DNA from: Chiloscyllium plagiosum
Taxonomy: Eukaryota
Length of the DNA stretch: 64,000 nucleotides
Assembly: GCF_004010195.1 (NCBI RefSeq)
Contig: NC_057735.1
Coordinates: forward strand, 11,224,441-11,288,440
Direction of reading: 5' to 3'
The notes beneath the pieces were generated by a model. The model saw only the letters and a program-made list of their open reading frames with translations, made no database searches and was not told the DNA's origin. Made by a program: the position numbers and the translations under genes. This document shows positions 1 to 64,000 of the stretch, in pieces. Every line of letters starts with the position of its first letter. Positions within the stretch are counted from its first letter, which is position 1.

Positions 1-2260
1 GAATTATGGTCGCTGGCCCCAAAGTGCTCCCCCGCTGACACCTCAGTCACCTGCCCTGCCTTATTTCCCAAGAGTAGGTCAAGTTTTGCACCTTCTCTAG
101 TAGGTACATCCACATACTGAATCATAAAATTGTCTTGTACGCACTTAACAAATTCCTCTCCATCTAAACCCTTAACACTGTGGCAGTCCCAGTCTATGTT
201 TGGAAAGTTAAAGTCCCCTACCATAACCACCCTCTTATTCTTACAGAAAGCTGAGATCTCCTTACAAGTTTGTTTCTCAATTTCCCTCTGACTGTTAGGG
301 GGTCAATAATAGAATCCAAATAAGGTTATCATCCCTTTCTTATTTGTCAGTTTCCCCCAGATAACTTCCCTGGATGCATTTCCAGGTATACCCTCCATCA
401 GCACAGCTGTAAGGCTATCCCTTATCAAAAACGACATTCTCTTTCCTCTCTTGCCTCCCTTTCTGTCCTTTCTGTAGCATTTGTATCCTGGAACATTAAG
501 CTGCCAGTCCTGCCCATCCCTGAGCCATGTCCCTGTAATTGCTATGATATCCCAGTCCCATGTTCCTAACCATGCCCTGAGTTCATCTGCCTTCCCTGAT
601 AGGCCCCTTGCATTGAAATAAATGCAGTTTCATTTAACAGTCCTACCTTGTTCTTCGTTTTGTCCCTGTCTGCCCTAACTGTTGGACTCACTTCTGTTCT
701 CAACCGTACCAGTCTCAGATTGATCTCGTACCTCACTATCTCCCTGGGTCTATATTAGTCCCCATCTGATTCAGGAGCAATCCGTCCCTATTGTCCAGGT
801 CATTTCTACCCCAGAAAAGATTCCAATGATCCAAAAATGTGAATCCTTCACCCATACACCAGCTCCTCAGCCATGCATTCATCTGCTCTATCCTTCTATT
901 CTTGCCCTCACTAGTTCGTAGCACTGGGAGTAATCCAGATATTACTACTCTCGAGGACCTCCTTTTTAAACTCCTGCAAAACTCTCTGTAATTTCCCTTC
1001 TGAATCTTAACCTTTTCCCTTCCTATGTCGTTTTTTCCAACAAGGACAATGACCTCATTCTGGTCCCTCTCCCCTGTGAGAACATTCTGCACCCCCTCTG
1101 AGACATCCTTGATCCTGGCACCAGGAAAGCAACACATCATTCTGATTTCTCGCTGCTGGCCACAGAAACGTCTGTCTGTTCCTCGGACGAGAGAGTCCAC
1201 TAACACAACCGATCTGTTGGAACTCGACATACCCCTAATTCATCAGAGCCAATCTCAATACCAGAAACTTGGCTGTTCTTGCTACTTTCACCTGAGAATC
1301 CATCACCCCCTGCATTTTCCAAAACAGCATACTTGTTTGAAATGGGGATAGTCACAGAAAACCCTTGCATTACCTGCCTACCTCTCTTACCTTTCCTGGG
1401 CATAACCCATCTCTGTGACTGTATCTGCAACTTTTCCCCCTTCCCAAAACCGCCATCCATCACACCTCCTTGCTCTTGTAAATTCTTCATTGCCCTTAAC
1501 TGTCTCTCCAACCGATCCATTCGATATGATAGGATTTGCAACCAACAGCATTTATTGCAGATATAATTCTCAGTAACATGTAAACTCTCTCAGAACTATC
1601 ACATCCAACAGGAAGGGCATATCACTCTTCACAAGGCCATTTTTGCTTCTTCCAATTTGCAGACCCAGCAAATAGGACTGTCTTATTTCTCTCCTGCTCC
1701 AGGCTAACTTAAGGCTTATATTTTTAATCAAGAGACATATTTCAATAAAACATATAATCAAGAATGAATCCACTCTACTCACTACTGCAGACTTTCTGTC
1801 AGGCCGCACTTAAAAATATTCACTTCTCTGTTTCTGTGCTGTGACCTCTCCCAAACAGGTTCCTCCAAGATTAGTAGTCAATTTCACTGTCTGTTAATTT
1901 TCTCAGATGCACTACGATGTCCAGTGATACATCAACTCAAACAATAAAGGCAGTAACTGCGCAGGTTCACTGCTGTGTCAGTTAGCAGTGTGGGTTTCCT
2001 TTTCTCTCTCTCTGTCCTGCACTGACCTAACCATGTGTTGCCTTTGTCTGTTCCTCCCCCTTTTAAAAGTGCTGCTAATTTGACATTTTGGCCCAAAGTT
2101 CCAAAACAATGCAGCAGCATTTAAACAGTGTTTGCTGCTCCTGGAATGCGAGGAGATCACCTTCAACATCTGAAATACCTCAAAAAATGAGCAGCCTGTT
2201 ACGGCCAGAAATTTTTCCCATCCTCCATCTTGGATTACCCAGAATCCTCTTTTTGCTGCC
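1..2260 (-). mobile_element. CR1-clade LINE, 5' part (5'UTR, ORF1 with SGNH/GDSL esterase, start of ORF2 endonuclease), degenerate
   Basis: Minus ORF 736..1230 has CR1 ORF1 esterase motifs (VVLVDSLVR, CFPGARI, VGKNDIG, VVISGLLP, MNAWL, GFTFLDHW). The ORF2 endonuclease start (CIYFNARG-like) reads on the minus strand from about 625 toward position 1. The 5' boundary is approximate. Confidence 0.85.
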
Positions 2261-2429
2261 TTCTAACTCTTTTCTTTCTTCAAAAGAGTACTTCACAGAA
2301 TGAGAAGCATTTTGAGATCTCCTCAGATTCTTGAAAGCACCAAAACCCTTCTGATTTATCAACGTCCTTTAGGCAATGATATCTGCCACCATTTCCAAGT
2401 CTGCTCCACATAAGACTCCAGTCATGTAC

Positions 2430-3592
2430 TTTGTCCTTAACTGCCCGCTTCAAATGGCTTAGAAAACCACTCAGACAGTGGCAATTGGAATGGACAACAA
2501 AAGCTGTCCATTAAAGACTAAAAAATAAAGAGTTCATAGTTTATTTGTTGCAGAAATGATTCACGTCAAAAAAAAACACCCAACCCGTGTTGACTGTGTC
2601 CTCCCTGGAGATGGGGAACCTCATCTGTCTGTCTCATGGATTCTCACACTTCAGGAGATGGAAAGCCACTGGCGGGTTGTGTCGGTGTGAGGATGAGGTT
2701 TCATATTATTCCTGCAGGCTCAGAAAACAGACCTCAAGAGGATGGAAGTGACCACTGTCTATGTCGGCAAGTGACAGCTCTATGTGAAACCCGTGGTTTT
2801 AAACAAGTGGGATATCTGGGTTGTAGTTACCAGCCCAAGCCCTTTAACAAACCCCAATGGAACACACCAACTCTCAGATTCAGGGAAAAAAGTAACCGGG
2901 ATCATCATTGTGGGGAACTACAGGAGATGGGAGAGATACAGAACAAATATTTCGCAGGAGTTTCTACAATGGAAAATGACATAGAGGCTAGGGAGCTCCA
3001 GGTAATAAAAAAAGTAACCGGGATCATCATTGTGGGGAACTACAGGAGATGGAAGAGATACTGAACAAATATTTCGCAGGAGTTTCTACAATGGAAAATG
3101 ACATAGAGGCTAGGGAGCTCCAGGTAATAAATATTGATGTCATAAAACACAGTCCATATTATACAAGAGGAAGTTTTGGAGGACTTAAAAACATTAAAAG
3201 TGGATAAATCACTGGGACCTGATCAAGTGTATCCTAGGATGGTGTGGGAAGTTGAGGAAGGAACTTGGGGGACCCCGAGCAGAGATATTTGCATCACCCA
3301 CAGCCACGGGTGAGGTGCCGAAGGACTGGAGGGTGGTTAATGTTGTGCCTTTATATAAGAAAGACTGTAAGGAGAAACTTGAGATCTATAGAGCTGTGAT
3401 TCCGATATCTGTGCTGGGTAGGTTGTTGTAGTGGATTCTTAGAGATAGGATTTGCATACATTTGGAGAGTCAAGAGCTGATTTGGAATAGAGTGAGGGAA
3501 ATCGTGCTGTCCAAACCTGACTGAGATATTTAATGAAGCAACCAAAACAATTGATGACAACACAGCAGTACACATTGTCTACACAGGCATTA
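2430..3592 (+). repeat. Segmental paralogue of the intron that follows the C2 exon in genes B and C
   Basis: Collinear with 44915-45800 and 30125-30860, including the same junction of unique block to CR1 (…cagggaaaaaagtaaccgggatc…ggagatgggagagatac…). Confidence 0.85.
2886..3131 (+). repeat. Local tandem duplication, period about 122 bp, 2 copies
   Basis: agtaaccgggatcatcattgtggggaactacagg…gggagctccaggtaataaa starts at 2891 and again at 3013, near-identical. Confidence 0.9.
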
Positions 3593-3818
3593 NNNNNNNN
3601 NNNNNNNNNGGCCCTGGGTTGTGCTGGTGAACAGAGGGACCTTGGGGCTCAGGTGAAGCAGGTGTTTACACTTGTCTGCATTGCTCAGACCATTGAGTAT
3701 CGGAGTTGGAACATCATATTGTGGTTGTATAGGATGTTACTGAGGCCACTCTTGGAGCACTGTGTACAATTCTGATCACATTGCAACAGGAAGGTTATTA
3801 TTCAACTTGAGAGGGTTC
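2921..3818 (+). mobile_element. Degenerate CR1 LINE ORF2 fragments (spans assembly gap 3593-3609)
   Basis: Remnants of DKSxGPD, PKDWRVVNVVPL and LRPLLEHCVQF motifs with stops and frameshifts. Confidence 0.8.
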
Positions 3819-5385
3819 GATCTTCTATTGAACACATTATAAGCCCATGTGACACAGTTCCCAAATACTGAAGAGCAACATTATTAATTATGAATGAAAT
3901 GAAAAAGACCAAATAATATTTCTTTTAAGTGAACATACCAGTATAATAATTTTAATTTTTCCAAAGTCACAAAAGTAGGTGGTTCGTTGTATTTCTCTTC
4001 CCACTAAAAACCTTTTTCCATTTAGTCTTTAACTTGAATGAAGTTGTTTACTCTCTTTCAATCTCATTGAATTACACATTACAATGTAACACTACAATAA
4101 AATTTTTGTTCATCATTGCCATCTCTCCACATATAGTCAAGAAATTTTCAAACACTCAAAATTAAAATGCCCGATGTAGCATTACTCTCGACTATGACTT
4201 CGTCAATTCTGTTACAAGAAACCTTCCTGAGACATTTTGTGGCTGGAGCCCATGAATTTCATGCAGAATAATTCACGTACAGAAACCTGAAGTGTGCATT
4301 TCTCTGTTTTCACAATTCTCTTTCTTCCAAAGCTTCCTTTTTCCAATAAGATCACTGCTTTCTGACCTTCATCACCTTTAATCATTCGTGTATCTATCTC
4401 CCTTTCTTCTCTCCCCACCACCTCTTCACTTACACTTAATATCCTTTCTGCCACTTTATTAAAGAATTGTACCCCACACAAAAGGCAATTCTCTCAACAA
4501 AATTGTTGGTCTGGTATTTATTGAACTAAAGTCTAGCCAGATATCAACAGGCTGCTCCTCTTTCACACCAGAACATAATGGCACAGCAATTTAAACATTT
4601 TCTCATGAAGCATCTCTCTGGAAAAGTCAGTAACTTACTTTGAGGATAAATTGAGGACTGTGGATGATGGAGATCAGAGTCGCGAGTGTGGTGCTGGAAA
4701 AACACAGCAGGGCACTCAGCATTCGGACAGCAGGTGGTCATTTTACCCTCCTTACATTCTCAGCAATATGTGATTACAAATAATCCTGCCCTTATTGCCA
4801 TCAAGGTCCTGCACATTGATCCCTCTCCCACATCGTGAAACATTCCTGGCAGAAGCTGAATTCTCTTTCTTTCCTACACAAGGACTCGCATCATCATCCT
4901 GGGTCACCTGTTGTGTCTGCTCCTTGAGCCTGAAAATGCAACCCCTGAGCCCACCATGAGTCCACACACACACACAATCCTCTCCTCCCTGGATGAAACC
5001 CTCCTTCTCAGGTCAGAGTAAGGACTCTTCAGCACCTGTGCCCTCCTTCACACTGATCCCCAGCCGACTCCAATCCAGGCCTGTCACTCAGGCTGCTCTC
5101 CAGGGGGAAACATTTTGTTGATGTCACACACAGTGGAGTTAGAGCCCACAGCGGGCAGCACAAACCCAATTTCAAAATTGGGGGCTAGCCGCAACCAGTG
5201 GGGCAATAAAGTATTCTGACTGTTTCAATCACTCCCTGGTTATTTGGAACAGCCTGAGACTGTGATAATGGTTTATATGAATGATTACCTTCATCATGTA
5301 CTGGATGCAATGCAGCTGATTAAAATGTATCTGTGTTTATTAAATCATTCTTTCCAGTTAAATTTCTGAAATATTGTCTCATCAG

Positions 5386-5706
5386 TTTCAGATGTTTTAT
5401 GGGCAGAGAAACATGTTACTGGAATTTTGGGAAGAGCGATCACAATATCTTGTTACTACGAAAATTGGTGGTACCAATCAAACATGAAATATTGGTGTCA
5501 CGGATGGACTCGTCAGTGTAAGTTTATCGCAACGACAAATCGGCCAAATGGGAGAATATCAATCACTGATAACAAAACACAAGGAATATTTCTTGTCACA
5601 ATGAAGAATCTTCAATGGGGAGATGCCGGACGATACAGCTGTGGGATTGAGATTCCTGGTATTTACTCTGACCTCATGTTTAATGTAAATCTGCACATCT
5701 CTGAAG
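5386..5706 (+). CDS. Gene A exon: Ig V domain, CD300/pIgR/TREM type (alternative acceptor gives start 5392)
   Basis: VSDVLWAEKHVTGILGRAITISCYY…KYWCHGWTRQC…GRISITD…FLVTMKNLQWGDAGRYSCG…LHISE. Canonical V-set C/W/D-x-G-x-Y-x-C plus the family's extra C-x6-C. Donor G|GTAAAT. Confidence 0.93.
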
Positions 5707-8700
5707 GTAAATGTCTCAGTGATTTTTACATTACTCTTTGCTGATATGTCTGATCAATGTCTAACCAGGAAGAAAATTGGCCAGGTTTTGGAGTATATTT
5801 GATTTTTGATCTCTCAATAATTGTTTCTTTCCCACAGAAGCCGTCTCTGTTCCTGGACTTCGATTTTTATCCCAACCAAATGTCTCATGTTCTGGGGGTT
5901 CAGTGACAGTCTCCTGTGAGTCTGCCCGGGGATCCCTCCCCATTCACTACACATGGTCTGAGAAGACCCCATTTCAAGATTCAAAGATCTCTTACACCAA
6001 TAAACTGGATCTACATTGTCAATCCTTCACACAGCGACATCATCAATATTACTGCACAGCCTCAAATACTCAGGGAACAAAACCCAGTGAAATTGTTCAT
6101 GTCTCAGTCAGCAATGTAAGAGAGAAGAACTGCAGTTACAGGATACAGACCAACAGCATCAGTAAGTGTGATGTAAACAACGTTTGTTTATTATCTCTCT
6201 CTGGAAAACTGTAATTGATAAAATGGACTCCATTTGTTTCATTATCAGTTCTGAATAAAGCCAATGGTTTACACTGTACTTTGAAAATGAGCAGGTTCAT
6301 AAAATACTACCACAGCATGCAGAAACATTGCAACAACTCCATTGCTACATCACAACCATTTGCTTCCTATAACTAAGTACTTCCCAAATGGGGGAGTTAC
6401 TAAACAAATATTTTGAATATTTTACTGTGGAGAAAGACATGGAGATTAGGAAACTCAGGGAATTAAATATTGATGTCTTGAAAATAGTCCACATTACAGA
6501 AAGGGAAGTGCTGATCGTCTTAAAATACATAATGATGGATAAATCTCCAGGAACCGACCAAGTGTCTCCTAGAACAGTGTGGGTAATTTGGGAAGAAATC
6601 GTAGGGCCTCATAGCAGAGATATTTGTATCATCCACAGCACAGTGAGGTGCCAGAGGACTGGAAGGTGGCTGACACCTTAATTTAGGAAAGGCTGTATGG
6701 AGAAGCCTGAGAATTATAGGCCTGAGTCTGACATCAGTGGTGGGTAAGTTGTTGAAGGGGATTTTGAGAGATCAGATTTACAGGCATTTAGAGAGGCAAG
6801 AACTGATTAGGGATAGTATGTGGGAAATCGTGCATTCTAAACTTGATTGAGTTTTTTGAGAATGTGGCCAAAAATATTGCAGTAGATGTTGTCTGTATGG
6901 ACTTTACTAACAAAGGTTCCGCATGGTAGACTAATTCATAAAGTTAGATCACATGGGATTCAGGCTGAGCTTGTCAATAGAATACAAAATTAGCTTAATG
7001 GCTGGAGACAGAGCGTGGTTGTGGAGGGTAATTCTTTGGATTGGAAGCCTTTGACTTGTGGTGTTCCACGGGGATCGGTGTAATTTATATAAACAATTTG
7101 AATGAGAAATTAGAAGGCATGGTTCGTAAGTTCATGGATGACACCAAAATTGATGGCATTGTTGACAGTGACAAAGGTTATCAACAATTACAAAGGGATC
7201 TTGATCAATTGGTCCAATGGACTGAGGAATGGCAGATGGAGTTTATTTTGGATCAATGTGAGGTATAGCCTTTTGGTAAAACAAACAAGGACAGGATTAA
7301 TACAATGAAAAGTAGGGCCCTGGGTAGTGCTGTCGAACAGAGAGACCCAGGGGATCTTTGAAATTTGCATCACAGGTGGACGGGGTGGTTAAGAAGGTAT
7401 TTAGCATGCTTACTATCATTGCTCAGACCACTGAGTGTAGGAGTTGTGTGTTGAGCTTGTACAGAATGATGGTGAGGCCACTTTTGGAAACTTTGTACAC
7501 TTCTAGTCCCGCTGCTTTCGGCAAGTTATTAAATTGAAGAGGTTTCAAGATTTTGCTGTGACTAGAGGGTTTGAGTGATAAGGATAGGCTGGGAATTTTT
7601 ACACTGGAGGTAGGAGGTTGAGTGGTGACTTTATCGAGGTTTATAACATCATGAGGGGCATAGGTAAGGTGAATAGCAAAGGATTTTTTCACAAGGCTGG
7701 GAGAGTTCAAAGTGAGGGGGCATAGTTTTAAGGTGAGAGAAGAAAAGTGTAAAAGGGGCCAGAAGGGCAACATTTTCACACAGAGAGTGGTTTGTATAGA
7801 GTCACAGAGACACAGAGATGTACAGCACAGAAACATTGGCTTCGGTCCAACTCGTCCATGCCAACCAGATATCCCAACCTAATCTAGTCCCACCTGCCAG
7901 CACTTGACCCATATCCCTCTTAATCATTCCTATTCATATATTCATCCAGATTATTCTTAACCAGATGGGCCAATGGGCTGAGAAGTGGCAGATGGAGTTT
8001 AATTTAGATAAATGCGAGGTGCTGCATTTTGGGAAAGCAAATCTTAGCAGGACTTATACACTTAATGGTAAGGTCCTAGGGAGTGTTGCTGAACAAAGAG
8101 AGATCTTGGAATGCAGGTTCATAGCTCCTTGAAAGTAGAGTCGAACGTAGATAGGGTAGTGAAGAAGACGCTTGGTATGCTTTCCTTTATTGGTCAGAGT
8201 ATAGGGTACAGGAGTTGGGAGGTCATGTTGCGGCTGTACAGGATATTGGTTAGGCCACTGGTTGAATATTGCTTGCAATTTTGGTCTCCCTCCTATCAGA
8301 AAGATGTTGTGAAACTTGAAAGGGTTCAGACAAGATTTACAAGTATGTTGTCAGGGTTGGAGGATCTGAGCAACAGGGAGAGGCTGAACAGGCTGGGACT
8401 GTTTTCCCTGGAGCGTCGGAGGCTGAGGGGTGACCTTATAGAGGTTTACAAAATTATGAGGGGCATGGATAGGGTAAATAGACAAAGTCTTTTCCTTGAG
8501 GTCGGGGAGTCCAGAACTAGAGGGCATAGGTTTAGGGTGAGAGGGGAAAGATATAAAAGAGACCTATGGGGCAACTTTTTCACGCAGAGGGTGTTACATG
8601 TATGGAATGAGCTGCCAGAGGATGTGGTGGAGGCTGGGACTAATGCAACATTTAAGAGGTATTTGGATGGGTATATGATTGGGAAGGGTTTGGAGGGATA

Positions 8701-11700
8701 TGGACTGGGTGCTGGCAGGTGGGACTAGATTGGGTTGGGATATCTGATCGGCATGGACGGGTTTGAGCGAAGGGTCTGTTTCCATGCTGTACATCTCTAT
8801 GACTCTAAATGTTATAATTGTACCAGCCTCTACCACTTCCCCTGGCAGCTCATTCCATACACGCACCACCCTCAGTGTGAAAACATTGCCCCTCAGGTTC
8901 CTCTTATATCTTTCCCCTCTCAACCTAAACCTATGACCTCTCGTTCTGGACTCCCCCACCCCAGGGAAAAGACGTTGTCTATTTACCATATCCATGCCCC
9001 TCATGATTTTATAAATCTCTATAAGGTTACCCCGCAGATTCCGATGCTTCAGGGAAAAATACCCCCAGCCTATTCAGCCTCTCCCGATACCTCAAATCCT
9101 TCAACCCAACAAGACCTTTGTAAACATTTTCTGAAGGTGAAAGTGAGGGCTGCAGATGCTGGAGATCAGTGCTGAAAATGTGTTGATGGAAAAGTGCAGC
9201 AGGTCAGGCAGCATCCAAGGAGCAGGAGAGTTGAAAATGTGTTGCTGGAAAAGCGCAGCAGGTCAGGCAGCATCCAAGGAACAGGAGAGCTGAAAATGTG
9301 TGCTGGAAAAGCGCAGCAGGTCAGGCAGCATCCAAGGAACAGGAGAAAGCGCAGCAGGTCAGGCAGCATCCAAGGAACAGGAGACTGAAGAAGGGCTTAT
9401 GCCCGAAACGTCGATTCTCCTGTTCCTTGTATGCTGCCTGACCTGCTGTGCTTTTCCAGCAATACATTTTCAGCAAACATTTTCTGAAGCCTTCCAAGTT
9501 TCACAATATCCTTCCGATAGGAAGGAGACCAAAATTGCACACAATATTCCAAAAGTGGCCTAACTAATATCCTGTTCAGCCACAACATAACCTCCCAACT
9601 CCGATACTCAATGCTCTGACCAATAAAGGAAAGCATACCAAACACCTTCTTCACGGCCCTATCTACCTATGACTCTACTTTCAAGGAGATATGAACCTGC
9701 TCTCCAAGGTTTCTTTGTTCAGCAATACCCTCCTGGACCTTACCATTAGGTGTATTAGTCCTGCTCTGATTTGCCTTTCCAAAATGCAACACCTCACACT
9801 AAAATCCATCTGCCAATCCCTCGCCCATTGGCCCATCTGATCAAGATCCCATTGTACCCGGAGCTAACCTTCTTTGTTGTACAGTAAAGCTGCAATTTTG
9901 TTGTCACCTGCAACATATAATTACTTACTGTAGCTCCTATGTTCACACACAAATGATTTAGTGAATGACAATGTGGAGTGAAATGCCAGACGACATGGTA
10001 GATGAAGGTACAGTTACAGTATTTAAAACGCATTTGAATAGGTGCATGAATAAGAAATGTTTAGAGAGACATGGGCCAAACGTAGATAAGTGGGACTAGT
10101 ATATTTTGGGAAACATGTTTGGCACTGACGTGTTGAACCGAAGGGTCTATTTCCGTGCTTACTATGACTCTAACATTTTCAGTAGAATTAGCCCACTTAC
10201 AGGTGTCATTGTTACCAGGGAAGGGGAAATAATGCAAAACTCCATGATATCAAAAGGGCTTTTCCCCAAGTAATGAGGTTCCACTTGTCCATGAGGTTCC
10301 CTTGGGTAACTACAAGTGAGAAGGAGACTAATCTGAACATTATTCCCTTGTTTCAACAGGTGAACAATATACTTGTGCTGTTTCTTCAACAACATCACCA
10401 AGAACTGCACATTCCCCAATTATAACTGGAAGTTTCTCGACCAGTCAAAACCAGTCCCCAGGAAAGAATTCCCATGAAACGTATGATATTCTCTGCTTTG
10501 ATTCAGTGTGTGAGATTAACAATATTTTTTAGCCAAACAAGTGAAAGGCTTTTGTTATTTTGGAAATGAAAATGGTGCTGGGTTTATATTGGGCTCCTGA
10601 GTTAGTTCCATATTAAAGGTTCAATTGTTTTTGAAAAGCAAAAATGGAAAATAATTGTTTCTATTTTGTTGGCCCTCAGATGGCATTGCTCAGCTTCATT
10701 ACTTCACCATTAAACTACATCATGTGTGATGTCCCCTGCTTGCCAAACGTACCTTGCTGCTGTCACCTTCAGTGACGTTTCAGGATAGTGTCATTCCTGC
10801 TGGTGAAAAGGAAGGTTTGAAGTGATACCTCTGCACAGGGACAGATAGCTTGCAGGGTTAGGCTTTAGCCTGAGTTCATCAGCCTGAGCTGTTGGAAATA
10901 AGCTGCAGGAACTGTAAGTGTGATATAAACACTGAGGAAATAATTCTTGGAAGTTACAAAGGTGATGAAGAGAAAGTGCCACTTAAGTGTCAGTCAGAAA
11001 TGGAGAATATTGGAAACGCAGTGTGATTTAGTCCACATTTGGGCAGAAATAGCTCAGTGCAGAATTCTTCACAATTCTAGTCCACACCCGAAACAACCCC
11101 CAGATACTGTCTGATTATACCTTTCCAGCAACTTCTGTTTTTCATTCAGGTCTCCAGCACATGTTATTCATTTGTTTTTAAACAGATAATACTCTGTGAT
11201 TCAAAAAGCATTGAAAGTTTATACATTTTATTTGCGGTTATATCTGCATATCTGTTGTCTCAGTTTGTATAAATGAAGATCTTCGGAATCCATTCTCAAA
11301 TCTGTTGTTGCTAATTTTCGGTGACCATCTAGTGTTTTTTTATTCCATTTTTACCAAGTGAAATTTACCACATCTGCAAAAGGCTCTGTGGTGGTACACT
11401 CACCTTCTATGCCAGAGATTGTGAGTTCTCTTCCTCTTCAGAAACATGGGCACATTATCAAGGCTGAGTCTCTAGTGCAGTACTGAGGGAATGCCATGCT
11501 GTTGTGGTACAATCTTCCCAGTGTGATCAATCCAGGCCCCATCTCCCCGTCTCAGGGGAATGTGACAGATCTCATGGTGATATTTGTGGAAGAGCAGGGC
11601 TGTTCTCCCTGGAGACTTGGGCAGTGCCTCTCCCTTACCAATTCCAAATTATATGATCAGTCATCTGATTATTGTTTGTTGGAACATACTGTGTGCAAAG

Positions 11701-14700
11701 TGAATACTATGTTTGCCAATACAACATTTAACACAAGTATTTCACTTCCTACATTGTTTTTGGATGTCCTGAGGTCATAGAAGTCATTTTTAATATATTT
11801 CTTGCATCAATTAGCCAAGAATCGATTGTGAACAAACTTTTCTGTTTTCAATATCACAGTCTGATTTATATTTTGGTCGGTGTACTGGGGGCCATTCTGT
11901 TTGTTATTGCTCTACTTTTGTACCTGAGGCAAATCAAAAAGGGTGAGTTTTTATTTCTCTTCAATTATTTTGTTATATCTCAGCAGCTTATAGTTGCAAA
12001 TAAAAAGAATTTCAGGGTTGGATTTTCTAATGGCTAGATAGCTGATATTCCAGTACAGTCAGGAGCTGCTCAGAATCATAGAGTCATAGAGATGTACAGC
12101 ATGGAAACAGACCCTTCGGTCCAACCCGTCCATGCCAATCAGATATCCCAACCCAATCTAGTCCCACCTGCCAGCACCCGGCCCTTATCCCTCCAAACCT
12201 TTCCTATTCATATACCCATCTAAATGCTCTTAAATGTTGCAGTTGTCCTAGCCTCTACCACATCCTCTGGCAGCTCATGTACCATCCTCTGCATGAAAAA
12301 CTGGCCCCTTGGGTCTCTTTCATATCTTTCCCCTCTCACCCTAAACCTATGTCCTCCAGTTCTGGACTCCCACACCCCAGGTAAAAGATTTTGTCTATTT
12401 ACCCTATCCATGCCCCTCAAGATTTTGTAAACCTCTATCAGGTCACCCCTCAGCCTCTGGATGCTCTAGAGAAAACAGCCCCAGCCTGTTCAGCCTCTCC
12501 CTATAGCTCAAATCCTCCAACCCTGGCAACATCTTTGTAAATCTTATCTGAACGGTTTCAAGTTTTGCAACATCTTTCCGATAGGAAGGAGACCAGAATT
12601 GCACGCAATATTCCAACAGTGGCTTAACCAATGTCCTGTACAGCAGCAACATGACCTCCCAACTCCTATACTCAATACTCTGACCAATAAAGGAAAGCAT
12701 ACCAAACGTCTTCTTCACTATCCTATCCACCTGCGACTCCACTTTCAAGGAGCTATGAACCTGCAATCCTCTTTGTTCAGCAACACTCCCTAGGACCTTA
12801 CCATTAAGTGTATAAGTCCTGCTAAGATTTGCTTTCCAAAAATTCAGTACCTCACATTTATCTAAATTAAACTCCATCTGCCACTTCTCAGCTCATTGGC
12901 CGTTACACCTCCAATTTTGGTGTCATCTGCAAACTTACTAACTGTACCTCTTATGCTCGTATCCAAATCATTTATGTAAATGACAAAAAGTAGAGAGCCC
13001 AGCACCGATTCTTGTGTCACTCCACTGGTCACAGGCCTCCAGTCTGAAAAACATCCCACCACCTCCACACTCTGTCTTCTACCTTTGATCCAGTTCTGTA
13101 TCCAAATGGCTTGTTCTCCCTCCGTTCAGTGAGATCTAACTTTGCTAACCAATCTTCCATGGGGAACCTTGTCAAAAGCCTGACTGAACTCCATATAGAT
13201 CACATTTACTGCTCTGCCCTCATCAGTCTTCTTTGTTACTTCTTCAAAACATTTAATCAAGGTCGTGAGACATGATTTTCCACGCATAAAGCCATGTTGA
13301 CTTTCCCTTATCATTACTTGCCTTTCCAAATACATGTACATTCTGTCCCTCAGGATTCCCTCCAACAACTTGCCCAACACTGACGTCAGGCTCACTGGTC
13401 TATAGTTCCCTGACTTGTCCTTACCTCCTTTCTTGAACAATGGCACCATGTTAGGCAACCTCCAGTCTTCTGGCACCTTACCTGTGACTATCGATGACAC
13501 AAATATTTCAGTAACAGGCCCAGCAATCACTTTCCTAGCTTCCCGCAGAGTTCTAGGGTACACCTAATCAGGTCCTGGGGATTTATCCACTTTTATGCAT
13601 TTCAAGCCATCTAGCGCTTCCTCATCTGTAATATGGACATTTTTCAAGCTGTCCCTACATTCTATATCTTCCATATCCTTTTCCACAGTAAACACTAATG
13701 CAAAATACTTGTTTAGTATCTTCCACATCTCCTGTGGCTCCACATGTGGGAATTCTGCAGAATCTCCATCCTAACAGACGCCTGGAAAATTGAATGTTCC
13801 ACTTGGCAATTCCTCAACACCTGGGGCCACTCATTAAATTCAGAGATTACTCATAACTTTCTGTAAAATTGTTATTCAGTAAAAGTTTGACAAATAAATG
13901 CATGGTCTCACTTTGGAGTAATGATTCCACTAACCCCATACTTCCTTTACATACCCCGAACTATACATTCCCAAGATTCCTTCTACCCCTCAGACTCATG
14001 CTGGGAATCATGGGTGCAATAGTGATGGATGTAGTTCAGTACATGATTATGCACACTGCAAGGAGAAAGTGAGGACTGCAGATGCTGGAGATCAGAGCTG
14101 AAAAATGTGTTGCTGGAAAAGCGCAGCAGGTCAGGCAGCATCAAAGGAGCAGGAGAATCAACGTTTCGGGCATAAGCCCTCTTATGCCCGAAACATCGTT
14201 TCTCCTGCTCCTTTGATGCTGCGTGACCTGCTGTGCTTTTCCAGCAACACATTTTTCAGCTATGCACACTGCAATATGTGCTCAGTTTGAATATTTTAAA
14301 CATTCAGCATTCCTGTTAAAGTTGTTTGAACAACTGTATTGTAATGTTTCAGGGACATTCTGCATCATGTGTCATCAGAGAACTAAGAGTCTTAATGATG
14401 AACAGGTAAGAATAATAAATATTAACTTGCTGAATATTGTTTAGAAATTTGAAGAACATAGGATTTACAGCACAGAAATTAGCTATTTGGCCCATCTGCG
14501 ACATACTGGCTCTTTTGCTCCACACAAGACATCTCCCATGACTCTTCATCTAACCTTTCCAATTCCCGCTTCCAACTCCTGCTTTGTTTACGTGCTGATC
14601 AAATTATCTCTTAAATTTCACAATGCATCTTCACTCAATTCCCCCCTAGGAAAGAAAAAGGAGAGAGTTCAAAAGAAACCTTGTCATCTGAAGAGTGTCA

Positions 14701-15860
14701 GAAAGTGGAACTTATTGCCATTAGGGGTCCTTGAGGCAAATACTATGCTGGATAAGCACATGAGGGTGAAATGAATAGCAAGATATGTTGATGAGATTGG
14801 ATGAAAATGGATAGAGGAGGCTCAAGAGGAGAATTACTTTAGTACTGGGCTGCATTATACACTGGAAATAGAATCATAGAGTCAGAGAAATGTACAGCAC
14901 AGAAACAGACCCTTCAGTCCAACTCATCCCTGCCAGCCAGATATCTCAATCTAATCTGGTTCCATTTGCCAGCACTTGGCCCATATCCCTCTCAACCCTT
15001 CCCATTCATATGCCCATCCAGATGCCTTTTAAATGTTGCAATTATATCAGCGTTCACCACTTCCTCTGGCAGCTCATTCCATACACGCACCACCCTCTAC
15101 GTGAAAAGGTTGCCCCTTAGGTCTCTTTTATATCTTTCCCTTCTCACTCTAAACCTATGCCCTCTAGTTCAGAACTCCCCCACCCCAGGAAAAATACTTT
15201 GACTATTTTACCCTATCCACGCCCTATCCACGACCTTCATGATTTTATAAACCCCTGAGGTCACCCCTCAGCTTTCAACACTCCCTGGAAAACATCCCCA
15301 GCCTATTCAGCCTCTCCCCATAGCTCAAATTTTCCAACCCTGGCAACATCTTTGTCAATCTTTTCTGAACCCTTTCAAGTTTCACAACATCCTTCCGATA
15401 GGAAGGAGACCAGAACTGCAAGCAATAATAATTTATAATAACTTCTAATACTGTACATTGATTAAGAATAATCAAGAATTTGTTTTCTCTTCATAATAAT
15501 GCACATCACCATTCAAGTGAATGAAAAATACATTTTTTTCAAATTTAGGAATTGCCTTCAGTGGAAGAGAACTTGGTATATGCAAACATAAACTACATTC
15601 AAAGGAACACAGCAGAAAGACAGAGAGAGAGAGGAAGCAACTTGAATAATGATGAAATCACATACGCAGTGATGGCATTTCAAAAGAAATCTTCATCACT
15701 GAGAGGTGGGCTGGCAATGCACACAGGTGACAACTCAGACAGTGTCATCTACAGTGACCTCAACTTTCCAAACCAGCCACCAAAGGGGAATAAAAAAGCC
15801 CCAATGCACAACATCCCTCAGGAATCTGGAGGGGACGTTTATGCTGATATTGCTTTTTAG
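5386..15860 (+). CDS. Gene A: inhibitory-type CD300/pIgR-like (MDIR-like) receptor, V-C2-stalk-TM-ITIM tail; join(5386..5706,5838..6161,10360..10480,11860..11942,14353..14405,15549..15860); leader exon not seen in window
   Basis: All six exons have AG/GT ends and compatible phases (1-1, 1-1, 1-2, 2-1, 1-0, 0-stop), giving one open frame. Every exon has a paralogue in gene C. Confidence 0.88.
5838..6161 (+). CDS. Gene A exon: Ig C2-like domain (FCRL/PECAM-like)
   Basis: tttcccacag|AA GCC…; GGSVTVSCESARGSLPIHYTW…QYYCTASN…SEIVHVSV…NCSY; donor A|GTAAGT. Confidence 0.92.
7961..8805 (+). mobile_element. Young 5'-truncated CR1 LINE (ORF2 C-terminus plus 3' tail)
   Basis: ORF 8111..8728 (LVRPLVEYCLQFWSP…RRLRGDLIEVYKIM…TRGH…WNELP) followed by the tail ctctatgactcta. 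Confidence 0.9.
9137..9474. mobile_element. Penelope-derived fold-back insertion (family B) with internal tandem repeats of about 59 bp
   Basis: 15-bp TSD aaacattttctgaag at 9122-9136 and 9475-9489; inverted arms; repeated gctggaaaagcgcagcaggtcaggcagcatccaagg units. Confidence 0.8.
9385..9414 (+). ncRNA. Minimal hammerhead ribozyme core (family B), stem I disrupted
   Basis: CTGAAGA-A-GGGC-TTAT-GCCC-GAAA-CGTC-GA. Confidence 0.55.
10360..10480 (+). CDS. Gene A exon: Ser/Thr/Pro-rich stalk
   Basis: cccttgtttcaacag|GT GAA CAA TAT ACT TGT… = SEQYTCAVSSTTSPRTAHSPIITGSFSTSQNQSPGKNSHET; donor AC|GTATGA. Supplies the required phase 1-to-2 bridge. Same length in gene C. Confidence 0.85.
11860..11942 (+). 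CDS. Gene A exon: uncharged transmembrane segment
   Basis: atatcacag|T CTG ATT TAT… = LIYILVGVLGAILFVIALLLYLRQIKK; donor G|GTGAGT. Confidence 0.92.
12075..13742 (-). mobile_element. CR1 LINE (RT plus 3' tail), gene-A-specific insertion
   Basis: ORFs 13126..13563, 12862..13068 and 12443..12877 carry NYRPVSLTS, QHGF, KFADDTK. The empty site caggagctgcatgtggg is present in gene C at about 49146. Confidence 0.92.
14062..14260. mobile_element. Penelope-derived fold-back insertion (family B)
   Basis: 14-bp TSD tatgcacactgcaa (14048-14061 and 14261-14274); palindromic; empty site in gene C at about 49477. Confidence 0.85.
14353..14405 (+). CDS. Gene A exon: 53-nt juxtamembrane cytoplasmic exon with CxxC
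   Basis: tgtttcag|GG ACA TTC TGC ATC ATG TGT…CAG|GTAAG = GTFCIMCHQRTKSLNDEQ. Phase 1-to-0 is needed to put the last exon in the ITIM frame. Confidence 0.85.
14868..15425 (-). mobile_element. CR1 LINE 3' fragment, gene-A-specific
   Basis: CR1 3' tail plus LQFWSPSYRKDVVKLERVQKR; absent from the matching gene C intron (about 50215). Confidence 0.88.
15549..15860 (+). CDS. Gene A terminal exon: cytoplasmic tail with ITIM/ITIM-like motifs
   Basis: tttag|GAA TTG CCT…; LVYANI, ITYAVM, VIYSDL, DVYADI, then TAG. Confidence 0.92.
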   Translation, partial: ELPSVEENLVYANINYIQRNTAERQRERGSNLNNDEITYAVMAFQKKSSSLRGGLAMHTGDNSDSVIYSDLNFPNQPPKGNKKAPMHNIPQESGGDVYADIAF

Positions 15861-16228
15861 GAAAACCATGATGAGATATTTATACTGTTCATTTTTCCTT
15901 CTTACTTTGTATTGAATTTTGTCTATTGTAAGCTGTTATTGTAAGTTTGGTTTCCTCAGCAGATGGAATCAATTTAACTTTTATTCCCAAGTCTGGGTCA
16001 CTTGCATTAAATAACAAGAGCAGAAGTCTAAAAACCAAGGGGTTTGGCAACCCAATCAAGTCCCCATCTCCTGTCTCCCCTCACTCTAACCTCTGAGTCA
16101 CAGATTCCAGGTTCAAGTTTAAGTTTTTGTTCCACTCTCATCAGGACTAAGCCACAAAAAAACCAAACTTCAAAAGGGAATATCAATATAAACAGCATGA
16201 GAAGTGAGTGCAAATTGTTTGGATAATG

Positions 16229-16405
16229 TTAAAAATGACACAACACCAGGTTATAGTCCAACAGGTTTAATTGGGGCTACCAGCTGATGAAGGAGAGACG
16301 CTCCGAAAGCTAGTGTGCTTCCAATTAAACCTGTTGGACTATAACATGGTGTTGTGTCATTTTTAACTTTGTACACCCCAGTCCAACACCGGCATCTCCA
16401 AATCA
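16229..16405. mobile_element. Penelope-derived fold-back insertion (family A) with hammerhead motif at 16281-16315 (+)
   Basis: 13-bp TSD tgtttggataatg (16216-16228 and 16406-16418); empty site in gene C flank at about 51188; CTGATGA-A-GGAG…CTCC-GAAA-GCTA-GTG. Confidence 0.85.
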
Positions 16406-17842
16406 TGTTTGGATAATGGTTGACATGGAGATACAGCAGAAGCTGTTAACCAGCGAGCTTAACTGATTAAACTCAGACCAGCCAAGTAAGCTCTGATTGG
16501 TTAAGGCTGCAATGATTAGCAAAGTGCATGAGTCTCTCCTCAATTAAAGAGATGAGATGTACAGACATATTCATTTTTCCTGGAAAGAACAGGGCCCTCA
16601 GTAGTAATATATGTAATTTCTAGCCTGCACAAATGAATCATACTGCAAGCCCAGTGGATAATCTGAAACTGGTTTCCGGTGTGTTACTGTGCACAGGTGG
16701 GATTGTTCAATATTGTTCATCAGCAGCATCATGTCTAATGTTGGATATGTCACCCTGGGATTACAGTATGGGCTCGTTAACATGATTGGCTCACTGCTGG
16801 CCTGCAGTGTTGTCTGACATAGTCAGCCTACACCCTTGGCATCACAGTAACATTAAAGCTGGTATTCCACAGTGTTTCTGGATTACAACAATTGGGAAAT
16901 GGGACTGGTTGGACATTATTGGGTTGAAGAGAGATTTAACATGTGATTGCTGGAAAAGTGTCAAAGGTCAAGGCAAAATGCTTTTTTTAGCTGTGTACTG
17001 GAACAACAAATAATTTTGGGAAGTAGGCAACTTGAAACTTTTAAAAGAGATTGTATTTCTGGCCTAAATATCTGAACAAACTTGAAGAGAAATCCTCAGT
17101 CTTATCCTGTTGTCCGAATTTATCCCACCCAAAAAAACCCTTTGCAGAGCTGTGTGGTCTTCCCCTCTCTGTGTGTGAATCTGTGTTTGAGATTAAGAGG
17201 ATGTGGTTTAGTTGTTCACTGTTCTGCCAATTGATTTAAAAAAAGGTTTGTTTTAATAAACAAGTTATTTTTGGAGGAGGTCAAAAAAAACAAAAGGAAA
17301 GTCTCTTTTGTTTATAATAACTGTAATAAATAGAAAGAACTAAACCGTTTTAGTGAAAATGTGAAATACTAATGCATTTGGTATTGCTTGTGGAGCAGTG
17401 GGATTTTATTAACTCTACACTCTCCCCATCAGAACCGTAGCTGAGGTAAGAGGCTACACTCCCAAACCTATGGGCCATGATGTAGAGGTGCCAGTGTTGG
17501 ACTGGGGTGGACAAAGTCAGAAGTCACACGACACCAGGTTATAGTGCATCAGGTTTATTGAGATCACAAGCTTTCTGAGCGTTGGTCCTTCAGGTGAAGT
17601 CACCTGACAATGGGGCAGTGCTCTGAAACCTCTGGGCACAATCTTCTCTGCCCAGAGGTGGTAGGCCTGGAGTTAGCAAGTGACCTTTATTAGCTCGGAT
17701 GGTGGGGTACCTAACCCAGTCACTTCTCCACCCTTGATTGAATTTGGATCTCATCAGAAGGTCCAAGCTCCAACAACACCAACCCACCACCAACTGAGAC
17801 CCTTAAGTGCTCATTCAAGCTTCAAGTGCTCTTTCAGCTTCA

Positions 17843-18850
17843 GGAGAAAGTGAAGACTGCAGATGCTGGAGGCCAGAGTCAAAAAGTGTGACACTGGAAA
17901 AGCACAGCAGGTCAGGCAGCATCCGAGGAAGGAGAGTCAACATTTTAGGCAGAAGCTCTTCATCAGGAATGGAAGACACGGGCAGAAGTGTGTTGAGGGA
18001 TAAATAGGAGGGTGGGGCTTGAGCTGGGGCTGAGGGAGGGTAGCTCAGAAAGTGATAGGTAGATGCAGGTGGGAGGTGATGGTGATAGGTCAGAGGGGAT
18101 GGTGGAGCGGATAGATGGGAAGGAAGATGGACAAGTAGGACAGTTCAAAAGGGCAGTGCCGGGTTGGAGGATTTGATCTGGGATGAGGTGGAGGAAGGGG
18201 AGATGAGGAAACTGGTGAAGTGATCATTGATGCCGTGTGGTTGGAGAGTCTCTCATCTTTCGCTATCAACTGTCCCTTCATTCTTTCCCACACGCACGTG
18301 CGCACACACACACAAATCTATGGGGTGAATTTGCGTTTGCAGATTTGTATTTGCAGATATATTGTATTTTGTTCAAAAAGCACTCAATCTGGAGGCAGTC
18401 AGTCAATGTTAAATTTTATAAATTCCTGCTTTGGAAATAAAACTAATCTGACTCCAGGTTGGAACACAGACTCTATCCTCATACCTTTAATACATTGTCT
18501 GGGCAAAATGTCACTTTCTTTTATTTACTGATAAAACTTAAGATATATCAGGGCAGTGATGAGAGAACTTCTGGGATTTACATATTAATCAATTAAAACC
18601 TGTATCCCCATTCTACATGATTACAGACTGAGCAGCAATCTCAGTTTCTCTAATACATTGCACCAGTTGTGTGACACTTTGATCTTTTAATTATAAATCC
18701 TGTGCCCTATGTATCCTGCCCTACTGGCTACCTGACAAAGGAGTAGTGCTTTGGAAGCTTATATTTTCAAATAAACCTGTTGGACTATAACCTGGTGTTG
18801 TGTGATTTTCAGCTTTGTCCACCCCAGTCCAACAGCTGCCCACCATATCC
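17843..18850. mobile_element. Composite of Penelope-like terminal-repeat fragments (families B and A), degenerate
   Basis: ggagaaagtgaagactgcagatgctgg… head, purine-rich tract, degenerate CTGA…GAAA motifs, and aaataaacctgttggactataacctggtg end. Confidence 0.6.
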
Positions 18851-19564
18851 TGAATCTTCTTGCCAGTGGCTCATATCCAGCAGACAGTGAGTGCTGAGCC
18901 TGAGTCTGAATGACAGTTGTTCACCTCTCCAAGGAGACAGCTAGACATACGGCTCGGGATTGATAGTGATGGTTGATGCCTCCATCCCCATTGGTCCAGT
19001 TTAAGGACTGCCTCTGACATACCTACCTGCTGTGTTTGTGCTTGTCTCTGCATTTTCACAACTTCAATAAAATTATACCTGACAATTTTGAAGATTGAAG
19101 CCAATATCTTTATCCTGCTGCAATCACCTTTCCTTAGCCACTGACTCCTCCATCTCCCTGTCCAACAGAGCTCTCATCCATGATGTTGTGAGCTCCACAC
19201 TGAACTATTCCAACATCATTCCAGCTGGCCTTGAATCTTCCACCATGCATCAACTTACACTCATCCATATCTCTGCTCCAGCTTTACATCTTTGAAGGTG
19301 CTATATAAGTGCAACTTGCCATATTCACAAACACATTAACATGGCAAGGCTTTGAAAGAAATGAATGTGCTCCTCAGCTCACTGTATTTCGAAAGCTGCA
19401 AATCCACCTATATCATTCTGAAGCAGTTTGAACTTTTATCCCAGATGTTACAATCCAAATTAATTTCAATGGAATTGAATAATTTTAAACTTTTGTCAAA
19501 TTAAAATTTCAATCTTGTAAAATAGTTTTCCTCCCAAAATTACTTTATTTCTAAATATGTTTCA

Positions 19565-19665
19565 GTCTGCAGCATGCTGTGTGTGATTGGCTCATTGTAA
19601 ATGAACACACATTCAGTTTGGGCCCATTCCATTCAACCCTCAAACAGGTTCCTGGTCAATGAGGA
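19565..19665 (+). repeat. Upstream paralogous block 1 (matches 38350-38455)
   Basis: ctcattgtaaatgaacacacattcagtttgggcccattccatt…ggtcaatgaggaa is present at both sites. Confidence 0.85.
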
Positions 19666-19682
19666 ATGTCACTGAGAATTAT

Positions 19683-20144
19683 AGGATCCCTACAGTGCAG
19701 AAAGAGGCCATTTGGCCCATCTGAAGAACATCCCACCAGACGCAGAACCCCACTCTGTTCCCATAGCCACACATTTCACTTGGCTAACCCACCGAGCCTG
19801 TACATCCCTGAACTCAATGGACAATTTAGCCTGATCATTCAACCCAACCTGAATATCTTTAAAGCTAAAAATCACACAACACCAGGTTACAGTCTGACAA
19901 TTTCATCTGGAAGTGCATGCTTTTGAAGCGCTGCTCCTTCGTCAGGTAGACAGAAGAGTAGGATCGTAGAACATAAAATGTACAGCAAAAGATCTTTAGA
20001 AAGTATGAAGAAACTGTAGCACCTGGAGTAAACCCACACAGACAGGGAGAATGCTCAAAGTACACAGTCACCCAAGACTTGAACTGAACCCAGGGGTTAC
20101 TGGGACTGTGAGGCAGCAGTGCTAACCACTGAGCCACTGTGCTG
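19683..20144 (-). mobile_element. Degenerate HE1-like V-SINE interrupted by a family A fragment (about 19861-19997)
   Basis: tRNA-like head (reverse complement of gtggctcagtggttagcactgctgcctcacag) at the right end, CR1-type tail at the left. Confidence 0.7.
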
Positions 20145-20589
20145 TCCATTTTTGAGAAGTTGAGATGTAAAAAACAAGTTTCCACAGTTGTTGCATGTCT
20201 TGATGTTCATTGTGATTTGACACTCGAAGAAAAATGTGTGAATATTGTCAAGGAGGATGTGTGATGGATAGCCATGGATGTACAAAGAGAGTAAGTGTTA
20301 GTTGCTTTTGTTTGCAAATTGGAGAGAGAGCTGCCCTGGTACAGCACTTGCTGGAGGCTAATGTTGTGGGTCCTGGTCCATTTGAAGGACATTGTTGGAT
20401 GTGGATGGAACAAACAGTGGACAGATGTATCGGGGTCCGGCCTGAGCGGGATGTAAGTTATGAATCACAAAGAGGACAGGTGAAAGGGGAGAGAAGCTTT
20501 ATCGATTAATCTACAGGGAGATTCCAAAGGACCAGAAGAAGAGTTATCAATTACACTGTGCTATAAACTGGAGTTAAAGTTCCTACAGG

Positions 20590-22373
20590 AGGGGGGCACG
20601 AGAAAGGCTTGGCAGAACGGACTAGAGAGAACACAAAGGCATTTTACACTTATGTGAGGAATAAGAGAATGGTCAAAGAAAGAATAGGGCCGATCAGGGA
20701 TAGCATAGGTAACTTGTGTGTGGAGTCTGAGGAGGTAGGGGAAGCCCTAAATGAGTTTTTTGCTTCTGTCTTTACAAAAAAAAATAAACTTGTAGTGAAT
20801 GAAACCTTTGAAGAGCAGGTGTGCATGCTGGAATGGATAGAGACAGAGGAAGCTGATGTGCTAAAAAATTTGTCAAACATTAAGATTGACAAGTCGCCAG
20901 GCCCGGACCAGATTTGTCCTGGGCTGCTTTGGGAAACGAGAAATGCAATTGCTTCGCCACTTGCGAAGATCTTTTCATCCTCGCTCTCCACTGGAGTCGT
21001 ACCTGAGGACTGGAGATGGGCAAATGTAATTCCTCTCTTCAAGAAAGGAAATAGGGAAATCCCCGGCAATTACAGACCAGTAAGTCTCACGTCTGTCGTC
21101 TGCAAGGTGTTAGAAAGGATTCTGAGGGATAGGATTTATGACCATCTGGAAGAGCATGGTTTGATTAAATGCAGTCAACACGGCTTTGTGAGGGGCAGGT
21201 CATGCCTCACAAACCTTATTGAGTTCTTTGAGGATGTGACTAGAAACGTTGATGAGGATCGAGCTATGGATGAGGTGTATATGGACTTCAGCAAGGCATT
21301 TGATAAGGTTCCCCATGGTAGGCTCATTCAGACGGTCAGGAGGAATGGGATACAGGGGAACTTAGCTGTCTGGATACAGAATTGGCTGGTCAACACAAGA
21401 CAGCAAGTGGTAGTAGAAAGAAAATATTCTGCCTGGAAGTCAGTGGTGAGTGGTGTTCCACAGGGCTCTGTCCTTGGGCCTCTACTGTTTGTAATTTTTA
21501 TTAATGACTTGGATGAGGGAATTGAAGGATGGGTCAGCAAGTTTGCAGATGACACAAAGGTTGGAGGAGTCGTTGACAGCATAGAGGGCTGTTGTAGGCT
21601 GCAGCGTGACATTGACAGGATGCAGAGATGGACTGAGAGGTGGCAGATGGAGTTCAACCTAGATAAATGCGAGGTGATGCATTTTGGAAGGTCGAATTTG
21701 AAAGCTGAGTACAGGATTAAGGACAGGATTNNNNNNNNNNNNNNNNNNNNNNNNNNNNNNNNNNNNNNNNNNNNNNNNNNNNNNNNNNNNNNNNNNNNNN
21801 NNNNNNNNNNNNNNNNNNNNNNNNNNNNNNNNNNNNNNNNNNNNNNNNNNNNNNNNNNNNNNNNNNNNNNNNNNNNNNNNNNNNNNNNNNNNNNNNNNNN
21901 NNNNNNNNNNNNNNNNNNGAAGAGGGTTCAGAGGAGGTTTACCAGGATGCTGCCTGGACTTATCTTATGAAGAGAGGTTGACTGAGCTCGGACTTTTTTC
22001 ATTGGAGAAAAGGAGGAGGAAAGGGGACCTAATTGAGGTATACAGATAATGAGAGGCATAGATAGAGTCGATAGCCAGAGACTATTTCCCAGGGCAGAAA
22101 TGGCTAACCCGAGGGGTCATAGTTTTAAGCTGGTTGGAGGAAAGTATAGTGGGGATGTCAGAGGTGGGTTCTTTACACAGAGAGTTGTGAGAGCATGGAA
22201 TGCATTGCCAGCAGCAGTTGTGGAAGCAAGGTCATTGGGGACACTTAAGAGACTGCTCGACATGCATATGGTCACAGACATTTGAGGGTGCATACGTGAG
22301 GATCAGTGGTCGGCACAACATCATGGGCTGAAGGGCCTGTTCTGTGCTGTACTGTTCTATGTTCTATATTCTA
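20590..22373 (+). mobile_element. CR1 LINE ORF2 (RT) plus 3' tail; assembly gap 21731-21918
   Basis: ORF 20609..21970 with KSPGPD, NYRPVSLTS, QHGF, DFSKAFD, GVPQGSVLGP, FADDTK; tail ttctatgttctatattcta. Confidence 0.95.
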
Positions 22374-22519
22374 GCACTGAGCATTTTATATTGTCCAGGA
22401 ACTGTATGACAAATAGCTCAGGCGTCCAGAATATGTCACTCACTGTTACAGCAGGGACATTATACAGCTCTTCCAAAGGCTTTCGAAAACCTTGCTAGAC
22501 ACTTGGGATTGGCCTCCTC

Positions 22520-23045
22520 TGTCACTGGTAAAACCCCAGAGCCTGTGGGGAAAGCCCATTGTGAAACCACAACCCATACCTGCAGACACTGTAACACCCT
22601 CCTGGCACCCATTGCCTACAGCTCAGTAAAGAGGGAGAACTGTGTCACCTGTAGCAATATGTCTGCAGCCACGTTTGCGCAGCCACTGACAGAAATGCTC
22701 AGTGGAGAGACTTTCTGAAAAGGCAGGGAGGAGGCAGTTTTCTTAGAGCCCACGTCAGTGTTAATCAACAGGATATTGTGGTTGGCGCACTCTGGGTCAT
22801 TCATGGCTGTACTGAGAGTTTTCAGACCCAGCCCTTTGATCACAATCTCTGGGAAGGAAACCTCCTGGGACAGGCTCATGTCCATGTTGTGGGTGGATCA
22901 CTGCACCATTCCAGAGCAAATGGGACATCCATCCGAATGGGGGAGGGGCTTTGTGGCAGCTGCAGGTCCTGCAATTGTTTGTGTCAGAAGAACGGTCTTT
23001 TAAAAAGTACTGAGTGACCGTCTACCAGGATATGGATTTTGAAAT
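22520..23045 (+). repeat. Upstream paralogous block 2 (matches 38710-39535, where it is split by a SINE)
   Basis: ccagagcctgtggggaaagcccattgtgaaaccacaacccatacc…aacggtcttttaaaaa is collinear in both places. Confidence 0.88.
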
Positions 23046-23065
23046 GAGTTTGAATAAAAAATAAA

Positions 23066-25043
23066 AAATACTATACATGAATGCACGAAGCATTAGAAAT
23101 AAGATGTATGAGCTTGAGGCTCTTTTGGAAATTGGTAGATATGATATTGTGTGGATAACTGAGACGTGGCTTCAAGTGGACAGGGCCTGGGAAATGAATA
23201 TTCAAGGCTACACTTGCTATCGTAAGGACAGACTGACGGACAGAGGGGCTGGTGTTGGCCAGGTTGGTAAGGGATGATATTCAGTCCCTTGTGAGGGGGG
23301 ACCTAGAATCAGGGGATGTAGAGTCAGTGTGGATAGAGCTGAGAAATACGAAGGGTAAAAGACCCTCTTGGGAGTTATCTACAGGCCCCCAAACAGTAGT
23401 CTGGATGTCGGATATAAATTAAATCAGGAGCTGAAATTGGCCTGTTGCAAGGATATTACGACAGTTGTTATGGGGGATTTCAACATGCAGGTAGACTGGG
23501 AGAATCAGGATGGTATTGGACCTCAAGAAAGAGACTTTGAGGAGTGCCTCCGAGATGGATTTTTAGAACAGCTGGTGCTGGAGCCGACCAGGGAGAAGGC
23601 AATTCTGGATCTGGTATTGTGCAACAAACAGAATTTGTCAGGGACCTCGAAGTGAAGGAGCCATTGGGAAGTAGTGACCATAATACAATAAGCTTCAATC
23701 TGCAATTTGAGAGGGAGAGAGTACAATCGAAAGTGACAATATTTCTGTTGAACAAAGGGAACTATGGAGCTATGAGGGAGGAGCTGGCCAAAGTTCAATG
23801 GTGCAATACCTTAGCAGGGATGACAGTGGAGGAACAATGGCGGATATTTCCGTGTATAATGCAGAAGTTGCAGGATCAGTTCATTCCTAAAAGGAAGAAA
23901 GATCCTAGGAGGATGCATGGGTGGCCATGGCTGATGAGGGAAGTTAAGAAACATATAAAGTTAAAAGGGAAAAAGTACAACATAACAAAGATAAGTGGGA
24001 AAACGGAGGACTGGGAAGCTTTTAAAGAACAACAGAGGATTACTAAGAAGGAAATACACAGAGAAAAAAATGAGGTACGAAGGTAAACTGGCCAATAATA
24101 TAAAGGAGGATGGTAAAAGTTTTTTTAGGTATGAGAAAGGCAAAAAAATGGTTAAGATTAAAATTGGGCCCTTGAAGACAGAAACAGGGGAATATATTCC
24201 GGGGAACAAAGAAATGACAGAAGAATTGAATTGGCACTTCAGATCTGTGTTCACTGGGGAAGACACAAGCAATCTCCCTGAGGTAACAGTGGCTGAAGGA
24301 CCTGAACTTAAAGGAATTTATATTTGCCATCCCCGGGGCCTGATGGTCTACATCCCAGGGTACTGAAGGAGGTGGCTCGAGAAATCATGGATGCGTTGGT
24401 GATTATTTTCCAGAGTTCGATAGATTCGGGATCAGTTCCTGCGGATTGGAGGGTGGCTAATGTTGTACTACTTTTTAAGAAAGGTGGGAGAGAGAAAACA
24501 GGAAATTATCGACCAGTTAGTCTGACCTTAGTGGTGGGAAAGATGCTGGAGTCTATTATAAAGGATGAAATCACGACACATCTGGATAGTAGTAACAGGA
24601 TAGGTCAGAGTCAGCATGGATTTATGAAGGGGAAATCATGCATAACTAATCTTCTTGAATTTTTTGAGGATGTAACTCTGAAGATGGACGAGGGAGATCC
24701 AGTAGATGTAGTGTACCTGGACTTTAAGAAAGCTTTTGATGAAGTCCCACATAGGAGGTTAGTGAACAAAATAAGGGTGCATGGTATTGGGGGCAAAGTA
24801 CTAACTTGGATTGAAAGTTGGTTGGCTGATAGGAAACAAAGAGTAGTGATAAACGGCTCCATTTCGGAATGGCAGGCAGTGACCAGTGAGGTACCGCAGA
24901 GATCAGTACTGGGACCGCAGCTTTTTACAATATATGTTAATGATATAGAAGATGGTATTAGTAATAACATGAGCAAATTTGCTGATGATACTAAGCTGGG
25001 TGGCAGGGTGAAATGTGAGGAGGATATTAGGAGATTACAGGAT
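23066..25043 (+). mobile_element. CR1 LINE ORF2 (APE endonuclease plus RT), frameshifted, 3'-truncated
   Basis: NARSI, ITETW, GVIYRPP, MGDFN, ILDLVL, SDH, then RT motifs in ORF 24324..25076. Confidence 0.93.
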
Positions 25044-27003
25044 GCTGATACTGGATATGTCAGATCCCAGACATGAACTTAGTTGGATAGATCATAATTT
25101 TTGTTATTTTCAAAGTGATCTTTTACTAAAACCTAAACATGCAATGTTGCAATCTTTGTTTTAATAATAAAACAAACAAAAGTTCATGAACAGCAGAAAT
25201 GAAGATAAAGAAAAAAAAACTCTTTCCTTAATGCACAGATTAAAAAAGCATTAAAAACACATGAGAAATAATGCAGCACACCTTATAGATTAAACAGAAA
25301 TGCAGCTTCATACTGGATTCAGTTGACCCTGGTGTGCAAGACAGCTTATAAACATTGTCATAACTTTAAGAACATCGAGTGCTACAGTTCCAGCAACATC
25401 CAGTCCACTCATTTCCAAAGGAGAGAGCCTTTTCTTTTTTGATATTTCGATGGGCTTGATGTAGTTAAAATTTCAACATATTTACTGGAACTGTAGATAA
25501 CGCTTTCATATTATGATCCTGAATTAGCTTCATTCACCTGATGCAGATTCAATTTTCTTTTCTTAAGGAACTTCAGAATCCTAACTTCATTTTTTTCCCA
25601 CAGACTACATCCCTCTCTCCACTCTGGGATTAATAATAACTTCTTTTTCTACAATTTCATTATTGTAATTTCATTTTCTTAGCAATGCAAATTAGCACGT
25701 CACTGCATGGAAAGATTTCCTAGCACTTCGGTGCTTCATACAAATTTCCTTATACAGTTGTAGAGTCATGGAAGCAGACCTTTTGATCCGACAAACCTCT
25801 TAGCACTGACTGAAAATGAAAGTCAGATTCTGGAATGATCTTGTCTAAGCCCAACGGATAGTTCCCTAGGAACCCTGGGTAACTTACTCTCAGTTGGAAT
25901 TGTTTTGGAGGTGTTGGTATTGGACTGGGGTAAAGAAGATCAAAAATTAGATGACGCCAGGTATAGTCCAAAACGTCTTCAAATAAACCTGTTGGACTAT
26001 AACCTGGTGTCATCTGGTTTTTGACCTTGTTCCCTTGGAATTATAGACATTGTAATTTTTATAAGCTAATTTTTAACTCCACACAGACAACCCATGCCGT
26101 TGAACCAGTCTGCCAGTATTTGCCCGTCTCCATGGCTATCTCAAAACTGCTTCAGAAGGCATCGGGCTGATTTAGTCAGACACTTCTGAGAGTGAAAACA
26201 ATTCATAAAGTTGCTATTATCTTTCCATGGCAATAGGAATGCTCAGTCATGTGACTTCCCCCACAAGCCTTCCACCTCCATGACAAGAATCCACTGGAAA
26301 GGCAATATTTTCTCAAGTTGTGATTGAAGATTGTTTTGCCCAATTGTTTTAAATAAGCTTCAGTATTAACCTTTTTTAACTGGCGACTAAGCTGCAACTG
26401 TTCTCACCACTGGGAACTCTGCTGCCAAGAGGACTGAATCAAGAATCCATCTCGACACAGTTCCTTGGCAATTTACCACCATCTCCATCCCACTACCTGG
26501 AGACTGGTAAAATTTCACCAGTTAATTTTCACTCCATTTAAAGAGATTTTAAAATGATACAAGATGATATAATAATGGAGAATACATGATCAATCATGTC
26601 TCTTAGCACAAGAACTGTTAATATATTTCCCTCTTTTAAAATTGCTATTATCTTACCAGACAATAGGGCTGCTTTCTCCTTAGAGAGGCGGAAGTTGAGA
26701 GTGAGAGTTCACTGGTGGTGGTTTATGCAAAAGTGAGGACTGTAGATACTGGAGCTCAGAGTCAAGATTGAAGTGGTGCTGGAAAAGCACAGCAGGTCAG
26801 GCAGCATCCAAGGAGCAGGAAAATCAACATTGCGGGTAGGAGCCCTTCATCAGGAATCATGAGGGTCAACACACGTCAGACAAGGGGTGAGATTGATAGT
26901 GCCTTATTGCAACCTCAGCAGGTGTGGGAATTGAACTCATGCTGTTGGCATTGCACTACATCAGAGATCATCCTGTCAGCAACTGACCTACAAAATGCTA
27001 TAT

Positions 27004-27319
27004 TAGATTAGATTAGATTACATTACAGTATGGAAACAGGCCCTTCGGCCCAACAAGTCCACACCGACCCGCCGAAGCGCAACCCACCCATACCCCTACA
27101 TTTACCCCTATACCTAACACTACGGGCAATTTAGCATGGCCAATTCACCTGACCTGCACATCTTTGGACTGTGGGAGGAAACCGGAGCACCCGGAGGAAA
27201 CCCACGCAGACACGGGGAGAACGTGCAAACTCCACACAGTCAGTCGCCTGAGTCGGGAATTGAACCCGGGTCTCTGGCGCTGCGAGGCAGCAGTGCTAAC
27301 CACTGTGCCACCGTGCCGC
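27004..27319 (-). mobile_element. HE1-like V-SINE
   Basis: tRNA-derived head with A/B boxes, V-domain core tgtgtggagtttgcacgttctccccgtgtctgcgtgggtttcctccggg, and (taatc)n tail, all on the minus strand. Confidence 0.92.
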
Positions 27320-27878
27320 ACGTAATATATCTTCTCTTGAACATATTATAATTCCATGCGACATAGTTCTCAAGTATTTTAGAGTGGCATTATTAACTAT
27401 GAATGAAATTTAAAAAGGACCAAAAAATATTTCTTTAATGTGAAAAAAGCTGCATAATCATTTTAATTTGCCCAAAGTTTTACATGTTCAGTACATACTG
27501 AAAACTGGAGTAGTAACAAATTCTCAAAAAACACCATCTTGAATTTGCTTTTATTTCATTTCTTTTTGAAGTGCAGTTCATTAAATATTGTTTTGTGAGG
27601 CTCAGTCACAAAAGTAGGTGGTTGGTTTATATTACTCTTCACAGAAAAAAACCTTCTTCCTTCCAGTCTAACATGAATCAAGTTGCTTAATCTCTTTCAT
27701 TCCCTTTGATTTACACATTACAATGTAACACTGCAATAAACTTATTGTTCATCATTACAATCTCTTCATTTAGGATCAAGAAACTTTGAAACACTTAGAT
27801 TAAAATTCCCATTATCTCTTGGCTACAACTTGGTGAATTCAGTTCCATGAAATGTTCCTGCAAGATGTTTTTTGCTTT

Positions 27879-28454
27879 CGCTATGGAAAATAAAGAGCAT
27901 AAAGGCATGTGAAGGATTAAACATGAGGACTGGTGGAATGTTACAAGGATCTGTGGAATACTCCATCAATCAGGTATAGAACAATGGCAGTATCATTATG
28001 TTAGTTCGGCAGTATAATTAGGTTAGGTACCAACTGCAGCATAATCAGGTTAATAAAAGCACATGACATACAAGTAAATGTTCGCATGATGTAATAGGGT
28101 CAACCTAGGGCTGAAGACCATTGTAGCAGATGTAATAGTAAATATCTAATCACAATATAGTAAAGTTAAGAATAAGCTTGAAGTAGAAAAAAACCATAGT
28201 GGCAGAAGTAGAGACATAACATGAACGAACATCATTGGTTTGTTGCATAACTGCAGAAAGATAGCCCTGACCAACACAATTGGACATGCTGATAAACTCG
28301 AAGAAAGCATGATAACTAAAAGGTGTAAAAAATAACAGACCCTGAGGTGCGGTGCAATCATGAATTCACTTTCTGGTTGTCACGGCTTTTGTTTGCAAAT
28401 AAAAGATCATCTGCTTGAAGAACTCACCACGTCTCCTGGTAATCCTCCATGGCA
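27879..28454 (+). mobile_element. Insertion of about 575 bp, solo-LTR-like, specific to pseudogene B intron
   Basis: Absent at the homologous sites in genes A (about 4240) and C (about 42010). Imperfect terminal inverted ends cgctatgga…tccatggca and an internal AATAAA at about 28398. No clear TSD. Confidence 0.4.
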
Positions 28455-29499
28455 TCACCCACCAATTTCATGCAGAATACCTCATGGACAGAAACCTGAA
28501 TTGTGCATCTCTCTGTTTGGCAATCCCCTTTCTTTTTAAGGCTTCCTTCTTCCAATTAGGTCTCTTTTTCCTCCCCTTCATCACATTTAAACGTTCATGT
28601 ATCTTGCTCCCCTTCCCCTTTCCCCCTTTCCGCTTACATTTAAAATTCTTACTGGCATTCTACTAAAGAATCCCTCCCTCTACAAACAGTTATTCTCCAC
28701 ACAAGACTATTGATCTGAAAGTTATTAAAGTCGATCCAGTCATCAACAGGCTGCTCCTCTTCCACATCGGGACACAACGTGGCAGCAATTTAAACATTTT
28801 GTCATGAAGCATCTCATCCGGAAAAATCTGTAAATTATTTCTGTTATTTTACTATCCATACACTGACAACAATGTGTGATTACAAATAATCTTACCTTTA
28901 CTGCCCTCAAGGTCCTGCACATTGATCTCTCTCTCCCCTCATGAACCATCCTTTGCTGAACTTCAATTCTCTTCCTTTCCCACTTGAGGTCTCTCATCAT
29001 CTTGCCTGGGTCATCTGTTGTATCTGCCCCTTTAGCCCTGAAAATGCAGTCCCTGAGCCCACTATGAGTCCACATACTCCCCTCTCCTTCCTGGATGAAT
29101 CCCTCCTTCTCCGTTCGGAGTAAGGACCCTTCAGCACCTGTACCCTCCTTCACACTGATACCCAGCTGACTCCAATCCAGGCCTGTCACTCAGGCTGCTC
29201 TCTGGGGGTGGGGCGGGGGGAGGCAACATTTCGATGATGTCACACACGGTGGAGTTAGAGCCCACTGCGGGCAGCACAAACCCAATTTCAAGATTGTCCC
29301 AAAGCTTGACCAGTGGGGTAAGAAAATATCCCGACTGTTTCGATCATTCCCTGGGAATTTGGAACACCCTGAGGCTCTGATAAGGGTTTATATTAATGAT
29401 TACCTTCATCACATACCAGATGGAATGCAGCTGATTAAAATGAATCTGTGTATATTAAACATTTCTTTCCAGTCAAATTTCTGAAATATTTCTCTTCAG

Positions 29500-29816
29500 T
29501 GTCAGGTGCTTTTGGACAAAGAAGCACATAACAGGAATTTTGGGAAGAGTGATCATAATATACTGTCTCTACGAAGCACGGTGGTACCAATCAAACAGGA
29601 AATATTGGTATCACAGATGAAGTTGTCAGTGTAAGGTTATAGCAACGACAAATTGGCCAAATGAGAGTAGAACATCAGTCATTGATGACAAAACACAAGG
29701 AACATTTCTTGTCACAGTGATGAATCTTCAATGGGGAGGTGCAGGATGGTGTGGGATTGGGATTCCTGGCATTTACCATGATCTCGTGTCTAATGTAAAT
29801 CTGCACATGTCTGAAG
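29500..29816 (+). pseudogene. Pseudogene B V-domain exon (disrupted)
   Basis: Aligns to 5386-5706 and 43067-43375; frameshift near 29512; in-frame TGA; donor G|GTAAAT retained. Confidence 0.9.
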
Positions 29817-29954
29817 GTAAATGTCTCAGTGATTTTCTTAAATTACTCTTTACTGATATGTCTGATCAGTGTTTAATCCAGGATGAAAGGGGGTGACAAA
29901 GCGTTGGAAGATATTTGATTATTCAATCTCTCAATAATTGTTTATTTACAACAG

Positions 29955-30124
29955 AAGCCATCCCTGTTCCTGGGCTTCGATTTTTATCCAAACCAAATGT
30001 CTCATGTTCTGGAGGTTCAGTGACAATCTCCTGTGATTCTGCCCGGGGATCTCTCCCCATTCACTACACATGGTCTGAGAAGATGCCATCTCAAGATTCA
30101 ATGATCTCTTACACCAATAAACTG
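29955..30124 (+). pseudogene. Pseudogene B C2 exon, 5' half only
   Basis: EAIPVPGLRFLSKPNVSCSGGSVTISCDSARGSLPIHYTW…YTNKL, then an abrupt jump into intronic sequence matching 45016 onward. Confidence 0.9.
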
Positions 30125-31677
30125 TTTGTGTGTTGCAGAAACTATTCAGTTAAAACACACCTAACTCATGTTGCCTGTGTACGTCATGGAGATGGGGAGC
30201 CTCATCTGTCTGTCTCATGGATCCGTATCATTCAGTTGATGGAAAATCACTGGAAGGATGGAAGTGACGACTACCAATATCAGCAAGTGATAGCTCCATG
30301 TGAAACCCATGGTTTTAAACAATTGGGATATCAGGGTGTAGTTACCAGCCCAAACCCTTTAACAAACCCAGATGGAACACACCAACTCACAGATTCAGGG
30401 AAAAAGTGAACAAGATCATCTTTGTGTGGAACTACAAGAGATAAGAGGGATACAAAACAAATATTTGGCGCGAGTCTTTGCTTTGGTGAAAGACATAGAG
30501 CTACAAATCTTCTCAAAACTCGCAAAGACATAGCGGCTAGGGAACTCAGGGAAATAAAAATGATGTCATGAAAATAGTCCACATTACACAAGAGGAAGTG
30601 CTGGAGGTCTTAAAAAACACAAAGGTAGATAAATCACTGGGATCTGATCAAGTGCATCCCGGGACATTGTGGGAAGTTGGGAACGGAATTTGGGGAGCCC
30701 CAAGCAGAGATATTTGTATCATCCACAACTACAGGTGAGGTCCCAAAGGACTGGAGGGTGGCTAATGTTGTGCCTTTATGTAAGAAAAAGCCCAGGAATT
30801 GTAGAGCTGCGAGTCTGACATTTGTGCTGGTTAGGTTGTTGGAGGGGATTTTGAGTGACATTCATGTCACAGTACAGGTGACCCCACTGCACTATATGCT
30901 CTCTCTCTCTCTCTCACACACACTCCTACAAACTACCACACTCACGTTACCCTCTCTCATACACAAGCTCTCTCTCATATGCTCACACATATACAGCCCC
31001 CACACTCACACCAAATCACACAGACCATCTCACAGACTGAGAGCCCATTACACTCACATGCATTCACACACTCTTTCATATGTACTCACACCTATCCCAC
31101 ACACATTCACTCAGTCTCCCTTGCACACATACCTATGTTTCTGGGGTGCATTTGTACTTGCAGTATTACATTTTAATTTGCATAAATTCATGTAAGATTC
31201 TGTAAATCCCACTTTAGAAATAGAATCAGTCTGACCAAACATTGGGACACAGACTTTAACTTCACACCTTAAATGCATTATCTGAGCTGAGGTGAGTTAT
31301 TTGGGTGGAACTGAGAAATAAGAAAGGGATGATCATCTTATTGGGATTGTACTATAGAACCCCTAGTAGTCAGAGGGAAATTGAGAAACAAACTTGTAAT
31401 GATCTCAGCTATCTGTAAGAATAATAGGGTAGTTATGGTAGGGGATTTTAACTTTCCAAACATCAACTGGGACTGCCATAGTGTTAAAGGTTTAGATGGA
31501 AAGGAATTTGTGAAGTGCGTACAAGACAGTTTTCTGATTCAGTATGTGGGTGTACCTACGAGAGAAGGTGCAAAACTTGACATACTCTTGGGAAATAAGG
31601 CAGGGCAGGTGACTGAGGTGTCAGTGGGGCAGCACTTTGGGGCCAGCGACCATAATTCTATTTATTTTAAAATAGAT

Positions 31678-31976
31678 GTAGATTAGATTACTTACAGTGT
31701 GGAAACAGGCCCTTCGGCACAACAGGTCCACACCGAACCTCCAAAGAGAAACCCACCCCCCTCTAATCCACCTAACACTACGGGCAATTTTGCACGGCCA
31801 AATCTCCTAACCTGCACATCTTTGGACTGTGGGAGGAAACCGGAGCACGCGAAATAAACCCACGCAGACACGGGGAGAACGTGCAAACTCCACACAGACA
31901 GTGTGAGGTGGGAATTGAACCTGGGTCCCTAGTGCTATGAAGCAGCAGTGCTAACCACTGAGCCACCGTGCCACCC
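31678..31976 (-). mobile_element. HE1-like V-SINE nested in CR1
   Basis: Same head, core and tail as 27004-27319. Confidence 0.88.
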
Positions 31977-32857
31977 TAGTGATGGAAAAGGATAGACCAG
32001 ATCTAAAAGTTGAAGTTCTAAATTGGAGAAAGGCCAATTTTGACGTTATTAGGCAAGAACTTTTGAAAGCGTTTGGAGGCAGATGTTCGCAGGTAAAGGG
32101 ACGGCTGTAAAATGGGAAGCCTTCAGAAATGAGATAACAAGAATCCAGAGAAAGTATATTCCTGTCAGGATGAAAGGGAAGGCTGGTAGGTATAGGGAAT
32201 GCTGGATGACTAAAGAAATTGAGGGTTTGGTTAAGAAAAAGAAGGAAGCATATGTCAGGTAGAGACAGGATAGATCGAGTGAATCCTTAGAAGAGTATAA
32301 AGAAAGAAAGAGTACACTTAAGAGGGAAATCAGGAGGGCAAAACGGGGACATGAGATAGCTTTGGCAAATAGAATTAAGGAGAATCCAAAGGGACTTTAC
32401 AAATATATTAAGGACAAAAGGATAACTAGGGAGAAAATAGGGCCCCTCAAAGATCAGCAAGGCGGCCTTTGTGTGGAGCCACAAAAAATAGGGGAGATAC
32501 TAAATGAATATTTTGCATCAGTATTTACTGTGGAAAAGCATATGGAAGATGTAGAAAGTAGGGAAATAGATGGTGACATCTTGCAAAATGTCCAGATTAC
32601 AGAGGAGGAAGTGTTGGATGTCTTGAAACGGTTAAAGGTGAACAAATCCCCAGGACCTGATCAGGTGTACCCAAGAACTCTGTGGGAAGCTAGAGAAGTG
32701 ATTGCTGGGCCTCTTGCTAAGATATTTGTATCATTGATAGTCACAGGTGAGGTGCCGGAAGACTGGAGGTTGGCAAAGGTGGTGCCACTGTTTAAGAAGG
32801 GTGGTAAAGACAAGCCAGGGAACTATAGACCGGTGAGCCTGACCTCAGTGGTGGGCA

Positions 32858-33177
32858 GGAGAAAGTGAGGTCTGCAGATGCTGGAGATCAAAGTTGAAAC
32901 TTTATTGCTGGAACAGCACAGCAGGTCAGGCAGCATCCAGGGAACAGGAGATTCGACGTTTCGGGCACAGGCCCTTCTTCAGGAATGTTCGCAGTAGGTT
33001 GAAATCTTCGAGGAGAAAGTGAGGTCTGCAGATGCTGGAGATCAAAGTTGAAACTTTATTGCTGGAACAGCACAGCAGGTCAGGCAGCAAGAAGAAGGGC
33101 CTGTGCCCGAAACGTCGAATCTCCTGTTCCCTGGATGCTGCCTGACCTGCTGTGCTGTTCCAGCAATAAAGTTTCAA
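32858..33177. mobile_element. Young Penelope-derived element (family B): two direct arms plus one inverted arm
   Basis: 14-bp TSD ctcagtggtgggca (32844-32857 and 33178-33191); arms are essentially identical to one another. Confidence 0.88.
32951..32986 (-). ncRNA. Minimal type-I hammerhead ribozyme (family B), complete
   Basis: Minus strand: AUUC-CUGAAGA-A-GGGC-CUGU-GCCC-GAAA-CGUC^-GAAU. Stem I 4 bp, stem II 4 bp, palindromic ACGU stem III, GUC cleavage triplet. Confidence 0.75.
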
Positions 33178-34387
33178 CTCAGTGGTGGGCAAGTTGTTGG
33201 AGGGAATCCTGAGGGACAGGATGTACATGTATTTGGAAAGGCAAGGACAGATTCAGGATAATCAACATGGCTTTGTGCTTGGGAAATCATGTCTCACATA
33301 TTTGATTGAGTCTTTTGAAGAAGTAACAAAGAAGATTTATGAAGGCAGAGCAGTAGATGTGATCTATATGGACTTCAGTAAGGCGTTCGACAAGGTTCCC
33401 CATGGGAGATTGGTGAGCAAGGTTAGATCTCATAGAACACAGGGAGAACTAGCCAATTTGATACAGAACTGGATCAAAGGTAGAAGACAGAGGGTGGTGG
33501 TGGAGGGTTGTTTTTCAGACTGGAGGCCTGTGACTAGTGGAGTGCCACAAGGATCGATGCTGGGCCCTCTACTTTTTGTCATTTTCATAAATGATTTGGA
33601 TGCGAGCATAAGAGGTACAGTTAGTAAGTTTGCAGATGACACCAAAATTGGAGGTGTAGGGGACAGCGAAGAGGGTTACCTCAGATTACAACAGCATCTT
33701 GACCAGATGGGCCAATGGGCTGAGGATTGGCAGATGGAGTTTAATTCAGATAAATGCGTGGTGCTTCATTATGGGAAAGCAAATCTTAGCAGGACTTATA
33801 CACTTAATGGTAAGGTCCTAGGGAGTGTTGCTGAACAAAGAGACCTCAGAGTGCAGGTTCATAGCTCCTTGAAAGTAGAGTCGCAGGTAGATAGGATAGT
33901 GAAGAAGGTGTTTGGTATGCCTTCCTTTATTGGTCAGAGTATTGAGAACAGGAGTTAGGAGGTCATGTTGCTGCTGTACAGGACATTGGTTAGGCCACTG
34001 TTGAAATATTGCATGCAATTCTGGTCTCCTTCCTATCGGGAAGATGTTGTGAAACCTGAAAGGGTTCGTAAAAGAATTTATAAGGACTTTGCCAGGGTTG
34101 GAGGATCTGAGCTATAGGGAGAGGCTAAACAGGTGGGGGCTGTTTTCCCTGGAGCGTCGGAGGCTGAGGGGTGACCTTATAGAAGTTTACAAAATTATGA
34201 GGGGCATGGATAGAATAAATAGACAAAGTCTTTTCCCTGGGGTCGGGGAGTCCAGAACTAGAGGGCATAGGTTTAGGGTGAGAGGGGAAAGATATAAAAG
34301 AGACCTAAGGGGCAAGTTTTTCACGCGGCATGGACGGGTTGGACCGAAGGGTCTGTTTCCACGCTGTACATCTCTATGACTCTATGG

Positions 34388-34695
34388 CACCTATTGTTAA
34401 AATCAAATTTGAGAATGTAACTTTTTAAAAGTTCTATAATTTACATATAAAGGAATCAAAACTAACTTGGTCATTCGAAATGATGAAAGATTTAAACTAA
34501 ATTTGTTTAATATTACGTTCCATGACACTGCAATCTTGTTGCTATAAATTCTGTGTCTTATAATTGTGCTCCACAACCACCTGATGAAGGAGCAGTGCTT
34601 CGAAAGTTAGTGCTTCCAAATAAACCTGTTGGACTATAACTTGGTGTTGTGTGATTTTTAACTTTGTCCACCCCAGCCCAACACCAGCACCTCCC
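34388..34695. mobile_element. Family A Penelope-like terminal repeat fragment
   Basis: Matches 63125-63440. Confidence 0.75.
34578..34612 (+). ncRNA. Minimal hammerhead ribozyme motif (family A)
   Basis: CAC-CUGAUGA-A-GGAGC-AGU-GCUUC-GAAA-GUUA^-GUG. Confidence 0.6.
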
Positions 34696-35091
34696 CATCA
34701 AGGATATTACAGGACAGCACAGGGGCTGCTGGATCCCCCAGGAATACATTGTCCAGCAGGGGACAGTGACCAGCTCAGTGTCTGGAACATTCCTTTACAT
34801 TTGACAAGGATGAGAAAGGGGATCTCAGGAATATAGTCCCACCAACCTCAGCCTTTCAAATGCTTTAATAAGGATACAGGAGCATCAATGTCCAGGCGAG
34901 GATCCAAACACAAATTATGTTCAAGCTAGGTCACTACCACATCTCTCCAGACAGGGGGAGTTAGAGAGCAATGAATTCAACAAAATCCATTGTTCACAAC
35001 AAGCCGTGAGGTTCCATTGGTGAGGAGAGCTCTCTTGGTTGTCTGGAAGTGAGACCCAGATGAAACTGAATATTTTTTGATGTCTCAATAG

Positions 35092-35160
35092 GAAGTGAAT
35101 ATACTTGTGCAGTCTCTTCAACAATGTCACCAACAACAAGATCATCTTCAGACCCAAGTC
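35092..35160 (+). pseudogene. Pseudogene B stalk exon (3' end uncertain)
   Basis: tctcaatag|GA AGT GAA TAT ACT TGT GCA GTC TCT TCA ACA… = SEYTCAVSSTMSPTTRSSSDP, homologous to EQYTCAVSSTTSP. No strong donor seen. Confidence 0.7.
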
Positions 35161-36204
35161 TGTCTGTGAAAGATAGAACAATTTCATTGTCAAGATTTCA
35201 TTGATTCCAAATGAGAATCAGTGATTTAGCATAAAGGCTTACATTAATTTTCAATTTCAGAAGATAATTTATCAGAATGGAAATGAAGCTGATATTATAT
35301 AGTGCTATTCTGTTCCCTTCCTTATAATGGTGCTATTTATGTGATTGGAAATTCATAACAGGAAGTTCTGTACCAATTTTCTGTTTGAACTCGCCCAGAT
35401 TTTGGTGCTGTTTTCAGCATTAAAATTCAATGCTAAATTATTTATCTCAGCTCACGGTGTCTATTACAGACCAGCAATGAGAGCTTTTTTTAAGCCGGGG
35501 TGTTCTGGAGTATCACTGACAGGGACATTACACTCTCTGTTGGCTTCTGCTCTTCCATCCTCTTCTTATACATTATTCCCAAACTGAGAGGGTGGGAAGC
35601 TATTTGGTTCCAGCTGGATAAGACTGGCCTGTTAGCAGGTGCAAGGATCAGTGTGGGATGATGATATTCTGAGTTCCTCACTCACTGAAGAGACATCTCA
35701 CCCACTGGAATATCACACCAGACTGCAGTGCCACTTGTAAATGTCCAACCATTTAACCTTATAATCCACACGTATGACATTGGGCTGACCATTCCAGGAC
35801 ATGTTACTGCAACTTGTTTCATTTGACCTTTATCTGTTGTTCATTTCTGTGGCTGTAAGGTACATTTAGACCAGAGGCTGTTCTGAACATCTGTTGATTT
35901 GTCAGGACTGCAATAGCCACACCTTGTCTACCAGTGACAGGAGCTAACATAAAGACTGCCTCATCAGGTTTAAATACCATGACAGGATATACTACAGCAC
36001 TGAAACTTGTTTCTTTTGACTGCTGTATCTGCTGTACATGTTGGTAATAAATTAAACTGTAATTTAAGTTTCCCACATAATTCCCTGAGCTGTGCTGCTT
36101 TATTTTGCTACAATGCCCTGCAGTGTAAACAGGGGATAAATGTTTGAAACATCAAGCAGTCTTGTTTACTTCAAATTATTTTGTATTTCTTCTGTTTTAC
36201 ACAG

Positions 36205-36295
36205 TTGTGTTGTCTGGGATGTGATACGCTGGGTACTCTTCACTCTCCTGGTGATTTGTTCTGTTTCAGTCACGATGTTTACACGAAAAAAATAG
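36205..36295 (+). pseudogene. Pseudogene B terminal TM exon, activating type
   Basis: Strong acceptor tttcttctgttttacacag, phase 2 like the other TM exons; reads CVVWDVIRWVLFTLLVICSVSVTMFTRKK*. Confidence 0.8.
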
Positions 36296-37577
36296 GCGAG
36301 CATCATGGCCTTTACATGAATGATTTTGAGCACTCTAAGTTCCCCATCAATGAGGTGGCCCTGGGTGGAGGGGTTTCGAAGCAGGAGACACAGTTTGAGA
36401 AGAATGGGTTGACCATTTGGGACTGAGATGAGCAGGAATTTCTTCACTCAGAGGGTGATGGTTTGTTGGAATTCTCTGCCCCAGAGAGCTCTTGAGGGAC
36501 CAGCCTTGAGTATATTCAAAACAGAGATCAATAATGTTCTGGGTAATAAAGGTAGGGAGGGACATGGAATTAGTGCAAGAAAAATAGTATTCAGGTAGAA
36601 GATCTGCTCTGATCCAGGTGAATGCTGAATGAGCCTCGAGGGGCTGAATGGCCTACTCTGGTCCTGCCTCATCTCTCTCCATGATGACCTCATGCTGTTA
36701 AATGCTGTCATTGGACCAGCCTCCATCACTTCCTCTGGCAGCTCATTTCATACACACACCCACCATCTGTGCGAAAAAGTTACTCCTCAGGTCCTTTTGA
36801 AATCTTTTCCCTCTCACCTTCAACCTATGCCCTCTAGATCTGGACACTCTCATTGGAGAAAAAGACCTTGGCTGTTCACCCTGTCCATGCCCTCGTTTAA
36901 ACCTTATTGGATAATATAGTCATGTGTCCTAATCTGGAATGAAGACAATGTAAATGCTGTTGGGTAGAGAGACAAGTGAGTTAGTATGTAATAGTTTGAT
37001 TGGATGAAACCTTGTTATCTGTTAAAATAATAAAATATGTTTGTTGCTGTCCAAACGATTTGATCTATTTAGCATTTATTGGTGTGAACAGCTCCCACAC
37101 AGACATTAATAAATATTTTTAAACAACGAAACCTGCGTCTTGTCTGATCTAAAGAGGAAATACAGGGGAGGGTTGGGGCCAATAAGGGCTTTGTAATTCT
37201 CAAAGACATGGGCCTGATGGGAAATTAGGGACATAATGGCTACAGAGAGAGCGAATGAAGAGAAATGATGAGGTGACAAAAGATCATTGAACCCACAGGG
37301 ACAGCAACAATAAAGAGAGAAAGAAGGATCATTCTGTATCACAGATAGAGTCTGTTGTTAATTCACAGAAACACCCCACTGCCTGTGTCTGCAGCGTATG
37401 GAGCACCTTATTGAAGCTACTAATAGTTCTGAAGAATGATCAACGGACCCAAAACAGTAACTCTGCTTTCTCTCCACAGACACAGTCAGGCCTGCTGTGT
37501 TTCTCCAGCAATTTCTGTTTTTGTCACAAAAACATTCAGTTGACACTTCACCAATCCTGATCCAGTTGCTGCACAGT

Positions 37578-37885
37578 GGGCGGCACGGTGGCTCAGTAGT
37601 TAGCACTGCTGCCTCACAGCGCCAGAGACCCGGGTTCAATTCCCGCCTCAGGCGACTGACTGTGTGGAGTTTGCACGTTCTCCCCGTGTCTGCGTGGGTT
37701 TCCTCCGGGTGCTCCGGTTTCCTCCCACAGTCCAAAGATGTGCAGGGCAGGTGAATTGGCCATGCTAAATTCCCCATAGTGTTAGGTAAGGGGTAAATGT
37801 AGGGGTATGGGTGGGTTGCGCTTCGGCGGGTCGGAGTGGACTTGTTGGGCCGAAGGGCCTGTTTCCACACTGTAAGTAATCTAAT
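37578..37885 (+). mobile_element. HE1-like V-SINE
   Basis: gggcggcacggtggctcagtagttagcactgctgcctcacagcgccagagacccgggttcaattccc… head, V core, taatcta tail. Confidence 0.92.
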
Positions 37886-38502
37886 AATTGTGTAAAATGA
37901 TTGACACCAGATTACAGAGTGCATGTGGAGTCAGTTATTCAGATTTTGGGATGGGGAGGCGAAGAGGGTGGGGGCGAATGTAAAAGTCTATTAATTTGAA
38001 ACCTATTCGGGGCAATTGCATCCACCATGCATCCACTGATTCAGTCCTATCACTGGCATCAAATTACACTTCAACAACAGGTCACTCATTGTCCAGAAAG
38101 AAACATTACAGGTGATGGCCTCAAGCAATCATTGACTACAACATTGTTCACCCTCGGTGTCTCATTAACGAGGCGAATGTAATCAGACAAGCTCATTTTA
38201 AAGTTCCAGTTGGGTTTGGTATTTTGGTAATGCACTATCATGCTATCAGTGGAAGACAGCAATTCTCAGCTGCCACGTTCACACACTGAATTGTAAGTCT
38301 GTGACGACGTTGACTACAATGTGCAATGGTGATTTATTTCTAAAAATGTTTCTGTCAGCAGCAAGCTGTGTGTGAATGACTCATTGTAAATGAACACACA
38401 TTCAGTTTGGGCCCATTCCATTAAACCCTCAAACAGGTTCATGGTCAATGAGGAACATAACTGAGAAACAGGACAGGTCAGGCAGCATTGAAGGAGCAGG
38501 AG

Positions 38503-38538
38503 AATCGACGTTTCGAGCATCAGCCCTTCTTCAGGAAT
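38503..38538 (-). ncRNA. Minimal hammerhead ribozyme motif (family B) within a short repeat fragment
   Basis: Minus strand: AUUC-CUGAAGA-A-GGGC-UGAU-GCUC-GAAA-CGUC^-GAUU. Confidence 0.6.
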
Positions 38539-38945
38539 GAGGCTTGTGGGCAAGGACTGAGAAATAAAGGGGGTGAGCCTGAGGGAAACTCAGCATAACT
38601 CAGGAGTCAAGAAATACTGTATATCACCAAGTGATAAAGCAGGGACATTCACCAACTCTTTTAAAATCCTTAAAAAGCTTATTAGACACTTGGGGTTGAT
38701 CTCCTGCTAAAACTCCAGAGCCTGTGGGGAAAGCCCATTGTGAAACCACAACCCATACCTGCAGACACCCATTGCCTACAGCTCAGTAAAGAGGGAGAAC
38801 TGTGTCACCTGGAGCAATATGTCTGCAGCCACGTTTGCGCAGCCACTGACAGAAATGTTCAGTGGAGATGCTTTCTGGAAAGGCAGGGAGGGGGCAGTTT
38901 TCTTAGAGTCCACATCAGTGTTAATCAACAGGATATTGTGGGTGA

Positions 38946-39284
38946 TTAGATTACTAATCTTTAGATTAGATTAGATTAGATTACTTTACAGTGTGGAAAC
39001 AGGCCCTTCGGCCCAACAAGTCCACAACGACCCGCCGAAGCGCAAACCACCCATACCCCTACATTTACCCCTTACCTAACACTACGGACAATTTAGCATG
39101 GCCAATTCACCTGATCTGCACATCTTTTGGAACTGTGGGAGGAAACCGGAGCACCCGGAGGAAACCCACGCAGACACGGGGAGAATGTGCAAACTCCACA
39201 CAGTCAGTCGCCTGAGGCGGGAACTGAACCCGGGTCTCTGGCGCTGTGAGGCAGCAGTGCTAACCACTGTGCCACCGTGCCGCC
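38946..39284 (-). mobile_element. HE1-like V-SINE
   Basis: Full head, core and tail; the empty site is visible in the paralogous block at about 22785. Confidence 0.92.
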
Positions 39285-40619
39285 CACTCTGGGTCAGTCA
39301 AGGCTGTACTGAGAGTTTTCAGACCCTTTGTTCGCAATCTCTGGGAAGGAAACGTCCCGGGACAGGCTCATGTCCACGTTGTGGGTGGATCACTGCACCA
39401 TTCCAGAGCAAATGGGACATCCATCCGAATGGGGGAGGGGCTTTGTGGCAGCTCCAGGTCCTGCAATTGTTCGTCTCAGAAGAACGGTCTTTTAAAAACT
39501 GCTGAGTGACAGTCTACCAGGATGTGGCTTTGACACTGAACAAGTCACTTTACAGGATCCCTGACAATTAGATCAGATATTCTTCACTTTGTTAATAACT
39601 GCTGTCTTCACTGTTTCATCACAGAATCTAATTTTTCAATCTGGTCCGATTTTTCCAACTGATTCAACAGTGTCCATGTCATTCAGGGGCTGGGGGATCT
39701 CTGCTCTCTGTTTCTGGCCCTCAGACACTGGTGACCTGACAGCAGAGGGGTTTCATCCCCATTGGGGTATTAACCTCCAAATGTTTCCAAGTGTTCTCCA
39801 GGAGTTTACCCAACGTGTTGTTTCTGTTTCCCAGACAGAGTATTGCGATGGTCCTCGTTGGTTCAGTCTCTGGGTAATGACTCCAGTGACACTCCTTCCA
39901 TATTAAGGGTTAAGGTGGGGGCACTGCCTTCAGCATTGGGGCTGGGGATGAGCAGGGTTGGTGAAGGGTGTCAGCCCCTTTGATCTTCTCAAAGGTGAAA
40001 CCCAGCTTGGTTCACCAGACTCACTCATCATCAACCATGTCCTGGTGAATACAAAACCCCATGTCAGTCGGTTCACCAGAGGGATCCTCACCTTGGAATT
40101 GAAGCTCACTCCCAGTTACTCAATCACAGCTCACTTCCCCCTGAATTTTCTCCCTGTCGGTTGAGTTTCATTCTCTGCCTGAAATCGGCCCCAGGACCTT
40201 TTACTTGGATCTTGTGGAAATGGAGCAGAGGGTGTCCTTCTCCTGCCCATCTAGGAGCTCAGATCCTGACACAATAATTATTCAGCACAGCTGATAGGAG
40301 GCATATTCTGCAGACAAAATATTCGAAAGAGTTCTATTTTTAGCTGAAGGCTTAATTTTTGCAAACTAAATCTATGTCTGTCTAAAACTGTAGGTTGAAA
40401 TTTCCTAACATGGGAGAATGTGCCAGTTGTCATTCAAATGAGATTTCAGTATACATACTGAGCTTCGGTCAACATTATCCTGAGCACCTGATGCATTAAC
40501 TGTCTTGATTTCAGAATTTTCTGTTCATTCAATGAAAATTCTTTAGCTCTGTTAAACATAACCAAGGAGAAAATATTCTTCAGGATTAAATTTCACCATC
40601 TGGCTCACTGTAGTTTCAG

Positions 40620-40749
40620 AAGCTGGTTTCCTGTATCCTCTTCCTCATTTAACTTCTTGTAGACATTGCATTACACGCTAACTTCAATGTGAGAAACAAG
40701 AGCCGAGAGAGTGACATCAAGAACTGAACTGATCTTTGAGAATAAAACG
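40620..40749 (+). promoter_or_regulatory. Putative TATA-less promoter/5'UTR of gene C with ETS/PU.1-type cores
   Basis: TTTCCTG (40627-40633) and CTTCCTC (40640-40646, GAGGAAG on the minus strand) lie about 110 bp before the ATG. Function is inferred only. Confidence 0.35.
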
Positions 40750-40786
40750 ATGTGGATTTTGATTCTCCTCATCTGTTCCATTCCCG
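40750..40786 (+). CDS. Gene C leader exon (signal peptide)
   Basis: aaaacgATG TGG ATT TTG ATT CTC CTC ATC TGT TCC ATT CCC G|GTGAGT = MWILILLICSIP, phase 1. Confidence 0.85.
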
Positions 40787-43700
40787 GTGAGTGACCATCT
40801 GAGTTGTATATTCAGATAATCCACACTTGTTGAAATCCACTGTGTTATAAAGTAGAAATGTTTAAATATTTGAAGATACATAATTGGAAAAGGGAGAGCT
40901 TGTGACACAATGGGTAACATTGTTATTGCTGTGACAAATGCTGAGAGTTCAATTCTCACAAAAGTACACTTTTCAAAGGAATGTGTCTTCTCACAAAGCC
41001 AAACAGGTTCATTTTCAACCTACAAATCCTTCCAACATACAGAGAGCAGGACTGGGTGAGATTCCACATCAGTCTTTTCCAATGCACACTTAAAAATCAC
41101 ACAAAACAAAGTTTTAGTCCAGCAGGTTTATTTGGAAGCACTAGCTTTCAGAGCACTGCTCCTTCATCAGGTGAACACAACCAGCTAATGAAGAAGCAGC
41201 TAATGCTTCCAAATAAACCTGTTGAACTATAAACTGGTGTTGTGTGATTTGTCTACCCCAGTCAAACACCGGCACCTCAAAGTCATGGTTATCCAATGCA
41301 GAGTGACACCCTTCACATCACAGCAACTGGCTTCAGGCTGGTGACAAGCTGCAGAAAACAGACACAGCATGGACTTTGTCTGCCCCATGTGACTCTAAAT
41401 ATGGGCGCCATTGAAGCTTAAATGAACAAACATAAAAGTACATGAACAACATCACAAAATGTAATAATTCTACTGAACACTTTATAATCATGCTGCAGAG
41501 TTCCCAAATAATTTAGAGCGGCATAATGAATTATGAATTAAATTAAAAGGGTACCATAACCTTTCTTTTTTGTGTAAAAAAGCAGCACAATTATTTTAAT
41601 TTGACTGAAATTTTCAATTTTCAATACACACTGAAAAGTGTATGAGTAATAAGCCCTCAAACAAAACATTTTGAGTTTGCTTTTATTTCTTTTATTTTTG
41701 AAGATCAATTCATTAAATATCGCTCTGAGGCTCAGTCAAAAAAGGAGCTGGTTGGTTTATATTTCTCTTCACTTCGAAAAGCCTTTTTCCTTTCAGTCTA
41801 ACTTGAATCAAGTTGTTTGCTCTCTTTCAATTCCATTGATTTACATATTACAATGTAACACTGCAATAAAGTTAATGCTCATCATTGCAATCGCTCCATT
41901 AATGATAAAGAAATTTTTGGAAGACTCAAGAATAAAATTCTCAGTGTCGCTTTACCCTAGGCTACAGCTCTGTGAATTCTGTTACATGAAAATCCCCTTA
42001 AATGTTTTGTGGCTCCGGCCCACCAACTTCATGCAGAATATTTCATGGACAGAAATCTGAAACATGCACCTCTCTGTTTTCACAATTCTCTCTCTTTCAA
42101 GGCTTCCTTTTTCCAGTAAGGTCTCTGTCTCCAAACCAGCATCATTTTTAATCATTCACGTATCTCCGTCCCTTTCATCTCAGCTCTCCACCTCTTCACT
42201 TACAATTAAAATCCTTGTTATTTTACTCAAGAATTGTTTGCCACATAAAGGGCAGTTCTCCCAACAAAACTGATGGTCTGGTATTTATTGAAGTAAAGTC
42301 TACCCAGTCATCAACAGGCTTCTCCTCTTCAACACCAGGACGCAATGTGGCAGCAATTTCAACATTTTCTCATGAACCATCTCTCTGGCACAATCAGTAA
42401 ATTGCTTCTGTTATTTTATTATCCATACAATGACAACAATATGTGATTATAAATAATCCTGCCTTTGCTGCCCTCAAGATCCTCCACATTGATCTCTCTC
42501 CCATCGTGAACGGTCCCTTGCTGAACTTTAATTCTCTTCCTTTCCCACTTGAAGCCTCTCATCATCTTGCCTGGGTCACCTGTTGTATCTGCCCCGTTAG
42601 CCCTGAAAATGCAGCCCCTGAGCCCACCATGAGTCTCCACACACTCCCCTCTTCTCCCTGGATGAATCCCTCCTTCTCCGGTCGGAGTAAGGATCCTTCA
42701 GCACCTGTACCCTCCTTCGCACTGATCCCCAGCCGACTCCAACCCAGGCCTGTCACTCAGGCTGCTCTCTGGGGGGGCGGGGGCAACATTTCGATGATGT
42801 CACACACGGTGGAGTCAGAGCCCACTGCGGGCAGCACAAACCCAATTTCAAGATTGTCCCAAAGCTTGACCAGTGGGGTAAGAGAATATCCCGACTGTTT
42901 CAATCATTCCCTGGGAATTCGTAACAGCCTGAGGCTCGGATAAGGGTTTATATTAATGATTACATTCATCATGTACTGGATGGAATGTAGCTGATTAAAA
43001 TGTATCTGTTTGTAATAAGCAATTCTTTCCAGTTAAATCTCTGAAATATTGTCTCCTCATTTTCAGGTGCTTTATGGGCAGAGAAACACGTTACGGGAAT
43101 TTTGGGAAGAACGATCACAATATCTTGTCATTACGAAGCACGGAGGTACCAATCACACATGAAATATTGGTGTCATGGATGGACTCGTCTGTGTCAGGTT
43201 ATAGCAACGACAAATTGGCCAAATGGGAGAATATCAATCACTGATCACAAAACACAAGGAATATTTCTTGTCACAATCACGAATCTTCAATGGAGAGATG
43301 CAGGATGGTACAGATGTGGGATCGAGACTCCTGGCCATGACCTAATGTTTAATGTAAAGCTGCACATTTCTGCTGGTACGTGACTCATTTTCTTTTAAAT
43401 TACTCTCTGCTGATGTGTCTGATCAGTGTTTTATCCAGGAAGAAAAGTGACAAAGTGTTGGGGAATATTTGAATTTTCTCACAGAATAATTGTTTCTTTC
43501 CCACAGAAGCTGTGTCTGTTCCTGGATTTCAATATTTATCCCAACCAACTGTCTCATGTTCTGGGGGTTCAGTGACAGTCTCTTGTGAGTCTACCCAGGG
43601 ATCCCTCCCCATTCACTACACATGGTCTGAGAAGACCCCATCTCAAGATTCAAAGATCTCTTACACCAATAAACTGGATCTACATTGTCAATCCTTCACA

Positions 43701-46700
43701 CAGCAACATCATCAATATTACTGCACAGCCTCAAATACTCAGGGAACAAAACCCAGTGAAATTGTTCATGTCTCAGTCAGCAATGTAAGAGAGAAGAACT
43801 GCAGTTACAGGATACAGACCAACAGCATCAGTAAGTGTGATGTAAACAACGTTTGTTTATTATCTCTCTCTGGGAAACTGTAATTGAGAAAATGCACTCC
43901 ATTTGTTTCATTATCAGTTCTGAACAAAGACAATGGTTTACACTGTACTTTGAAAATGAGCAAGTTCATAAAATCCTACCCACAGCATAGAGAGACCTTG
44001 CAACATCTCCAATGATTCCAGCAAATTAAAATAGCATTTGATTGACAGACAATTTGCATTTTTCTAACAGAAGGAATTATTAAATTCAGTCAGTGACTGT
44101 TGTGTGCAGATTTAGGACACATATTGGAGACAGATTGGAGATCAGTTGCACAAATGAAATACAGAGGAACCTCAATTATCTGAACGTCGTTGATACTAAT
44201 TTTGGGTTATCCAAACAGGTTCTCAAGGTCCCGATGCTTTGGTGAACTGTATTATCCAAACATTCGATTATCCAGACAAAACATTCCCTTCCCGAGTCAT
44301 TTGGATAATTAAGGGTCCTCTGTATATGTAAATATTGCCTGCAGCCATTTCCTGATATGATCTGTTTGAGCTGTCAGAGAAGAAGCAAGTCAGCATCAAG
44401 TCGAAGTGACACCCGGGAACTGTATTTGGAACTATCAGCAGCAGCTCATGTGGCTGCACTCTCACTTCTGATGGCAGCATGTTGGGGGTTCCAGTTCCCC
44501 TTCGGGGTTAAAATTCAGCTGGATCCCACTGCCCAGCAGAGAGAAGTAATGCTGTGCTGTGGCAGGTGAGACAGTGTCGATGAGGCGATAAACTGAGAAC
44601 CTGTTCCCCCTTTAGGAATGGCACCATTTGTAAACTATTTACAGAATAGAGGTTCTCCTGGTGTCTGAGCAAGCATTCATTCCTCAATCAATGTTACTAA
44701 AAACAATCAGATTTTTGATAGAATGATTTCAATGCTATTGGCTGCTGCAATTTAAGTTTGAGATATTGTTGCATTCCAATTGTTTGTTTCCATCTCCTCA
44801 GATCCTGTAATGTACCAAAACCCATCTGATTCATTAATGTCCTTTAGGGAAGGAAATCTCTAGCCTTTCCAGGTCTGGTCTACATGGGCCTTCAGCAATG
44901 TGGTTTCTTCTTAAACTGCCCTCTTCAAAAGGTTTAGAAAGTCACTCAGTCAGGTGTAATTAGGAATGGGCAACAAAAGCTGGCCGTTAAAGACCAAAAG
45001 ATAGAGAATTAACAGTTTATTTGTTGCAGAAATAATTCACATAAAACACACCCAAGCCGTATTGTCTGTGTACCCCTTGGAGATGGGGAACCTCATCTGT
45101 CTACCTCATGGATCCTTATGGTTCAGTTGATGGAAAATCTTTGGTGGGTTATGTGTCTATAGATGAGGTTTCCCATTATTCCTGCAAGCTCAGAAAACCC
45201 CCTCAAGAGGGTGGAAGTGACCACTGTCTATGTCAACAAGTGACAGCTCCATGTGAAACCCGTGGTTTTAAACAAGTGGGATATCTGGGTCGTAGTTACC
45301 AGCCCAAACCCTTTAACAAACCCCAATGGAACACACCAACTCTCAGATTCAGGGAAAAAAGTAACCGGGATCGTCATTGTGTGTAACCACAGGAGATGGG
45401 AGAGATACTAAACAGAAGAGGAAGTGCTGAAAGTCTCAAAATGCATAACAAGAGATAAATCTCCAAGATCCGATCAAGTGTCATCCAGACCAATGTGGGA
45501 AATTAGGGAAGAAATTGTGGGGCCCCTAACAAAGCTATTTGTATCATCCACAGTCACAGGTGAGGTGCTGGAGGACTGGAGGGTGGCTAATATTATTCAT
45601 TTAGTTAGGAAAGGCTGTATGAAGGAGCCTGGGAATTATAGATCTGCAAGTCTGACAGTAGTGGTGGGTAGGTTGTTGGAGGGGATTTTGAGAGATTGCA
45701 TGTATATCCATTTGGAGAGGCACAAACTGATTAGGTATCATGCATTGGAAATCGTGTGTTACAAACTTGATTGAATTTTTTGAGGACGTAACTAAAAAGG
45801 TTGATTAGGGTAGAGCAGTAGGCAAGGGTTCACATGGTGGACAAAATAAAGTTAGGTAACATGGGATTCAGGGTGAGCTTGCCAATTGAATACAAAATTA
45901 ACTTGATGGCAGGAGACAGAGGGTAATGGTGGAGGGTCATTTTTTTCGATTGGAGATGTGTGACCAGTGGTGTTCTGCAGGGATCGGATTAAGTTATCTA
46001 ACTGATTTGAATGAGAATTTAGAAGACATGGTTAGCAAGTTTGTGGATGACACCAGAAATTGGTGGTATTGTTGACAGTGATGAATGTTTAGGGTGGCAC
46101 GGTGGCACAGTGGTTAGCACTGCTGCCTCACAGCGCCAGAGACCCGGGTTCAATTCCCGCCTCAGGTGACTGACTGTGTGGAGTTTGCATGTTCTCCCCG
46201 TGTCTGCGTGGGTTTCCTCCGGGTGCTCCGGTTTCCTCCCACAATCCAAAGATGTGCAGGTCAGGTGAATTGGCCATGCTAAATTGCCCGTAGTGTTAGA
46301 TAAGGGGTAAATGTTGGGGTATGGGTGGGTTGCGCTTCGGCGGGTCGGAGTGAACTTGTTGGGCCGAAGGGCCTGTTTCCACACTGTAATGTAATGTAAA
46401 ATGTAATGTTATCTATGATTACAAAGGGATCTTGCTCAATTGGGCCAATTAGCTGAGGATTGGCAGATAGAGTTTCATTTGGATCAATGCGAGCTATAGC
46501 CTTTTGGTAAAACGAACAAAGACAGGACTTATACAATTAAAGGTAGGGCCCTGGGTAATGCTGTCGAACAGAGACCCGCGGATCTTTGAAATTTGCATCA
46601 CAGGTAGACAGGGTGGTTAAGAAGGTATTTAGCATGCTTACCGTCATTGCTCAGACCAATGAGTGTTGGAGTTGGAACATCACGTTGAGCTTGCATAGAA

Positions 46701-49700
46701 TGATGGTGAGGCCACTTTTGGTTTCGTGTGTACAGTTCGAGTCACCCTGCTTCAGGAAGGTTATTATTAAATTGAAGAGGTTTCAGAAAAGATCAACTAA
46801 GATGTTGTCGTGATTGGAGGGTTTGAGTGATAAGGATAGGCTGGGACTTTTTCCACTGGATCGGAGAAGGTTGAGAGGTGACTTTATAAGAGGGTAATAA
46901 AATCATGAGGTGAATAGCAAAGGTTTTTAATCATGAGGCAGAGTGAGTTCAAAGTGAGGAGGTATATTTTTAAGATGTGAGGAGAATAATGGAAAAGGGA
47001 CCTGAGGTGCCACACGTTCACACAGAGGGTGGCTCATTTGTGGAATGAAATGGCAGAGGACATGGTGGATGAAGCTGGAGTTACAACATTTAAACGACAT
47101 TTGATTAGATACATGAAGAGAAAAGGTTTGGAGTGACATGAGCCAAACGCAGAAGAGTGGTACTAGTTTATTTTGAGAAACTTGTTGGGCACTGATGCGT
47201 TGAACAGAAGGGTCTCTTTCCGTGCTGACCATGACTCTAACATTTTCAGCAGAGTTAGACCACTGATAGGTGTCATTGTTACCATGGAAGGGGAATTGAT
47301 GCAAAACTCCATGATATCAAATGGGCTTTTCCCCAAGTAATGAGGTTCCATTTGTCCATGAGGTTCTCTTGGGTAACTACAAGTGAAAAGGACACTAATC
47401 TGAACATCATTTCCTTGTTTCAACAGGTGAACAATATACTTGTGCTGTTTCTTCAACAACATCACCAGGAACTGCACATTCCCCAAATTCAAGTGGAAGT
47501 TCCTCTGCCAGTCTAACCCGACTCTCCGGAAATAATTCCCATGAAACGTATGATATTATCTTTTTCATTCCATATGTGAGGTTTACAATATTTTTGAACA
47601 ATTTTGGCGAAACGTGTCAAAGCCTTTTGTTGTTTTGGAAATGAAAATGGTGCTGGGTTTATATTGGGCTCCTGTGTTAGTTCTATATTAAAGGTTCAAT
47701 TGTTTTTGAAAAGCACAAATGGAAAATAATTGTTTCTATTTTGTTGGCCCTCAGATGGCATTGCTCAGCTTCATTACTTCACCATTAAACTACATCATGT
47801 GTGATGTCCCCTGCTTGCCAAACGTACCTTGCTGCTGTGATCTTCAGTGACGTTTCAGGATAGTTTCAATCCTGCTGGTGAAAAGGAAGGTTTGAAGTGA
47901 TATCTCTGCACAGGGACAGATAGCTTGCAGCGTTAGGCTTTAGACTGAGCTCATCAGCCTGAGCTGTTGGAAATAAGCTGCAGGAACTGCAAGTGTGATA
48001 TAAACACTGAGGAAATAATTCTTGAATGTTACAATGGTGATGAAGAGAAAGTGCCACTTAAGTGTCAGTCAGAAATGGAGAATATTGGAAACTGTGATTT
48101 AGTCCACATTTGGGCAGAAATAGTTCAGTGCAGAATTCTTCACAATTCTAGTCCACACCCGAAGCAACCCCCAGATACTGTCTGATCATACCTTTCCAGC
48201 AACTTCTGTTTTTCATTCAGGTCTCCAGCACATGTTATTCATTTGTTTTTAAACAGATAATACTCTGGTGATTCAAAAAGCATTGAAAGTTTATAAATTT
48301 TATTTGCGGTCCTATCTATATGTCTATTGTGTAAGTTTGTGTAAATGAAGATCATCGGAATCTAACATCCATTATCAAACCTGTTGTTGCTAATTTTTAG
48401 TGGCCATCCAGTGTTCTTTTATTCCATTTTTACTGAGTGAAATTTACCACATCTTAAAAAGACTCTGTGGTGGTACACTCACCTTCTATGCCAGAGATTG
48501 TGAGTTCACTTCCTCTTCAGAACCATGGGCACATTATCAATGCTGAGTCTCTAGTGCAGTACTGAGGGAGTGCCATGCTATTGTGGTACTATATTCCCTG
48601 TGTGATGAATCCAGACCCCATCTCCCCGTCTCAGGGGAACGTGACAGATCTCATGGTGATATTTGTGGAAGAGTAGGGCTGTTCTCCCTGGAGACCTGGG
48701 CAATACTTTTCCCTTAACAATCCCAAATTGCATGATCAGTCATCTGATTATTGTTTGTTGGAACATACTGTGTGCAAATTGAATACCATGTTTGCCTAAA
48801 AAACATGTAATATTTCACTTCCTGCATTGTTTTTGGATGTCCTGAGGTCATGAAAGTGTTTCTTAATATATTTCTTGCATCAAATGGCCTAGAATCGATT
48901 GTGAACTAAGACTGTCCCTTTTCTATTCTCAATATCCCAGTCTGGTTTACGTTGTGGTCGGTGTACTGGGGGCCATTCTGGTTGTTTTTGGTGTTGCTCT
49001 ACTTTTGTACCTGAGACAAATCAACAAGGGTGAGTTTTTATTTCTCTTCAATTGTTTCATTTACCTCAATAGCTTGTAGTTGAGAATAGTAAGTATATCA
49101 GACTTGGATCTTCTAATGGCTAGAGATCTGATATTCCAGTACAGTCAGGAGCTGCATGTGGGAACTCTGCAGAATCTCCATCCTAGCAGACGCTGAAGGG
49201 ATTGCCCTGAAAATTGAATGTTCCACTTGGCAATTCCTCAAACCTGGGACCATTCATTTAATTCAGAGATTTTCAATAAGATTCAGTAAAATCATTACTC
49301 AGTAAAAGTTAGTGGCCAAATAAATGAGTGGCCAAATGTCTGAGTAACTGTTGAACTAACCCCATACTTACTTCACATGTCCCGAACTATATCTTCTCAA
49401 GCCTCCTTCCACCCCTCAGACCCATGTTGGGAATTGTGTTGTGATGGTGATGAATGAAGTTCAGTGCATACAGGATTATGCACACTGCAAAACATGTTCA
49501 GTTTGAAGATTTTGAACATCCAGCATTCCTGTCAAATTAGCTTGAACAATTCAATTGTAATGTTTCAGGTACACTCTGCATCATGTGTCAACAAAGAGAT
49601 AAGTCTCTTAATAATGACCAGGTAAGGATGATAAATATTAAACTGTTTAGAAATTTGCAGAACATAGAAAATGTCTGTGCTGGAAATCCTGTTTGGTCCA

Positions 49701-50657
49701 TATAGTGCATGTTAGCTCTTATCCTCCTCACAAGATTTCCTGAACTCCTTTTCATCTAACCCTATCAATTTCCAACTCCTGCTTTCTTCACATGCTTATC
49801 AAATTCTCTCTCAAATATCACAATGCAACTTGACTCAACTCCTCCCTTCGAAAAAAAATAGAAAATTCAGGAGAAACCTTGTTATCCGAAGAATGTCAGA
49901 AAGTGGAACTTATTGCCATTAGGGGTCCTTGAGACAAATATTGTAAATCCATTCAGAGGGGCAGCTGGATAAGCACAGGAGGATGAAATGAATAGCAAGA
50001 TATATCAATGAGATTGGATGAAAATGGATAGAGGAGGCTCAAGAGGAGAAGGGCTTTTAGCCAAAACATCAACTCTCCTGCTCCTCGGATGCTGCCTGAC
50101 CTGCTCTGCTTTTCCAGCACCACACTTGCAACTCTAATCTCAGCATCTGCAGTCCTCACTTTTGTCTAGTCAAGTGGAGAATTATTTTACTACTGGGTTG
50201 AAATGCTTGTTCTACACTGGAAGTGATTTATAATATCTTCTATTACTGTATATTGATTAAGAATCATCAAGAATTTGCTTTCTCTTCGTAATGACACAAA
50301 TCACTCATTCAAGTGAATGAAAAATATGTTTTTCTTCCATTTTAGGAATTGGTGCCAGTGGAAGAGAACTTGGTATATGCAAACATAAACCACATTCAAA
50401 GGAACACAGCAGAAAGACAGAGAGAGAGAGGAAGCAACTTGAATAATGATGAAATCACCTACACAGCATTGGAATTTCAAAAGAAATCATCATCACTGAG
50501 AGGTGGGCTGGCAATGCACACAGGTGACAACTCAAACAGTGTCACCTACAGTGACCTCAACTTTCCAAACCAGCCGCCAAAGGGGAATAAAAAAGCCCCA
50601 ATGCACAACATCCCTCAAGAATCTGGCAGGGACGTTTATGCTGATATTGCTTTTTAG
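40750..50657 (+). CDS. Gene C: complete inhibitory-type CD300/pIgR-like (MDIR-like) receptor, 414 aa; join(40750..40786,43067..43375,43507..43830,47427..47547,48941..49029,49569..49621,50346..50657)
   Basis: Seven exons total 1245 nt in one open frame with canonical splice sites: signal peptide, V, C2, stalk, TM, CxxC, ITIM tail. Confidence 0.92.
41090..41286. mobile_element. Family A fold-back element in gene C intron 1, with hammerhead motif 41139-41173 (-)
   Basis: Inverted arms; minus strand CAC-CUGAUGA-A-GGAGC-AGU-GCUCU-GAAA-GCUA^-GUG. Confidence 0.7.
43067..43375 (+). CDS. Gene C V-domain exon
   Basis: GALWAEKHVTGILGRTITISCHY…KYWCHGWTRLC…DAGWYRCG…LHISA; donor G|GTACGT. Confidence 0.93.
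43507..43830 (+). CDS. Gene C C2-domain exon
   Basis: 324 nt, paralogue of 5838-6161; donor A|GTAAGT. Confidence 0.92.
44162..44322. mobile_element. Tc1/mariner (pogo/Tigger-like) MITE
   Basis: TA|CAGAGGAACCTCAATTATCTGAA…TTTGGATAATTAAGGGTCCTCTG|TA: imperfect TIRs of about 23 bp with a TA TSD. Confidence 0.8.
45390..47238 (+). mobile_element. Old CR1 LINE predating the A/C duplication
   Basis: Degenerate RT and 3' tail, collinear with 6500-7798 plus 9971-10170. Confidence 0.82.
46092..46408 (+). mobile_element. HE1-like V-SINE nested in CR1
   Basis: Full head and core, (taatg)n tail; absent from the gene A copy at about 7175. Confidence 0.92.
47427..47547 (+). CDS. Gene C stalk exon
   Basis: SEQYTCAVSSTTSPGTAHSPNSSGSSSASLTRLSGNNSHET; donor AC|GTATGA. 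Confidence 0.85.
48941..49029 (+). CDS. Gene C TM exon
   Basis: aatatcccag|T CTG GTT TAC… = LVYVVVGVLGAILVVFGVALLLYLRQINK; donor G|GTGAGT. Confidence 0.92.
49569..49621 (+). CDS. Gene C 53-nt CxxC exon
   Basis: GTLCIMCQQRDKSLNNDQ; tgtttcag|…CAG|GTAAG. Confidence 0.85.
50051..50169 (-). mobile_element. Family B Penelope-derived fragment
   Basis: Imperfect 12-bp TSD tcaagaggagaa/tcaagtggagaa; empty site in gene A at 14822. Confidence 0.75.
50346..50657 (+). CDS. Gene C terminal ITIM exon
   Basis: LVYANI, ITYTAL, VTYSDL, DVYADI, then TAG. Confidence 0.92.
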   Translation, partial: ELVPVEENLVYANINHIQRNTAERQRERGSNLNNDEITYTALEFQKKSSSLRGGLAMHTGDNSNSVTYSDLNFPNQPPKGNKKAPMHNIPQESGRDVYADIAF

Positions 50658-53600
50658 GAAAACCATGATGAGATATTTGTACTGTTCATTTTTCCTTCTT
50701 ACTTTACAATGCAGTTGTATTGAATTTTGCCTGTTGTAAGCTGCCCACACATTTACATTGTCCAACTCCTTAGGATTTGATCCCAACAATTCCATGCTCT
50801 TTCCAGTTTGGTTTCCTCAGCAAATGGAATCAATTTACCTTCAATTCCCAAGTCCGGGTCATTTGTATAAAATAACAAGACTAGAACTCCAAATACCAAG
50901 GTGTTTGTCAACCCAATCAGTCCCCATCTCCCTGTTTCCCCTCTCTAACCTCTGAGTCACAGATTCCAGGTTGGAGCCCCATTCCCAGAGCTAAGTTCAA
51001 AAATCAAACTTGACGTGCTAGCATGGCACTATGGGACCCTAATGATTGTGTGACACAGACCTTGCACATTTTTAAAAAGAGATGCAAAAGTTAAAGTTTT
51101 TGTTCCACTTTCATCAGGACTAAGCCACAAGAAACCAAACTTCAAAAGGGAATATCAATATAAACAGCATGAGAAGGGAGTGCAAATTGTTTGGATAATG
51201 GTTGACATGGAGATGCAGCAGGAACTGTTAACCAGCAAGCTTAACTGATTAAACTCAGACCAGCCAAGTAGGCTCTGATTCGTTCAGGCTGCAATGATTA
51301 GCAAAGTGCATGATTCTCTCCTCAATTAAAGAGGTGAGATGTACGGACATATTCATTTTCCTGGAAAGAACAGGGCCCTCAGTAGTAATATATGTAATTT
51401 CTAGCCTGCACAAATGAATCACACTGCAAGCCCAGTGGATAATCTGAAACTGGGGTTTCCGGTGTGTTTCTGTGCTCAGGTGGAATTGTTCAATATTGTT
51501 CAACAGCAGCATCATGTCTAATGTTGGATATGTCACCCTGGGATTACAGTATGGGCTCGTTAACATGGTTGCCTCACTGCTGGCCTGCAGTGTTGTCTGA
51601 TTTGGGCAGATGTACAGCCTACACACTTGGCATCACAGTAACATTAAAGCTGGTATTCCACAGTGTTTCTGGATTATAACAATTGGGAAATGGGACTGGT
51701 TGGATATTGGGTTGAAGAGGGATTTAACATGTGATTGCTGGAAAAATGTCAAAGGTCAAGTCAAACTGCTTTTTTTGGCTGTGTACTGGAAAAGGAAATA
51801 ATTTTGGGAAGTAGGCAATCTAAAGCTTTTAAAAGAAATTGTATTTGTCTAAATGTCTGAACAAATTTGAAGAGAAATCCTCAGCCTTATCCTGTTGTCT
51901 GAATTCATCTCACCCACAAACCCTCTGCAGAGCTGTGGGCAATGATGTAAAGGTGCCAGTGTTGGACTGGGGTGGACAAAGTCAGAAGTCACACAAACCA
52001 GATTATAGTCAAACAGGTTTACTGAGATCACAAGCTTTTGGAGCAATGGTCCTTCAGGTGAAGTCACCTGATGAAGGAGCAGCGTTCCGAAACCTCTGGG
52101 CACAATCTTCTCTGTCCAGAGGTGGTAGGCATGGGAGGTGGCAAGTGAGCTTTGTTCGCTTGTATGGTGGGGCACCTCACCTAGCCACTTCTCCACCCTG
52201 GGTTGAATTTGTATCACAGCAGGAAAGTCCAAGCTCCAACAACACCAGCCCACCACCAAGTGAGACCCTTAAGTGCCCATTCCGTCCCCAGGTAGGACAC
52301 AAAGAGCGAACGGTGTGTGGGGTGTGGGATGTGTGTCCAATGAGATGTATCTTGTCGAATAAGCAAAATGTATTTATTGCATTTATTGCAACTCTTTAGA
52401 ATTTAGAATAGACTTCACATTTCTTTAAAGAAGGTCGTGAGGTCACCTAGCCTCAGTTGTTACTTCACTCCCTCACCAAGTCATTATGATATATCAGTCA
52501 GTAATGATTCTTGCATTCAATTAAATGTTAACCCTTTCAGACCCTTCCATACCTATATACAACATCTCCCACAGGTTTTGTTTTTGCATCAGTATTATTA
52601 TTATTATGTATTTATTTGCAATTACATTTAGCACTACCCCAGCTCCCTCCAGAATCTTTGACTTGACAAGTTCAGATGCTGAGGAGGGTTTGTTTTGTTA
52701 TTCATTCGTGGGATGTGGGGTTGCTGGCTAGTCAGCATTTATTACCTGTCCCTAGCTGCCCTTGGGATGATGGTGGTGAGCTACCTACTTGAATTACTGC
52801 AGTCCCTGTGCTATAAAAGAGACCCACGATGCCGACAGGAAGGGAATGCCAGGAATTTGACACAGCAACACTGATTGAATGGCGATGATGAGTGGCTTGG
52901 AGGGGAACTTGCAGGTGCTGGTGTTCACATGTATCTGCTGCCCTTGCCCTTGCAGATGGAAGTGGTTGTGAGTTGAGAAGGTGCTGTCTGAAGATCTTTG
53001 GCAAATTTCCAGTGCATCTTGTGGATAGCAAATACTGCTGTGACCGAGTGTTAGTGGTGGAGGGATTGGATGTAAGTGGGCCCTACGTCCTGGATGGTGT
53101 CAAGTTTCTTGAGTGTTGTTGGAGCTGAACACATCCAGGCAAGTGGGGAGCATTCCATCAGATTCCTGCCTTGTGCCTCTGTCTCTAACCAAGTTTGTGC
53201 CTTGTAGCCTATGGGGAGTCAGGAAGTGAGTTAGGGTTACTGCAGTACCTGGAGAAGTGAGGTTGATAAACAGCAGGTCCTGCAAAGCAGAAGGGTCATC
53301 TCAGTTAACCTCGTGGACAGCGGTCTTCCCTGTTTCTTTTCCCTCCACCCGTAGCACCAATGTTTTTGTCTATGTCAGTCTGCATGTGTGTGTGTAGGGA
53401 CTGCATCATAAGGAGGTTAGGGTTTTACTTGGTTGAGTTGAATGTCAACAATTTGTAGTTGTTTATTTGTGGTTAGAATCTATTTATTTGCAATAAATAG
53501 CAACTCCTGTTAAATCTTGTTGAAATAGGCAGGTAATTTGGAGAATTTTTGCATACTTTGATAAAATCTTTCGTTTCTGTGGTGAATCTGGGAGTTGGGA

Positions 53601-55874
53601 TTTTGAGTTTCAGTGTTCTACCTCAGTGAGGCTAGAGATTTCCTTCCAGAATTATGAGAATAGAAAGTGGCTGTCTTAGACTGTCTTTGTTACGGTCTGA
53701 GATCCTTTACGAAACTGGAAAACCTCTCATTTCACGTACTTTTTTTTGTACAAGATGTCCACCCTTTCTTTGCAGCATCTTGACTTTGTAGACATTGCTT
53801 ATCTTTTCTTAATAGTGTCTTCCAGGGAGTTTTATGCACCACATCTCCAATTTGTATCAGTGGATTTTTGTTCTCAATTCACCTGTATATCTGCACCAAA
53901 GCAGACAGACATTTTACTTCAACTTTGTTTCGTTTAGAGGTTCTGTTCATCATCAATGATTAAATTATTGCAGAAATTGTTTGTTTCCATGCTATACAGT
54001 TCTATGACTCCATAAGTCAATTAACTGTCTTCCTTGGTTGTCTTACCTGAAGACTCCTATTTTTTTGAGATGATATCCATTATGTTTGTTGAGACTCTTC
54101 TTTGGAAGTTAAGGAGGTCAGATATTCTACATGACCCTTTCCCTTAGTCTTCACCTCAGAAGCTAACTTGAATTTGCTGTATGTAATTCTTCACGCCGCT
54201 AAGTTGTAATATAACTCAATTCAGTCTCCGTTGTGTCAGTTGTCTGAAGTGGTATGCACTATTCAGTTGTTGCTTCTTCGTTTTCCTTACTTCTTGAACT
54301 TTGCTGTCAATTAGAATTTCAACTCCTTTCAGTGTTGATTGCAGTGGATTCTTTTATTTTGCCAAGCCAGTTTGTCACAATTTTTCATCTAATTGATAGT
54401 ATAAAACAAACTTTTATTCCTGCATAATTAACTTTGGGGGATTCTGCTTTTTTTTTCCTCTTCTCCCCCATGATCTTAAGGAGCCCTCCAAAATCCTCTA
54501 CTGGTTGCTTTTTTTGTGTGTTTTTGACTGGACTTGCCTAGTCCAGCTATTCTTTGACATGTTGGTGTTTAACCATTTTCAGCATAAAAATGAGATTCTG
54601 GTTAAGACACTCCTTTCTGCTCAGATTAAGAATCCCTGTTACCAAACTGTGTTTTCTAATAGTTGTAATACTATAATCTGTGAAGCATCACTGGAGTCGA
54701 AATGTTTATCTCTACAAATGATGCCAGTCCTGCTTTACTTCTTCAGCATTCGCTGTTTTTATTCCAGATTTCCAGCACCTATTTTGTATTTACTTTTCTA
54801 ATATCTGATGTTGCTTATGGTGGAGTGACACAAATAGTATACTTTTAATGCTAGGTGTAAAGTCCCTTAGGCTATGTGGTTATATTCAAATCAGATGTCA
54901 TCAGTGTTTATTCTGCAAAAGCTTGCCATGTCATCAGATTCTGACACTTCCCATTATATGTAACTTGAAATTCACAAGGCTGACAAAAATGTGAGCATGC
55001 CAAATCATTTGGTCAGGTCACCAATCTCTCTGTAGGAAAACTTTGGGTTTATCTTCTACAGCAGAATTTTCGACCTCGTTTACCTCTTTGTTTGGGTAGT
55101 TCTTTGATCATTTGCTTTGTTGTGGCTGCATTGTACTTTGTTATAAATGTTTTTGAAAGAGATGACATTGATTCTAATAGCATTTAGTTTTAAAGCTGGG
55201 TACCAGTTTGTGTTAATGAGGTTTCGCTGCACCACAATGTTGGCAAGGAGTTCACATATCTGCCCCAACCACAGCATTGGCTTATCATGTATCTTTTTTC
55301 TGATTCTGTATATGAAGAGTAGAATGTATTCTGAAGGTCTGACGGATGGAGTTTGATCTTCTCCCCTGAGGATTGATTGGTGTTCACCTGCAATAAAAAT
55401 TCATCAGTAATGACTACAACATTTTGGTTCCTTATGAATTCTAACTTTAAATCAGCATTGTATACTTCTTCACTGATTTGTAGGGGTCATAAACAAATCA
55501 TCAAAGAGTCCCCTGCAGTCTGCATTCTTCCACTAAATCTCAATCTTCCAAAATTTTATTAGTTCCAAGGTGGAAAGATTGTCAAAGGCTTGTAATATCT
55601 CTGCTAATGTGAGTGTTGTTTTTCTTTCTCCCTTTTAGTGAACTATATTATCATTGGTTATAGTCCCATTTTGTTTCCCCTGTAGCACATTCGGTCCATG
55701 CTGGTCAGAAACAAGTTCTAACCATTCTAATCTGATTTTCCACCACTTGGCTCATAGCTTTGTCATTACAAATGCACATCTAAATACTTCTTTAAAATAC
55801 GATAAGTATTCCTGCTTCTACCACCTTTCCAGTTTCCCAGCATCCTCCAGGTGAAAATGGTTTTTCTCCTCTCT

Positions 55875-56155
55875 CAGCACGGTGGCTCAGTGGTTATCAC
55901 TGCTGCCTAACAGCACCAGGAGCCCGGGTTCAATTACGACCTCTGGCAACTGTCTGTGTGGAGTTTGCACATTCTCCCTGTGTCTGCATGGGTTTCCTCC
56001 GGTTTCCTCCCACAGGTTAGGTAAATTGGCCATGCTAAATTGCCCGTAATATTAGGTGCAGGGGAATGGGTCTGGTTGGGTTGCTCTTCGGAGGGTCGGT
56101 GTGGACTTGTTTGGCCAAAGGGCCTGTTTCCACACTGTGACGAACCTAATCTAAT
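55875..56155 (+). mobile_element. HE1-like V-SINE within old minus-strand CR1/L2 remnant (about 55690-56730)
   Basis: Head, core and ctaatcta tail recognisable, with an internal deletion. Confidence 0.8.
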
Positions 56156-57879
56156 TTTTAAACCTTCTATTCCTTCCCTTAAATCTACACCCCGGTCATC
56201 AATCCCTCCATCAAGGAGAAAGAATTCTTCCTGTCTATTTTATCTATACCCCTCAATTTTATGCATCTCAGTCATGTCACCTTTCAATCTACTCTGTTCT
56301 AAGGAAAACAACCCCACTCTGTCCAAACTCTTTTCATAAAAGAAAACTCTCCAGCCCAGGCAATATCTTGGTAAATCCTCACTGCACCCTCTTTCATACT
56401 ATCACATCCCTCCTATGATGTGGATTCCAGATCTGCTCTTCGACTCTGGCCTAGCCAAAGTTTTATACCGCTCCAGAAAAAAAAACCCTGCTCTTAAGCT
56501 TAATACCTCAGCTAATAAAGACAAGTATCCCATAAGGCCTTCTTAACCACTTTATCCAGCTGTCCTGCTATCTTAAGAGACTGGTGTCCTTATATACCAA
56601 GCACCCTCTGATCCTCGGTTCTTCCCAGGATCCTACTGTTCATCATTAATTCTCTTGCCTTGTTTCCTGCCCAAGTGCATCACCTCCCATTTATCCGGAA
56701 TAAATTCCGTTTGCCATTGATCATCCCATCTGAGCAGGATTGAGTGTAGTCACAAATGTTTAAATTTATGACTACATTCAATACTCATAATAATAAGTAT
56801 ATGTTTCTTTTGAAGTCCTCTGAGTTATCATCATGTTAGTCACATTGATTCTGTTAAATTAAATAACATCACATGCTGATCACCATGTTGCCATCATATC
56901 TTGTAAATGTGTGGGTTCTTCAGAGATTTCTGCATGTGTGTGCGTGCGAGAGAGAACGAGAGTATGGCCTAATTCTGGTCTAAAGAAAGAGAGTAAACAA
57001 GATGTAATTTATTGCATTCCTTCAACTATTTACAGATCATATAAATAGACTCAATGTTACGACAAAAACTAGTGGAATTAGCCTGAGGTCTGACACACAC
57101 AAGATCCTGCTCAACCCTCCCATCTCAAAGCATCAAAGTGTGGTAGTGTGTATTGCACTCAGTCAGTTCTAACCCTTACCAGCAATCCCTGGATCTACTG
57201 AGAATTACCCCCAGCACCACATCCCTAATGCTCCATACACCTTCTCTATATTAACCCCATCCTGCAAGACTCCACCTCTCCACTGGATAATATTTTGTAC
57301 TGGGGGGGCCTGGAGATTTGTCATTGCCCTGTAACAGACATGACCTTCCCCGTGGCACTGCCAAATTCAGATGCTGCTGGTCTCTGATTAACCAGGATAT
57401 GCCTCCACTCAGGTCCTAACTCCAGCAGAAAGCCCAGCTTCGCAGACTGTCATGATTTGGAAGTGCCGGTGTTGGACTGGGGTGGACAAAGTTAAAATTA
57501 CACAACACCATGTTGTATTCCAACAGGTTTATTTGGAAACACCAGCTTTTGGAGCGCTGCTCCTGATATCACAAGAATGTGGTACTCTTTCCTGTAAACG
57601 CTCTTATAAAACATGAACTTATTTCAAAACTGGGACATTCCCGACTCTCAGATATTTCTCAACTGTACTTGTTACAGTAAGTTCTATTACTTTCTCTGAT
57701 TGGAAATGAAACTTTCATTTGTGGGAAGCCAATGAAGCAATTTCTGGAAGAGGATTCTGGACTCAGAATCACATGGCAGCCGAGTTAATTCATAAAATTA
57801 ACACATTTAGTAATAAATGCCAAAGACTTTTCATGTCCACTTGACCTAGTTTTTAATAAAAGAAAATCCATTCCGTGTC

Positions 57880-58450
57880 AGGACTAGACGTGGTAAATGC
57901 AGAAAAGGTGTTCCCAATGATCAGAGTATCCAGAACCAGGGTGCAGTCGAACAACAGGACTAGGCCATTTCGGACTCAGATGAGGAGACATGTCATCATC
58001 CAGAGGGTGGAGAGCACTTGAATTCTCTGCCACAGAAAATGGCTGAGATCAAAACATTGAAAGTTGAACCTGAGGGGCAACTTATGTTTAAAAACACAGG
58101 GTGGTACGCATATGGAATTAGCTGCCAGTGGAAGTGGTTGAGGCGGGTACATTAACAACATTTAAAAGGCATTTGGGCAAATACATGGATAGAAAAGGTT
58201 GAGATGGCTATAGGCCAAGTGCAAGGAAATGGGGTTAGCATGGATAGACATTTTGGTCAGAAAGGGCCTGCCTCCGTGCTGTAGAACTCCACAACTCTAA
58301 GGAGTAAGGCATAGTTCTTACGGCTAAAGGGATCCAAGGATATGGGGAGAAAGTGGGAACAGGTTACTGAATTGGATGATCGGCCATGATCATATAGAAT
58401 GATGAAGCATGCTTGAAGGGCTGAATGGCCTATTCCTACTCCTATAATCT
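57880..58450 (+). mobile_element. Degenerate CR1/L2-type LINE 3' ends (nested)
   Basis: cagagggtggagagcacttgaattctctgcc and gaagggctgaatggcctattcctactcctat 3' motifs. Confidence 0.6.
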
Positions 58451-58609
58451 GTATTTTTAAACAAGCGTTTCACTTCAGGGCGAGCTTAAAAATAATGTAA
58501 TGTTGGGGATAGAAAGGTCTAACCGCTGGGAAAGCAGCAAACTAGATGATAGGATGATCTTGGCAGTGGTCCAGGAGCCTCTCGTGCCAAGGCTACCAGG
58601 TAATTGTTT

Positions 58610-60045
58610 GGGATGAAAACAGAAATAGCTGGCAAATCTCAGCAGGTCTGGTAGCATCTGTGGGAAGAAAGCAGAGTTAACGATTTGAGTCAAGTGAAAA
58701 CTGATATCAGCTGGAAAAGTGGTATTTATGCTGAAAGTGAGGTGAGGTGGTGGGATGATGGAAGAGGTGACAGAATAGGAGCCCAGAGAGGAGAGATATG
58801 AAAGAGGGTAGGCAGAATGTTCCCATTTACCACCAGTTCATCTGAGCTCATCCTCACTTTGAACAACGTCTTCTTTAGCTCCTCTCACTTTCTTCAGGTC
58901 AAAGCTGTGGTCACACCCACATGGACCCTAGTTATGCCTGTCCCTTTGTGGGGTATGTGGAACATTCCTTGTCCCAGTCGTACTCTGGCCTCCATGCACA
59001 ACTCCTTCTCCGAAACATTGATGATATCATCACTGCTGTTTCACTCTCTCATCCAGAATTGGAAACGTTGATCAATTTCCACCCAGCCGTCACTTTTGCC
59101 TGGTCCATCTTGGACTCCTCTGTTTCCATTTCTGCGATAGGCTGGTCACCAGTATAAACCCATGGTTACCTTAACTATATATCCTCGAACCATGCTTCCT
59201 ATAAAAACTCTATTCCATTTGCTCAGATTCTCCATCACATCTGTTGCAATGCTTTGACAAAGAGAGCCTCTGAAACGTCCAACTTCCTCCTCAATCTAAG
59301 GATTCCACAGCTGTACGGTTGATAAGGCCCTCAGCCCTATCCAACCCAACTTCTACACTTTTGGCCTCATATCTTCTCTTCCCACAACAATAGGGTCCCC
59401 CTCATCCTCACCTACCATCCCACCAGCATCCACATCCAAAGAATCCTAAGCCACCATTTGTATCACCTCTAACAGGATGCCACCACCAGACACGTGTTCT
59501 CCTCGCTTCCCTTATCAGTATTTTGCAGGGACCGTTCCCTCCACGACACCCTGGTCCACCCCTCCTCCACTCCCAACATCGTCCCTCACCCCAACATCAC
59601 CTTCCCCTGCAGCAGGTGTAACACCTAACAGTTTGCTTCCTCCCTCCTCATGATCCAAAGCCCCAGACACACCTTCCAGGTGAAGCAGTGCTTTCCCTCA
59701 ATCTAGTCTATTCTATGTACTGCTTACAATGTGGTCTCCTCTGCACTGGGGAGATGAAACGTAGACTGGGCAACCACTTTACAGAACACCAATCTTCTAT
59801 CCACAACAATGACTCCAAGCTCCCTGTTGCCTAGCACCTCAACACACCGTGATCTCTGGCCAACGTTTCTGTTACAAGCCTCTACCCCCCCTCCCCATTT
59901 TGCCTTCAGCATAGCCATCACTTTTTTCCAAGCTGCTATCAGTTCTGATGAAGAGCCACTGGATTCAAACCAGTAACTCTGCTTTCTACCCACAGATGCT
60001 GCCGGCAGTTTCTGTTTTTGCTTCAGATCTCCACCATCCACTCCT
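58610..60045 (+). mobile_element. Penelope-like retroelement remnant (RT plus GIY-YIG endonuclease) with inverted terminal repeat (family C)
   Basis: LILTLNNVFF…HFLQVK and MDPSYACPFVGYVE…LRNIDD (RT); NLVY…CLQCGLLCTGEMKRRLGNHFTEH (GIY-YIG-like) at about 59700-59790; degenerate CTGATGA motif at 59945. Confidence 0.85.
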
Positions 60046-60477
60046 TTGTTCCACTTGTCTATGAGGCACAACAGTAGTCTCTCTTTTGTTAAATCGCCAA
60101 TGGAGCCGAAGGTTCATCCTTTATCACTGCTAACAACGGTGGGCACCGATTTTAAAGATTCTTTTAATAGTGTCCGTATCTCTGGGTCAGAAGGTTCATG
60201 TTCAGCCTGTTTCAGAGACATGACTGAACAAGTTGATTAGAAATATTTTCCTTTTTAGAATAAAAAAGAGTATTTGGGGTTTTCAATTTGAGTTTGGGTT
60301 AGTTTGGTTTAATTTGAGTCAATTGTTTTATTTATTTAAATGATAGAAAGGAAGATTGGTGGTTGTCCTGAATAGACACAGCAGTTGTTTCCAGGGATAT
60401 ATCCCACGCAAGAGCCAGAAATGGTCCTTCCTTCCAATTACTTTTAAAGGCCACGAAATCCTTCCAAGGTGTATATA

Positions 60478-60791
60478 TATCATAGAATCCCAACAGTGTG
60501 GAAGCAGGCCCTTCAGCCCAACAAGTCCACACTGACCTCCAAACCACCCAAACCCATTCTCCATTACTCTACATTTCCCCATGCACTCAACCCACACCTC
60601 CCTCTACACTATGGGCAATTTAGCATGGCCAATTCACCTAACCTGCACATCTTTGGACTGTGGGAGGAAACCCACACAGACACGGGGAAAATGTGCAAAC
60701 ACCACACAGACAGTCATCTGAGGCTGGAACCGAACCCTGAGTCCCTGGTGCTGTAAGGCAGCAATGCTAACCATTGAGCCACCATGCTGCC
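60478..60791 (-). mobile_element. HE1-like V-SINE
   Basis: Head, core and tail on the minus strand. Confidence 0.85.
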
Positions 60792-61509
60792 CAGTACATT
60801 GCCCAGCATTTTCAATGTGAACTTTTCTCCTAATTATGTATTTTGGAAATGATATCCTTCATTTTATTTTCTTGTCTATGAGCAGGCATTTTGAATTTTA
60901 TTCTGCACTGGCTGATGCTGACTTTTGCAGTTACCCTGGAGTTCTGAGCTTGTTAGATCGAGGAAAAAATTGAAATAATCCCATTAATAAGGTCCCAGAC
61001 ACTTGTATGGATCAACCTTCAAATTGCTGAGGAATCAGCTCCTTCAAACGCTTATCGAAGTCCAACTATCTTTGCACCACATAGAAGAATTTATGGACAG
61101 TTAGATAACTGCTTCTTATTATTTAGTTAAAATACAAAGGAATTTACATTTGTACAGTGAAAGCAGAAATTGCAACATAATTTTGCAGAACCAGGAAGCT
61201 AATGGTAAACCTCAATGCTTGCGTCTTTGAGGCTATTTTTGAATGCTGAAATATCTCAAACGGTTTTTGTGACATACAAATGGCAAGCATACTGACTTGC
61301 AAAATGCAAGTGTAGGGTTGTTGTACTGAATTGATATTGGATACTGACTGAACCTCAGCTGGAGCATTGCGTACAGTTCTTTAAGCCGAATGTGAATGCA
61401 TTGCACAGAATGCAGAAGAGTTAATGAGAATGTTTCCAGGGATGGGAAGCTTCAGATATGGGGATAGATTGGAGGTGGGGGGATTGGACAGGAGAAGGCT
61501 GAAGGAAAG

Positions 61510-62045
61510 AGAAACAGAAATGGCTGGAGAAACTCAGCGGGACAGGCAGCATCTCCGCAGAGAAAACAGAGTTAACGTTTCGGGTCCAATATCCTGTCTT
61601 CAGAACTGATTGCTGGGAAAAGATTGCTATGTATGCTGAAGATAGGGGGATGAAAGGAAAGAGTAAATGATCAGTGGAGATGGAGCCCAGAGAGAGAGAG
61701 AGAGAGAGGGGGAGCAGCAGTTGGGCTGACAAAAGGGGTGGATAAGTTGGGCAGAAAGTTGGGCAGAAAGCAAAGCTGCCAATGGGGACTATTAGTGGAT
61801 GAACATGGATTGGCTCTATTGAAAGTGTCACATGTGATGAGGTGTGAAGGTAGGTTAAAGACATGGAAGAAGGTGCTCAATTTTTCTAAAACCAGATGAG
61901 AGAGAGAAGCAACACTAGTGATGTCAATGCATCGGAGGAAAGGTTGTGGGTGGGGTCCAGAGTAGGACTGGAACAAGGAACTTTCACCCCAAAGATTCAG
62001 GCATAACTGGGGTCCTGGGCCACTACCCATGGCAACACCATTGAC
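61510..62045 (-). mobile_element. Penelope-like fragment (RT remnant plus terminal repeat with hammerhead motif 61570-61607), inserted in a CR1 remnant (about 61330-62290)
   Basis: SLFQSYSGPHPQPFLRCID RT remnant; minus strand AGUU-CUGAAGA…ACCC-GAAA-CGUU^-AACU. Confidence 0.75.
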
Positions 62046-62944
62046 TTAAAGGTAAATTTGGTAGATGTTTTCAAAATCATCATGATGGGGTCTGGATAGA
62101 ATAGCCAGGGAGAAACTGCTCATAACTGGATTGAGAACCAGAGGGCCCATTTCTGAAGAATTTCCAAAAGAAGCGTATGTCGTGTGAGAAGACAGTTTTT
62201 CACTCAGTGAGTAGATGGAGTATGGAACATCTGCCCAGAAGAGTATTGGAGGAAGGTTCAACTGAGGCAGTCAAGAGAGCATTAGATGATAGTCGAAATA
62301 GAAACAATAGGGCAGAATCATCCCAGACATTGAATGTTCTGCGCTGTGGTGAAAAGTTTAGGAAATTTGAGTGGGATGTCCAATGAGGCCCTGCTCGACA
62401 TCAAGACCAAACATTTGCATTTCCCACATAAGTATAGGAAGGCGAGAAGAGATTACAATTAGTGAGTGGTGAGAGGTGCATTATCTCCTCATTATTACTT
62501 AATCTTGCTTCATGAAATACAGTCTCCAATTCTCCCACTTGCTGGATAGAAACTAGATGCTGAGAATTCCTCACATGACTGTTGGAGAGCTTACCTGGTT
62601 GCCACTTACTCCTTGACCTCCATCTTGGATACACAGTATCTCAGGGGATTCTCCATGGGCAGTGAGCATTGATGGATGTTGGCGTATCACACATAGCAGC
62701 CTCTTTGCATCTTCCTGGCACATCACCAATCCACTGAAGGACACTTCTACACTTCAGTGCTGGCATTTGGAGTGCACCGGTGTCTCTCATTGCAAAGCTG
62801 CTGTGAGGACACTTTGCACACAGGAGCAGGCACCCTGTGACTGGATTGGATTGGATGTTGCAGCATCTCAAGGCTGCGTGCTCACTCCCTCAGCACTCAC
62901 TCACTTTGCTCCTTCCTCAACGGCTCACAGCATCCCTGCCATTT

Positions 62945-63446
62945 TACAAAGTTAAAAATCACACAACACCAAGTTATAGTCCAATAGGTTTAATTGGAAA
63001 CACTAGCTTTCGGAGAGCTGCTCCTTCATCAGGTGGTTGTGGAGAGTAAGATCGTAAGACACAGAATTTATAGCAAAAGCTTACAGTGTGGTGTAACTGA
63101 AATTATATCTGGGCTGACATGACACCAATTGTTAAAGTTCACTTGAGAATGTAACTTTTAAAAGTTCTGCGATTCACATTTGAAAGAACTGAAACCAACA
63201 TGGTCATTCTAAAAGATGAAAGACTTAACAAACAATCCAGGTCTTTTTCAATATATAATTTTAGTTACATCACACAGTAAACTTTTGGTATAAATTCTGT
63301 GTCTTATGATCTTACACTCTACAACCACCTGAAGGAGAGCGCTCCGAAAGCTAGTGTTTCCAAATAAACCTGTTGGACTATAACCTGATGTTGTGTGGTT
63401 TTTAACTTTGTACTCCCCAGTCCAACACCAGCATCTCCATATCATG
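62945..63446. mobile_element. Family A element with long inverted arms and two oppositely oriented hammerhead motifs
   Basis: 62946-63100 is the reverse complement of about 63255-63415. Confidence 0.8.
63001..63035 (-). ncRNA. Minimal type-I hammerhead ribozyme (family A), complete
   Basis: Minus strand: CAC-CUGAUGA-A-GGAG-CAGCU-CUCC-GAAA-GCUA^-GUG; palindromic AGCU stem III. Confidence 0.7.
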
Positions 63447-64000
63447 GATTTTTTTACACTTTGGCCTATCAGCCAGACTTTTAAGGCTTATTTCTGACTT
63501 GCCTTGCAGCTTAGTACAAACCCCAAGCCAGGCAGCTTGTGCTGGTTGTCAGCAGTCATGGGTCAGGGGGAGGTGGAGGGAATGTTACTATTTGGCACTG
63601 TGCTATGTCATTGTTACCCCTGCAGCAAGTACCAGCCACACATATACAAAAATGCTACAAGTGCTGCAAGCAAACAGCCATGACTCGCAATCTAATGAAA
63701 GTACTCTTTAGTAAGGTACAGGGTGTTATCCTTCACACTTTGAACACATGGATAAAGCAAGGCTTACAGCAGTCCATCTGTAAGAAAACAATTCTTGATA
63801 GTTCAACAGTTAATAATTTCACTCTGGGTCATGAAGGCATAACTTGTTGGAGTAACATTGTATAAAAAGGGAGATATTGTGAGTGAAAACTACAGAATAT
63901 CATTTTGAATTAGTACGTAGCACTTTCACCACTGAAGCAAGAAGTTTGTGAATTCAAGTTACCATCCAGAAATCTGATCCTTGGACACCCAAACGTTTGA

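What the first reader, a model, noticed from the sequence alone, without database searches (positions are those of the whole stretch)
5386..50657. Paired inhibitory/activating immune-receptor cluster with hybrid CD300-type V plus FCRL-type C2 architecture
Seen: three tandem paralogues ordered inhibitory, activating pseudogene, inhibitory. They share one ectodomain design but have different TM/tail exons. Known: the extra C-x6-C after KYW marks CD300/pIgR/TREM/FcmuR V domains, mammalian CD300s have no C2 domain, and V+C2 modular receptors (MDIRs) were described in skate. Inference: this is a chondrichthyan paired-receptor family of unknown ligand, possibly lipid- or Ig-binding. Small exons (leader, stalk, 53-nt) are invisible in the ORF track and easily mis-annotated.
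Basis: partly seen in the sequence, partly recalled or inferred. Interest (0 to 1): 0.8.

Follow-up and report, generated by a model that had tools for sequence, protein, structure and literature searches.

The report
Shark MDIR paired immune-receptor gene cluster
Three neighbouring copies of a shark immune-cell receptor gene (two brake-type, one broken accelerator-type) are real, but they belong to a receptor family first described in skates in 2006, and one copy is already a database gene model.

Summary
The window carries three tandem copies on the + strand, each with a V-set exon followed by a C2-like Ig exon.

- **Gene C (40750-50657)** is a complete 7-exon gene. Its codons equal RefSeq XP_043572421.1, "uncharacterized protein LOC122563080" of Chiloscyllium plagiosum, at 414 of 414 residues.
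- **Gene A (5392-15860)** has six intact exons. No leader exon was found in the window.
- **Gene B** is an activating-type pseudogene. Its V exon is broken and half its C2 exon is deleted, but its charged TM exon is intact.
- **The N gap** lies inside an intergenic LINE, not in any exon.

The V domain is of the pIgR/CD300/TREM type and the C2 domain is FCRL5-like. Both match clearnose-skate MDIR3 at 53% and 62% identity, so this is the known MDIR family, and shark MDIR clusters appear undescribed in the searched papers. This conflicts with two papers stating that cartilaginous fish lack pIgR and FcRL homologues.

First readers of this scan noted similar genes elsewhere on the same chromosome.

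The parts
5392..5706 (+). Gene A, V-set exon (phase 1 to 1), intact, with KYWC-x6-C
   Evidence: AG acceptor and GT donor, open frame. Pfam V-set E 1.4e-9. Cys pattern.
5838..6161 (+). Gene A, C2-like Ig exon (phase 1 to 1), intact
   Evidence: 96.6% DNA identity to the gene C exon. tblastn match to family proteins.
10360..10480 (+). Gene A, Ser/Thr-rich stalk exon (phase 1 to 2)
11860..11942 (+). Gene A, uncharged transmembrane exon (phase 2 to 1)
   Evidence: Hydrophobicity scan, splice sites and phases.
14353..14405 (+). Gene A, 53-nt juxtamembrane exon (phase 1 to 0)
15549..15860 (+). Gene A, cytoplasmic tail exon with LVYANI, ITYAVM, VIYSDL and DVYADI, then the stop
21731..21918 (.). Assembly gap inside an intergenic LINE reverse-transcriptase ORF (20609-21970). 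It is not part of any receptor exon.
29506..29816 (+). Gene B, V exon remnant of 311 nt. The frame is broken near the start, the homologous frame has an in-frame stop, and Cys residues are lost.
29955..30124 (+). Gene B, first ~170 nt of the C2 exon. The rest of the exon and its donor are deleted: the counterpart of gene C 43677-45006 is missing.
35092..35160 (+). Gene B, stalk exon of the activating type. The acceptor is intact. The 3' end is uncertain because no good donor stands in the needed phase.
36205..36295 (+). Gene B, TM exon with Asp and Arg (VVWDVIRW...) and a 4-residue tail, then the stop
   Evidence: 91% identity to the TM of the C. punctatum and C. plagiosum activating proteins.
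40750..40786 (+). Gene C, leader exon (ATG, phase 0 to 1). It is the only leader found in the window.
43067..43375 (+). Gene C, V-set exon (phase 1 to 1)
43507..43830 (+). Gene C, C2-like Ig exon (phase 1 to 1)
47427..47547 (+). Gene C, stalk exon (phase 1 to 2)
48941..49029 (+). Gene C, uncharged TM exon (phase 2 to 1)
   Evidence: Helix 262-294 in the model.
49569..49621 (+). Gene C, 53-nt juxtamembrane exon (phase 1 to 0)
50346..50657 (+). Gene C, tail exon with LVYANI, ITYTAL, VTYSDL and DVYADI, then the stop
   Evidence: The whole 7-exon model equals XP_043572421.1.

Best explanation
This is a stretch of the MDIR (modular domain immune-type receptor) multigene cluster of the whitespotted bamboo shark. 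It holds two inhibitory-type genes and, between them, a dead activating-type gene.

Each gene encodes a type I membrane protein. From the outside in, the parts are a signal peptide, one pIgR/CD300-type V domain with the extra C-x6-C disulfide, one FCRL-like C2 domain, a short Cys-closed hairpin, a Ser/Thr-rich stalk, and a single TM helix.

In genes A and C the TM is uncharged. It is followed by a disordered tail of about 120 residues with three ITIM-like tyrosines and a C-terminal YADI. The inferred mechanism is as follows: ligand binding at the V domain brings the tail next to an activating receptor, Src-family kinases phosphorylate the ITIMs, and SHP-1, SHP-2 or SHIP-type phosphatases are recruited to damp the cell.

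The activating form has an invariant Arg in the outer TM and almost no tail. It would signal through an ITAM-bearing adaptor chain. Gene B is a decayed copy of that form.

Shown here: the gene structures, the domain types, family membership, the pseudogene lesions, and that both signalling types share one ectodomain lineage. Inferred: expression, phosphatase or adaptor coupling, and the ligand. My best guess for the ligand is a lipid or other non-protein ligand, as for CD300, TREM2 and TIM. That guess is weak.
For: - **Gene structure.** Gene C has 7 exons, all AG/GT with phases that fit. Its codons match XP_043572421.1 at 414 of 414. Gene A has 6 exons, all open, with canonical sites.
- **Domain types.** V. 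C2.
- **MDIR membership.** Identity to skate MDIR3 (ABC86797.1) is 53% for V (E 1e-32), 62% for C2 (E 2e-40) and 30% for the tail (E 3e-8). MDIR3 and MDIR5 are among the 58 hits, all elasmobranch, of the C2 search.
- **Both signalling types across the family.** Of those 58 proteins, 22 have ITIM tails, 13 have the W-x-V-x-R-W TM, and 23 are unclassed. In an alignment of 22 family proteins the tyrosine motifs sit at the same places in the 12 ITIM-tail proteins, which come from sharks and batoids.
- **Ectodomains group by lineage, not by signalling type.** Window V and C2 fall in orectolobiform clades (SH-aLRT 99 and 98) that hold both types. The type changes at least 10 times on the V tree and 8 times on the C2 tree.
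- **Model.** Two confident Ig domains (block pLDDT mostly 85-95), one TM helix, a disordered tail.
- **Selection.** dN/dS between A and C is 0.50 for V and 0.39 for the tail.
Against: - There is no expression evidence.
- Gene A has no leader exon in the window. None of its six exon peptides is an exact part of any of the 234 stored database proteins. It may be unannotated or dead.
- The fourth tyrosine (DVYADI) and gene A's ITYAVM are not canonical ITIMs.
- Akula et al. 2014 report that no FcR gamma chain was found in cartilaginous fish. The adaptor for the activating forms is therefore unknown.
- Nothing here bears on the ligand.
- The trees used the quick method only, on a hand-picked set, and no shuffle control was run for the change counts.
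Confidence: 0.85

Rival explanations
1. These V-C2 receptors are the Fc or polymeric-Ig receptors of cartilaginous fish that the literature regards as missing. On this reading the V domain binds IgM, IgW or IgNAR as pIgR D1, FCMR and FCAMR do, and the ITIM and charged-TM forms act like inhibitory and activating FcRs.
For: The best V hits in the PDB are pIgR, and FCMR also matches. The C2 is nearest to FCRL5. Outside elasmobranchs, 7 of the 9 non-elasmobranch top V relatives that I looked up carry a pIgR or pIgR-like name (these names are automatic). Two papers say sharks lack PIGR and FcRL and ask how they handle Ig transport and phagocytosis (passages read).
Against: There is one V domain only and no pIgR-like tail. 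The CD300 and TREM matches are as good per domain as the pIgR D1 matches. The large, fast-turning paired cluster fits leukocyte regulatory receptors. No binding data exist.
Confidence: 0.12
2. They are plain CD300 orthologues that have gained an extra domain, and they sense phospholipids such as PS, PE or ceramide on dying cells.
For: The V domain superposes on CD300a, CD300c and CD300lf at 32-35% identity, rmsd 1.2-2.5 A. Sequence E is about 1e-12. RefSeq names several relatives CMRF35-like.
Against: The single-V architecture that defines CD300 is not met. Identity to skate MDIR is far higher, at 53-62%. Synteny with the CD300 locus was not testable. Lipid-binding residues were not examined.
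Confidence: 0.2
3. The whole stretch is a decaying locus. All three copies are silent pseudogenes, and the RefSeq model of gene C is only an ab initio prediction.
For: Gene B is dead. Gene A lacks a leader in the window. Introns are full of retroelements. There is no RNA evidence.
Against: Gene C has 7 open exons with perfect splice sites. dN/dS between A and C is below 1 in V and in the tail. The tail motifs are conserved from sharks to skates.
Confidence: 0.05
4. The three copies are an assembly artefact, meaning haplotypes or collapsed repeats laid side by side.
For: An assembly gap lies between copies 1 and 2.
Against: The copies differ by 3-19% in a patchy way. They have different retroelement insertions, and copy 2 has a different 3' half. 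Haplotypes would be nearly identical.
Confidence: 0.02

Closest known systems
MDIR3 and MDIR5 of the clearnose skate, Raja (Rostroraja) eglanteria (ABC86797.1, ABC86800.1; Cannon et al. 2006, Immunogenetics 58:362; paper not held, known to me from reference lists and recall)
   Same: The V and C2 domain types are the same: 53% and 62% identity to MDIR3. The ITIM tail is homologous, with tyrosines at matching places. MDIR5 has the W-x-V-G-R-W TM of the activating type. Both form a multigene family with both signalling types.
   Different: The skate proteins string 4-5 domains (V-V-C2-V-C2 and V-C2-V-C2). The window genes are the minimal V-C2 form. They are shark genes in an orectolobiform-specific clade.
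CD300 (CMRF35-like) family of mammals
   Same: A V domain with the extra C-x6-C disulfide, 32-35% identity, rmsd 1.2-2.5 A. Paired ITIM and charged-TM members in a gene cluster (from the abstracts listed).
   Different: The CD300 chains in the PDB are single V domains of about 110 residues. Here an FCRL-like C2 domain follows the V domain. Orthology was not tested.
Polymeric Ig receptor (pIgR) and pIgR-like proteins of bony vertebrates
   Same: Best-scoring V-domain relatives by sequence (E 8.6e-44 summed over domains). The teleost pIgR ectodomain is the top Foldseek hit.
   Different: pIgR is built of V domains only. It has no C2 domain and no ITIM tail or charged TM of this kind.
FCRL5 (Fc receptor-like 5)
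   Same: The C2 domain matches six of its repeated domains. The best three score 22-25 bits and share a CE-x-x-GS-x-PI-x-Y motif and a YYCTA-x-N motif. The Atlas lists an FCRL2 cluster at 0.93.
   Different: FCRL ectodomains have no pIgR/CD300-type V domain. Per-domain E is only about 1e-4, so this is a domain-type kinship, not orthology.

Membership tests
MDIR (modular domain immune-type receptors) | Sequence homology of the Ig domains to the skate MDIR proteins | tested here: met
   V 53% identity (E 1e-32) and C2 62% (E 2e-40) to MDIR3. MDIR3 and MDIR5 were recovered by the C2 search.
MDIR (modular domain immune-type receptors) | Modular ectodomain built from a CD300/pIgR-like domain type and an FcR-like domain type | tested here: met
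   One V plus one C2 in genes A and C. Relatives carry 1-3 units. The definition itself is recalled from the 2006 abstract and from the text of PMC3031540.
MDIR (modular domain immune-type receptors) | Multigene family holding ITIM-tailed members and members with a positively charged TM | tested here: met
   Genes A and C against gene B. Of 58 relatives, 22 are ITIM-tailed and 13 have the charged TM.
MDIR (modular domain immune-type receptors) | Expression as spliced mRNA in immune tissues | not testable with these tools
CD300 | V domain with a second disulfide (C-x6-C after KYW) | tested here: met
CD300 | Ectodomain of a single V domain | tested here: not met
   A C2 exon follows the V exon in all three copies.
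CD300 | Orthology or synteny with the CD300 locus | not testable with these tools
   No conserved flanking gene lies in the 64 kb, and no tool for shark chromosomes was open.
PIGR | Two to five tandem pIgR-type V domains and no C2 domain | tested here: not met
   One V and one C2.
PIGR | Binding and transcytosis of polymeric Ig | not testable with these tools
   Needs binding and transport assays.
FCRL | Ectodomain made only of FcR-type C2 domains | tested here: not met
   The N-terminal domain is V-set of the pIgR/CD300 type.
FCRL | C2 domain of the FCRL subtype | tested here: met
   FCRL5 E 5.3e-25 over six domain matches, and the next PDB hit is 1.2e-3. Per-domain support is modest, about 1.6e-4.

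The most novel reading that the evidence does not exclude
MDIR-type V-C2 receptors are the Fc and polymeric-Ig receptors of cartilaginous fish. They preserve an ancestral design that joins, in one chain, the pIgR/FCMR-type V domain and the FcRL-type C2 domain. In bony vertebrates these two domain types are found in separate gene families. If so, the published view that PIGR and FcRL first arose in bony fish would be wrong at the level of domains and perhaps of function.
Probability: 0.12. Interest if true: 0.8.

Novelty: new member of a known kind. Interest (0 to 1): 0.35.

Why it matters
Paired inhibitory and activating Ig-type receptors set thresholds for innate immune cells. This stretch shows the birth-and-death dynamics of such a family in a shark at base-pair detail: shared ectodomain, swapped signalling exons, a dead activating copy, and patchy gene conversion.

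It also bears on an open question. A 2014 survey and a 2026 review state that cartilaginous fish have no PIGR or FcRL homologues, and they ask how sharks handle Ig-dependent uptake and secretion. These genes carry both domain types, so they are obvious candidates to test.

The family itself was described in skate in 2006, and gene C is already a RefSeq model. The gain is therefore annotation and a testable lead, not a new kind of system.

Tried and rejected
- **RNA evidence.** The look-up of sequencing runs listed 24 runs, and none on record as RNA holds the stretch.
- **Orthologous DNA and synteny.** Gene B's stalk donor could not be compared with an intact orthologue, and the chromosome context could not be read.
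- **Leader exons of genes A and B.** blastn-short, a peptide pattern in six frames, and tblastn found only gene C's leader. A leader-like match at 35299-35352 has E 0.51 and I take it for chance.
- **Further family exons elsewhere in the window, either strand.** None found.
- **Papers.** Cannon 2006 (PMC3701310) and Cannon 2010 (PMC2823954) are not held. What I say of the 2006 paper beyond its citation and the sentences in PMC3031540 is recalled. "MDIR" plus "shark" gave 3 unrelated papers. "modular domain immune" gave 1 paper. Supplements were not asked for.
- **Positive selection on V, considered and rejected.** dN/dS between A and C is 0.50.
- **Trees with named CD300, PIGR, FCMR and FCRL sequences, considered and left out.** PDB rankings stand in for them.
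- **No search or fold was run on an exon-joined window sequence.** That joined step was left out, and window exons were searched one by one.

Full report
**What is there.** The window is repeat-rich vertebrate DNA of about 42% GC. A direct-repeat search and a self-BLAST show three tandem copies of one unit on the + strand. Copy 1 (about 3823-16717) and copy 3 (about 41468-51500) are collinear over their whole length at 77-95% identity. Copy 2 (about 27332-30124) shares only the 5' part, at 78-83%. ORFs in each copy translate to an Ig V-set domain (Pfam E 1.4e-9 and 5.9e-10) followed by a second Ig domain (Ig_3 E 1.5e-6; Ig_C17orf99 E 1e-5, at its cut-off, for copy 3). Copies 1 and 3 end in a 102-103-residue tyrosine-rich ORF with no Pfam family. 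A tblastn of nine family proteins against the window found nine hit clusters. All are on the + strand and all lie within these three copies.

**The assembly gap, tested first.** The N run 21731-21918 lies between gene A's stop (15860) and gene B's V exon (29506). The ORF that runs into it from the left is a reverse transcriptase (RVT_1, E 1.4e-32). The letters to the right continue the same LINE type on the same strand. Two LINE motifs stand 294 nt apart as written, against 339 and 346 nt in two other copies. The flanks therefore look like one element, and the written gap length is probably some 45-52 nt short. Continuity and frame cannot be proven. No receptor exon touches the gap. A 17-N run at 3593-3609 lies upstream of gene A. 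I filled neither gap.

**Gene models.**
- **Gene C.** I derived the model by hand from the sequence and from tblastn of relatives. It has seven exons: leader 40750-40786, V 43067-43375, C2 43507-43830, stalk 47427-47547, TM 48941-49029, a 53-nt exon 49569-49621, and tail 50346-50657. All have AG acceptors and GT donors. The phases chain as 0>1, 1>1, 1>1, 1>2, 2>1, 1>0, 0>stop.
- **Match to RefSeq.** A later search returned P0203, which is XP_043572421.1, [quoted passage not shown], 414 aa. Walking the exons codon by codon gives 0 mismatches in 414 codons plus the stop. The window is thus bamboo-shark chromosome DNA, and gene C is already a correct RefSeq model.
- **Gene A.** It has the same six exons from V to tail (5392-5706, 5838-6161, 10360-10480, 11860-11942, 14353-14405, 15549-15860). 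All are open, with canonical sites and fitting phases. No leader was found in the window. None of its exon peptides is an exact part of any of the 234 proteins I had stored.
- **Gene B.** It is a pseudogene. Its V exon (29506-29816, 311 nt) is out of frame with its acceptor, carries a stop in the homologous frame, and has lost Cys residues. Only the first ~170 nt of its C2 exon remain before a deletion junction. Further on lie an activating-type stalk exon (from 35092) and an intact TM exon 36205-36295, which reads VVWDVIRWVLFTLLVICSVSVTMFTRKK-stop.

**Domain types.**
- **V domain, by sequence.** It has four Cys, including KYWC-x6-C. Against PDB sequences it hits pIgR (8.6e-44 summed over several domains), CD300 members (1.2e-12 to 5.8e-11), single pIgR D1 constructs (2e-10 to 3.7e-10), TREM2 (5e-8), NKp44 (2e-7), TLT-1, FCMR, TREM1 and TIM-4. 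In all, 43 distinct sequences score E<=0.01.
- **V domain, by structure.** I ran an AlphaFold model of P0203 with a 22-row family alignment. It has two confident Ig domains, with 10-residue block pLDDT mostly 85-95 apart from a dip at the domain junction. It also has a TM helix at 262-294 and a disordered stalk and tail. Foldseek puts the V domain on CD300a, CD300c and CD300lf (32-35% identity, rmsd 1.2-2.5 A) and on TREM2. The teleost pIgR ectodomain ranks first.
- **V domain, wider relatives.** In a scan of 1.84 billion proteins, 2320 scored E<=1e-3 against the V exon and 98 scored E<=1e-30. I looked up ten of the top hits. Nine are not elasmobranch proteins, and seven of those nine carry an automatic pIgR or pIgR-like name in their cluster.
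- **C2 domain.** It hits FCRL5 at 5.3e-25 through six domain matches. The best three score 22-25 bits, about 1.6e-4 each. Everything else scores 1.2e-3 or worse. The Atlas lists an FCRL2 cluster at 0.93 (a lead only).

**Family.** I searched the C2 region of a Heptranchias relative. That gave 58 proteins at E<=1e-3 among 85 candidates, all from sharks, rays, skates or sawfish. Among them were modular domain immune-type receptors 3 and 5 of the clearnose skate. Gene C's exons match MDIR3 directly:
- V: 53% identity, E 1e-32.
- C2: 62% identity, E 2e-40.
- Tail: 30% identity, E 3e-8, with the tyrosine motifs at matching places.

[quoted passage not shown] The hybrid V-plus-C2 design is therefore the MDIR design, not a new one.

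**Paired nature.**
- I applied a crude rule to the 58 relatives. It classed 22 as having an uncharged TM with ITIM-like motifs, 13 as having the W-x-V-x-R-W TM without ITIMs, and 23 as neither (partial or odd models).
- I built quick maximum-likelihood trees of V and of C2 domains, with 31 rows each. The rows came from 24 hand-picked named proteins out of the 234 stored, plus gene A's exon. Gene B was left out as broken.
- On these trees the window domains fall in orectolobiform clades (SH-aLRT 99 and 98) that mix both signalling types. Skate MDIR V domains sit in a batoid clade.
- The signalling type changes at least 10 times on the V tree and 8 times on the C2 tree. These counts are descriptive, and no shuffle control was run.
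- Ectodomains thus follow lineage, while the charged TM exon and the ITIM tail are old and shared by sharks and batoids. This is the usual pattern of paired receptors that exchange ectodomain exons.
- Between A and C, identity is patchy. The C2 exon is 96.6% identical (dS 0.04). The V exon is 88% identical (dS 0.21, dN/dS 0.50), and introns 1 and 2 are 81-85% identical. This suggests local gene conversion.

**How it most likely works.** This part is inferred from established knowledge of ITIM and charged-TM receptors and is not shown here. Genes A and C would dampen leukocyte activation by recruiting SH2 phosphatases to the phosphorylated motifs LVYANI, ITY(T/A)(A/V)(L/M) and V(T/I)YSDL. The activating paralogues would use the invariant TM Arg to pair with an ITAM adaptor. 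Which adaptor is open, since Akula et al. 2014 report no FcR gamma chain in sharks. The ligand is unknown.

**Relation to the literature.** Akula et al. 2014 (passages read) state that no homologues of PIGR, FcRL or the gamma chain were found in sharks. A 2026 review repeats this and asks how cartilaginous fish manage Fc-dependent functions and Ig secretion. The domain matches above show that both domain types exist in sharks, joined in one chain. Whether they bind Ig is untested, and this is the boldest reading the data allow. I found no paper on shark MDIR clusters in the searched library. Supplements and the 2006 paper itself were not available to me.

**What could not be done.** The fold used the stored database protein.

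**Context.** First readers of this scan noted similar CD300/MDIR-like genes on the same chromosome. Their notes run from about 197 kb before to 187 kb beyond this window, with one more 3.7 Mb away. These notes are unchecked.

**Verdict.** This is a real, correctly read locus and a new member of a known kind. Interest is modest.

Noticed in passing
window 43795-43830 with 47427-47445 (gene C); 6126-6161 with 10360-10378 (gene A): A Cys just after the C2 domain (NCSY...) is invariant in 22 family proteins. A second Cys, ...(E/Q)YTC at the start of the stalk exon, is present in most of them. Together they suggest a small disulfide-closed hairpin that spans the exon junction. The model shows two short strands there.
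   Followed up: partly
window 5392-6344 against 43067-44014: Identity between genes A and C is patchy. The C2 exon and the start of intron 3 are 93-97% identical (C2 dS 0.04). The V exon and introns 1-2 are 81-88% identical (V dS 0.21). This looks like local gene conversion.
   Followed up: partly
stored proteins P0003, P0026, P0205, P0208: Several database models of relatives look mis-built. P0003 runs two tandem activating genes together through what is 3' flank in the window. P0026 and P0208 read on into an intron after the C2 or stalk exon. P0205 lacks the stalk and TM.
   Followed up: partly
window 3593-3609: A second, 17-letter N run lies upstream of gene A's V exon, in retroelement-rich DNA where its leader might be expected.
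   Followed up: no
window 20609-21730, 24324-25073, 33182-33955: Three LINE reverse-transcriptase ORFs (RVT_1, E 1e-25 to 1e-32). One is intergenic with the gap. One lies in gene B between its broken C2 exon and its stalk exon.
   Followed up: partly
window 49569-49621 and 14353-14405: The 53-nt exon encodes two Cys next to the membrane (LCIMC and FCIMC). The alignment of relatives shows Cys in the same stretch of several ITIM-tail proteins, which makes these possible palmitoylation sites.
   Followed up: no
window 35299-35352: A weak leader-like peptide match (E 0.51) between gene B's stalk and TM exons. Probably chance.
   Followed up: no

Follow-up and report, generated by a model that had tools for sequence, protein, structure and literature searches.

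Minimal hammerhead ribozymes of Penelope-like elements in Chiloscyllium plagiosum: stubs likely copied from uncut RNA, and U6 joins that likely record cutting

In total, the observations outlined below are consistent with a reading, to which we give a probability of roughly 0.78, in which the hammerhead motifs scattered through a 64-kb stretch of the Chiloscyllium plagiosum genome (NC_057735.1; hereafter, the window) are the pLTR hammerheads of three Penelope-like families, left behind as stubs flanked by target-site duplications (TSDs) and copied from the 5' end of uncut RNA, a minority of which is cut in vivo. Judged from their sequence, the window motifs are the tiny hammerheads already described in Penelope-like pLTRs. 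The minimal motif is thus already known; what is of interest here is the trace left in the genome by uncut templates and, likely, by cutting in vivo.

The initial annotation placed eight hammerhead cores in the window, and a CUGAnGA-N-stem II-GAAA-NN-UH core is indeed present at all eight sites. A strict descriptor (stem I and stem II of at least 3 bp each, plus the 15.2-16.2 pair) finds four matches in the window, against a mean of 0.055 and a maximum of 2 in 200 order-4 Markov simulations. An Rfam scan of the window returned no hammerhead family match; a mir-15 match at 33052-33173 scored 52 bits, short of the 57.3 cut-off, and corresponds to the fold-back arm. How many of the eight are intact depends on the stringency applied and lies between one and four. 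The structures described for 32951 (minus strand, family B), in which all hammerhead parts are intact, and for 63001 (minus strand, family A), also intact, were borne out, and the changes in the family-A copies at 41139 (minus) and 34578 (plus) are given in Table 1. At 38503 (minus, family B), GAUU stands for GAAU and therefore leaves a U.U mismatch in stem I, a condition typical of the B subfamilies that are older and more abundant. The descriptions of the other three failed, each having a broken or missing stem: at 9385 (plus) the 5' strand of stem I is absent and an inverted arm abuts the core; at 16281 (plus) CAG faces GUG, so that the closing pair of stem I is broken; and at 61570 (minus, family C) stem II is broken (A.C, A.A). 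Many unlisted fragments of these families are present as well, among them those at 14061-14260, 17485-17592, 18730, 19945, 26853, 33091, 37425, 41176, 50047, 52068, 57564, about 59890, and 63329.

Table 1. Insertions and hammerhead motifs of Penelope-like families in the window (window coordinates; "unlisted" marks copies outside the eight originally annotated sites)
Feature	Position	Strand	Details
Young family-B composite insertion	32858..33177	-	Composed of a short inverted arm, a tail, 21-23 nt from the ORF side, the hammerhead, and a long tail; host site is a LINE RT remnant
Target-site duplication of 32858..33177 insertion	32844-32857 and 33178-33191		14 bp
Intact minimal hammerhead, young family B	32951..32986	-	AUUC/GAAU in stem I, GGGC/GCCC in stem II, ACGU; cleavage predicted between 32955 and 32954
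Family-A head-to-head insertion	62946..63452		Intact hammerhead 63001-63035 on the minus arm, cut after 63004; on the plus arm, core near 63329 lacks 3 nt
Family-A head-to-head stub	41090..41290		9-bp TSD; hammerhead 41139-41173 (-), G.U at 10.1-11.1; degenerate plus arm begins at 41176
Family-A 3' end	34384..34701	+	Hammerhead 34578-34612; AGUU replaces AGCU, non-palindromic
Old family-B stub	38474..38542	-	9-bp TSD; hammerhead 38503-38538, U.U in stem I, G.U in stem II
Old family-B head-to-head insertion	9135..9475		Tandem 59-nt arm repeats; 15-bp TSD; core 9385 (+)
Family-A head-to-head stub	16220..16410		13-bp TSD; motif 16281-16315 (+)
Old family-C copy	61512..61701	-	About 75-80% identical to relatives; motif 61570-61607
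Family-B fold-back joined in loop II	14061..14260		No core; long and short arm; 14-bp TSD; unlisted
Family-A head-to-head stub	51942..52095		Core and stem II at 52068 (+), without cleavage triplet; unlisted
Old family-B stub	26730..26857	-	Begins at position -4; GAAA degenerate; unlisted
Degenerate family-A copy	19859..19991	-	Core at 19945; unlisted
Degenerate family-C copy	37415..37523	+	Unlisted

The window copies are pLTR stubs of 90-500 bp, lone or head-to-head, and TSDs of 9-15 bp flank 6 of the 11 insertions checked, with a 7-bp match at a seventh. The window itself is a cluster of Ig-domain exons on the plus strand; the copy at 34578 is the only near-intact one on the strand of these exons, and near-intact copies of the same family and strand lie kilobases apart. 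The window copies are probably passive leftovers and inert.

It had also been proposed that the stems change between families while pairing is kept, and this holds at the family level: in one representative each of A, B, C, and D (D being taken from elsewhere in the genome, as none was seen in the window), 32 of 32 pairs are kept, a score reached by 0 of 100,000 shuffles. Across all 15 aligned hammerhead rows, in an alignment anchored on the core, 112 of 120 pairs are kept, and families B and C, which have homologous tails, differ by three double changes with pairing preserved. The part that did not stand concerns the doubly changed pairs counted in a MAFFT alignment (6), which are not above shuffles (275/500); the same alignment, in which family A is misaligned by one column, is 80% paired, with 0 of 500 shuffles as high, although relatedness alone can beat the shuffle in such a count. 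The assignment to minimal hammerheads of type I, of the Penelope kind and with a 4-nt palindrome as stem III, was right. The core elements CUGANGA, GAAA, and UH and stems I and II are present at the family level, the base between 9 and 10.1 is an extra A (A, B, and C) or an extra U (D), the 10.1-11.1 pair is G-C or G.U in 14 of 15 rows, and the 15.2-16.2 palindrome, with no loop 3, is ACGU or AGCU in all four families. The minimal hammerheads of metazoan Penelope-like elements (PLEs) described by Cervera and De la Pena (2014, PMC4209133) have in common with these the type-I core, the extra base at 9/10.1, G10.1-C11.1, the palindromic 15.2-16.2, the short stem I, and the occurrence of several families per genome, and they likewise exist mostly as single truncated copies with some opposite-strand pairs.

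What had to be given up is the idea that the motifs are a feature of this locus; they belong instead to a genome-wide repeat, with about one tail per 3.4 kb. A sample of 60 fixed-coordinate 10-kb stretches (585,105 called bases) contains 172 tails (A, 44; B, 102; C, 12; D, 14), or about 294 per Mb, which extrapolates from these 585 kb to about one million genome-wide; the host genome measures 3.56 Gb. Descriptor matches fall in these families in 47 of 50 cases, and the extrapolation is to about 285,000 cores, compared with 4,000-9,000 descriptor matches, obtained by different methods, in coelacanth and Xenopus (PMC4209133). A 33-nt marker of the young B subfamily alone matches exactly at 21,684 places, and many copies of this subfamily are 100% identical.

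About 90-125 nt separate each hammerhead motif from the 3' end of its repeat, and in longer genomic copies of A and B a GIY-YIG domain (PF01541) lies upstream of the pLTR. The pLTR location is supported for families A, B, and D and, for C, only through the homology of its tail to that of B. RVT_1 fragments occur in four young-B loci, two of which were profile-scanned, one scoring above and one below the Pfam cut-off; RT and GIY-YIG are both present as fragments in family-B loci, and no contiguous intact RT-EN ORF was seen in the loci examined. Families A and B have a CX2-5CxxC linker before the GIY-YIG domain and two cysteines within it, and the families show a 30-40 bp optional tail, an inverted 5'-truncated copy, partial tandems, and a variable TSD. 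The EN+ PLEs of the Neptune and Nematis groups (Craig et al. 2021, PMC8557442) likewise have a C-terminal GIY-YIG with two cysteines between GIY and YIG, the CX2-5CxxC linker, partial tandems, inverted 5'-truncated copies, a 30-40 bp tail at one end, and a variable TSD. Thus, by linker and cysteines, A and B would be of the Neptune/Nematis type, the two being left undivided here. In family D the linker zinc finger is absent from the single copy read (L277), which has no Pfam match.

Which RNA, then, was copied into these stubs? We numbered positions from C3 of the core, so that the first base after the cut is +28, and surveyed the 5' ends of young-B copies on one contig (83 of the first 100 marker matches listed). 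Of these 83, 48 begin at -6..+2, 2 at -30..-7, and 9 further upstream, with 11 at +3..+23, 5 at +24..+26, none at +27 or +28, and 8 downstream; among copies without an inverted partner, 22 of 39 begin at -6..+2. Genome-wide, 2,447 of the 21,684 marker copies begin at -4 versus 151 with A or G before the cut, two counts that are not strictly comparable because T before the cut was left out to avoid CpG decay. In the fixed-coordinate sample, starts at -10..+5 account for 51 of 102 tails in B, 16 of 44 in A, 8 of 12 in C (where copies are old and alignment ends less sure), and 0 of 14 in D. In a separate list of family-A copies, short starts are overstated, since several of those scored as short belong to another subfamily whose upstream sequence differs. 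The pile-up at stem I, together with the lack of any surveyed young-B start at the cut, argues that the templates were mostly uncut RNA, and the stubs were likely copied from such RNA ending at the first pair of stem I. These counts also led us to reject copies templated by cleaved RNA as a main class; at 30 loci with A or G before the cut, the core is kept in 3, and many are joined at microhomologies. Two other candidates were discarded: an alternative cut after CUC at -5, where inspection showed that pairing is impossible in both stem III and stem I, and a fixed 133-nt SINE beginning AACATTC, which is a query-ranking artefact, as the AACA belongs to the target or linker.

We consider it likely that the RNA boundary at -4 is a transcription start. 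In B (TCA+1TTC) and C (TCA+1GTT), -4 is the A of TCA, an initiator-like context; in family A no initiator is evident, and a larger share of copies reach far upstream. For the Penelope of D. virilis, an internal promoter containing Inr and DPE has been described (PMC2377424). In RNA that begins at -4, stems I and II are formed in the 254-nt minimum-energy structure, and 114 RNA reads of read-through copies carry unrelated flanks before -4. The letters before -4 are G in 42, A in 47, and T in 11 of 100, and single untemplated fillers among 86 junctions are G in 6 and A in 13 (11 of the A's being one recurrent junction, in a count that covers palindromic A pairs only in part), a mixed signal that is at most suggestive of a cap-derived G. 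In one poly(A) raw-read run, neither the starts nor the ends of RNA reads peak at -4 or at the cut (641 and 881 reads), although the library cannot be shown to mark 5' ends. The lack of a direct RNA start in these reads and the mixed cap signal would also suit a boundary at which RT stops or RNA is processed, for example by splicing or a nuclease, with no transcription start at all; in the same direction point the D. virilis intron that ends at helix I (PMC4209133) and, in family C, the CAG at -5..-3 after a pyrimidine tract. We regard this as rather doubtful: an RT would reach stem I from its 3' side, at about +31 and not at -4; B and A have no AG at the boundary; G is commoner than T before -4; and the copies abut their TSDs with no common upstream exon.

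At the other end of the element, pLTR copies have two 3' ends about 35 nt apart, and complete inverted pairs consist of one long and one short arm in 19 of 19 cases. Both features fit the two RT starts, with both DNA strands extended, of the Poseidon element PAc of Anolis (Frangieh et al. 2024, PMC11167929), where two internal starts likewise bound the tail. Some copies are joined in tandem: there are 372 exact tail-to-ORF-start junctions in the genome, with arrays of up to 5-6 units and recurring units of 224 nt and 320 nt (6 and 7 of 34 junctions), and complete tandem hammerhead units, absent from the window, are found at loci L094-L097 and L126. Could the stubs be retrozyme-like, that is, cleaved and ligated RNA circles reverse-transcribed for more than one turn and spread non-autonomously? 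The junctions, the arrays, and their recurring units would agree with this, as would the 154-nt unit in the window copy 32858-33177, the ligatable 5'-OH revealed by the U6 joins described below, and the proposal that retrozymes are PLE derivatives; the non-LTR retrozymes of Li et al. (2026, 10.64898/2026.07.22.740005), reported in one chondrichthyan, are likewise short tandem units with type-I hammerheads from PLE pLTRs. Those retrozymes, however, form tandem arrays of complete units, whereas the window copies do not and the genomic arrays here have mixed junctions (the supplements of that paper may list these families). We think such an origin unlikely, as the spacers have 13 lengths in the 29 measurable of 34 junctions, vary even within one array, and often fall at microhomologies, a pattern that resembles template jumping; moreover, a circle has no end at -4, where most copies stop, and tail-to-ORF junctions occur in about 2% of young copies. 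A single 154-nt circle was rejected outright because junction lengths vary. In total, the tandem junctions point to template jumping, with some units re-amplified.

If most templates were uncut, is the ribozyme ever used? U6-driven searches, in which all 48 Rfam U6 matches were examined together with 28 exact 3'-end matches, revealed seven independent insertions outside the window in which a U6 copy is joined to a pLTR; the pLTR belongs to family B in six of them and to family A in the seventh. In all seven, five T's are followed by the first base after H17, i.e., the predicted cut, and the 5'-truncated element comes directly after the U6 T-run with no microhomology. Given that ordinary copies begin there in about 1% of cases, this agreement is not chance. 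The family-B joins have a one-base ambiguity, as the last T is possibly a decayed CpG C; the single family-A case is unambiguous. A junction-spanning query, biased to this join, brought in two further cases with an identical register, for a total of nine, although in one of the two the subfamily core was not observed; a designed T-run pattern matched 13 places, none with U6. At loci L437 and L473 the same U6 join is found on both inverted arms, as expected from a pre-joined RNA template. Two further U6-PLE chimeras are joined in the endonuclease region, which implies that 5'-OH ends also arise without the ribozyme.

Mature U6 ends in five U's with a 2',3'-cyclic phosphate, which RtcB joins only to RNA with a 5'-OH (PMC6789731); a hammerhead leaves such an end and so suits RtcB joining to U6. 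The joins at the cut thus fit cleavage followed by RtcB-type ligation before insertion, and, on genomic evidence, they likely record ribozyme cutting in living cells. In the U6/LINE-1 chimeras of Moldovan et al. (2019, PMC6789731), the U6 T-run is likewise joined to 5'-truncated retroelement RNA that is then retrotransposed; in those chimeras an unknown nuclease produces the 5'-OH, at sites that vary, in contrast to the fixed scissile bond here. The literature searched, with subscription papers and supplements mostly outside its scope, held no report of U6 chimeras with hammerheads or Penelope.

A quite different account would see in the motif a conserved fold that serves as a promoter or binds protein, with no cleavage in vivo, and in the U6 joins a product of template switching at a favoured site. 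The low activity reported in vitro (PMC4209133), the Anolis element, whose insertion needs no cleavage and for which the available text reports no reads ending at the site (PMC11167929), and the 0 of 83 ordinary copies that begin at the cut would all agree with it. We hold it to be highly improbable: ordinary template switches avoid the cut (about 1% of copies), whereas 7 of 7 U6 joins lie there; the joins are made without microhomology, with a constant T5 and with both arms alike in two insertions; and the register is identical in B and A despite their different sequences. Because U6 is joined at the predicted cut in both B and A, the hammerhead families appear catalytically competent in vivo, and to this extent the competence proposed in the initial annotation is upheld.

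The mode of cutting proposed there, as dimers, is doubtful for the window copies. In its strongest form, intact copies in the window would pair by way of their palindromic stem III and, as hammerhead dimers, cut transcripts of the host or of the element, which we judge improbable. The palindrome is conserved in all four families, dimers and trimers of a Schistosoma motif cleave weakly in vitro (the published minimal-hammerhead dimers having low activity; PMC4209133), tandem copies are present elsewhere in the genome, and the U6 joins show that cutting occurs. The window copies, however, are single or head-to-head, three of the eight cores lack a stem, and most copies are antisense to the Ig exons; the predicted minimum-energy dimers of isolated motifs are not in the double-hammerhead fold, and the Anolis element cleaves only with its protein (PMC11167929). 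It is possible that a 5' pLTR and a 3' pLTR dimerise in the full transcript of an active element, and not in these stubs.

We propose the following mechanism for templates that are mostly uncut and occasionally cleaved. Transcription would start at the A of the first stem I base pair, so that the hammerhead would be the 5'-terminal domain of the mRNA. The element protein would use two internal priming sites immediately beyond the pLTR, at the 5'-proximal pLTR-ORF junction, with one site for each broken DNA strand, and RT would run about 90-130 nt to the end of the RNA, where it may stop, join the other arm, or jump template. Cleavage, probably aided by the element protein or by pairing with a second pLTR, would give a 5'-OH RNA, and an RtcB-type ligase would join this pLTR RNA to U6. 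In vivo, the ribozyme would likely cut only a minority of the element RNA.

Much of this mechanism has a counterpart in PAc (PMC11167929), which likewise carries its hammerhead in the pLTR and uses uncut RNA as the dominant template, and whose cleavage is protein assisted and not required for transposition. The PAc ORF starts at stem II, whereas the long ORF of family B lies about 160 nt downstream, with the RNA start likely at stem I; family D resembles PAc in having its AUG at A9-U-G10.1 and no pile-up. Finally, for PAc the available text reports no in vivo trace of cleavage, in contrast to the U6 joins described here.

The main text of the 2014 paper (PMC4209133) offers no evidence of cleavage in vivo and reports neither a pile-up of 5' ends nor any cartilaginous fish, although its supplement may list shark families, and the 2024 paper (PMC11167929), in its available text, has no reads at the cut. 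For the cutting of a minimal animal hammerhead in vivo, U6 at the scissile bond in two sequence families would be a natural, germ-line record of cleavage. The 5' pile-up implies a template RNA that begins with the ribozyme, and from the two findings follow exact predictions, a capped start at -4 and a 5'-OH at +28. The B subfamily is very young, with many copies 100% identical, and offers a live system.

Can the position of the ribozyme at the start of the RNA be given a function? We offer tentatively, at somewhat less than even odds, the idea that in these Neptune-type elements the hammerhead is the first 36 nt of a capped mRNA and serves as a cap-removing switch, in which a protein-assisted cut removes a capped leader of 32 nt and yields a 5'-OH RNA for ligation or decay. 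If this is true, cleavage would end the use of the mRNA as a template for translation and copying and make it an RtcB substrate, the source of U6 chimeras and possibly of circles, and the genome would record both states, the one in about a million run-off copies and the other in a handful of U6 joins.

The cluster of immunoglobulin (Ig) exons in the window contains three copies of one unit, each encoding a V-set domain (PF07686) followed by an Ig_3/C17orf99-like domain, and resembles a CD300/pIgR-like receptor cluster. The window also holds LINE reverse transcriptase (RT) remnants, presumably CR1-like, one of which is split by a young-B element, that is, a member of the recent subfamily of Penelope-like family B. 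In a single insertion, the inverted arm itself is repeated in tandem, in repeats of 59 nt and 38 nt. An Rfam mir-15 match, under the cut-off, arises because of fold-back arms. Perfect hairpins of this type are common; they could be a source of double-stranded RNA or be wrongly annotated as microRNAs.

Features in the window and at loci (L-numbers) elsewhere in the genome
Feature	Location	Strand	Evidence
Ig-exon unit, three copies	window 5370-6214, 29309-30409, 42869-43883	+	domain matches
LINE RT remnants	window 20567-21970, 24312-25076, 32263-33958
Arm tandem repeats	window 9171-9384
mir-15 match	window 33052-33173
U6 copies with SINE head nearby	L418, L425, L426, L430, L435, L438-L443, L448, L452, L455, L467, L469, L471, L502, L503, L505, L507, L511-L513
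Family D copies	L272:9724-9767, L277:2550-3138, L241, L249, L253
Young-B tandem arrays	L126 (G000:C8:24156500-24160000), L094-L097, L113-L115, L119-L120

More than 20 U6 copies have, within a few bases 3', the head of one abundant SINE, which we take to be shark HE1-like; these pairs are either chimeras or SINEs inserted at U6 T-runs. At L421:1502, a tRNA-like sequence, presumably Lys-like, directly follows U6, and at L432 and L436 a family-B-like element is joined to U6 in its endonuclease-coding part, away from the ribozyme.

In the fourth hammerhead family, D, which is likely Poseidon-type, U occupies the extra position between 9 and 10.1, giving AUG at A9, and stem I varies with compensation among members of the family (CCA/UGG, GCA/UGC, UCA/UGA). 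No 5' pile-up was seen for family D.

Several loci (L110, L112, L140/L141, L164) share identical junctions of internal inversions; thus, some rearranged nonautonomous forms re-amplify. Young-B units of 194-320 nt stand in tandem arrays, 2-6 per array; the hammerheads in these arrays are complete and the junctions mixed, and the arrays are natural substrates for testing cleavage as dimers.
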